DNA of 38,992 nucleotides. It comes from a virus (Duplodnaviria > Heunggongvirae > Uroviricota > Caudoviricetes). The stretch lies in IMG/VR virus record IMGVR_UViG_2785510761_000002. One strand, 5' to 3'. The notes under the pieces were generated by a model, which was not told the origin of the DNA, did no database searches, and saw only the letters and a program-made list of their open reading frames with translations. Positions 1 to 38,992 of this stretch are shown here, piece after piece. Both the position numbers and the translations under genes were made by a program. Each line of letters begins with the position of its first letter. Position 1 is the stretch's first letter.

Positions 1-225
1 TTAGATACGCGCCGTGATCTTTTCAGCCAGACCACGAAGTTGATCAGCAGTCATGGAGGCCACTAGCCACGATAGGGCAGCTACGGCCTGAGTATCGCTG
101 TGCGGGAGTGTGATGCCCGTTTCCTCGAGCACTGCAATGTGCGCCGCGTCTGGGTGAGAAACCGCCAGGTCAAGGATTGTGTCCGCCGATGTGGTGTCAG
201 GCAGGAACGCTGCTGCTGCAGTCAT
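1..225 (-). CDS. Hypothetical protein (74 aa)
   Basis: ATG at 225 preceded by SD GGAGGA (cggaggatcagcATG); TAA at 1-3; last gene of a co-directional run. Confidence 0.7.
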   Translation of the reverse strand: MTAAAAFLPDTTSADTILDLAVSHPDAAHIAVLEETGITLPHSDTQAVAALSWLVASMTADQLRGLAEKITARI

Positions 226-237
226 GCTGATCCTCCG

Positions 238-411
238 TTAGAAGTCAGGGAAGTCTGGATAAAGGTCGATTTTGATCTCAGGCCTGATGGGTACTGGCGC
301 CGGCGACGATGGGTCGAGGACGGTCTTGGCGACCGGCTCCGCGGGTGGAAAAACCTCTTCGCCGTGCTCCGCTATCAGTCGAAGCGGCGGGTAATGGTCT
401 GAGTGGCTCAT
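238..411 (-). CDS. Small Pro-rich hypothetical protein (57 aa, MSHSDHYPPLRLIAEHGEE...KIDLYPDFPDF); not in the supplied ORF track
   Basis: Translated by hand: ATG at 411 with GGAG SD upstream, TAA at 238-240; fills the gap between two co-directional genes. Confidence 0.55.
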   Translation of the reverse strand: MSHSDHYPPLRLIAEHGEEVFPPAEPVAKTVLDPSSPAPVPIRPEIKIDLYPDFPDF

Positions 412-462
412 CGTGATACTCCGAGGAGCTGGGCGGAGTGATCTACAATCCGCCCAGCTGTC

Positions 463-1080
463 TTAACGTGGCTGGAAAGTGGCGAGCTTCGACGTATCGA
501 ACTGCCCGTTCATCGGCCCGAGCGCGTCCCAACGCACCTGCTGAGGGACGTAGTTGCCGTTCTGGTCGAACAGCCTGGTGTCAGCGCCGCGGAATGAGAT
601 GTCGTGCAGCACACGGACAGTGGGCTTTCTCGCGTTGCCCGTGTTCTCGATTGCGACGCGAAGCAGCACGTTTTCACCGATTCGACGAGCGGCAGTGCGC
701 GCAAGGTTCTTCGCGATGTCATCCCATTCGGTCGAGTTCGTGCGTACGATCTCCTGCCCGAGCGGGTAGTCTTTCGTGGGCTCGGTTGCAATCACCAAAA
801 TCGCTCGGCCGCTCGTGGTCTCACGGTCCACGTGGATCAAGGTGCCCTTGATGTGCTTCCACTGCTTCACGTTCTTGTAGCGGCTCTCAACCCGGGAAAG
901 CGGCCCAGCAACTGCCATTGAGCCCGGGGAGAGGAGGAAACCTACACGCTCGATGATCTGGTCGAGGTTCTCCTGGCTCTCGACGGGCAAGCTCTTCTGA
1001 GCCGCCTCCACCGTCAGCGCAGTGCGCAGGATTTCGGAGCGCTGCTCGGCGCTGAATTCAAAGGGCTTGTTGTCGTCCAT
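463..1080 (-). CDS. Hypothetical protein (205 aa)
   Basis: SD-like AAGGA before ATG, 9 nt after the nuclease stop; no family recognised. Confidence 0.75.
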   Translation of the reverse strand: MDDNKPFEFSAEQRSEILRTALTVEAAQKSLPVESQENLDQIIERVGFLLSPGSMAVAGPLSRVESRYKNVKQWKHIKGTLIHVDRETTSGRAILVIATEPTKDYPLGQEIVRTNSTEWDDIAKNLARTAARRIGENVLLRVAIENTGNARKPTVRVLHDISFRGADTRLFDQNGNYVPQQVRWDALGPMNGQFDTSKLATFQPR

Positions 1081-1089
1081 GAGGATTCC

Positions 1090-1740
1090 TTACTGCGCCT
1101 GGAAGGGCGCGGTTTCGTTGGCGGGGAACAGCTGCTCAAGCTGACCGAACAGGTCGGTGTCGGTCGAGTCATCAAGGAACACCGCATCGACGGTTTGCAG
1201 GATCGCGATGCCCATGTTTTCGACACGGCCAGCCCACACGCTCCAGCTCTCCTGGTTCTGACCGAACGGAATCGGACCACCTGGGGTTGCGCGCTGGAGA
1301 TAGCGGATCGCTTCCTTCATCGCGTAGAGCGAGTGAGTGAAAGCACCGGACTGCATGTTCTGCGTGCCGGTGTAGCGGAACGCGATTCGGCGTGCGATGC
1401 GACCCAGCTGCTTCGCGAGCGAGTCCAACCGAGCGGGGCGAGCGGAAAACCCTGCCTCGCTGATCAGGTAAACGGCATACTCGGCGACGGCAGCGGCGTT
1501 GCGCGCAGCGTAAGAGCCAAGATCAAGCTCACCCTCGTTGTTCGTGGAGCTTTTCATATAGCTCTCCACACGTGGCAGACGCTGTGCTGGCTGAGCAGCC
1601 GGCTGCACTGCGGGAGCCTGCTGCACATCCACCAGCGTCTGCTGAGCCATCGGCGTCTGCTGCACTGCTACCTGCGCCTGCTGCGGCGCTGCCTGAGGCA
1701 TCATCTGAGGCTGCACGGGAGCCTGGACATCTTGGGACAT
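1090..1740 (-). CDS. Putative nested in-frame product (216 aa, MSQDVQAPVQ...) of the nuclease gene
   Basis: Perfect AGGAGG SD at 1745-1750, in-frame ATG at 1740, box A 31 nt upstream, abrupt switch to Q/P/A-rich sequence. Confidence 0.55.
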   Translation of the reverse strand: MSQDVQAPVQPQMMPQAAPQQAQVAVQQTPMAQQTLVDVQQAPAVQPAAQPAQRLPRVESYMKSSTNNEGELDLGSYAARNAAAVAEYAVYLISEAGFSARPARLDSLAKQLGRIARRIAFRYTGTQNMQSGAFTHSLYAMKEAIRYLQRATPGGPIPFGQNQESWSVWAGRVENMGIAILQTVDAVFLDDSTDTDLFGQLEQLFPANETAPFQAQ

Positions 1741-3009
1741 GGTTCCTCCTGGGTTGGTGGTGGTGTCAATCGAATGCGCGGCATGTCTGCGCTCCCAATC
1801 GGCATGTGCCGCGTCGGCCATCTCCTGTGTTTCGGCTGCGATGTAGGTGGCCAGGCGCTGTCCGTTCAGGCCACCGCTTTCGAGCTGCGGGGCCGGGGTG
1901 GACGCGGCGACGGTCTTCTGATCCATCAGCGCTTTCACCTTGTCTACGGCCAAGGCCATCGCCGCGTCCCGCTCTGCCTGTTCACCGGCGAGCACCTGTG
2001 CGCGCCGGCGAGACATGGCTGGGTCGTCGAGCTTCCCTCCGGGGATGTTGAGCTCTGAAGCGGTCGGCATCTTAGAAGCACTGTCGAGCGCGTTGTCCTT
2101 TTTGAGGCGCGCCACGGGGCAGGACTGGGCCAGATCGCACCATCCACACAGGGCGCTGGGTTTCGCGGGGAAGCGCTGTTCGTCTGCGTACCGCTGCAGA
2201 TCATCACGGCTCTGTTTCACGGAGATCAGGGTGCCCTGCACCTTTTCGGGTGCGATGTCGATCTGCCGAGTATGGGGTGCGCGGGGGTAGATCAGATTGA
2301 CACCGGTCACCACTTCGCCAGGATTGTTCGTCTCGAACACGTCCTTGTACCAGTGGCCCTGCATGCCGTAGTCGTCGCGGAAGCTTGGGTTCGGGTTGCC
2401 CTTCCACTTGCCGAACTTGTAGTCATCCACGATGATCTTGCCGGTGATCAGATCACGTCGAACTCGGTCGATTGAGCCCACGGTCACCACGCCGTTACTG
2501 GATGGGAGGCCCTTAAAGTCCCACTCGCTTCCGATCATCTCGATGCTCTGCGGTTCTTCCACCTTCAGGATGCCGAGTGACCACTCAAGAACAATGGACA
2601 GCCAGTATTCCCGGGAGAGCTCGTTGACCGCAGCGGTCTCGGGAAGTTTGTTTGCGAGCTTCTCAGGATCCCAGTATCGATTCGCGACGTCACGGGCGAT
2701 CGCTTTGAGCGCCGCCTCCGTGCGTTCAGCCGGCGGGAACTGATAGAACAGCTCCATGACTTCGTGCGCGCCTGTCCCCAGCTCATTTGCTGCGAACGGG
2801 TCGAAGAACCTCGGGAGGCGAGATTTACCCAGATGCTGTGCGGGGCACTTAGCAACATCGTGGGCACGGCTGATGGACAGCCAAGATTTTCGGGCCTTCT
2901 TCACATCCTCGGGAGTGTCTCCGACGAGGGCTGCCTTGAGGCGGTCGCTCGGCCATCTCTCCGAGGGGTCTTCCCAAGTTTCCCAGTGGAGACCGTCCAT
3001 GATGCTCAT
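1090..3009 (-). CDS. PD-(D/E)XK (RecB/Cas4/AddB-like) nuclease with 4-Cys Fe-S staple and a long C-terminal extension
   Basis: LGTGAHEVME, GSIDRV..IIVDDYKFG catalytic motifs, Q..WY motif; KCPAQ plus CGWCDLAQSC cysteines. Start moved to MSIMDG at 3009 (AGAGGA SD, ATGA overlap with upstream stop). Confidence 0.8.
   Translation of the reverse strand: MSIMDGLHWETWEDPSERWPSDRLKAALVGDTPEDVKKARKSWLSISRAHDVAKCPAQHLGKSRLPRFFDPFAANELGTGAHEVMELFYQFPPAERTEAALKAIARDVANRYWDPEKLANKLPETAAVNELSREYWLSIVLEWSLGILKVEEPQSIEMIGSEWDFKGLPSSNGVVTVGSIDRVRRDLITGKIIVDDYKFGKWKGNPNPSFRDDYGMQGHWYKDVFETNNPGEVVTGVNLIYPRAPHTRQIDIAPEKVQGTLISVKQSRDDLQRYADEQRFPAKPSALCGWCDLAQSCPVARLKKDNALDSASKMPTASELNIPGGKLDDPAMSRRRAQVLAGEQAERDAAMALAVDKVKALMDQKTVAASTPAPQLESGGLNGQRLATYIAAETQEMADAAHADWERRHAAHSIDTTTNPGGTMSQDVQAPVQPQMMPQAAPQQAQVAVQQTPMAQQTLVDVQQAPAVQPAAQPAQRLPRVESYMKSSTNNEGELDLGSYAARNAAAVAEYAVYLISEAGFSARPARLDSLAKQLGRIARRIAFRYTGTQNMQSGAFTHSLYAMKEAIRYLQRATPGGPIPFGQNQESWSVWAGRVENMGIAILQTVDAVFLDDSTDTDLFGQLEQLFPANETAPFQAQ
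1772..1781 (-). promoter_or_regulatory. Box A (CCGCGCATTC), internal to nuclease gene
   Basis: Exact copy of the recurrent motif, 31 nt before the internal ATG at 1740. Confidence 0.6.
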
Positions 3010-3380
3010 TCGGCGTCCTCTGCTTTCAGACGGGCCGGCATTGAGCTGACGTATAGCAACGTGCCGGCGCAGCCGATCATGAGATTGCATTTCGCGTTCT
3101 TGCCAGGGTTCTTCGAAGCGAGCACCCATCGTCGGCAGTTTGTGCAGATGAGCAGGGTGCTGAGTGGTGCGAGTCTGAGGTACTGCACGACGTAGGGATA
3201 CTCGTCGATCAACTGCTGCTGCTCAGCCGTCAGCTGAACGCGCGCGTGAGTCTCAGGTGACTCCACCAGCATCTTCCATGTGGAGCAGCCAGTAGCTTTC
3301 AACGTGAGCAGCCCTATGTGCGCAGCGCGCGCAACGTCTGGCAGCTCCTCGTTATCGCGAACCAGTTTCGGCTTAGCCAC
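3006..3380 (-). CDS. Small protein with a probable Cys4 zinc finger (124 aa)
   Basis: GTG at 3380 with GGGTGAGG SD; CTNC...CNLMIGC motif; overlaps both neighbours. Confidence 0.65.
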   Translation of the reverse strand: MAKPKLVRDNEELPDVARAAHIGLLTLKATGCSTWKMLVESPETHARVQLTAEQQQLIDEYPYVVQYLRLAPLSTLLICTNCRRWVLASKNPGKNAKCNLMIGCAGTLLYVSSMPARLKAEDAE

Positions 3381-3579
3381 GGGCCTCACCCTTTCCAGAT
3401 CCGAGAATCGCCATCCCGGAGACAATGAAAATCAACGCAAGAATCCCGCGTCCGTCAAAAGCTCCGTACCCGTTCGCCAGCATCACCGCATAGACGATGA
3501 GCGGCACGACCACCATGGCGATCGCCAGGAGGGTGAGCCATGCTGGGCGCTGGTATGTGCGAGTGCTCTTCGTGTTCAT
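3373..3579 (-). CDS. Small membrane protein, two TM helices (68 aa), probably leaderless
   Basis: Two hydrophobic stretches; no SD, ATG 8 nt after box A. Confidence 0.7.
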   Translation of the reverse strand: MNTKSTRTYQRPAWLTLLAIAMVVVPLIVYAVMLANGYGAFDGRGILALIFIVSGMAILGSGKGEARG

Positions 3580-3587
3580 GTCTGTTC

Positions 3588-3597
3588 GAATGCGCGG
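3588..3597 (-). promoter_or_regulatory. Box A (CCGCGCATTC)
   Basis: Exact motif 8 nt upstream of ATG 3579. Confidence 0.65.
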
Positions 3598-3600
3598 TGC

Positions 3601-6600
3601 TCAACGACCCATGCCGCCAGACATAGAGGCGATGAGTTTGCGGGCGATTTCGTCCTTCGACTGACGTTTCTTGGCCACCTCAACACTCTGAGCTGGCTCG
3701 GGTGAAGAGGCCTTTTCGGTGATCGTGACAGTTGAGTCATTGGGCTCGGCAATCGGGGGTGCGATTCGGAGATGCGGCGTTGATGCAGGTGCCTCATCAA
3801 CAGGAGCAGACGCGGCCGGACCAGCAATCAGCACCTGTGTGGCGGCGGCAAGAGCAAGGGAACCGTCAACCGATGGCGCTGCAGACGTTATGAATTCGGC
3901 TACTGGCTCCGGATTCGCGTCGCTTTGGGGTCGGGCGCTCTCCTCAACGAAAACCGCTGTGGTGTCAGCCTTCTTCTTGCTGCCGCTGGGCTTCTCTGGC
4001 GGCTGAGGCGCTGTCAGATCGATCTTCGGGTGTGGTGAGAAATCCACTCCTCCGACCTGGGTGAGCGGAATGTCGATGGGGTAGACGCCGCGAACGGTGA
4101 TCTCCTGGCGGACGATCTCCTGCTCCTCGCCGTCTCCGTCCTCGTCATCAGATCCGTGAGAGCGGACGTTGAATGAACGGGTTCCGATCTTGCCGAAGGC
4201 CACCACCGGGAACCCCACACGTGGGAATGATCCATCCGCCTTTGCCGCGGCTCGCTCCCTCTCCCACAGAACCCCGGTCAGTGACCCGTTGGCATCTTCC
4301 AGGGTGACACGGGCGAACGCACCGCTCTTGTACGGGCGCTCTTCGTACGAGGTCAGGATTCCGGCGACGTGAACCAGTGAACCGTCGGCAACATCTGCCG
4401 CCAAGAGTTCACTGACGGTCACAGCGGATGGGCTCGCGTAGCCAGTGTTCTCAGCTCCCGGTCGAGTCCACCCCGTGAGGGTCTCCTGTACCTGCTGTCG
4501 TACGTTGGCGTCGAGCGACATCAGCAGACGCGAGGTCTGTCTAACACTCAGCTCCAGCGCCGTGTACTCCATACGCGGGATCGCTGCGCACTCATTCATC
4601 CCCAGCCGCTGAACGAACCGTAGCCCCATGCGGGGGCCGAATGCATCCAGAGCGCCTGAGTCGATGAGTGCCTCCACGCGTGAGTGGGAGAGCGTAATCT
4701 GGTCGGATCCCGCCGAGGTGCGCTTCAGCAGGTCAGGCAGCGACGTGTAGGGGGCATCCGTTCTAGCTTCGATGATCGCTTCAGCAGCAGAGCCGACACC
4801 CTTGATCTCAGACAAGCCGATGAGCACGGAGTCTGCTGCTTCGTTTGGTGCGCTCAGCAGTCCACTCTCATTGATGTTCGGGGGCAGCACCTGCATCCCC
4901 TCATCGATAAGCGCGCGCATCGCCGCGAGTCTCTTCTCTGCCTTGTCAGGTGGCGTCACCGAGAGAGTCGCTGCACCGTAGTGGGCCGGGAAGTTCGCTT
5001 TCAGGTATGCCGTGATGTAGGCGATGTAGGCGTATGCCTGGGAATGAGACTTGTTGAAGAGGTACTCGGCGCTTCCCTTCATCGCCTCCCAGACCCGGTT
5101 TGCTGTCTGTTCGGAGAACACGGGACTGTAGACGGCGCCGGTCTCGTCGCGGAACTCCTGGACTGCGCCCTCAAGGAACTTCGCACCGACTTCATCCATG
5201 ACGGATTTGATCTTCTTGGAGACAGCCTTTCGGAGCTTTGAGCGCCACATGTCGTCAAACCCAGCGACGACACCGCCGAGACGCATAACCTGCTCCTGGT
5301 AGCAAAAAACGCCGTAGGTCACATCCATCACGGAGCCGAGCCACTTCGCCTCCTCGGGGTCGCTGGTCAGGTAGTCGTAGCTCACAGGCTCTCGGCCGTT
5401 CTTCCTGTCCGCGTATTTCGAGTGCATGCCGGCCGACAGCGGCCCCGGCCGGAACAGTGCGACAACCGCTGAGAGGTCGTCCAACGTGTCAGGGCCGATC
5501 TCCTCGAGGAGGCGTGTCATCCCATCTGACTCCAGCTGGAAGATGCCGGCGGTGCGCCCCTCTTGCAGCATCTGGAACGCCTTGCGGACGCGGGGGTCTG
5601 AGCTGTCGTGGTCCGGGTCAGGCAGGCCGTAGAATTCCAGGCTCTCGTTTGTCCGCTCGTTCACTGAGTCGATGGCCAGATGTGCCATGTCCAAGTTTCG
5701 GATCGCGAGGATGTCGAACTTCACGAGGCCGAAGTCCTCGATCATGTCCTTATCCCACTCGGTCACCCAGCGTGACCAGTCAGCGGAACTGGGCTTGTGC
5801 CAGCGCATTGGGATCAGGTCAGTCAGGGGCTCGGGAGAGATGATGACGCCAGACGCATGCACACCGCCCACCTTGGCGACATTGTAGAAACTGCCCATCA
5901 GCGAAAGCACCGGTTCGAGGTGCTTCACGCTACTCGTCGCGGACCAGAACTCAGCTACGCTCAGGTGGTCCTCACCGCGAATGACGATCCCGGTTCCCTG
6001 GCTCGATAGGAGCTCAGTTGCGGTCAAGTCTTGGGGGAGGAGCTTTGAGAGCTTGTCGCTGAGCGCTGCGGGCTCGCCGAGCACTCGCAGTGCGTCCTTG
6101 AGCGCCTGTCGGATCTGTGGCCGGCCGATGTTTCCGATCTGGGCGACATGATCCTCGCCCCAGAGTTCCACCAGGTGCGCGATGATCTGCTGCTTGTGTC
6201 GTGACTCAAAATCGATGTCGATGTCAGGGAGCTCGGCACGCCCTGGCTCGAGGAACCGCTCGAACAGCAGGTCGTACTCGATTGGGTCAAGCTGTGTGAT
6301 CCCGAGGATGTACGCAACCAGTGACCCCGCTGCGGAGCCACGCCCGGGGCCGACGTAGAACCCCTGCTCGCGCGCCCATGTGATCATCTCGTGCACAATG
6401 AGGAAGTAGTCGATGAACCCCATGCCGCTGATGGTTCCCAGCTCGGTGTTCAGTCGGTCCTTGTACTCCTGCGTCAGCCCCTCTGGGAAGCGCTGTTCAA
6501 GGCCCTGCTCAATCAGGGAGCGTAGGTACTGGGTGTTACGCTCGAACCCGTCAGGAAGAGGGAACTCAGGCAGGCGCACTCGACGCTCAGGCATCGCATC

Positions 6601-7707
6601 CCACTCCACACGCGCCGCAACCGCGAGTGTGTTGTCGCAGGCTTCCTGCCACCAAGGCTCATCACTGAGCGCCCGCATCTCCTGAGAGGTACGCACGTGG
6701 TAGCCGGTCCCATGGAAGCTGAACTTCGAGTTCGCCAGCGTCGAGTCAGTTTGCAGCGCCAGCCACGCACTGTGGGCAGTCTGGTCTTCTGCGGTGGTGT
6801 GATGCGAGTCGTTCGTTGCGACGATGGGCAGGCTGAATTCCGCGGCCAGCAGGCGCAGCTCAGGCAAAGTCATCTGCTCATCGGCGTTCCCGTGCTCCAT
6901 CACCTCGATGTACACGTTTTCCTGACCGACGGCATCGATTAGTTTGGATACGTTCTCGCGAGCACGCCCACGCTCAGCGGTGGTCGCGAGCGTCCAATCT
7001 ACGATCTGCTGTGGGCTGTATCGTTGGCCGTCGGATCCAGTCGCAGATGCAGCTTCGAGCGCGAGAGCGCGAAGTTCCTCAGACTGCTTTTCGGTTGATC
7101 CGTCTGGGATCGTAATGGGGGTGCTGAAGTAGCTACTTGCTCGGTTGAAGGCCTCCGTCTGGCGGTCGCCGAACAGGGTATTCAGCTTGTGCTCTGCGGT
7201 TACCGCTCGGCTGAGTGGGCCGAACACGGGGCCGCCGATGCAGCCGGTGAGAACCATGAGGCCCTCGCCGTACTTCTGCAGAACCTCGTAGTCGATGAGC
7301 TGGGCCCTGCCGTGCTTGTGCATCGAGCTTTCGTTGTGCAGCCGCACTAGGTTGCTCCAACCGGTTCGGTCGCGCGCGATGATCGTCAGGTGCTCGTAAG
7401 TGCGCGTCTTGCGGTTCTTGGTCGCTTTCGCGTCGCCTCCCTCGGAGGCGGAATCGTCGGCACTGACTTCGATTGTTTGGCGCTCTGTACGGCTGCCGAT
7501 GGCGATATAGGCTTCCAAACCGGGGAGCAGCTTTACACCGGTGCGGTTTGCGTGCTTGTGGGCCTCCCACATCGCCGCCAAGGACTTGTGATCAGTGATC
7601 GCCACCGCTGGAGCGCCGTCGGCTTGCGCCTGATCGAACAGGTCGCCAACTCGGGTGAGGCCGTCGAGCATGGAGTGTTCGGTGTGAACATGCAGGTGGA
7701 CGAACAC
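3601..7707 (-). CDS. dnaE: DNA polymerase III alpha subunit (DnaE1-type, intact PHP site)
   Basis: FVHLHVHTEHSMLDG, AITDH, GLEAY, EHLT, TGC, TNDSHH (PHP); GPGRGSAAGSLVAY, PDIDIDF, VKFDIL (palm); FNKSHSQAY; HhH and OB-fold regions; TAAGGAG SD before GTG. Confidence 0.97.
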   Translation of the reverse strand: MFVHLHVHTEHSMLDGLTRVGDLFDQAQADGAPAVAITDHKSLAAMWEAHKHANRTGVKLLPGLEAYIAIGSRTERQTIEVSADDSASEGGDAKATKNRKTRTYEHLTIIARDRTGWSNLVRLHNESSMHKHGRAQLIDYEVLQKYGEGLMVLTGCIGGPVFGPLSRAVTAEHKLNTLFGDRQTEAFNRASSYFSTPITIPDGSTEKQSEELRALALEAASATGSDGQRYSPQQIVDWTLATTAERGRARENVSKLIDAVGQENVYIEVMEHGNADEQMTLPELRLLAAEFSLPIVATNDSHHTTAEDQTAHSAWLALQTDSTLANSKFSFHGTGYHVRTSQEMRALSDEPWWQEACDNTLAVAARVEWDAMPERRVRLPEFPLPDGFERNTQYLRSLIEQGLEQRFPEGLTQEYKDRLNTELGTISGMGFIDYFLIVHEMITWAREQGFYVGPGRGSAAGSLVAYILGITQLDPIEYDLLFERFLEPGRAELPDIDIDFESRHKQQIIAHLVELWGEDHVAQIGNIGRPQIRQALKDALRVLGEPAALSDKLSKLLPQDLTATELLSSQGTGIVIRGEDHLSVAEFWSATSSVKHLEPVLSLMGSFYNVAKVGGVHASGVIISPEPLTDLIPMRWHKPSSADWSRWVTEWDKDMIEDFGLVKFDILAIRNLDMAHLAIDSVNERTNESLEFYGLPDPDHDSSDPRVRKAFQMLQEGRTAGIFQLESDGMTRLLEEIGPDTLDDLSAVVALFRPGPLSAGMHSKYADRKNGREPVSYDYLTSDPEEAKWLGSVMDVTYGVFCYQEQVMRLGGVVAGFDDMWRSKLRKAVSKKIKSVMDEVGAKFLEGAVQEFRDETGAVYSPVFSEQTANRVWEAMKGSAEYLFNKSHSQAYAYIAYITAYLKANFPAHYGAATLSVTPPDKAEKRLAAMRALIDEGMQVLPPNINESGLLSAPNEAADSVLIGLSEIKGVGSAAEAIIEARTDAPYTSLPDLLKRTSAGSDQITLSHSRVEALIDSGALDAFGPRMGLRFVQRLGMNECAAIPRMEYTALELSVRQTSRLLMSLDANVRQQVQETLTGWTRPGAENTGYASPSAVTVSELLAADVADGSLVHVAGILTSYEERPYKSGAFARVTLEDANGSLTGVLWERERAAAKADGSFPRVGFPVVAFGKIGTRSFNVRSHGSDDEDGDGEEQEIVRQEITVRGVYPIDIPLTQVGGVDFSPHPKIDLTAPQPPEKPSGSKKKADTTAVFVEESARPQSDANPEPVAEFITSAAPSVDGSLALAAATQVLIAGPAASAPVDEAPASTPHLRIAPPIAEPNDSTVTITEKASSPEPAQSVEVAKKRQSKDEIARKLIASMSGGMGR

Positions 7708-7745
7708 GGGTGCTCCTTAGTATTTCGATGGATCTCTCACCCCTC

Positions 7746-7755
7746 TTATGCGCGG
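7746..7755 (-). promoter_or_regulatory. Box A variant (CCGCGCATAA)
   Basis: One mismatch to CCGCGCATT; 38 nt upstream of dnaE, 8 nt after a terminator. Confidence 0.55.
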
Positions 7756-7763
7756 TATAGGGA

Positions 7764-7797
7764 CAGAAAAGGCCGGCACCCTGGCCGGCCTTTTCTG
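7764..7797 (-). terminator. Intrinsic terminator after the primase-helicase gene
   Basis: Perfect 14-bp inverted repeat CAGAAAAGGCCGGC / GCCGGCCTTTTCTG, 6-nt loop, T-tract on both strands. Confidence 0.85.
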
Positions 7798-7806
7798 ATC
7801 AGGGGT

Positions 7807-10800
7807 TTAGTCCTCTTGCTCGTCGCTGATCCCGAGCAGGCGGTTCAGCAGCACCATCGGTCCGCGTACTCGGGCACCGCGGCCGTAGTACTGCTGGACG
7901 CTGTAGGAGCGGCTACCGCCGGTCGGTTCGATCAGCAGCCCCTCGCTGAGCGCAGCCCGCCAGCTGGATTCGTACTTCTGGCCATGGGGAACGAAGGTGG
8001 GGTAGTGCCTCTGCGCGAGAGCAAATGCGTTTACAGCGTGGAACTGTGCCACCAGCACGCTCTCCTGCCCGCTGGGTGTTCCGGCGTAACCGATCGGCTC
8101 TCCCTTAGGCTTCCATTCGCTGCCCTCCATCTCCCAGCCCACCAGGCGGTTGTACTGCTGCCCCTCCGGCCGGGTGGTGTCGAACGGCGGAACACCTGGG
8201 GAAATTGGGTTTGCGAGGTGGGCCTTACGCGAAGCAAGGGCATTGGACATCGCGACGATCAGGCTTCGACCGACCTTGTGCTCTTGCAGCGTCACCAGCT
8301 GCTCAGCTGCGAGCGTGGCGAGCGCCACGGTGACGTTGTGGAACTGTGGCACCTCCACCTCACCGCCTCGCTCCTCGCGGATGGTAGCTGAGATGTCCAG
8401 GTTCATTCCCTCCACAGCCCCCTTGACCATTCGGTACGACTCGAGAGCCTTATCAGCGGCCGCGGCTGACTGATCCTCGTCTGAGCTGGTCGCACTCACC
8501 AGCATGAGCGACACCAGTGTGTCCGTGTCCGTTCCGCCTGCCCATTGATACAGATGGCTGAGGTAGATCAGTGGCAGCAGCAGTTCGCTGATCAGAGCGA
8601 CCCGCCGGGCTGATGCTCCCTCGGAGATACCGTGCTCTGCATTCAGGATGACCCCGAGCGCGCTCTTTGCCTCCTTGTGCGTGCGCTTCAGAAGGGTCAC
8701 CCGTTCAGCCCACGTGTTCGCGTAACCGCCCTGGTCGTTGATCGTTGAGACATGCGGTTGATGCCAGAATCGCACCATTGCTGCTGCGACGCGTGACAGG
8801 ACAAGCGAGTCAAGCACCTTCGTGCGAAGTTGCTGAGCAGCCTCGTTATTGATCGTTCCGCTGCGGGGATCGCCGTTCCCTCGCTCGAATTTCAGCTCGA
8901 CAACGCGCTCGAGAGCCGAAGTGGATGTCAGTGAGTTCTCGGCGGTCACGACAAGCATTGCGCGAGGTTGGCTGCTCTTCGCCAGAGCACCATCCTTGGT
9001 GCCACGCTGACGGGCCGAATCGTTGAAGATGGAGCGCACCAGATTCTCCATACCGGCCTCAGCGTTGATCGCCGCCGATGCGCTGACGCTCGGCGCAAGG
9101 TCGTCAACCACCCACATGCCCCCGCCGGCAACAGCAACGGTCTTCTCCAGCGCGAATGCCGTGGAGGAAGCTGATCCGGGGAGTCGATCTTCCGACCAGG
9201 TGCCCTTTTTGTCCTGCCAGGCGCACATCGCGAAGCTGGCGCTCCAAGACTTGCCAGACCCAGGGTTTCCCGAGCAGAAGATGGGGATGCCGGGACGTTG
9301 CGGTACCGTCGTTCGCAGAGCGGCCGCCAGCAGCGTCGGGCCGTGGTGCGGGGTGCGCCATACGCCAGAGTTGACGAAGTGTTTTACGGTAAGTTCGATG
9401 TCACCGCGCAGCTGGCGCCGGTATGTTTCCAGGCCAGCAGTGGTGACCTCACCGACGGCATTCGGGTCTACGGTGTCCCACCAGAGATCCTGAACTCCGA
9501 ACAGGCTAGCGTTCGGGAGGATGGAGCTGTCCACTGCACTCTCAGTCTGAGCCTCGTCTGATCGAGTTGCCCCCAGGCGCTGGTCGCCGATCACGTACAC
9601 AGGGTCACCGTCAGGCGTTGGAACCCAGCCGGTCGCAGACCAGGCACGCTTCTTGGTCCACTCACGGTCTGGTGTACTCGAGTTCCTCTTGATGGCCTGC
9701 AACCACTTGAGACCCTTTTCTCCGCCAGGCGGTGGCCAGTTCGGGGACATCGTGAGCTCGGGTGGCAACTGCCCCTGAACCTTTGCGGGCCACCGGTCAG
9801 GTGACGAGCTCAATAGCTCTGTGCCGATGAGCACCTCTACACGCTTGGGCTTCTCGGTGACCTCGTCCATCCAGCACAGCTCGAGCACCGCATGCTGCTC
9901 TGCGGTGTGATCTTCACCGGTGTGAAGCTGCCCCTCGGAGACTTCGTTGTGCGTCGGAGCACGATCTACGACGATGGATGACACGTACCCTCCGACGTGC
10001 ACACGAGGTACGAGGTGACCGTAGCCAACTTCAGCGTTGTACATCCACTCGCCAACGCTCAAGCCATCCTTGCTGACATACCATTCACCGGTCTTCAGCC
10101 CTTCGGACTCATCCACTGGAGACGGCGGGAGCTGGTCTTCGACATAGCTCAGCAGCTGCTCCAGGGAGCCGATGTGTGAGAGGAAGTCGTCCGCCCCTAG
10201 CATGGGAGGCTTCTGATCACCGACCGCTTTTCCGATGTGAGAGTAGCCTTCTACGGCCTGAATTTGCATCAATGCAGAAGAGGAACCAAGGTTCACAAGT
10301 CGCACTTGTGCATCGCGCTCACTTGCGTACTCCCAGAGCCGCGAAGCTGCCTTCCAGACGCGCGTGTTGGATGTCACGTCGCCGTCCAGGCAGATCAGCA
10401 GCTCCTTGTTAAAAAGCGGCAGCGGGTTGAGCTGTGTGGGCTTCCAACCGTCCACACCAGCCACACCAATAGGCATGATTCGAGCGTGCGAGGGCACCTT
10501 CGCGATCGCGTCACGCAGCTGCGCAAGACCGGCTTCTTTCGCCCATGCGACGGTCTCGTCAACACTCAATCCGGTCGGGAGGAGCAGGTCAGCGTAAGGA
10601 ACTCCCGCGCTCAGCAGCATCGCTGTGAGGATCGAATCCTCCTTGAGTACCCCTTCGGTCAGGACGATTTTTGAAGCTTCGCTCACGAGATCTCCGGTCC
10701 AGGCCGGGTGCGCACTGATAGGTGCGTGCATTTCTCGTGGGAAGAGGTACTTCATCGGTCGCCCGTCAGCGTCCTCCTTGGCGATGCTGGGGCGTGCCTG

Positions 10801-11121
10801 GCAGAGGCTGAATCCCGGCAACTTCGTGCCCCCGCCGACAACTGCGCCGACGCTGTACCAGGGCATGATCATGACATCGCCGCCCTCAGCGAAGCAGTAT
10901 TTAGTCTGCTGCGGGGAGATGCCCTTGCCGCCGCTGGCCTCTGGCTTGGAAGCTTCGGAGACTCGTGTCTGCGGTTTTTTCGACTCACCGTCTTGATCCG
11001 AGAATGATCGATATCCTCTGACGGCGGCTACGAGAGGGGCGATCTGGCTGTCAATAAGCTTGTCGGCTCCCGAGTCATAGATGATGGGGGAGAACTGCTC
11101 CGCGGTAAAGCGATGAGTCAC
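7807..11121 (-). CDS. Primase-helicase fusion: TOPRIM-like (DUF3854-type) N-terminus plus DUF927/Cch-type P-loop helicase
   Basis: IVLTEGVLKED and ICLDGD (TOPRIM E and DxD); SGNPGSGKS Walker A, WVVDD Walker B, RAMLVVTAE sensor-like strand. Start refined to GTG 11121 (AAAGG SD, box A upstream). Confidence 0.75.
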   Translation of the reverse strand: MTHRFTAEQFSPIIYDSGADKLIDSQIAPLVAAVRGYRSFSDQDGESKKPQTRVSEASKPEASGGKGISPQQTKYCFAEGGDVMIMPWYSVGAVVGGGTKLPGFSLCQARPSIAKEDADGRPMKYLFPREMHAPISAHPAWTGDLVSEASKIVLTEGVLKEDSILTAMLLSAGVPYADLLLPTGLSVDETVAWAKEAGLAQLRDAIAKVPSHARIMPIGVAGVDGWKPTQLNPLPLFNKELLICLDGDVTSNTRVWKAASRLWEYASERDAQVRLVNLGSSSALMQIQAVEGYSHIGKAVGDQKPPMLGADDFLSHIGSLEQLLSYVEDQLPPSPVDESEGLKTGEWYVSKDGLSVGEWMYNAEVGYGHLVPRVHVGGYVSSIVVDRAPTHNEVSEGQLHTGEDHTAEQHAVLELCWMDEVTEKPKRVEVLIGTELLSSSPDRWPAKVQGQLPPELTMSPNWPPPGGEKGLKWLQAIKRNSSTPDREWTKKRAWSATGWVPTPDGDPVYVIGDQRLGATRSDEAQTESAVDSSILPNASLFGVQDLWWDTVDPNAVGEVTTAGLETYRRQLRGDIELTVKHFVNSGVWRTPHHGPTLLAAALRTTVPQRPGIPIFCSGNPGSGKSWSASFAMCAWQDKKGTWSEDRLPGSASSTAFALEKTVAVAGGGMWVVDDLAPSVSASAAINAEAGMENLVRSIFNDSARQRGTKDGALAKSSQPRAMLVVTAENSLTSTSALERVVELKFERGNGDPRSGTINNEAAQQLRTKVLDSLVLSRVAAAMVRFWHQPHVSTINDQGGYANTWAERVTLLKRTHKEAKSALGVILNAEHGISEGASARRVALISELLLPLIYLSHLYQWAGGTDTDTLVSLMLVSATSSDEDQSAAAADKALESYRMVKGAVEGMNLDISATIREERGGEVEVPQFHNVTVALATLAAEQLVTLQEHKVGRSLIVAMSNALASRKAHLANPISPGVPPFDTTRPEGQQYNRLVGWEMEGSEWKPKGEPIGYAGTPSGQESVLVAQFHAVNAFALAQRHYPTFVPHGQKYESSWRAALSEGLLIEPTGGSRSYSVQQYYGRGARVRGPMVLLNRLLGISDEQED

Positions 11122-11158
11122 GGGTGAGCCTTTCAATGTAGAAGTGGTCCAGAGACAG

Positions 11159-11168
11159 GAATGCGCGG
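11159..11168 (-). promoter_or_regulatory. Box A (CCGCGCATTC)
   Basis: Exact motif 37 nt upstream of GTG 11121. Confidence 0.65.
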
Positions 11169-11252
11169 GGTCGCAAGAGCGCCCGCGCAGCGGAGTGTGA
11201 GCACCGAGGGGCGCAGGCATCTTTGGCGCGCCCCTCAGTGGCCATCACGGGT

Positions 11253-12137
11253 TTACGCGTCGAAGGCCACCGAGAACGACGGAAGCTCCGCCATGAGCTT
11301 TGCGATGCACTGCTCAGCTATGCGCACCCCACAGTCCACCTCTCGGTTCACGGCGTAAGGTGTCGGCTCTTCCCCTCCAAGCACGCACCTTGCCCATTCG
11401 ACAGTGCATTGCACGATATGCGGATCTTCCGGATGCTGCTCGCGCATGTGAGTGACGAGCGCTCGCATCGCTTCATCGACCTCGATCTGCAAGAATCCCG
11501 TGCGAGAAGAGTCGTCAGCAATAGTGTCATGGACGGTGGTGTCCCCGTCCTCGAACACGGCCTGGTCTCCTGACAGCATGACACCGGCTGTGAAATCGGA
11601 GTCCTTGATCAGCACACCCTGCTTCACGGCGTTCTTGCGTGTGGCCATCATCTGAGCGTTGATGTGGTCTTTCACTTCGTCATTCGACGGTTCACGTTGT
11701 AGTTGGTGCGCAAGCTCTACACGTGCTCGAGCTATCAGCTTTCGGCGCCGGGCGATGCTCGTAAAGCCACTCACACCGGTGTGCTCTCCGCCTTCCTGGT
11801 AGGTTTTCACACCCAGGTTGGCCTCATTCCAGAGCTGCTGCAGGTATTGCTGCTGCATCTTCTCAAACTTCCGCTGTTCGACATTTGACAGGAACGTAGC
11901 AACGCTTTCGGCGATGATCTGCCCAACGTCATCGATTTCGCCCTCTAGCCGGAATTTTCGGGCAAGATTGCGCCTCCATCCCGCAAGCGTTCGCTGGTCG
12001 TGCAGCCTCTGTAGCATCTGCCTTACGATGGGCGCCCGCGCAGGTGACCCTGGTTCATGTCGCATCAGCGCGAGCATCCGCTCGTGCATCCAATCATTTT
12101 CCTGCGCAGTGACCGTCGTCCGATAGTTCTGACTCAT
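11253..12137 (-). CDS. Divergent sigma-70-family factor (regions 2, 3, 3.2 and 4-like)
   Basis: RARVELAHQLQREPSNDEV resembles region 3 (..LGREPTxEEL); LSGDQAVFEDGDTTVHDTIADD resembles 3.2 (SLDxPIGEDxDSxLGDFIxD); C-terminal HTH-like EPTPYAVNREV..IAEQCIAKLMAEL. Start at 12137 by ATGA coupling. Confidence 0.65.
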   Translation of the reverse strand: MSQNYRTTVTAQENDWMHERMLALMRHEPGSPARAPIVRQMLQRLHDQRTLAGWRRNLARKFRLEGEIDDVGQIIAESVATFLSNVEQRKFEKMQQQYLQQLWNEANLGVKTYQEGGEHTGVSGFTSIARRRKLIARARVELAHQLQREPSNDEVKDHINAQMMATRKNAVKQGVLIKDSDFTAGVMLSGDQAVFEDGDTTVHDTIADDSSRTGFLQIEVDEAMRALVTHMREQHPEDPHIVQCTVEWARCVLGGEEPTPYAVNREVDCGVRIAEQCIAKLMAELPSFSVAFDA

Positions 12138-12544
12138 GCTTGCCGATCCACCTTTCGTGTGGGCTTGGGAGTGTAGGGAAAACCTGGCCATGGCGACTGA
12201 TGAGGTCGCCGGAGGTTCGCCCAGATGACAAGACGGCGCCCGCAGGCGCGTCTATCGATCAGCCAAGCGACAGTCGTCGTTCCGTGGTGCACATCAGTAG
12301 CTTTCGATGCATGAACGAGCTCTTTTAGAAGCTTTGATGCGGTGACTTCTCCGTATCCCTGAACGGCAGTGAGAAGTTTTGCGAGGCGTATCTTTCTGAG
12401 CGCCTCATAGCCAGGCTGTGTGGCAAGCTCGATGATTTCCTCTGGCGTAAGGAACCCGCTACGCACGCTTTCGAGGTGAGAACCACGGAGTTCATGCGCC
12501 TGAGCTTGTGCTTGCAGGAGTGCCCGACTGTCCACGTCACGCAA
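12134..12544 (-). CDS. mIHF/sIHF-like nucleoid-associated protein (H2TH fold)
   Basis: RGSHLESVRSGFLTPEEII..LRKIRLAKLLTAVQGYGEVTASKLLKEL aligns by eye with actinobacterial IHF (RAELKDRLKRG..LGKMKVSALLEALPKVGKVKAQEIMTEL). Confidence 0.7.
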   Translation of the reverse strand: MRDVDSRALLQAQAQAHELRGSHLESVRSGFLTPEEIIELATQPGYEALRKIRLAKLLTAVQGYGEVTASKLLKELVHASKATDVHHGTTTVAWLIDRRACGRRLVIWANLRRPHQSPWPGFPYTPKPTRKVDRQA

Positions 12545-13472
12545 CCCCTTCGAGAGGGTCTGTCGAGGCGATCCGAAGTGTGTCAGGTGACTCGTGACTG
12601 AACGACACGGCGTTCGCTGTTCCGGCTACGGTGAGCGCCGCGAGGATCCGGTCCTCTTTCGCTCCACTGCGGCGGGGGTAGTGGAGGCGGTACTCCTCTT
12701 GGATGCGTGGCACCGATGACTCTTTGCCTAGCCGTCGGTGAATGTTCCTGATTGTGCGTCCCTTTTCGGGATCGCCGATCTTCCGTCTGATCTGCTCGTC
12801 GAGGGTCGACTCAACGTTGGTCTCCAGATAGCTCAGCCGGTCACCAACACCGGGGCGAAGGTTCCCTGAGGCTCGCTCCAGTAGTGACCACCACCGGGCT
12901 GGAGGACCATCCTCGTCACCAAGCAGGTAGCGGTCGACGATGGACTCGAGCTCGATGTCGTCAACTACGCCACCGCGGTCAACACCGTCGGTGATTTCAG
13001 TGCCGACTTTACGGCTTGAGATCATGGCGAGGTGTCGCGCTCGGGGCTCGAACCGTTCGTAGAACTCCCACCGAGCTTCTTCAGCTGAGGTCCGTATTCC
13101 CTCCATGACGCGGCTGAGGCTCCGTGTGGTGGCGTAGACCTGCGTCTCCACCGTGAACGGTGCTTCTTCGGACGCGAAATGCGTGAGCGGGTTGCATGCA
13201 CCTGACCCGCTCGCCAGCCGGTCAGTGTAGCTCCAGGTGATGATCGGCCCTAGCTGACCGCTGGGGACATAGCCCACCATTGGGGCGTCCCAGGTGATCG
13301 CGATGTTCGTTCCGTCTAGGAACCGTGGCAGGCGATACACCAATCCGGGGGACTGCGTGGTGCGATCGAACTCGACGTGCTGGGTGTCAATACCCCAGCG
13401 GATGCGGGTGAGGAGATCACGGCAGACCTCGGGGGGCAGGGTGTTGGTCCCTGAAAGTGCAGCTCTCGCCAT
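12537..13472 (-). CDS. Hypothetical protein with a sigma-70 region 2-3-like C-terminal half and no region 4
   Basis: IRRKIGDPEKGRTIRNIHRRLGKESSVPRIQEE resembles ITRAIADQARTIR...LGREPTPEELA; GGAGG SD. CDS well supported; sigma likeness tentative. Confidence 0.55.
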   Translation of the reverse strand: MARAALSGTNTLPPEVCRDLLTRIRWGIDTQHVEFDRTTQSPGLVYRLPRFLDGTNIAITWDAPMVGYVPSGQLGPIITWSYTDRLASGSGACNPLTHFASEEAPFTVETQVYATTRSLSRVMEGIRTSAEEARWEFYERFEPRARHLAMISSRKVGTEITDGVDRGGVVDDIELESIVDRYLLGDEDGPPARWWSLLERASGNLRPGVGDRLSYLETNVESTLDEQIRRKIGDPEKGRTIRNIHRRLGKESSVPRIQEEYRLHYPRRSGAKEDRILAALTVAGTANAVSFSHESPDTLRIASTDPLEGVA

Positions 13473-13474
13473 TT

Positions 13475-15268
13475 TTAGCGACGCCTCCGATCTTTGCGAC
13501 GCGCTCTGCGCAGGTCACGCTTACTGGGGGTGACGGGAGCAAATTCCTGCTGACCGGTAATTCGGTACAGCGACTCCCTGATCATTGGCGACATGGACGG
13601 GCTGTCGGTCGGGATGAAGCCGCTGAGGATCTGATTGGAGATGGCCTGGTTGTCGACGCTAGAGCCGACGAATTGTGCTGTCCCGTTGAAGTGCTTGACG
13701 ATGAAGCTCTCATCCTCATCGTCAAAGCCGTCAACCCAGCGGTTTGCCGCGACGAGCAGACGCCCCTGCGATAGCCCGTACTGAGTTACGAATTTCTCGG
13801 TGAGGCCGCGGAGGTCAGGCATCCCGCTGGGCGACTTATCGAACAGTCCGAGGAACCATGCACCAGAGCGAAGCTCAGGCACAACCACCTCATCCCATAG
13901 GTCCGTGAAGTGCGCTTCGGCGATCTGGGTGTCAATCACCACGAGGTCGTATACACCGCGCAATTCTCGAATCACCGACTCGTACAGCGCGGCTGGGGTG
14001 TCCTCCGGGGAAGCGAGATGCTCGGGCGGTCCCTGCACGAGGTCAAAGTGAACGGCTCCGCGGGCGCCGCGAGCTTGGGTGATGTGCTCTGCTGGGACAA
14101 TCGCAGCCTGCCATCCCCGGGATTTGGCATCGTGAATGGTGGGGAATGGCTGCCCGTCGATCTTCAGGTAGATTCGGCCGTTTGCCTGGCCGCGGTTCAG
14201 ATCGACAAGCACCACGCGCAGCCCTGCAGCTCCGGCGGTCTCGGCGCACATCAGAGACGAGCTCGTCTTCCCGACGCCACCTTTCCTCGCGCCAATGATC
14301 AGGCAGTTCCCTGCAACTTGAGCAGCATGGTGGTTCTGCATGGCCTGGTTCCGGCTGTCGAAGTAATCACCGGCAGACATTGCCCCAGGCCACTGCTGCG
14401 TGCTCGGATGGGTCTGCTGTGCAGGTTGCTGCATCGGCTGAGCCGGCTGAGCCATGAACTGGTCGAATGGCTGCTGAACCGGCTGAGGGTGCATCGGTGC
14501 CTGCGGCTGAAACGGCGGTTGTGCTGGCTGCTGTCGTTGAATTGGCTGCGGAACCTGGACTGGTTCAGGGTTTTGCTCTCTGAGAAGTCCGAGTAGCCAG
14601 TCCGGTTCGGAAGAATGCCCACTCTCGACAGCACCCTGGGGAAGGGCCGTGGGGACGTTACGGCTTGAGGAAGCACCGTCGAGAGTGGGGGTCTGTGGAG
14701 CCTGCGCCGGCATGACGGCGGGCTGAGTCTGAGAGGTGAGTGCCGTGGCTTCGCGCTGAGCGGCCAGGCTCTCCGGTGGCTGTGTTTCCGCAGGCACCTG
14801 GGTGTGCTGTTGGGAGGGGGTGGGCATGGCTGCGTGCTGACTTGCCACCGGTGCAGGTTGCTGGGGCGCCGGTGACATGGACTGCTGAGCGCCGCCGATC
14901 ACCCCGCCGTGATGGATGAGTAGATCAGCTTCGTCAGTAAGCGGGGAGGGGAGGCCAAGCCCAGCGAGAAGGTCTCCGACTGAGAGGGGAAGCTCAACTG
15001 CAAGATCGTGACCGGCAAGCACGTTGCCTGGCCCTGGGATGATCCGCACGTCTGTGCGACGTGATTGTGATTCAACCCAGGGCCGGATGCCGGAGCTGGG
15101 CTCAGCATCGACGACGATGACAGGAAATGTGCCGTGCGTCGCCTGAGCTTCTCGCAGTGCTGCGACGGCTTGCCGGAAGTCAGGCGCACCGATGACTGTC
15201 AGCCCGAGATTCGTCAGGCTTCGTGCGAGTTCCCCAGAACCGCACACTCCAATAATTTCTTGTCCCAC
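13475..15268 (-). CDS. MinD/ParA/CpaE-family ATPase with degenerate receiver-like N-terminus and long Q/P-rich linker
   Basis: GARKGGVGKT deviant Walker A, VVLVDLN, LVVIDT. Start uncertain (GTG 15268 chosen to avoid overlap with the upstream gene). Confidence 0.75.
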   Translation of the reverse strand: MGQEIIGVCGSGELARSLTNLGLTVIGAPDFRQAVAALREAQATHGTFPVIVVDAEPSSGIRPWVESQSRRTDVRIIPGPGNVLAGHDLAVELPLSVGDLLAGLGLPSPLTDEADLLIHHGGVIGGAQQSMSPAPQQPAPVASQHAAMPTPSQQHTQVPAETQPPESLAAQREATALTSQTQPAVMPAQAPQTPTLDGASSSRNVPTALPQGAVESGHSSEPDWLLGLLREQNPEPVQVPQPIQRQQPAQPPFQPQAPMHPQPVQQPFDQFMAQPAQPMQQPAQQTHPSTQQWPGAMSAGDYFDSRNQAMQNHHAAQVAGNCLIIGARKGGVGKTSSSLMCAETAGAAGLRVVLVDLNRGQANGRIYLKIDGQPFPTIHDAKSRGWQAAIVPAEHITQARGARGAVHFDLVQGPPEHLASPEDTPAALYESVIRELRGVYDLVVIDTQIAEAHFTDLWDEVVVPELRSGAWFLGLFDKSPSGMPDLRGLTEKFVTQYGLSQGRLLVAANRWVDGFDDEDESFIVKHFNGTAQFVGSSVDNQAISNQILSGFIPTDSPSMSPMIRESLYRITGQQEFAPVTPSKRDLRRARRKDRRRR

Positions 15269-15335
15269 ACCTATTGGTGTGTGGAGCTTGCGCGATATGG
15301 CACTTTCAGAACTTTCGCACAGCCTACTCCCAGGT

Positions 15336-16142
15336 TCAGCTTGCGAGAGGCAGCTGGAACAATCCGTCACCGTCCAACGGGATGGGATCCGCCGGCGGCG
15401 TATCTTCATCTTCCACTGCTGGCAGCTCTGCGAGCACAAGTGGCTCTACAGATTCGATCTCAATAGCGCTGATTGCCGCAGCAGACTCCGCAAGAACAGG
15501 ATTCGCTTCTGGATGACTGTGCTCTTGCTCCTCTTGCTCCTCTTGCTCCTCGGGCTCAGCAACGGGCTCGTCCTGATCTGCAGGTTCGGTGATCGTCGTC
15601 TCCTCGTGTGACGGCTGCGCTTTCTCCTGTTCATCTCCCGTAGACGCAACATCACCGGATGACGCTTCGCTGGCAGCAACCTCCTCCGTGTGTTCCTTCT
15701 GGAACACCAGACGGATGATCTGCTCAGCTGACACGAGCGCGGCGACGGGCGCGAGTACGGCGATGGTTGTGCCGCCCCACATCTCGTACCGGACGTAATC
15801 CCAATCCCACGCGGAGGCAGCGTGCATCCCGTTCACGATAGAAGAGAACGCGGTGAAGGATCGCAGCCAGCGCTGGGCGCTTTTTGCCTCCGGCGGTTCT
15901 CCGCGCCACCGAAAAATCGACAGAGCCACCGTGTACGCGAGGATCGAGCCGTCGATGTAAATGGGGGCCAGGAACAGAGCCCATTCAGGCGCACCTGTCC
16001 ACCGTGCTGCGTCACGCAGTGCGGCGAAAGAAAACGTCATCGAGGCGATCATCACCAGTACCACCAGGATGATGGAAATGATGCCGACGCTCGGGCGGTC
16101 GGGGGAGATGCGGGCGGACCGCTTGGGCTTGATGAGATCCAT
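15336..16142 (-). CDS. DUF2637-like membrane protein (plasmid spread-protein type) with acidic tail
   Basis: Four hydrophobic helices with SFAALRDAA..APIYIDG..S..NGMHA..APVA pattern; GAGGAG SD. Confidence 0.65.
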   Translation of the reverse strand: MDLIKPKRSARISPDRPSVGIISIILVVLVMIASMTFSFAALRDAARWTGAPEWALFLAPIYIDGSILAYTVALSIFRWRGEPPEAKSAQRWLRSFTAFSSIVNGMHAASAWDWDYVRYEMWGGTTIAVLAPVAALVSAEQIIRLVFQKEHTEEVAASEASSGDVASTGDEQEKAQPSHEETTITEPADQDEPVAEPEEQEEQEEQEHSHPEANPVLAESAAAISAIEIESVEPLVLAELPAVEDEDTPPADPIPLDGDGLFQLPLAS

Positions 16143-16153
16143 CGTTCAGCTCC

Positions 16154-17653
16154 TCAGATGAGTTCGAGGCGGTCGGGGGTCTTGTTGATCCAGTTCAGAG
16201 AGCCAGTGCCCAGGAGGTCCTGGGCCCGCGTTACGGTCACGTACGCGAGACGGGCTTCCTCTGCGCGCAGAGTGTGCCTGGTTTCATCCAGCTTGTCCTT
16301 CTTCGGCCGGGCGAAGTCTCCCGAAACCTGAACGCTGCCCCACTCCATGCCCTTAGAGGTATGCGCAGTGCTCACGGTTAGGTCGGCGTGCTGGCCGGGC
16401 TTTACGCAGGCGTCGATAGCGTCCACGATGCTTTGGGCACCGAATCGATCGACCATGCCTACGAACGCTTCAAGCTCAGCGCCCTCTTCGGTCTCGGAGA
16501 ACTCAACCAGCTGATCCCACGACTCGAAAATCTGGAAGTCAGCCTGGCTTGTTTTGCCGTTTTGCTGAAGCTCCAACGCCCCCTTGGACATACGAGAGAG
16601 TTCGTACCCCTTGTCGCCGGCGATCTTGACTGAGCGCCCTGCTCGCTGACCTTCAACCACCTCGACGATAGCGCCGGCGTTGGTGCGGCAGATCGAAACG
16701 TCAGGCGCGTCGTGCAACATCCCATACACCCTCGAGTCACGCATCGGCGTGCCTGAGATCTGCAAATCGGATCCGAGGAGGCTCAGCCATTTCTGGGCCT
16801 CCTCAGCAACGCCAGGACCGAAGCGGAAGCTCTGCGTCAGGGTGGAACGCCAGGCGGCCGGGAACTGCTGCATGCTGTTCCGTGCGCCTCGCCATTCGTA
16901 GATTGCCTGGTTCTCGTCACCCACAACGATTCGTTGGCACTGTTGCTTCAGGATGACATCGATGAGAAGCGGATCGAGGTCCTGCGCCTCGTCTACAAAC
17001 ACGAAGTCCGTGTTCAGTGAAGGGCTGGACAGCTGCCAGTGCTTCACATACGCCTGATGGTTCATGGGCAGCGTCCCAGTCGGGCTCACGTAGTCAGCCC
17101 AGAGGATGCGGGCATTGTTGAGTACGAGTGCACGCAGCTGCTCCAGCGCGCCGTCGGCTGCGTGCAGCGCTTTCGGGAGTCGCACATGCTCAACAGTGAG
17201 CTCGGGGTCGGCGGTACGCATAAACGAACCCACGGTGTCCTTCACACAGTTGGTTATGGTCTCACGCTTCAGAGATTTGACTGATGCCTGGTCAGTAGTG
17301 GAGAAGGAGTAGCCATCCGTGACTCCGCACACCTTGGCGATTTGGCCCCAGTGGGTGAAGCGCTGGGCACCCTGAAGGCGCTCTCGGAAAAAGTCAGGAC
17401 TGTTTCGGAGCGCGAGCGCATGCATGGTCATCGGGCGAACACCAGTGCCGGAAAATCGACGCTGAGCTTCCGTCGCGATGACCTTGTTGAATGCGAGATA
17501 CAGCCCCTGGCGGGATGGCTTGTACCGTGCAAGCATTTCCAGCGTGCTTGTCTTTCCTGTCCCGGCAAGCGCCTGGATCACCACGTCAGATGAGGTGCGG
17601 TAGCACAGCAGGGCATGGTCTTGTTCGGGTGTCGGGGTGAAGCCGGACATCAT
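16154..17653 (-). CDS. UvrD/Rep-family (SF1) DNA helicase
   Basis: ALAGTGKT, VDEAQD, VGDENQAIYEWRGA, LTQSFRFG, STAHTSKGMEW, YVTVTRA; start at 17653 after AAGGAGG. Confidence 0.92.
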   Translation of the reverse strand: MMSGFTPTPEQDHALLCYRTSSDVVIQALAGTGKTSTLEMLARYKPSRQGLYLAFNKVIATEAQRRFSGTGVRPMTMHALALRNSPDFFRERLQGAQRFTHWGQIAKVCGVTDGYSFSTTDQASVKSLKRETITNCVKDTVGSFMRTADPELTVEHVRLPKALHAADGALEQLRALVLNNARILWADYVSPTGTLPMNHQAYVKHWQLSSPSLNTDFVFVDEAQDLDPLLIDVILKQQCQRIVVGDENQAIYEWRGARNSMQQFPAAWRSTLTQSFRFGPGVAEEAQKWLSLLGSDLQISGTPMRDSRVYGMLHDAPDVSICRTNAGAIVEVVEGQRAGRSVKIAGDKGYELSRMSKGALELQQNGKTSQADFQIFESWDQLVEFSETEEGAELEAFVGMVDRFGAQSIVDAIDACVKPGQHADLTVSTAHTSKGMEWGSVQVSGDFARPKKDKLDETRHTLRAEEARLAYVTVTRAQDLLGTGSLNWINKTPDRLELI

Positions 17654-17696
17654 CTCTCGCCTCCTTGCCGCGGACCGTCCGCGGCGTGCCCGTGTT

Positions 17697-17706
17697 GAAT
17701 GCGCGG
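17697..17706 (-). promoter_or_regulatory. Box A (CCGCGCATTC)
   Basis: Exact motif 43 nt upstream of the helicase ATG. Confidence 0.65.
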
Positions 17707-17723
17707 GGTCGGCCGAGCACACA

Positions 17724-18656
17724 TCAGGTGCTCATGATGAGCACTTCGTCAGTGTCCTTCTCGCCCTTGTCGCGGCGCCGGTGGCTGCTGTTTGAGTAGT
17801 CGAAATCGAGATGGATCACCTCATGCAGCTGGGCCCATGAGGTCAGCTTGTGGTTCTGTTCCCCTTTGAGTCTCAGAACATTCGACATTGCCCAAGGCAC
17901 TCCTTGAGCGGTGAGGTCGTCGAGGAACGCCAGCAGTCGCTCATCGTCATCATCACCCCAATTAGTGTTGTAGGGCGCGCTTCCTAGCGCGTATGGAGGG
18001 TCGAGGTACACGAATGGTGACTCGTATGCTGCGGGAACGACTTCCTGAAAATCCCGTTGCAGGATCTCATGTTCGATCTCACCCAGTCGATGAACAGTGC
18101 GCTGTAAACGAGACCTCACCGCCCCATTGAAGTCCCGCTTCCCTACGGGGGTCGTCCAGAGCCCGGTGACGTTACTTCGCTGAAGGTAGCAGTTGAAAGC
18201 ATGGATGATGAGCATGAACTCTGCAGCTTTCTGCTCTCGATCACTCTGAAACTTTCGCTCATTCACGTCTTGACGCAATCTGAGGAACGGCTCCCTGTTG
18301 GCCGCTGCGAGACCGCGTGAGGAGTTCGTCTCATAGAACCCGTACCCATTCGCCTGAGAGTCGCTGAGCTGGTACTCCGCGATGATGGCATCAGCCTCGG
18401 CTTCAACCTGACCTGGTGAGCTCTCTGAGAGGTATCGGGCGATGTTTACAGCGTCCGAGAGCTGGTCATTGAACACAACCTTCCGCGCGTCGACGTTGAG
18501 TCCCACGTTCAATCCGCCGGCGAAAAGATCGATGAACGTGTGCTTGGTGAGGTCACCAAACTCGGGAATGATCCGGTGCAACAGCCGGGCTTTGCCTCCT
18601 GCGTAGTTGTGGGGGCTGGTAACGAACTGGCTGACTGGTGCTTTCGGGCGACGCAT
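17724..18656 (-). CDS. D12-class (Dam/FokI-type) N6-adenine DNA methyltransferase, orphan
   Basis: NYAGGKARL, FIDLFAGG, VFND, PVGKRDFN, YLDPPY, WAMSNV, DEVLIM motifs. Confidence 0.9.
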   Translation of the reverse strand: MRRPKAPVSQFVTSPHNYAGGKARLLHRIIPEFGDLTKHTFIDLFAGGLNVGLNVDARKVVFNDQLSDAVNIARYLSESSPGQVEAEADAIIAEYQLSDSQANGYGFYETNSSRGLAAANREPFLRLRQDVNERKFQSDREQKAAEFMLIIHAFNCYLQRSNVTGLWTTPVGKRDFNGAVRSRLQRTVHRLGEIEHEILQRDFQEVVPAAYESPFVYLDPPYALGSAPYNTNWGDDDDERLLAFLDDLTAQGVPWAMSNVLRLKGEQNHKLTSWAQLHEVIHLDFDYSNSSHRRRDKGEKDTDEVLIMST

Positions 18657-18690
18657 TCACTAATTACGTGCGGCACCTGCACCGCCAGTA

Positions 18691-19344
18691 ATGAAGTGCA
18701 TGACTCAGATGCGTAGGCAACACCAGAACCTCGGCGCGACCGCTGGTGGCGGTAACGGAGGCAGTTTCGCCCCACATCATCGATCGATCTTCGCGCCACC
18801 ACCACCTCCCCAGCCGCCAAGGGACCCAGATGTGGAAGTGCAGCGGGCCTGGAACGACACCCCTAGAGACTTTCTTCCCGATGAGCCGCCTGCTGGGCTC
18901 ACCGATGACGACTGGGGGCACTACGTGCGGTGGCGTAAGCAGTTGCGCACTGACCTGATCCCAGAGCACAAGCAAACCCAACGCGCCCCATACGGACTAA
19001 GACAGGCCTGGGACGGCAGAGCGCAAGAGTCGCTGAGAAAGCTCCACTCAATGATGGGGGAGGTTCCAGTAGCTGACCCCTCGTGGCTTCGTGTCAGGGA
19101 TGAAGCGATACGTGACAGCGCCAAGGCTGCGGACCCTGGGTGCACAGGAATCACGATCACACGCAGAAATGGCGAGTACGCGGCGGTGCTTCACGGAAGC
19201 ATTCGTGACCCGAGGTTTCGGGCGACACCTGCCCAGAATTCACTCAGCAGGCGGGTGACACAGGCCATTGCTGCGGCAGGTCACGATGGGCTCCCTTGGG
19301 TTGATTCGCCGGATGGCGCTCGGGCGACAGTGGAGCTGCCGTAG
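18691..19344 (+). CDS. Hypothetical protein (up to 217 aa) with a poly-Pro stretch
   Basis: Fills the gap divergent from the MTase; start uncertain. Confidence 0.6.
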   Translation: MKCMTQMRRQHQNLGATAGGGNGGSFAPHHRSIFAPPPPPQPPRDPDVEVQRAWNDTPRDFLPDEPPAGLTDDDWGHYVRWRKQLRTDLIPEHKQTQRAPYGLRQAWDGRAQESLRKLHSMMGEVPVADPSWLRVRDEAIRDSAKAADPGCTGITITRRNGEYAAVLHGSIRDPRFRATPAQNSLSRRVTQAIAAAGHDGLPWVDSPDGARATVELP

Positions 19345-19379
19345 AGGTACACGTCCAGGGTGCGTGGGAATGCTGGTGT

Positions 19380-20294
19380 CTACGCAGCCTCACGTGCCTT
19401 GGACGCTGCAAAGTTCACCTGGTCAAGGTATGGTTTGGTGGCAACGTGAACGCGTGCACTGAGCTGCAGCAGCTGAGCACGGATCTGCCCGACATCGCAG
19501 TTCGGATCTTCGAGGGCGTCGATCATCGACTGGACCTGCACCCTCGTTTGTGTTTCCCCGATGAGATCGCCGCCGGAGAATCCCGAGTACGCTGTGATCA
19601 GGGCCTTCATGGTCTGGTCGTGCTGCTCGTGTGGCTCGGGGACGAATGCTCGGTCGTCCTCCTGCAGATCACTGATGGTGCGACCCAGGTGCTCCGCCGT
19701 GTACGCCCATTGAGCGAACACGTACAGCGGGGTTTGACTGGTTGCATCACGAACCATCTCGGAATCGATCCCGCACTTGCTGAACCGCTCTGTCAGATCG
19801 ATCTGATCGAACAGGGGGTCGCTCGCCCCGCGCTCCCACTGATCAAGACGAGCTCGAACGTCTGGGGAGTCAACGTCAATTCCGTAGCTACTTGGCACGT
19901 CAAGCCAGGTGCCAGAGTCAACGTCGAGGAGGCCGGCGGAGACGCACTGCACAATGACCCGGATCAGGTACTCCTCGCTTGTCTCCACTCGCTCTACACC
20001 GGACTCGTCGAGCACATGTGCGCGAAGGGCCACTGAAGCTGGAAGCCAGAAGAACGGGTGCCAGAGCACGTCGAGCTTCACGCCATCCCAACGCAGGGGA
20101 TGGCCATGAGAGTCTTTCACGCCCTGCGGGATGGGGATCCGCACTACTGGCGAGGCAACAACATCGGCTGGTGTGAGTCCGGTTGCGTCAAGAAATCGCT
20201 CATACCGGTCCACGTAGCTGTCCAGGTCAGGGGATAGCGCCACCCCTTCGCCAGGCCCTACCAAGAACTCACGCCGACGTTCTGTCGTGCTCAT
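19380..20294 (-). CDS. Hypothetical protein (304 aa)
   Basis: Long acidic ORF; start refined to MSTTERR (GGAG SD), downstream of box B. Confidence 0.75.
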   Translation of the reverse strand: MSTTERRREFLVGPGEGVALSPDLDSYVDRYERFLDATGLTPADVVASPVVRIPIPQGVKDSHGHPLRWDGVKLDVLWHPFFWLPASVALRAHVLDESGVERVETSEEYLIRVIVQCVSAGLLDVDSGTWLDVPSSYGIDVDSPDVRARLDQWERGASDPLFDQIDLTERFSKCGIDSEMVRDATSQTPLYVFAQWAYTAEHLGRTISDLQEDDRAFVPEPHEQHDQTMKALITAYSGFSGGDLIGETQTRVQVQSMIDALEDPNCDVGQIRAQLLQLSARVHVATKPYLDQVNFAASKAREAA

Positions 20295-20351
20295 CTCGTA
20301 CTCCGTATCTGGCTCGTTGGAGCCGGTCGCAATCAAGCTCTGTTGCTGCAT

Positions 20352-20363
20352 CACATACGGGTT
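20352..20363 (-). promoter_or_regulatory. Box B (AACCCGTATGTG)
   Basis: 11/12 match to the other four copies; 57 nt upstream of ATG 20294. Confidence 0.6.
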
Positions 20364-20369
20364 AGTGCG

Positions 20370-20379
20370 CCGCGCATTC
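20370..20379 (+). promoter_or_regulatory. Box A (CCGCGCATTC), plus strand
   Basis: Exact motif 35 nt upstream of the DsbA-like gene; orientation follows the gene. Confidence 0.65.
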
Positions 20380-20414
20380 ATTGAGACAAACCACCGTCCA
20401 CCGCAAGGAGAAAT

Positions 20415-21338
20415 GTGTCAATTTCCGACCCTAGGCCCACCAAAAGCGTGAAACGTGAGGCGGCAAGGCAGGCCGCACAGGAGGCGAGAGCACGCGAGCA
20501 GCGAGCGAAGAAGCGCAGGCGGCTATTGGTCCAAATCGGTGTCGTCGCTGGCATCGCAGGTGTACTTGCGGGGGTCTGGGGTATGTGGAGCGCAGCGAAT
20601 GTACCGCCCGGCCCGGGGCCGGCAAGCATGTCAACTGGCGGGGTGATTTTCAACGCTCCTGATGAGGTTCAGGCCTCCGATGCGCAGCCTGCTGAGTCGA
20701 AGACGCGAGATGAGCCTGTGTTCGACGGCGAAAAGGTCTCGGTGACCCTGTACGCCGACTACATGTGCCCTGGATGCGGGAATTTCGAGCAGCTGTACGG
20801 AAGGCTGCTGGAATCCCTGCTGGAATCCGGGCACATCCAATTGCATATGGTGCCGGTGACCTTCCTCGACATGCAAAGCGCCGGCACGAAATACTCATCC
20901 CGCGCTGCGAATCTGGTTGGATGCCTCGTTGAGCAGCAGCCGGAGTATGCGTATGGCACCCACACACGACTGTTCAACGCGGGCACGCAACCAGCCGAAG
21001 GCAGTGCGGGCCTGACTGATCGACAGCTTCTGGCTATCGCAAAAGAGGCCGGCGCTGAGATGACTGGAGAGCTGCAGGGCTGTGTGCAGAAGCGCTCGTT
21101 TGCGGACTTCTTCCAGGTCAGCAGCGACATCTTCAGCAGCACTGGAGCGGTGGGGCTTGCCGAGGGGGAGCGCCTGCAGATGCCGGGCCTGACTGGGGAG
21201 CTGCAACCAGAGGGCGAGCCACAAAAGCTTGCCAGCACCCCAACCGTGATTGTTGATGGTGTTCAGTGGCAGCGGGCAGAAGACTTCGCCCTCTTCCTGG
21301 AGAAGCACATCGCAGCAAAGTCGGAGCAGCGTCAGTGA
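20415..21338 (+). CDS. dsbA: Membrane-anchored DsbA/MdbA-like thiol-disulfide oxidoreductase
   Basis: Basic N-terminus, one TM helix, LYADYMCPGCGNFE active site, STPTVIVDG cis-Pro loop; AAGGAG SD. Confidence 0.88.
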   Translation: MSISDPRPTKSVKREAARQAAQEARAREQRAKKRRRLLVQIGVVAGIAGVLAGVWGMWSAANVPPGPGPASMSTGGVIFNAPDEVQASDAQPAESKTRDEPVFDGEKVSVTLYADYMCPGCGNFEQLYGRLLESLLESGHIQLHMVPVTFLDMQSAGTKYSSRAANLVGCLVEQQPEYAYGTHTRLFNAGTQPAEGSAGLTDRQLLAIAKEAGAEMTGELQGCVQKRSFADFFQVSSDIFSSTGAVGLAEGERLQMPGLTGELQPEGEPQKLASTPTVIVDGVQWQRAEDFALFLEKHIAAKSEQRQ

Positions 21339-21823
21339 GCGCGGAATATGTGACACCGGGGGTGCACCGCTGGGGTTGGGCGAGCACTATCGACACCGAC
21401 GGGAAGCAAGTAGTCTCGGTCGGCCCGCTCCACCGCTCAAGAATCAGCAACGCCGCCTCGAGGGCGGCGTACAGGATGAATGTAGTCATGTTGTGTGCAG
21501 CCACGTTCATTGGGTCCGGTGCAATCACCGGAGTGATCTCGTGGATGGCCACCGGTGTGGCTGGAGTGTTCATTGCCGCGGTGCCTTTCACGGTGATTGC
21601 TACGGCCCTCTCATACGTGATCCACATGACAATTGGTGACGAAGAACTCCACGTGACCGTGGACGGCAGCTCATCATGCACAGCGTTGCGGATCGCGGCT
21701 ACGAAAGTGCTCGCGGAGCCATGGTCTCTGAAGCTTCACGATCAGGTGTTCATGGCAGCGATCAGACTGAGGAACGACAACCGTAGACGCGCACTGTCAT
21801 CGCCAACTACTGCACTGGGGTAG
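21335..21823 (+). CDS. Membrane protein, two TM helices
   Basis: GTGA overlap with the dsbA stop; hydrophobic hairpin. Confidence 0.65.
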   Translation: MSAEYVTPGVHRWGWASTIDTDGKQVVSVGPLHRSRISNAASRAAYRMNVVMLCAATFIGSGAITGVISWMATGVAGVFIAAVPFTVIATALSYVIHMTIGDEELHVTVDGSSSCTALRIAATKVLAEPWSLKLHDQVFMAAIRLRNDNRRRALSSPTTALG

Positions 21824-21833
21824 ATCAAAACAC

Positions 21834-21879
21834 CAGCAATAGAGCTCGCGCAGGGATCCTTGCGCGAGCTCTATTGCTG
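21834..21879 (+). terminator. Strong hairpin terminator
   Basis: Perfect 19-bp inverted repeat CAGCAATAGAGCTCGCGCA / TGCGCGAGCTCTATTGCTG, 8-nt loop, 10 nt after the stop. Confidence 0.75.
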
Positions 21880-21887
21880 TCATGATG

Positions 21888-21897
21888 CCGCGCATTC
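21888..21897 (+). promoter_or_regulatory. Box A (CCGCGCATTC)
   Basis: Exact motif 8 nt after the hairpin, 78 nt before GTG 21976. Confidence 0.65.
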
Positions 21898-21975
21898 ATA
21901 CAAGGAACACCGACACGCGCGATGGCTTGACGAAATACCGGCTCGGCGACGCGCTTCACCCTGAGAGGAACGACA

Positions 21976-22266
21976 GTGGCCACCACAACCGACAACCTTC
22001 GCAGCCTAATGAACCAGGCCACACCATCCATTCGAGATGGTGCAGACGACCACACCTGGGAGCAGCGCCTCCTGGAGCAGAACGACAACATGATCGAGCG
22101 ACTCAAGAGCAACGAGCCACTGGACATCCGCCGAGGCCTTGCACGGGGAGTCGCCGTCTTCTCCATCTACGAGCTGCTGCTGTCAGCGCGCAAGGAATCT
22201 GGTTCAGACGTTTCCGCAGTTGCCGGAGGAAACGTGAACAAGGAGCTGGAGCTTGTCGCAGCGTAG
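21976..22266 (+). CDS. Hypothetical protein (96 aa)
   Basis: GAGAGGA SD before GTG; first of a run of small co-directional ORFs. Confidence 0.7.
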   Translation: MATTTDNLRSLMNQATPSIRDGADDHTWEQRLLEQNDNMIERLKSNEPLDIRRGLARGVAVFSIYELLLSARKESGSDVSAVAGGNVNKELELVAA

Positions 22267-22279
22267 CCAGGACCTGGAG

Positions 22280-22618
22280 GTGATCGGGCGTTCCACTGAA
22301 ATCGGCAACCCAATTGTTCCGGTTGCCCATGAGGACTTGCGAGCACTGGTCTCGGAGCTCGACGAATTCAGAGCGGCACTCATGCACCGCGGACTTGCTG
22401 AGGCGAATCTGCAGAAGTTGGTAGAGCACGCCATGCGTCCAGGGGAAACCTTTGCACTGGCTGCCCTGAGGTTGATCCAGTCACAGCATCGTGAAATTGA
22501 GCAGATGCGCGAACAGTTTGAGGCGATCGCGAACGACGCAGCCGAGCCAGAAGACACGTCCCCAGCAGATGATCTCGACAACGCCCTCAAGATCCTGGGG
22601 TTCACAGAAGTGGAGTAG
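22280..22618 (+). CDS. Hypothetical coiled-coil protein (~112 aa)
   Basis: Fills the operon gap; start uncertain. Confidence 0.6.
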   Translation: MIGRSTEIGNPIVPVAHEDLRALVSELDEFRAALMHRGLAEANLQKLVEHAMRPGETFALAALRLIQSQHREIEQMREQFEAIANDAAEPEDTSPADDLDNALKILGFTEVE

Positions 22619-22622
22619 AGGT

Positions 22623-22874
22623 ATGGCTAGACGCACATTTGATCGGTCACCCGCCAAACTGATCCGGCACAATCCGCCTGAACTGGGCTCGCGATGGATG
22701 CATCCAAGAGCCCCGCGCATAGTGATTACTGTCGCCAGGATTCAAGGGCCTCAGTGGGCTCCGATGGTGCGCTGGAGGAGAGCAGACGGCCGCGGTGACG
22801 GTGTGACCACGGTCCAGGCCTTCTTCCGCACCTTCCTGTCGGCTGACGCCGCTCAAAATGGAGAGAATACATGA
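22623..22874 (+). CDS. Small basic hypothetical protein (83 aa), possibly an SH3-like beta-barrel
   Basis: ATG 22623 after GGAG/GAGG; ATGA overlap with the next gene; GSRWMH..ITV..VRW..F.RTF pattern. Confidence 0.6.
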   Translation: MARRTFDRSPAKLIRHNPPELGSRWMHPRAPRIVITVARIQGPQWAPMVRWRRADGRGDGVTTVQAFFRTFLSADAAQNGENT

Positions 22875-23188
22875 CCGAGAATGCCCCAACGAACGAATTT
22901 GACAATGTAACTGCGAGCCTCGCAACAGTGTTCACCGTCCGGGCGCAGGGAGACCCGGAGTTCCCGTTTGCCGTAAACATGCTGATCAGCGACAACGATA
23001 AAGTACAGAGCCACTTCTCCATCGTCGACGCACATCAGCCGCACCACACCATCATTCGACTGCCGCTAGGCATGCTCGAAGCGTTCGCTGGGATGCTGGG
23101 TGATGCGAGCACGTGGGCGAACATGCGACAGCACGGAAACGTCGAACAGTTCATTGCGAGTATGAGTTCAGCGACCGATGCGAGCTGA
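22871..23188 (+). CDS. Hypothetical protein (105 aa)
   Basis: GGAGAG SD, ATGA coupling. Confidence 0.7.
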   Translation: MTENAPTNEFDNVTASLATVFTVRAQGDPEFPFAVNMLISDNDKVQSHFSIVDAHQPHHTIIRLPLGMLEAFAGMLGDASTWANMRQHGNVEQFIASMSSATDAS

Positions 23189-23747
23189 GAACTCTCATCG
23201 GGGATACGGCGGAATCATCGCTTCCCAGTCGACGATCAGGGCGATTTGGGTGCGCGCAGGTGCCCTATTTCGCTTGTCCCTTCAGGACGTATATGACGAA
23301 GCCAGCATGCGGATACGAGAACACACCCCATCTGCCCAGGCTGCCGCCTATGGGGCCACCGATCTTTTGGCGATTCAAGCCGCAGCCGATGGTTTGCTAG
23401 CGGAGTCCCAACTGCTCGCACACCCAGACCTGATGGTGGGTAAGGCGAAGTTCATACGCACCCACGCTCGTCCGCGCCAGTTGCGCTACCTCGACCCGCT
23501 CACCCGCGTGGAAGCAAGGATGCTGCTCCCGACTTGCATCGCCTGGAAATCACACGTCGATCCGATGCGTATCGAGGAAAGCCCGCTGCTTGAGGCCTTG
23601 ATGTCCGCGAGCGAGGAGCAACAGTTCTGCCGTGACTACGGTGGCGTTCACTTTGCCGTGGCATATGGCCCTGACACACCGATCTGGCAGGTCGGCGCCG
23701 GAGCACGAATGGTCACTGGACAAGACGTGTCTCTCACCGCGCATTGA
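23178..23747 (+). CDS. Hypothetical protein (up to 189 aa)
   Basis: Continues the operon; start uncertain. Confidence 0.6.
   Translation: MRAENSHRGYGGIIASQSTIRAIWVRAGALFRLSLQDVYDEASMRIREHTPSAQAAAYGATDLLAIQAAADGLLAESQLLAHPDLMVGKAKFIRTHARPRQLRYLDPLTRVEARMLLPTCIAWKSHVDPMRIEESPLLEALMSASEEQQFCRDYGGVHFAVAYGPDTPIWQVGAGARMVTGQDVSLTAH
23737..23746 (+). promoter_or_regulatory. Box A (CCGCGCATTG)
   Basis: 9/9 core match 46 nt upstream of dinG. Confidence 0.6.
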
Positions 23748-23792
23748 TACGTTGCCGCGGTCTACGCGGTCGTAACGCGGGAGGAAAGCATT

Positions 23793-26066
23793 GTGACTGA
23801 CACACAGACCAGGACACCGACACCCGTGCAGGAGCTCACCCTGCTGCTCGGCGAGAGCGTGAAAATTGCCACAGGTAACCCGGAAGCCCAGCCCCGGCCA
23901 GGGCAGCTGATGTGCGCCAAGGACATCTGGCAGGCGCTGTCCACACGCACTCGTATGAACGGCATCGCGCCGACGGGCACGGGTAAAAGTTTTGCCCACA
24001 TGAGCTGTGCTGCACTCGCAGCGGTTCTGTACGAGGAGCGCACAGTGATCTCCACGAACTCGCTGGCATTGCAGGCGCAGTTCATGGAGAAAGATCTCCC
24101 GGTGGTTGCCGAGGCTGTAGAACATCTGTACGACGGGTACGAGCTGCGATATGCGGTGCTCAAGGGAGTGTCGAACTACGCCGACCCTGTGCGCGCGCTT
24201 GACCTTGCTAGGAACCTCACTGGCAAGACGGGCGAACGGTCATTCACCGCGCTCGTCAAGCTTCTTGAGAGCGGGCAGTTCGATAAGCGCTGGAAGCCGA
24301 AGAACTCTGGGCCGCAGACCTCTGGTGCCATGAAACTCGCTGAACTCGCCGCTTGGGCGCTCGGCGTGTATCTCGACGATAGCGCGCATGGCGACCGGGA
24401 GTCGTGTCCCGTGGAGCACACGGGTGACGACTGGTCGCTGGTGAGCGCATCGAGCGATGAGAAAGCGGAAGAGAAGGACACCGGCTACGTCGCGAAAGCA
24501 GACGACGCGAAAGATCGGGCTCTTGAAGCTCACGTCGTCGTGACCAACCACACCTTGCTTGGAATGCAGGCGGCTCAGCGCATCCCCGTCGTGTTCGGTT
24601 CGAAGCGACTCGGACGGTTCGACCACCTGATCGTCGATGAAGCTCACACGCTCCCGGATCAGGTGCGTTCACGTGGCGCCGCTGAGGTGAGTGGGCGTCA
24701 GGTCATCAAGGCCGGCCGCGCGGTCATGAATGTGATTGATGATCGATTCATCGACGAGGACGCGCAGATCCTTGCACAGGATGTGGACAAGGCCATGCAG
24801 CGCGCCGTAGCCACTCTGCCGCCGAAGGAGACAGCGCTGCGTGTTGGAGGCGACGAGGCAGGTCCAGTAGAGGATGTGCTTGATCAGATTCTACAGTTCA
24901 CCGGACGGTACCTGCGTCAGGTGAAAGCTGCTCAGGAGTCGAACAAGAGCAATCCAGTATTCACACAGAAATGCCGACGCGCGACATCGGCACTGGAGCG
25001 CCTGACGAACGCAGCGAACGATGCCACTGAGCCCAACCCGCACATCGCGCGGTGGGTGACGAAGCAAATGGATCCGAAGCTGCCGCCGGTCTTCGAGAGC
25101 AGCCCAATCTTCGTGGGAAAGCTGATCGAGAATGAACTCTGGACCGTCGCACCGGTCATCGACATGGACTCGCTCGAGCCGGAAGACGATCTCGAGGCGC
25201 TGCTGGCGATGCGCGAACCTCTGGGTGTCGCGTGTGTGAGCGCCACGCTCCCATCCACGTTCAACCTTGATGTGAACATCCCGAGTCCACCAAGTGAGTA
25301 CGCCTCACCCTTCACTGAAGCGTACGCCGGGAGCGCAATGTTTGTGCCCCAATGCTTGGCCCCAGCCGACATCGAGTCTCTGAAGAGCTCGTTTGGCGGG
25401 TACAACGGCAAGGTGAAATTTGACACCTACCGGCACGAAACATGGGCCACCGGCCTGATCATCAGCCTGGTGCGCGCAAACGGAGGCCGAGCGCTGGTGC
25501 TCAGCGCAAAATCAGCGAGCGGTAAGGCGTATGGCAAGGCTCTCGAGGAAGCACTGGCAGGAACGGGGATCTCTGTTCATACCCAGTGGGACGGTGGCCA
25601 GGTCAGCCGGATCATCGACCGGTGGCGAAGCGACGAGACGAGCGTGATGGTGGGCACCAAGTCGTGCATGACTGGCATCGACGCCAAGGGCGAGACAGCC
25701 AGCCTGATCATCATTGATCGACCGCCGCGTGCCGCAAAAAACGTCATTGACGAGGCGCGCCTCGAGGACAAGATGAGCTCGCTGGGCGGGAACCGGTGGG
25801 CGGCCGATCAGCAGGTGTATGTGAGTGACGCAGCCCTGCTGCTCGACCAGGCCGTAGGACGCGCGATCCGAGCAGAGAGCGACCGCGCAATGGTCGCAGT
25901 GCTTGACCCCAGGCTGCTCACACCAAAGTGGTCTGCGTTTAACTACTCCACCCCGGTGCGACAAGAGTTCGTGAAGCCTCTGCTGAGGTTCGGAGCCAAG
26001 TTTAATGACCTCAGTGCTGCCGTCGGCTGGTTGGAAGACCGACGGTCAAGGGTGGCAAATGGGTAA
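23793..26066 (+). CDS. dinG: DinG-family SF2 helicase lacking the Fe-S cysteine set
   Basis: APTGTGKS, VISTNSLALQAQ, VVVTNHTLL, IVDEAH, SATL, TGIDAKG, QAVGRAIR..D, LDPRL; GGGAGG SD. Confidence 0.9.
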   Translation: MTDTQTRTPTPVQELTLLLGESVKIATGNPEAQPRPGQLMCAKDIWQALSTRTRMNGIAPTGTGKSFAHMSCAALAAVLYEERTVISTNSLALQAQFMEKDLPVVAEAVEHLYDGYELRYAVLKGVSNYADPVRALDLARNLTGKTGERSFTALVKLLESGQFDKRWKPKNSGPQTSGAMKLAELAAWALGVYLDDSAHGDRESCPVEHTGDDWSLVSASSDEKAEEKDTGYVAKADDAKDRALEAHVVVTNHTLLGMQAAQRIPVVFGSKRLGRFDHLIVDEAHTLPDQVRSRGAAEVSGRQVIKAGRAVMNVIDDRFIDEDAQILAQDVDKAMQRAVATLPPKETALRVGGDEAGPVEDVLDQILQFTGRYLRQVKAAQESNKSNPVFTQKCRRATSALERLTNAANDATEPNPHIARWVTKQMDPKLPPVFESSPIFVGKLIENELWTVAPVIDMDSLEPEDDLEALLAMREPLGVACVSATLPSTFNLDVNIPSPPSEYASPFTEAYAGSAMFVPQCLAPADIESLKSSFGGYNGKVKFDTYRHETWATGLIISLVRANGGRALVLSAKSASGKAYGKALEEALAGTGISVHTQWDGGQVSRIIDRWRSDETSVMVGTKSCMTGIDAKGETASLIIIDRPPRAAKNVIDEARLEDKMSSLGGNRWAADQQVYVSDAALLLDQAVGRAIRAESDRAMVAVLDPRLLTPKWSAFNYSTPVRQEFVKPLLRFGAKFNDLSAAVGWLEDRRSRVANG

Positions 26067-26152
26067 CCTCAGCCGCCCGTAATACCCCTTGGACAGGCGC
26101 CGGCCACGGCTCCGGTTGGCGCCCGTCCGTCACCACTAGAGAAAGGTTCACC

Positions 26153-26398
26153 ATGGCGACATTCACCGTCTACAGCACCCCGCGTTGCCAGCAGTGCAAG
26201 GCTACGAGCCGAGAGCTCGAAAGCCTCAACATTCCGTTCGATTACATCGACATCACCACAGACGAAGCGAGCGCCAAACATGCGCGTTCACTGGGGTACA
26301 CCGGCGCGCCAGTGGTTGTTGCCCCGAACGGTGAGCACTGGACGGGATTCCGGCCTGACAAGATTCAGGAGCATGCCAAAGAACTCGCGACTGTTTAG
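26153..26398 (+). CDS. nrdH: NrdH-redoxin (glutaredoxin-like)
   Basis: TVYSTPRCQQCKAT, LGYTGAPVVV, HWTGFRPDKI; GAAAGG SD. Confidence 0.92.
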   Translation: MATFTVYSTPRCQQCKATSRELESLNIPFDYIDITTDEASAKHARSLGYTGAPVVVAPNGEHWTGFRPDKIQEHAKELATV

Positions 26399-26411
26399 CG
26401 GCTCACCGAAC

Positions 26412-26437
26412 AGCCCCGGCACAGACCGGGGCTTTTT
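26412..26437 (+). terminator. Intrinsic terminator after nrdH
   Basis: AGCCCCGG-cacaga-CCGGGGCT followed by TTTT. Confidence 0.85.
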
Positions 26438-26464
26438 CGTTCCCGGACCCTGCATCCGCCGCTG

Positions 26465-27583
26465 TTAGCTCTGCCTGATCAGGCGGAGTGCACTCTCTAG
26501 ACGACGATCGATGGAGGCTGCTGACGTTACACCTGAACCAAGCGGACGGCCTGGGAATTGGAGCACCAGATCGGACGCCCTGCGCCACCCGTCCGCGCTC
26601 TTCGGGTCTTCCACATTGGTGTCACCTATAGCAACCGGAGAGCCAGTGAACTCTGCTACCCACGCCCTGATGAGCTTGCGGGACAGGGCCGGCCACTTCT
26701 CGTTGCGGGAGCCCTGTGAAACTACCTCCCGAAGCTGTTTTATCTCAGAAGATGTGACCGGAGGCCTGGGGGAGAGTGCGGCAGTCACCACGGTCAACAA
26801 GACGCGATCATCTCGCTCGGACAGCTCATCGGCCTGCTCTGGGGTGAACCGAGCCCAGAGGGCTGACATATCCGGGTCTGCGGGCGCCTCCCTGAACGCG
26901 TGGGAGAGCAGAGAGTCCCTGAGCGCCGCTGGATGGTTCCCGATGTGTCTGATGATCGAATTGCGTGCAACGCGTGACAGGGGGACAGCTATCTCCGGTA
27001 TGTCGTATGTCTCATGGAGTAGCCGTGCGCCGAGCTCTGTCCTCGCCCCTCCTCGGAGACGGTGCACCATCCTCCCTACCTCGGCAAGGTCGATGCTTCC
27101 AGTGTCGAGCAGCCTGCGCTTCGATTCATCGATTTGATCGATCACAGATGGAACAGAGGGGTGCTCGAACTCCTGCTCGAAGGTGGTGGAGTGCTGGGAT
27201 GAGAACTTCCTAAACGCTGCCGCCTCGAATCGCGGGTAAATCGTGTGGAGCAGCCGCAACATCAGCTCTGTCGGCGACTTTGTGGCCAACGCGTTGAGAT
27301 CGATGCTTGATGCGGGCCGGGTGATGATCTTCTCGACATATAGCACCATCTGCGAGTGCATATCTTCACGCATACGGTCGTCAGCATGGCGGGGTGCTCG
27401 GCGCATCACCTGCTCAATCAGCATGAGTTCCGGGTTGATGATGGTGAAAAACAGGTCGAGACGATAACTGCCAGCATCAGCTCCGCGACCCTCATGTTCA
27501 AGGATCACTTGGGCAAGTCTGCGAGCTTCGGGGTCGGTGACGTGTCGAAGTCTGATCGCACTTACCGTTGAGCCCGCTGTCAC
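26465..27583 (-). CDS. Hypothetical protein (372 aa), own transcription unit, probably leaderless
   Basis: Long ORF; GTG 7 nt after box A. Confidence 0.75.
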   Translation of the reverse strand: MTAGSTVSAIRLRHVTDPEARRLAQVILEHEGRGADAGSYRLDLFFTIINPELMLIEQVMRRAPRHADDRMREDMHSQMVLYVEKIITRPASSIDLNALATKSPTELMLRLLHTIYPRFEAAAFRKFSSQHSTTFEQEFEHPSVPSVIDQIDESKRRLLDTGSIDLAEVGRMVHRLRGGARTELGARLLHETYDIPEIAVPLSRVARNSIIRHIGNHPAALRDSLLSHAFREAPADPDMSALWARFTPEQADELSERDDRVLLTVVTAALSPRPPVTSSEIKQLREVVSQGSRNEKWPALSRKLIRAWVAEFTGSPVAIGDTNVEDPKSADGWRRASDLVLQFPGRPLGSGVTSAASIDRRLESALRLIRQS

Positions 27584-27590
27584 ACCCTTT

Positions 27591-27600
27591 GAATGCGCGG
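27591..27600 (-). promoter_or_regulatory. Box A (CCGCGCATTC)
   Basis: Exact motif between a terminator and GTG 27583. Confidence 0.65.
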
Positions 27601-27615
27601 CGCATGCGAAAAATG

Positions 27616-27650
27616 CGTAACACCCCCGACAGGCTGTCGGGGGTGTTACG
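27616..27650 (-). terminator. Intrinsic terminator after the adhesin gene
   Basis: Perfect 17-bp inverted repeat CGTAACACCCCCGACAG / CTGTCGGGGGTGTTACG followed by CATTTTT on the minus strand. Confidence 0.85.
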
Positions 27651-27660
27651 GGTGCTGGTG

Positions 27661-30612
27661 CTAGACCAGTTCGGAATCTACGCCCTCATCGGAGAGTTCA
27701 CCTTGGTCGATCGACGTGTTGTCGGTCGAGGCTGCCTTGCGGCGGCCGCGGACGATGAACGCGATGGCGAGCCCGGCGAGAACCAGAACGCCTCCGGCAA
27801 TGCCGCCGATGAGCAGGCCGTTATCGGTACCCGTGTTGATGACCGCGATGGTTGCCGCAGGCTTCACAACTCGGGTGATCTCGTCCTTCTCACCGCACTT
27901 GCCGCGGTGCAGCTCGTATCGGTTTTCGCCCTCATCGGTCTTCTCGACCTGCCAGAGCGTCTCAACCCAGAGGATCTCGCCGACGTGCTTGGTGTTGACC
28001 TTCCACTTCTCCGAAAGGTACTCGCCCTCCTCGCTAACCTTGGTCGGCTCGTCGGTCTCCCGCACCTTCGTGTCGGTGGTGCACAGCTCCTCGTTGACCT
28101 CGGTCGTCTCACCCTTCTCGCGGTGGAACGCCTCGAAAGTGACCTCGTACGAGATCTCCTCGCGCTCGGAGAGCGGGCCTTCAACGATTGCAGTGTCCCA
28201 GATTTCGTCGCCGGGGAACGCTTCGTCTACAGCCTTGGTCGTAACCACGGGCTTCTCGATCTCGGTCGTTTCGTTTGGCAGGCCGCACTTGCCGCGGTGC
28301 AGCGAAACTTCCTCGTCGGTTTCGGGGTCGACAACGAACAGCTCCTCGACCCAGTACAGCGTTCCTTCGGTCTCGGCACGCACCGCCGGCGACTCGTACT
28401 GTCCAACACCGTTTACGTTCACACGGTCAGTGTGGGCGACGGGCTGCGCCTCGCATACTGCGTCGGGATCGCTGACCTCATCCTCAGTCCAGAGTACGGG
28501 AACTTCCTCGAATGTCGGCTCACCGTCTTCGTCGAGCACGGGCTTGCCGTCCTCGTCGAGGACAGGCTTCTGCTCCACAACAGCCTTCCAGTTCTCGTCA
28601 TACTTCGGCTCGCCAGCCTCAGGCTTGAGGTAGGCGGTGAAGTCGATCGATGCTGGCAGGTCAGGCATGCCGCCGGTGACGATGGCGGTGTCCTGAACGT
28701 CACCGCGAACAGTGCCGGTTACCTGTGCCGTCGTGGATACCTCAGGTCGGACAATCTCCGCAGTTTCCGCTGCTACGCCGTAGTCGTCGCACCAAGCCTC
28801 AACCTTGCCGGCCGATGCTGCAGGCTGGTTTTCCGGAGAGAAGCACCACTGCATGGTGACGAAGTTACCCTTGGCGCTCAGAGGAACGTAGATCGGATCG
28901 CTGACGATTGTTTCCTCAGGCGAGCTCGTCGTCGCGGTCACGGTTCCCAGCACCTCCGCACCCTCCGGAGCGGTCGGCGTCTGAGCAGGCTTCTCCTCAG
29001 AGAGGTAAGCCGTACCCGTGATCGTGAACGGAAGTCGCTTGCCGTCATCGCCCTGCAGCCAGCCACCCTTTGCGAGCGTGACGTTCAGCGTGTCGGTGAA
29101 CGAGTCACCGATGCTCACCGAGTCTGTGCTCAGCTCGGTCGTCAGGCGCACCTGGGTCGGCGAGTGCTGACCCTCCGTCGCCTGGCCGTAGCCGTCAGTG
29201 AAGAAGTAGTTCGCAGGGAGCATGTTCCGTGCGGCACCCGTGACCGAAGCCTCCTGATCCTTGGAATCGATGTTCCACACCCAGGTGTAGAAGCCGGCTT
29301 CCTCGGAAACAGCGTCAGTCTTCACCTCGTAGGTCTGCGGCTGGCTGTGATCGCGCCCTGAATCGGTCGTGATCTCAGCGGTAGCTGCAACAGGTGCCCC
29401 GTTGGGAGGTGCGCCTGCTGGGTTCAGCGCTGGATCCTGCAGGAATGGACCATACAGGGTCCCGGTGGCCTTGATTGGCGCATAGCGCTTCTCGCCCTTG
29501 CTGTTCTGAGCCCAGCGCCAGATTCCCGAGCCTGCCTTGGATGGGTAGAAGGTCACCGTGTCAGCGAACTTCTCGCCCTCACCGACAACCTTTGAAGGGG
29601 TCTCGGTGCTCAGTTCCGGAGCCCAGAGCGTATCCGGGTCAACCAGCTGCGCTTCGAAATTACCGGACTTCTCTACGTGCTCTCCTGGCCAGCAGTGTGA
29701 CTGGCTCGAGTACCCGCTGAGGAACTCACAGCCCGGAAGGCCCCAGGACTCGAATCGGTACTTACCGTTGAGCGTGATCGTGTAGTAACGATCCCAGGTT
29801 TCAGCAGTCGGAGGGATGCCCTGGTATGAGACCTTGGTGCCTGCAGCTGCTCCTCCAGGGAAGGAGATGCTGGCGTTGCCGGATGACGTGAAAATGCCGT
29901 TCGTCAGCTTCAGCTCGGTCGTGCTCTCCGGCACGTCGATCTGGCCAACGTACGGGTTCTGCACGTTGGGAAGGAATGTCGGGTTACCGGTGGGTGCGCC
30001 TGATCCGGAGCCTGAGAAGTCGCCGCCGGCGTTCAGCCAGGCGTTTGCTTCTGCAATGTAACCATCAGCGGTGGCGCTGTGGCTGGGCAAAGCTTTCACC
30101 CATCCGTTGAGGATCTCGTGGTAACCACCAGTGCCGGTGCTGCCACGGATCTTCCAGATGGCGAGCTGCACCGATGCGGCCTGGTCAGCGTCTGCCGTCT
30201 CGCCGAACTTGTCGATGACGTACCGGAACACCTTGAAGTCGTGCCCCGAAAGTGCACCCTGCCCGGACTGTCCCACCTGAACTCCGAGGTCGGCTGCCCA
30301 GTAGTCCGTCACGGCCGACGCTGGGAGCGAAGTGACGTCGTTCGAGGCAGTGCCGTCAGTAGGGAGGTCCTTGAAGATCTCCACGCAGTATGTGCGCTTG
30401 CCGTTCTGGGCGATCCAGTTGCCAATTGTTGTGGTGCCAGCCGCGGTGATACGCGCGCCATTTGTGACTGCCTGAGCGGCTGGTGCTGAGGTGTCGAACA
30501 CGACTGCGCCGCCGGTGACCACGAGGCCAGCAAGCATCACTGCGGTGAGCTTTTTTCCGATTCGCCGACGGGCGCGTGGCGCCGGAGGGCTGAGGGTGGT
30601 GGTTGCAGACAT
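27661..30612 (-). CDS. Sortase-anchored surface adhesin with an N-terminal thioester domain (TED) and Ig-like stalk repeats
   Basis: Signal peptide ending AAQA; TYCVE (YC motif); ASVQLAIW (TQxAIW-type); four T..T....GD...DT..V repeats with Cys pairs; C-terminal INTG + TM + RGRRK; GAAAGGA SD. Confidence 0.8.
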   Translation of the reverse strand: MSATTTLSPPAPRARRRIGKKLTAVMLAGLVVTGGAVVFDTSAPAAQAVTNGARITAAGTTTIGNWIAQNGKRTYCVEIFKDLPTDGTASNDVTSLPASAVTDYWAADLGVQVGQSGQGALSGHDFKVFRYVIDKFGETADADQAASVQLAIWKIRGSTGTGGYHEILNGWVKALPSHSATADGYIAEANAWLNAGGDFSGSGSGAPTGNPTFLPNVQNPYVGQIDVPESTTELKLTNGIFTSSGNASISFPGGAAAGTKVSYQGIPPTAETWDRYYTITLNGKYRFESWGLPGCEFLSGYSSQSHCWPGEHVEKSGNFEAQLVDPDTLWAPELSTETPSKVVGEGEKFADTVTFYPSKAGSGIWRWAQNSKGEKRYAPIKATGTLYGPFLQDPALNPAGAPPNGAPVAATAEITTDSGRDHSQPQTYEVKTDAVSEEAGFYTWVWNIDSKDQEASVTGAARNMLPANYFFTDGYGQATEGQHSPTQVRLTTELSTDSVSIGDSFTDTLNVTLAKGGWLQGDDGKRLPFTITGTAYLSEEKPAQTPTAPEGAEVLGTVTATTSSPEETIVSDPIYVPLSAKGNFVTMQWCFSPENQPAASAGKVEAWCDDYGVAAETAEIVRPEVSTTAQVTGTVRGDVQDTAIVTGGMPDLPASIDFTAYLKPEAGEPKYDENWKAVVEQKPVLDEDGKPVLDEDGEPTFEEVPVLWTEDEVSDPDAVCEAQPVAHTDRVNVNGVGQYESPAVRAETEGTLYWVEELFVVDPETDEEVSLHRGKCGLPNETTEIEKPVVTTKAVDEAFPGDEIWDTAIVEGPLSEREEISYEVTFEAFHREKGETTEVNEELCTTDTKVRETDEPTKVSEEGEYLSEKWKVNTKHVGEILWVETLWQVEKTDEGENRYELHRGKCGEKDEITRVVKPAATIAVINTGTDNGLLIGGIAGGVLVLAGLAIAFIVRGRRKAASTDNTSIDQGELSDEGVDSELV
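27893..28303. repeat. 21-bp exact direct repeat (CCGCACTTGCCGCGGTGCAGC) at 27893-27913 and 28283-28303, marking a 130-aa domain duplication
   Basis: Both copies encode LHRGKCG, 390 bp apart. Confidence 0.85.
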
Positions 30613-30677
30613 CTGCTGTGGGTATCCTTTCGGGTTGCAGATGGGTCTTGTGCATGCACAAGCCCGTCCGAAAGAAC

Positions 30678-30689
30678 CACATACGGGTC
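30678..30689 (-). promoter_or_regulatory. Box B (GACCCGTATGTG)
   Basis: Exact motif 65 nt upstream of the adhesin ATG, just after a terminator. Confidence 0.65.
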
Positions 30690-30727
30690 ATTTTCAGGCC
30701 CTCAGCATTTTCCAGTGAATTAGTTCT

Positions 30728-30781
30728 AAAAAGGGGGAAGCCCCTGCATGGATCTGCGAACTGATCCGTGCAGGGGCTTCC
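30728..30781 (-). terminator. Intrinsic terminator after the Gly-rich protein gene
   Basis: 19-bp inverted repeat with one mismatch (30736-30754 / 30763-30781), with a TTTTT tract 3 nt downstream on the minus strand. Confidence 0.8.
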
Positions 30782-30788
30782 TTTGTGC

Positions 30789-32240
30789 CTACCCCCACTC
30801 GTCGCTAGGGGGCGAGTAGGTGGGGCAGGTCACACCGTTTGTGGTGAACGAGCCGCCGTCGGGGAACCATCCAGCCGGGGCACCGGGGCAGGTGTATCCA
30901 CCGCTGCTACCACCGTCCGAACCTCCGCCCCCGGTGCCGCCGCCGCCGCCACCTGAGCCGGTGCCACCGCCGCCCGAGCCACTGCCTCCGCCCCCGGTGC
31001 CGCCGCCACCGCCACCTGATCCAGTGCCACCGCCGCCCGAGCCGGTCCAGCCGTCGGAGCCGTATCCGCCGGTGCCGCTCCAGTCGCTAGAGCCACCGTC
31101 GTAGCCGCTCCAGTCGTCTCCGCCACCTCCGCCGTATGCAGCTTCCTGCGCTGCGGCTTCAGCTGCGGCCGCTTCTGCGGCTACCGCGTCGGCGTGGGCT
31201 TTGGTCGCAGTGTTCGCGGCACTGACGTACGCCTGAATCTTGGCAATGGTCAGTGTCACACGATGCGCGCCGGTGACCTCGACAGCTTCGCCCTCGGCTT
31301 CCTTAACCTTGGGGGCGAGCTTCTTCTCGGGATTGAACTTGTAGGCCGAAGCGAAGTCGCTAGCGTCCTTCGCGGTGGCAGTCACCTTGGCGAGAGCGTC
31401 GCCGCCCTTTGTCTGCGCGGCGACCACGGACTTCGCCTGCTCGGGGAGCTTCTGCGCTGCAGTGTTCAGCGCAGGGAGCGAGGCTGCAACTGCGTCGAGG
31501 ACGGCGGCGTTTTGCTTTGCCTCATCTTCGTGCAGTGCTTTCGCGTCTGCCAGGTCGTTCTCTGCGTTCAGTAGTGTGGCCTTCGCATCGGCGACTGTCT
31601 GCTTCGTGACCTTTTCCGGTGCGACGGTGCTCAAGTCCTTGACGGGCTCCGCTTCCTGCGCGAAAACGGCAGCTTGGGCAGGCTTCGCGCCGATCCATGT
31701 ATCGGGTAGCTTTTCGAGCTGCTCCGGCGTTGCCTTCTTATCCGGCGATGCGATCGCCTTGAGGAACGCTGCCTGCTCGTCGTCGATTTTGGGAAGCGAC
31801 TTCTTCAACTCTGCTGCGGCTGCGGATAGTGCCTTGGTCTGCGCCTCGGGGATCACGGCCTTGTCAGCCTTGCCGAGAGCCTCCAGGTCTGACTGCAGCG
31901 CGGTAGCTTCATCGAGCTGCAGCGCGGTGAGTGCGCGCAGCTCGTACGTCTCGGCGGTCGTGTCGAACGTCGCGACATGGGCCTCCACGGTTGCGGAGAC
32001 TGCAGCCTTGTAGTCATCGACCTTCGCCTGGTGGAGCAGCGGGGGAATGCCGATGGCTGCAGCGATCGCTGCGACAGCGACGACCGCTCCACCGATGACC
32101 AGGCCGAGCTTCTTGCGGGGCTTCTGAACGGGCTCCTCGGCTGCAGGGGCAGCTTCGGAAGCAGTGCTTTCTTCAGGCTCGACCTCGTTCAGCTCGCGCG
32201 TCTGATCGTCAGCCTGATTCTGCTGATCTTCGGTGGACAT
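30789..32240 (-). CDS. Membrane-anchored Ala-rich helical protein with Gly-rich tail and small two-Cys C-terminal domain
   Basis: Acidic N-terminus, KPRKK + TM helix, Ala/Lys/Glu-rich body, GGGG repeats; GAGGAG SD. Confidence 0.85.
   Translation of the reverse strand: MSTEDQQNQADDQTRELNEVEPEESTASEAAPAAEEPVQKPRKKLGLVIGGAVVAVAAIAAAIGIPPLLHQAKVDDYKAAVSATVEAHVATFDTTAETYELRALTALQLDEATALQSDLEALGKADKAVIPEAQTKALSAAAAELKKSLPKIDDEQAAFLKAIASPDKKATPEQLEKLPDTWIGAKPAQAAVFAQEAEPVKDLSTVAPEKVTKQTVADAKATLLNAENDLADAKALHEDEAKQNAAVLDAVAASLPALNTAAQKLPEQAKSVVAAQTKGGDALAKVTATAKDASDFASAYKFNPEKKLAPKVKEAEGEAVEVTGAHRVTLTIAKIQAYVSAANTATKAHADAVAAEAAAAEAAAQEAAYGGGGGDDWSGYDGGSSDWSGTGGYGSDGWTGSGGGGTGSGGGGGGTGGGGSGSGGGGTGSGGGGGGTGGGGSDGGSSGGYTCPGAPAGWFPDGGSFTTNGVTCPTYSPPSDEWG
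30922..31043. repeat. Near-perfect tandem duplication of a 63-bp unit (21 aa, GSGGGGTGSGGGGGGTGGGGS)
   Basis: Units begin at 30922 and 30985 and differ mainly at synonymous positions. Confidence 0.8.
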
Positions 32241-32295
32241 CTGTATCTCCTCGTTTTGTGGTACGCCAAAGGACCGCCAGCGGCGGCTGATCTTC

Positions 32296-32305
32296 TAATG
32301 CGCGG
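32296..32305 (-). promoter_or_regulatory. Box A (CCGCGCATTA)
   Basis: 9/9 core match 55 nt upstream of ATG 32240 in an AT-richer intergenic region. Confidence 0.6.
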
Positions 32306-32421
32306 CCATAACACGTCCATTCAACCGTGTGTGGGTCACTTATTACCAATCGGTTCATCAACCATGATTTACCCACATATAGCTACGACCTCGCAGCAAG
32401 GGGCTGCGAGGTCGTAGAAGG

Positions 32422-33585
32422 TTACTCGGTATCCTCGGGCTCAGGTGCCAGGGGCTCGGCCGGGGGAGTGTACTCCGGCTTCCATTTGGTGTCTCCGGCC
32501 CACTGTTTGTAGTCGCCGTCCACATCCGCCGGCGGAATCGAGATCCGTTGCTCGGTGTACTCGGGCCCGCTGTTCGACGGGATCACAGTCTCCTGATGCT
32601 CAGCGGCCGGTACATCGCTTGACTCAGATTCCGCACTCTCCTTCGCCTCTTCAGCACGCTTTTTGAGGTCTGCCGCGTGAGCGACCAGGGCGTTTGAAGT
32701 GTTAGCAACGATCTCCGCGGTGCTGCTCTTGCCGGTCAGCGCAGCTTTCGCAGCCTCTGATTTTGACTGCTCCGCCACGCTCTTCAGGGTTGCGACAGCG
32801 GCTGCCAACGGCTTGGCATACGGCGAAGTGACGTCAGCGCGGCTTTCCGCTTGCTTCTGCAACTTCCGTACCTCAGCATCGGCCTGTTCGACATCACTCT
32901 TTGAGATCTTCGCGTCGGGCAACACCTTGGCTTCATCCTGCTCGGGAATGGTGAGGGCATCGCCAAAGTCGTGCTCGTCGACGGAGATCCACCCGCCAGC
33001 TGGAGCAGGCTGGCGATCCACTGTCTTCGGGACATCAGTCTCGCCGGCCTGGTCGGCGATCAACCCAATCTGGTTAGCCACGTCTCGAAGCTCCCGCGCC
33101 TGATCTGCAGTTACGATCTGGGAGCTGTCAGCGACCGCTAGCAGCTGCTTTTTGAGGCTCAAAGCTTCCGGTGCCTGGACCGCGGTGAGGACCTCAGCGT
33201 TCAGCGCAGCAATTCGGTGATCGTTGTCAGCAGCCGTGAGTGTCTGTAGTTCAGCAGTGGATTGGCGGTATTCCTCCACCATTGCGGCATGGTTCATCTT
33301 TGGGACGATGATGCATCCGGCGATGATTAGACCGACGAGCGTGCTTCCCGCGATGATAAGACCAACGCGGGGCTTGCGCTTCTCCGGCTCTACATCCTCA
33401 GTTTCAGCATCGTCACCCCGCTGATCTTCGGGGTCCGCAGGGGGCTCGACATCCGGTAGCCAGTCAGCAGCTTTCTCCGCTTCCGGTTCTCGTTCTGCAA
33501 GCTGTTTTCGCTGCGCGATGGTGAGCGGCTCCACTGCCGCGTCAGCTCCGCGACGCTTCGGCCCGTAGTCTCCGGTCTGTGACAT
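32422..33585 (-). CDS. Membrane-anchored helical protein, paralogue of 30789-32240
   Basis: Same architecture; KPRVGLIIAG..IIVPKMNHAAMVEEY aligns with KKLGLVIGG..IGIPPLLHQAKVDDY. Confidence 0.85.
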   Translation of the reverse strand: MSQTGDYGPKRRGADAAVEPLTIAQRKQLAEREPEAEKAADWLPDVEPPADPEDQRGDDAETEDVEPEKRKPRVGLIIAGSTLVGLIIAGCIIVPKMNHAAMVEEYRQSTAELQTLTAADNDHRIAALNAEVLTAVQAPEALSLKKQLLAVADSSQIVTADQARELRDVANQIGLIADQAGETDVPKTVDRQPAPAGGWISVDEHDFGDALTIPEQDEAKVLPDAKISKSDVEQADAEVRKLQKQAESRADVTSPYAKPLAAAVATLKSVAEQSKSEAAKAALTGKSSTAEIVANTSNALVAHAADLKKRAEEAKESAESESSDVPAAEHQETVIPSNSGPEYTEQRISIPPADVDGDYKQWAGDTKWKPEYTPPAEPLAPEPEDTE

Positions 33586-33614
33586 GTTGATGTAGCCCCT
33601 TTCTACTGGAAAGC

Positions 33615-33626
33615 CACATACGGGTC
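33615..33626 (-). promoter_or_regulatory. Box B (GACCCGTATGTG)
   Basis: Exact motif 29 nt upstream of ATG 33585. Confidence 0.65.
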
Positions 33627-33702
33627 ATGGAGCGCGGAGCCCGCCCCCACCTGAGATACCCGAGCAGGCCCCGCGCTGCGAAAGATTTCCCCCGCGACAG
33701 GT

Positions 33703-33714
33703 CACATACGGGTC
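33703..33714 (-). promoter_or_regulatory. Box B (GACCCGTATGTG), overlapping the sortase stop codon
   Basis: Exact motif, 88 bp upstream of the previous copy. Confidence 0.6.
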
Positions 33715-34345
33715 ACTGCACCGGTTCGAGCATCACGAACTTCATCGTGGCCCCGTCCCAGTAGCATGTCTGCAAGATCAGTGTGCCTGACAGGTGCGAG
33801 ATGTCATCAACGGTCGTCGTGAACTGCGGAACATCGAGCATCTCCACGATCCTGAATTCTTGCTCGCCGCCGTCACGCTCCACGACCTCGACCACATCTC
33901 CGATGCCTAGCGGAAGAATCACGTCTCCGCGCACCCCCTCGCCCCAACATCCGTTGTGGGCGGAGTAGACCGGTGACTGCATCTCGTCAGTCTGGTAGTC
34001 AACCATGCGCACCCAGCTGCCGGGGCACTGATCCACGAGCTCCTGGCCGCCATCCGGCCCCAGGATTACGCGCGGTGTCTGGCCTGACACGACCTGAGCT
34101 TGATGTTTGATCTGCGTGCCGGCAGTGCCAATGACTTCCTTCGTCTTGTCAGGAGCCACCCCGAGGCCTATGAGGATCGCGATAGCACCGATGAGGATGA
34201 TTCCGATGAGCACTGATGCGATCGCTGTGAGCCAAGCCGCCAGCTTGCGGCGCTTGCGCACCTGGCCGGGGGCGTCAGGCGGCGCCGCGCCGGTGTCTTC
34301 CGACTCGGTGAAACCAAGCTGCTCAAAATCTGTACCAGTGCTCAT
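33713..34345 (-). CDS. Sortase-family transpeptidase (actinobacterial class F-like)
   Basis: N-terminal TM anchor, VYSAHN (His), L..GD.V.V, LILQTC (Cys). Confidence 0.75.
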   Translation of the reverse strand: MSTGTDFEQLGFTESEDTGAAPPDAPGQVRKRRKLAAWLTAIASVLIGIILIGAIAILIGLGVAPDKTKEVIGTAGTQIKHQAQVVSGQTPRVILGPDGGQELVDQCPGSWVRMVDYQTDEMQSPVYSAHNGCWGEGVRGDVILPLGIGDVVEVVERDGGEQEFRIVEMLDVPQFTTTVDDISHLSGTLILQTCYWDGATMKFVMLEPVQ

Positions 34346-34351
34346 TGGGGC

Positions 34352-34894
34352 CTAGAAGTCTGCGTCCAGTGACTCGAGCGCGTTAGTGTGCACCCAGAGC
34401 TTGCCGAATCCGAGGCGCTCGAGCGAGTCGAGGAACTGTCGCTCGTCGTACGAGGTCACCCACACAATGCCGTCGCCCTTCGGGGCAGTGACATCCGTGT
34501 ATGGTGCGTACCCTTCCGCCATGAGAATCAGTGGCAACTCGTCGCGCGGCCAGGCCTCGAACTCAAGCACATCCTCGTCCTTTGGGTGCAGGAGTGCGGT
34601 CAGCTCATCCTCGCTGAGCGATTCCTGTAGTCCGGGGAACTGAGCGTACGCAACGTCGATCAGCGTCGCTTGTGCTGCCCCGGAGGCGGTGGCGAGCAGC
34701 CCGAAGCGTGCGGTGGCCCAGGGGTCAGGGTCGCTCTCGTCCGCCGAGAGGTTCTCGTAGTCTTCGATCAAGCCTTCGCAGATGCCGGTGCGGCTGTCTG
34801 AGCCGATAAGTTCGTTGTTCAGCGTCAGGAACGCAAACGGAAACGGGTGCTCGTTCAGTGCAGCTTCTGCTGCGCTGAGGATGGTGTAAGTCAT
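34352..34894 (-). CDS. Hypothetical acidic protein (180 aa)
   Basis: GAAAGGA SD before ATG 34894 (MTYTILS). Confidence 0.75.
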   Translation of the reverse strand: MTYTILSAAEAALNEHPFPFAFLTLNNELIGSDSRTGICEGLIEDYENLSADESDPDPWATARFGLLATASGAAQATLIDVAYAQFPGLQESLSEDELTALLHPKDEDVLEFEAWPRDELPLILMAEGYAPYTDVTAPKGDGIVWVTSYDERQFLDSLERLGFGKLWVHTNALESLDADF

Positions 34895-34955
34895 GGTGTC
34901 CTTTCGAGATGTGTGGCGTGGGGTCGACAAATTTCGCTAACCCTGCGCTTGAGCG

Positions 34956-34965
34956 GAATGCGCGG
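34956..34965 (-). promoter_or_regulatory. Box A (CCGCGCATTC)
   Basis: Exact motif 61 nt upstream of ATG 34894. Confidence 0.65.
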
Positions 34966-34977
34966 TATCCAACACCA

Positions 34978-36705
34978 TCATTGACCACCGACAAGCTTCG
35001 CCACCCGGGTGGCCTCGGCCTTAGCTGCGTTCGCGCGCGCGCCGCCGGCCAATGGCTGCCCGTCAGGGCCAAGTTCCCAAGCTTCATAAGTCCTGGGGCC
35101 GTTTCCGTACCCCTCTGGCTCGTCTGACTCTAGGCCGATGCTGGGGACCAGACGGTTGATCTCGGACTGAGACGGAGCGGGGCTGATGGCGCGAGGGAAT
35201 CCCCGGCGCGCTGCCTCAGCGATGTATTCATCCAGCGGTGCGAAGTAACCCTTGAAGATCACTGGTTCCTTCCCATCAAGATGAGCAAGCCCTACACCTC
35301 TGCCACGAACGCTGTCCTCTGCGATGTTCTTCGGCACATCAGGAACCTTCTCAGGTGTGCGAAAAGCGTGACCCTTCTCCGCTGAGCTGGGACTGGTACC
35401 CAGCATGATGCGGTGCGGGAGGTTTCCCTTCAACGTGGTTGAGAATCCGTACCTTTCGTTCGGCTGCTGGGTGAGATACTCGACACGAATCCCAGCGGCG
35501 CGGTACACCGCGGGGATCTTCGAGAGAGCAGTGACAAGCAGGCCGGCCTCGAGAATGTCCTGGGTCATCTGAACGAACTCAGGGAGTTCACGCATCTCCT
35601 TGTTCAGCCCCGGCGGAAGCTTTGGTGCCGTGAGTAGCGCAGCGAGCTCATCGGCGACTAGCAGCATCGGTGGGTTCTTTTTCTTCTCGTGACCAGGCAA
35701 ATCCTGCCACTTTGAAACACCGTACTTGCTCAGCAGTTCACCTCGGCGCTCACCTTCCTCGCCGACGCGTTTCGCAACTGCCACAGCCTGAGCACGAGAG
35801 TCGCAGCCCCACATTCCCTCAGCTACATACGGCTTCGCCCACGCGAAATCTGTCGCCTTGTCCGGGGAGTTGATGAGCGCCACCAGGTAGCCTTTCGCCA
35901 GCACGCTGAACACCATCGCCTGCGTCGAGATCGACTTGCCGGAGCCGGCAAGTCCGACCTTGAGGTCGCCAACCGAGTCGGACAGGTCCATCTCAATCGG
36001 GCGGTTGGGTTCGCCATTGCCGCCAAGTGCTACGCCGATAGGGATCTTGAACAGATCCTTCTCGCTCACCTTGTCAGCGGGTGGTAGCGCCTTGAAGTTG
36101 AACAGGTAGGCCGGATCAAACGTCGGCTGCTCGGCCGGTGTGATGCGACCGGTGAGGGTCTGAGCGTTGACCTTGACGTACCAGCCAGGCTGTCCGACCG
36201 CAGTCTCCGCCACCTCCGTCAACCTGTCATCATGAGAGCTGGGCGAATACTTCGACGGCAGCTTCAGCTCGAAGCCGCCGTCGGATGCCTGGGCGACCTG
36301 CACTTCCCACCGCGGCACCCCGAGGGCGTACGCGACCGCCTCACGGCAGCGCAACTCCTCGCCGGTCATTCGCGTGAGTCGTGCGGTACCCAGGAACGGT
36401 CTGAACTCAGAGAGGTAGTAGCCGGGATGAAGATCCTCGAGCCGTTGCGCGATCTTCTCGCCCTCGTTTGCCTTTACATCAGAGCCCAGGGCCACGTCGA
36501 AGCTCCGTTCACCGTTCAGGTTGGAGATCTCGGTGATAGCTGATTGACGCGTGACAGTGAGTTTGCGAGTTGTGGGCTCGAAGTTCGAGATCTCCCAACC
36601 AACACCCTTAGCCTCAGCGATCTTCGAGAGCAGCGCAGACACCATTTTGGGATTGGAGGGGTCAAAGGTAGTCGGTACGTTTACGGTCAGTCGGTCAAGC
36701 GCCAC
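34978..36705 (-). CDS. FtsK/SpoIIIE-family ATPase (candidate coupling protein/DNA translocase)
   Basis: IPIGV, GLAGSGKS Walker A, LLVADEL Walker B, AGIRVEYLTQQP, LKGNLPHRIMLG, GRGVG; GAGAGG SD. Confidence 0.85.
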   Translation of the reverse strand: MALDRLTVNVPTTFDPSNPKMVSALLSKIAEAKGVGWEISNFEPTTRKLTVTRQSAITEISNLNGERSFDVALGSDVKANEGEKIAQRLEDLHPGYYLSEFRPFLGTARLTRMTGEELRCREAVAYALGVPRWEVQVAQASDGGFELKLPSKYSPSSHDDRLTEVAETAVGQPGWYVKVNAQTLTGRITPAEQPTFDPAYLFNFKALPPADKVSEKDLFKIPIGVALGGNGEPNRPIEMDLSDSVGDLKVGLAGSGKSISTQAMVFSVLAKGYLVALINSPDKATDFAWAKPYVAEGMWGCDSRAQAVAVAKRVGEEGERRGELLSKYGVSKWQDLPGHEKKKNPPMLLVADELAALLTAPKLPPGLNKEMRELPEFVQMTQDILEAGLLVTALSKIPAVYRAAGIRVEYLTQQPNERYGFSTTLKGNLPHRIMLGTSPSSAEKGHAFRTPEKVPDVPKNIAEDSVRGRGVGLAHLDGKEPVIFKGYFAPLDEYIAEAARRGFPRAISPAPSQSEINRLVPSIGLESDEPEGYGNGPRTYEAWELGPDGQPLAGGARANAAKAEATRVAKLVGGQ

Positions 36706-36737
36706 AAAATGCCTCTCACTGGATGGTTCTGCCCCAG

Positions 36738-36749
36738 CACATACGGGTC
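36738..36749 (-). promoter_or_regulatory. Box B (GACCCGTATGTG)
   Basis: Exact motif 32 nt upstream of GTG 36705. Confidence 0.65.
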
Positions 36750-36755
36750 CGGAAT

Positions 36756-38990
36756 CTAAGCGATCCCCATGCGCTCTTCCTTTTCGCGGGCAGCAATGTC
36801 GTCGGGGTTCGTGGATGCGAGCTTGAAGAAGCTGTCTGGAATCTTGACCTCGACCGGTGCGATGTTCCCGCTGAGGTCGGCGTGGTACCAGACAGCGGGG
36901 CGCACCAGTGTTCGTTCGCCAGTGCCAGAGTCAACATCCCACAGTGCCTTGAGGCTGTTCCAGTTGTTCGCTCCGCTCTCTTTCTCGCGGCTGACGATCC
37001 TGCGGAGGATTTGAGGGCTCTCAGAACCGAACAGCTTGATGCCGGCGGAGGCCTGAGAGGTATCTTCACCCTCGGCTGGGATGTGACCGATGAGACCGCG
37101 GCTGATGAAACCACCGAGCCCAAGGGACAAAGGCCCTTTCGGTGTTTGTGTATACAGAACAACGAGCACGTTCTGAGACCTGGCTAGGCGCCCAAGTTCT
37201 ATGAGCTCGTCCGGCGCCGCTTTCTCGTACACCCACGCCTCATCAATGTGCAGCACCCCGCCTCGGCCGGAGAGGTTCGTGACCGCTGCGCGCACGATCT
37301 GCTTCATCACGTTCACGGAGGTGCGGATCGCGGGGGTCTCAAAGCGGATATCGCCTGCATTGTGCGCAGGGTTTGAGAACTTCGAGTCACCCACCTTGAA
37401 GAGCGTGATTCCGCTTGTCGCCATTACTGGGCTCTGGCCTGGGTGCATGCCATAGGTCGCCCGGAACATCGGGTAGGTTTGAGCGAATCCCTCAATCTGC
37501 TCAACGATCTCGAGCGGGATCACACCGTCGTTCGCCGCGATTCGTAAAGCCTGCCCACTGGCTTCGGCGCCGCGCTCGACGCCGTAACGGAGAGCGTTGG
37601 CGATCGGTGTCTCATATGAATCCATGTCGTAGGTGGAGAGCGGCCGGACGCGGCTGATCATGTCCGATGCATCCTGCACGCCCAGTGCACGGTCGGGGTT
37701 GTATCTGATCGGATCCAACGGGCCATCACTGTCCACGAGGTCGTCAAACGAGCTGACGCTTCCTCCTGAGGCACGGGTCGAGGCGGAGAAGTCTGACTTC
37801 TGTTTCGGATCAACAATGATCTGCGGTACTTTCGCGAGACCCCACGAGTGGGCCATCCACTGGAGGCAAAGTGACTTGCCGGAGCCGGTAGAGCCCGCCA
37901 CAAGAAACAGTGGGAAGCTGTCGCCACGGCTCGCAGCGCTCGCGGAGATATACACCGGCTGTCCGTCAGACTCGGTGAACCCGAGAAGTGCTCCGTCGCT
38001 GTCGCCTACTTTTGAGAGATTGGCGAGCGCTGCGAATGAGATAGTCGTTTGTGGCAGATCTTGTTTGTGTGGGTTCGCTCGCACATTTGAGCAGAGCATG
38101 GTCTCGTACCAGGCTGCAGGCTGTAGGTCGGTGAGCGTATCAAGCTCAACCCCAGGAGGTGTGATTTTCCGCACGTCCTTCTGCACGCCGTCGAAGCCGA
38201 TAATCACCGACGTGTCCATGAGCGTGGCCGGCGCCTCTCCTCGCGCGTACGAACCCTCCATCTGAGCGAGGTTCGCTTCACCCTCTTCCTGCTCATCACG
38301 AGGGGTTTTGTTGTTCTCGTGATACTCCTGAATGTCGGCGCGGATCTTCTGCTTCTGACTGCGCAGCTGTGCTCGAGTGACTTTCTGCGGCTCTACCAGG
38401 CCTCTAACGGAGATCACCCGGGCTCCTGAGTCGATCAGTCGCGGAGCCCATCGAACTAGAGGATCGGTCACTTCTGTGTAGCCGATGTCTAGATCGCGCA
38501 GCGCGGTGTATGAGATCGCGAACTCACCGGGAATTCCAGTCTCCGGCCAGTTCCGGCATGAGGCAATCGAGTGGTGATCTTCAATCTCGTACTTCGCGCT
38601 CATCTGCGTGATGTAGTGCAGGTGATCGTCGTGTCGAAGGGTCGGCACCCCCTTCGAGCGGCCGTGGCTCCACCAGGAGTCCGCCCAACGCAGCGTTTCT
38701 TTTGAGGGGACAGTAAAGCCTGCTCTGGCTAGCGCAGCACTCACCTCGTCAGTGTCACGGTCGTACTCGGTCATCATCGTGCCGGTGTACATGAGCGTGT
38801 AGATGAAGCTTTCCCAGGCCTTCTTTACGCCGCCATCGGATGCCGTGGGGGTTAGCTTCACGCCGAACAGCAGCTCACGCCGTTGGACGAATCGGTCTCG
38901 GAACTCAGAGTTCAGGTAGCCACGAATGGGGCTCTCCTCCGGTGCCGAATAGTAGGTCGGCACGTTCAGCAACAGCACATGGAATTCGCG
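36756..38990 (-). CDS. virB4: VirB4/ConE-like conjugative ATPase (5' end outside the window)
   Basis: GALLGF, VAGSTGSGKS Walker A, IIVDPK, LHIDEAW Walker B, RLARSQNV..LYTQ; frame stays open to the window edge. Confidence 0.82.
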   Translation of the reverse strand, partial: REFHVLLLNVPTYYSAPEESPIRGYLNSEFRDRFVQRRELLFGVKLTPTASDGGVKKAWESFIYTLMYTGTMMTEYDRDTDEVSAALARAGFTVPSKETLRWADSWWSHGRSKGVPTLRHDDHLHYITQMSAKYEIEDHHSIASCRNWPETGIPGEFAISYTALRDLDIGYTEVTDPLVRWAPRLIDSGARVISVRGLVEPQKVTRAQLRSQKQKIRADIQEYHENNKTPRDEQEEGEANLAQMEGSYARGEAPATLMDTSVIIGFDGVQKDVRKITPPGVELDTLTDLQPAAWYETMLCSNVRANPHKQDLPQTTISFAALANLSKVGDSDGALLGFTESDGQPVYISASAASRGDSFPLFLVAGSTGSGKSLCLQWMAHSWGLAKVPQIIVDPKQKSDFSASTRASGGSVSSFDDLVDSDGPLDPIRYNPDRALGVQDASDMISRVRPLSTYDMDSYETPIANALRYGVERGAEASGQALRIAANDGVIPLEIVEQIEGFAQTYPMFRATYGMHPGQSPVMATSGITLFKVGDSKFSNPAHNAGDIRFETPAIRTSVNVMKQIVRAAVTNLSGRGGVLHIDEAWVYEKAAPDELIELGRLARSQNVLVVLYTQTPKGPLSLGLGGFISRGLIGHIPAEGEDTSQASAGIKLFGSESPQILRRIVSREKESGANNWNSLKALWDVDSGTGERTLVRPAVWYHADLSGNIAPVEVKIPDSFFKLASTNPDDIAAREKEERMGIA

Positions 38991-38992
38991 AT

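Follow-up and report, generated by a model that had tools for sequence, protein, structure and literature searches.

A stretch of 38,992 nucleotides recorded as a caudoviricete virus (IMGVR_UViG_2785510761_000002; hereafter the window) carries one short word, Box A, ahead of many of its genes, which raises the question of what this word does and which protein reads it. Our preferred account, to which we give a probability of about 0.7 as a whole, is that Box A is a private core promoter element served by a sigma factor encoded on the element. We regard it as very probable that Box A is a promoter element private to this megaplasmid-like element, and give somewhat better than even chances that the element's own divergent sigma-family protein (11253-12137) reads it.

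The initial annotation had listed 11 sense-oriented copies ahead of start codons, with a low chance expectation. An exhaustive search bore this out. CCGCGCATT is present in exactly 10 exact copies, three on the plus and seven on the minus strand, of which eight read CCGCGCATTC, one CCGCGCATTG (23737) and one CCGCGCATTA (32297). The dnaE copy at 7747(-), described as an ATAA variant, is genuine (CCGCGCATAA, core CCGCGCATA) and adds to these ten. The coordinates were right in the 10-mer frame (Table 1), and on the minus strand the 9-mer begins one base later. In dinucleotide shuffles (n=100), CCGCGCATT occurred 0.70 times on average (maximum 5), and 0/100 shuffles reached the 10 observed. No convincing gene follows a further CCGCGCATA at 22713(+), and one-mismatch variants of Box A, taken as a class, are not enriched in the window (17 vs 13.6 expected). 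Nine occurrences of CCGCGCA in the window continue with A, C or G, mostly within genes and on both strands, which indicates that the following T belongs to the signal.

The placement of the copies is equally constrained. Non-coding DNA makes up 7.4% of the window, and 8/10 exact copies are wholly non-coding (binomial P = 3.6e-8), those at 1773 and 23737 touching ORFs (Table 1). All ten exact copies and the dnaE variant are in sense orientation. The initial annotation had named copies scattered through coding regions in random orientation as evidence against its claim; the exhaustive search of the window found none, and no antisense copy, so the claim stands on this count. Start codons lie 9-80 nt downstream of the end of CCGCGCAT, in agreement with the 7-78 nt previously counted from the end of the 10-mer.

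Table 1. Box A sites and associated features in the window (10-mer frame); orthologous sites are given as related locus and position.
Feature	Position	Strand	Setting	Orthologous site
Box A CCGCGCATTC	1772..1781	-	inside PD-(D/E)XK nuclease ORF (1090-3129)	L001 20388
Box A	3588..3597	-	3 nt past dnaE stop codon	L001 18618
Box A variant CCGCGCATAA	7746..7755	-	before dnaE (3601-7707)	L001 14345 (ATAA variant also kept)
Box A	11159..11168	-	before Toprim/P-loop primase-helicase-like gene (7807-11118); GTG 39 nt past core	L001 10948, L004 10931, L002 1112
Box A	17697..17706	-	before UvrD-like helicase gene	L001 4406, L004 4287
Box B copy	20352	-	back to back with Box A at 20370, divergent intergenic region	
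Box A	20370..20379	+	before thioredoxin-like gene (20415-21338)	L001 1751(-)
Box A	21888..21897	+	9 nt past 19-bp-stem terminator hairpin (21834-21879)	none found in syntenic relative
Box A CCGCGCATTG	23737..23746	+	overlaps stop codon of upstream ORF 23178-23747; before DEAD/Helicase_C_2 helicase gene (23793-26066)	L052 13857(-)
Box A	27591..27600	-	15 nt past 16-bp-stem terminator (27616-27650)	L052 9980
Box A CCGCGCATTA	32296..32305	-	before 483-aa orphan gene (30789-32240)	L052 5403
Box A	34956..34965	-	before 180-192-aa gene (34352-34930)	L052 2719
Gene for divergent sigma-70-family protein	11253..12137	-	candidate Box A reader; 294 aa (source call), 312 aa from first ATG	

Most boxes precede a start codon with a Shine-Dalgarno (SD) site at some distance. 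The dnaE GTG is 40 nt past the core and has an AAGGAG SD, with a terminator hairpin upstream of the box (about 7771-7790), and the 96-aa ORF behind the 21888 box begins 80 nt past the core, also with an SD. The 1772 box, within the nuclease ORF, has GGAGG and an in-frame ATG (at 1740) downstream, 33 nt from CCGCGCAT, which would yield a separate 216-aa product. The 17697 box heads a tight minus-strand run encoding UvrD, DUF2637, a ParA-like protein, a 311-aa protein, an H2TH-like protein and the sigma-like protein. Leaderless-type spacing is found at only 2/11 window copies, where SD-less codons are candidate leaderless starts: the ATG of a 68-aa ORF (3373-3579), 10 nt after CCGCGCAT of the 3588 box, and the GTG of a 372-aa orphan gene (26465-27583), 9 nt after CCGCGCAT of the 27591 box. 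The L052 orthologue of the latter (371 aa) has its box after a terminator of its own and an ATG 13 nt past the core.

Box A is conserved out of all proportion to its surroundings. In the syntenic relative, whose sigma-like protein is 65-66% identical, 10/11 window sites are found at orthologous places, with identities of 36% in the upstream flank, 97% in the 10-mer and 36% in the downstream flank, a comparison that demonstrates, at the level of sequence, selection on the word alone. The site orthologous to the 34956 box is a one-mismatch variant, CTGCGCATTC. More divergent elements use variants of the word: L004 has CCGCGCATCACTG before four syntenic genes and L002 has CCGCGCATTACTG, while the Curtobacterium plasmid D40 carries 140 copies of CCGCGCATAGAGG. 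Counted against its reversed control, CCGCGCAT occurs 140 vs 22 times in D40 and 146 vs 19 times in pS16. In three Arthrobacter-type megaplasmids CCGCACACAT is present in 97, 138 and 139 copies vs 0 for the reversed control, the count for Pseudarthrobacter pACHL01 being 139. The tRNA genes of D40 are also preceded by the word, which heads tRNA blocks, indicating that it acts on transcription rather than translation. A Rhodococcus dnaE plasmid had neither the motif nor the sigma-like gene. Megablast of the window against phage and plasmid collections gave no match, and scans of genome contigs with the sigma-like protein and with a primase-helicase alignment found no relatives. In full-text literature, CCGCGCAT and CGCACACAT appeared only in unrelated primers and sequences, and no description of such a system was found in the literature on pACHL01, megaplasmid sigma factors and leaderless genes.

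The abundance of the word in these relatives allows its spacing to start codons to be counted, taking ATG or GTG codons that open an ORF of at least 60 codons. An SD-less ATG/GTG lies exactly 7 nt past the word in 59/133 copies on pACHL01 and exactly 9 nt past it in 25/95 copies on D40; the word in reverse orientation gave no spacing peak on either plasmid. In a 50-kb stretch of another relative (L011), 7/14 such starts agree with independent RefSeq start calls. The spacings of D40 and pACHL01 differ by 2 nt, as do the lengths of their words, so that CCGCRCA comes to lie at -17 to -11 in either variant. The position given here for the transcription start site (TSS) assumes that genes whose SD-less start keeps one fixed distance from the word are leaderless. 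If they are, the common core CCGCRCA would span -17 to -11 and its A would fall at -11, where a normal -10 box has its flipped-out adenine, and the 9-nt spacing at window site 27592 would likewise put A at -11.

Box A had been likened to an extended -10 element. Its predicted position and the SD-less spacing in relatives support this view, but its sequence does not. The classical extended -10 is TGnTATAAT and the actinobacterial box is TANNNT. Box A has an invariant C at -12 in place of T, each variant shows A/G or no conservation at -7, and -17 to -13 read CCGCG (CCGCA in pACHL01) rather than carrying TG at -15/-14. Judged by sequence, the likeness to an extended -10 is limited to position. 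A box without T-12, T-7 and TG at -15/-14 is not predicted by any known sigma specificity. The earlier remark that no -35 is shared is corroborated by the logo of the 11 window sites, in which conservation is sharply confined to the 10-mer; neither these sites nor D40 have an upstream conserved column. At three window boxes a strong terminator hairpin ends 9-19 nt before the box and thus leaves no free -35. The more distant pACHL01 variant does have a -35-like block, CGGkGAg, at -38 to -32. In actinobacterial leaderless promoters, the sigma-A TANNNT ends about 6-7 nt before a TSS that is also the start codon. Box A resembles these in that a conserved block stops at a set short distance from an SD-less ATG/GTG, with an adenine predicted at -11, and differs in that C-A at -12/-11, the lack of T-7 and CCGC(R) through -17 replace TANNNT.

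In the model that we propose, an actinobacterial megaplasmid-like element and its relatives would have a private transcription system with Box A as its core promoter element. CCGCGCAT would lie at about -17 to -10, with CCGCRCA invariant at -17 to -11 and the TSS 9-10 nt after CCGCGCAT. Nine window genes would be transcribed with a leader of 24-71 nt that contains a Shine-Dalgarno site, and the transcripts of genes 3373-3579 and 26465-27583 would begin at or beside the start codon. Box A would stand in for the TANNNT/-35 promoter of the host type, of which the window has almost none: sigma-70-type promoter-like sites are depleted, at 0 and 1 per 20 kb vs ~3.5 expected. Host core RNA polymerase would be brought to Box A by the element's divergent sigma factor.

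A different reading, which we hold to be unlikely, is that Box A is the asymmetric operator of an element-encoded repressor or activator, overlapping or following the true promoters. The 9-10-mer is almost invariant, with no fringe of degenerate copies, which is unusual in promoters and more typical of a transcription-factor site, and its orientation strictly with transcription would also suit such an operator. A dimeric repressor site had been dismissed earlier because Box A is non-palindromic. That argument does not by itself exclude a repressor, since asymmetric phage stoperators exist; it is the fixed spacing that argues against one. The stoperators of cluster A mycobacteriophages (L5, Bxb1) are 13-bp asymmetric repressor sites oriented with transcription, and like Box A they are short, near-invariant words in short intergenic gaps, with dozens per genome. 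Stoperators keep no single distance to starts and replace no promoter, whereas Box A and its variants stand at a constant distance from presumed leaderless starts, with no other promoter visible. Box A thus shares their asymmetry and orientation, but the spacing in relatives is at odds with a placement independent of the TSS. The operator reading also draws on the conjugative megaplasmid pMP7017 of Bifidobacterium breve, in which a 34-bp motif overlaps the -10 of 19 mapped promoters and is, according to the authors, absent from host chromosomes; this AT-rich motif includes a canonical TATACT -10 and was read as a transcription-factor site (PMC10832533). Like relatives of the present element, pMP7017 is an actinobacterial conjugative megaplasmid with tRNA and tmRNA genes, but its motif is 34 bp long with a canonical hexamer, while Box A has 8-10 bp and no such hexamer. 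Against an operator, the same gaps hold no other promoter candidate, terminators abut three boxes, and the word also heads tRNA blocks. Moreover, a quarter to nearly half of the relatives' copies stand at one exact distance from SD-less starts, as fits an element that sets the TSS and is not expected of an operator. A regulator site may coincide with the -10 region, and the promoter and operator readings can overlap to that extent.

If Box A is a core promoter element, the candidate for its reader is the 312-aa sigma-like protein. Its family profile matches FliA sigma-28 (E 4.5e-4), and among relatives Pfam (E<=0.01) recognises Sigma70_r3 in 10/40 and Sigma70_r2 in 3/40. The window protein itself falls below the curated Pfam cut-off for Sigma70_r3 (21.5 bits vs 25.3) and has no r2 or r4 match; an NCBIfam search with it found nothing, and phmmer against the PDB returned designed helical repeat proteins only. 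With an AF2 model (pLDDT 83), sigma factors made up 47 of the best 50 Foldseek matches, all with plain E-values >0.001. In VIA they were 50/50 among the matches listed, spanning sigma2-3 and sigma4, with Z 8-10.8, a middling range for all-helical proteins. The sigma-factor matches cover residues 27-312, and the predicted fold has the sigma2-sigma3-sigma4 order of helical domains. The sigma-like gene was found in 9/9 motif-bearing elements examined, although this co-occurrence is confounded by the shared ancestry of the entire replication module. The family is small, with only 96 representatives at E<=0.001 in a 50%-identity representative library of about 1.8 billion proteins. No beta-prime homologue was found in five complete relatives, the control being positive in 14/14 genomes. 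Two other candidates were rejected: an orphan 1137-aa protein considered as a private RNA polymerase has Toprim-like and P-loop motifs by eye, pointing to a primase-helicase, and the neighbouring 311-aa protein considered as a second sigma factor reached an hhalign probability of 0.1% against the sigma-like family and had no Pfam match.

It is rather improbable that the promoter is instead read by a host alternative sigma or a relaxed host sigma-A, the element's sigma-like protein having another role. The promoter evidence is equally compatible with this, as it does not distinguish the contacting protein. The sigma-like gene may lie in the operon headed by the 17697 box, and first transcription on cell entry then needs explaining. 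Against a host factor, the word lacks TANNNT, and Box A fits no actinobacterial sigma consensus known to us. Plasmid pACHL02 shares its host, P. chlorophenolicus A6, with pACHL01 but has neither the motif nor the sigma-like gene that pACHL01 carries. The motif variants differ between elements of Microbacteriaceae and Micrococcaceae hosts, and the sigma-like gene is present in all of them.

A role for Box A as RNA, as a processing, stability or translation signal in 5' leaders, is very improbable: its sense orientation and the conserved hairpins just downstream in several leaders, such as that of the 32297 box and its orthologue at L052 5403, are in keeping with it, but the word precedes tRNA genes, boxes directly follow terminators, and in many copies the start codon is 7-9 nt away, a short SD-less leader in which a ribosome-binding site would not fit. 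A restriction-modification or Dam target is rejected by the oriented, intergenic and non-scattered occurrence of Box A, a mobile-element end or REP-type repeat by the conservation of only 8-10 bp between unrelated flanks, and chance by the shuffle counts, orientation and intergenic placement.

Element-encoded sigma factors with private promoters are known from B. subtilis pBS32 (SigN), from clostridia (TcdR/UviA/TetR/BotR) and from phage SPO1 (gp28, gp33/34), and T4 gp55 directs transcription from late promoters with a single -10-type box. A private promoter element read by its own sigma factor would place the present element with these: a mobile element has its own sigma-family protein and a promoter word unlike the host's, and, as at T4 late promoters, one box near -10 appears to be enough. 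It would differ in its ~100-140 copies per replicon in relatives, ahead of replication genes, tRNA blocks and orphan genes, in the word CCGCRCA at -17 to -11 and a large leaderless share, in a sigma-box pairing that we infer, and in a sigma-like family that is rare and below Pfam thresholds. We give even odds to the broader proposal that Leucobacter, Curtobacterium, Arthrobacter and Pseudarthrobacter megaplasmids share a phage-like private transcription programme, with ~100-140 CCGCRCA (-17 to -11) promoters per replicon, a quarter to nearly half of them leaderless, read by an undescribed and highly divergent sigma family that does without T-12 or T-7. If so, plasmids of 160-600 kb, which also bring their own DnaE, primase-helicase, tRNAs and tmRNA, would control their own genes, tRNAs included, apart from host sigma-A, shielding expression from the host like many phages, yet on a conjugative replicon. 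That would account for the ability of such elements to work in different hosts. High-GC Gram-positive bacteria would gain an orthogonal pairing of a sigma factor with a promoter of 8-10 bp, and the reading of DNA by sigma region 2 would have a natural example in which the -10 carries C-12 and no T-7. The word is also of practical use in annotation, where it delimits transcription units and allows start codons to be corrected: the box and the orthologue suggest that gene 26465-27583 is annotated 25 codons too short in the source record.

Box A is a real, strongly selected predicted promoter box that is probably private to the element. An exhaustive pattern search of the window revealed exactly 10 copies of CCGCGCATT (3 plus, 7 minus), compared to a mean of 0.70 and a maximum of 5 in 100 dinucleotide-preserving shuffles. 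Eight of these have the sequence CCGCGCATTC, and CCGCGCATTG and CCGCGCATTA account for one each. The search confirmed the Box A coordinates of the initial annotation as 10-mer-frame positions, as well as its claim of sense orientation, with 10/10 exact copies pointing the same way as the downstream gene. Fully non-coding copies made up 8/10 of the exact set, compared to a non-coding fraction of 7.4% for the window in a hand-refined gene map (P = 3.6e-8). One-mismatch variants were not enriched as a class in the window (17 vs 13.6), and a second CCGCGCATA at 22713 was without a convincing downstream gene. CCGCGCA with A, C or G as the next base occurred 9 times in the window, mostly within genes and on both strands; the T after CCGCGCA is therefore part of the signal. 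In a logo of the eleven sites, conservation fell to background immediately beyond the 10-mer and no -35-like block was seen, in agreement with the earlier remark that a shared -35 sequence is absent.

The window has a GC content of 60.6% and gave no close matches among phages or plasmids. Pfam identified a PD-(D/E)XK nuclease, DnaE, a UvrD-like helicase, a D12-class adenine methyltransferase, a DUF2637 protein, a ParA-like ATPase, a thioredoxin-like protein, a DEAD/Helicase_C_2 helicase and a VirB4-like AAA_10 ATPase. An orphan protein of 1137 aa was read as a primase-helicase because Toprim-like and P-loop motifs were seen in it by eye. The best tblastn matches of DnaE were on Curtobacterium, Arthrobacter and Pseudarthrobacter plasmids of 375-610 kb.

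Coordinates of Box A sites, Box B sites and associated features in the window
Feature	Position	Strand	Remark
Box A, exact copy	1773		within nuclease ORF; GGAGG and an in-frame ATG downstream
Box A, exact copy	23737		overlaps a stop codon
Box A, variant CCGCGCATAA	7746-7755	minus	precedes dnaE
Nuclease ORF	1090-3129	minus	
Sigma-like gene	11253-12191	minus	source call: 294 aa, from 12137
311-aa protein	12537-13472	minus	
Gene behind the 27592 box	26465-27583	minus	347 aa per source record
Hairpin leader behind the 32297 box	32240-32296	minus	L052 5411-5467
Box B (gACCCGTATGTG)	20352, 30678, 33615, 33703, 36738	minus	

The sigma-like protein led to the closest syntenic relative, a contig of 43.8 kb (loci L001 and L052) whose copy of the protein is 65-66% identical. 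Orthologous boxes were found there for 10/11 window sites. They were kept before UvrD, the primase-helicase, dnaE (again as the ATAA variant), the thioredoxin-like gene, the helicase, the 372-aa and 483-aa orphan genes and the small post-dnaE ORF, as well as within the nuclease ORF, and one orthologous site carried the variant CTGCGCATTC. Across ten site pairs, ungapped identity was 97% in the 10-mer compared to 36% in each of the two 30-nt flanks, upstream and downstream, demonstrating selection on the Box A word itself. The nuclease frame is open through the internal Box A, GGAGG and the ATG at 1740, and both the internal box and the open frame are kept in the relative (L001, 20388). This gene may give rise to a long protein plus a separate 216-aa C-terminal product. 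A hairpin (core GCCGCCGCTGGCGGTC) in the leader behind the 32297 box is almost unchanged between the two elements, the remaining leader having diverged; this 5' structure may have a regulatory or stabilising role.

More distant relatives carry variants of the word. In L004, where the sigma-like protein is 29-30% identical, CCGCGCATCACTG was found ahead of UvrD, the primase-helicase, dnaE and one upstream gene, all four in the syntenic region, and the variant in L002 was CCGCGCATTACTG. De novo counting on the Curtobacterium plasmid D40 returned CCGCGCATAG(A) as the top non-trivial 10-mer. CCGCGCAT occurred 140 times on the whole D40 record (NZ_CP126274.1; reversed control, 22) and 146 times on pS16 (reversed control, 19); it was not enriched in Arthrobacter-type megaplasmids. 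On the Pseudarthrobacter plasmid pACHL01, de novo counting gave CCGCACACAT in place of CCGCGCAT, and three Arthrobacter-type megaplasmids contained 97, 138 and 139 copies of CCGCACACAT compared to 0 for the control. D40 bears both words, with 19 copies of CCGCACACAT (reversed control, 0), together with three sigma-like profile matches (E 5e-47, 9e-14 and 1e-4), which suggests that this one replicon has several sigma/promoter classes.

In a 50-kb stretch of pACHL01, start codons annotated by RefSeq lay exactly 7 nt downstream of 7/14 copies, leaving no room for an SD. Spacing was counted over the first 400 kb of pACHL01 and of D40, taking SD-less starts that open ORFs of ≥60 codons. Such a start was located exactly 7 nt downstream in 59, and 8 nt downstream in 8, of the 133 CGCACACAT copies on pACHL01; on D40 it was located exactly 9 nt downstream in 25, and 10 nt in 3, of the 95 CCGCGCAT copies. 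Most of the remaining copies had starts ~26-49 nt downstream, as expected for SD-bearing leaders. No spacing peak was seen in reverse orientation. The difference in spacing between the two plasmids, 2 nt, is the difference in word length. Leaderless actinobacterial mRNAs have their 5' end at the start codon; if the SD-less starts are of this kind, both words would share CCGCRCA at -17 to -11, placing its A at -11. At 133 sites of pACHL01 (NC_011879.1), a -35-like block, CGGkGAg, was observed at -38 to -32 from the inferred start (G-37 in 96% and A-33 in 86% of the sites); this block is lacking in the Leucobacter and Curtobacterium variants.

Within the window, leaderless-like geometry without an SD was seen for two genes only, with 9 nt between core and GTG at the 27592 box and 10 nt between core and ATG at the 3589 box. 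The 27592-box gene would encode 372 aa, compared to 371 aa in its orthologue, whose box likewise stands behind a terminator. Box A spacing and the orthologue favour GTG at 27583 over the source call, pointing to this codon as the putative leaderless start.

The word is also located upstream of tRNA genes on D40, and strong terminator hairpins end 9-19 nt upstream of three window boxes. Sigma-70-type promoter-like sites numbered 0 and 1 in the two ~20-kb window halves (1-kb overlap), compared to ~3.5 expected in each from shuffles, and the sole site was intragenic. Together, the fixed spacing, the tRNA genes, the terminators and the depletion of sigma-70-type sites favour a core promoter element. 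Since the word is almost invariant, a further regulator may also bind these bases. Readings as an operator or as an RNA signal are far less likely than that as a core promoter element, and Box A differs from phage stoperators through its fixed spacing to starts. The proposal that this promoter element is extended -10-like is supported with a qualification: the only likenesses would be the position and the predicted A at -11, and Box A matches in sequence neither the TATAAT/TANNNT -10 nor the TGn extended -10.

The candidate reader of Box A is the sigma-like protein. Its only Pfam match was to Sigma70_r3 and was sub-threshold. At E ≤ 0.001, the family has 96 representatives in a set of 1.8 billion proteins; its profile matched FliA sigma-28 (E 4.5e-4), and 10/40 members matched Sigma70_r3 and 3/40 Sigma70_r2. 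Searches with an AF2 model (pLDDT 83) returned sigma factors in 47 of the best 50 Foldseek matches and in 50/50 among the VIA matches listed (Z 8-10.8), with structural matches spanning sigma2-3 and sigma4. Despite the sub-threshold Pfam score, the family profile, the Sigma70_r2/r3 matches and the AF2 fold are evidence for a sigma factor. The gene was found in all motif-bearing elements examined, in a module of conserved order (ParA-like, 311-aa protein, H2TH-like protein, sigma-like, primase-helicase, DnaE), and gene and motif were both absent from pACHL02, co-resident in the host of pACHL01, and from a Rhodococcus dnaE plasmid. This co-occurrence is confounded by common descent and is not proof. 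The 311-aa protein, kept in the same module across all relatives, was rejected as a second sigma, with an hhalign probability of 0.1% against the sigma-like family profile and no Pfam match. No beta-prime homologue was detected on five complete relatives (search control positive in 14/14 genomes), making the core polymerase of the host the likely enzyme for transcription from Box A.

Some phages and a few plasmids are known to encode sigma factors that have private promoters, and the proposed Box A system would belong with these mobile-element systems. Among published plasmid motifs, the nearest analogue is the 34-bp motif of pMP7017, which overlaps the -10 of 19 mapped promoters, includes the canonical TATACT, is absent from bifidobacterial chromosomes according to the authors and was read by them as a factor-binding site (PMC10832533). 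No descriptions of the Box A motif or of the sigma-like family were found in the searchable literature.

The PLSDB rgi layer assigns an 'NDM-19 beta-lactamase' label to 102 nt of D40 (L005 3646-3747, NZ_CP126274.1) adjoining an exonuclease gene, which looks like a spurious short match.

The orthologous positions of the second word, Box B, are kept in L052, upstream of genes 983, 4105, 7008 and 16632. Box B and CCGCACACAT of pACHL01 have a common CCG-(pyrimidine-purine)n pattern, and Box B may represent another promoter class within the Box A system rather than an unrelated site.
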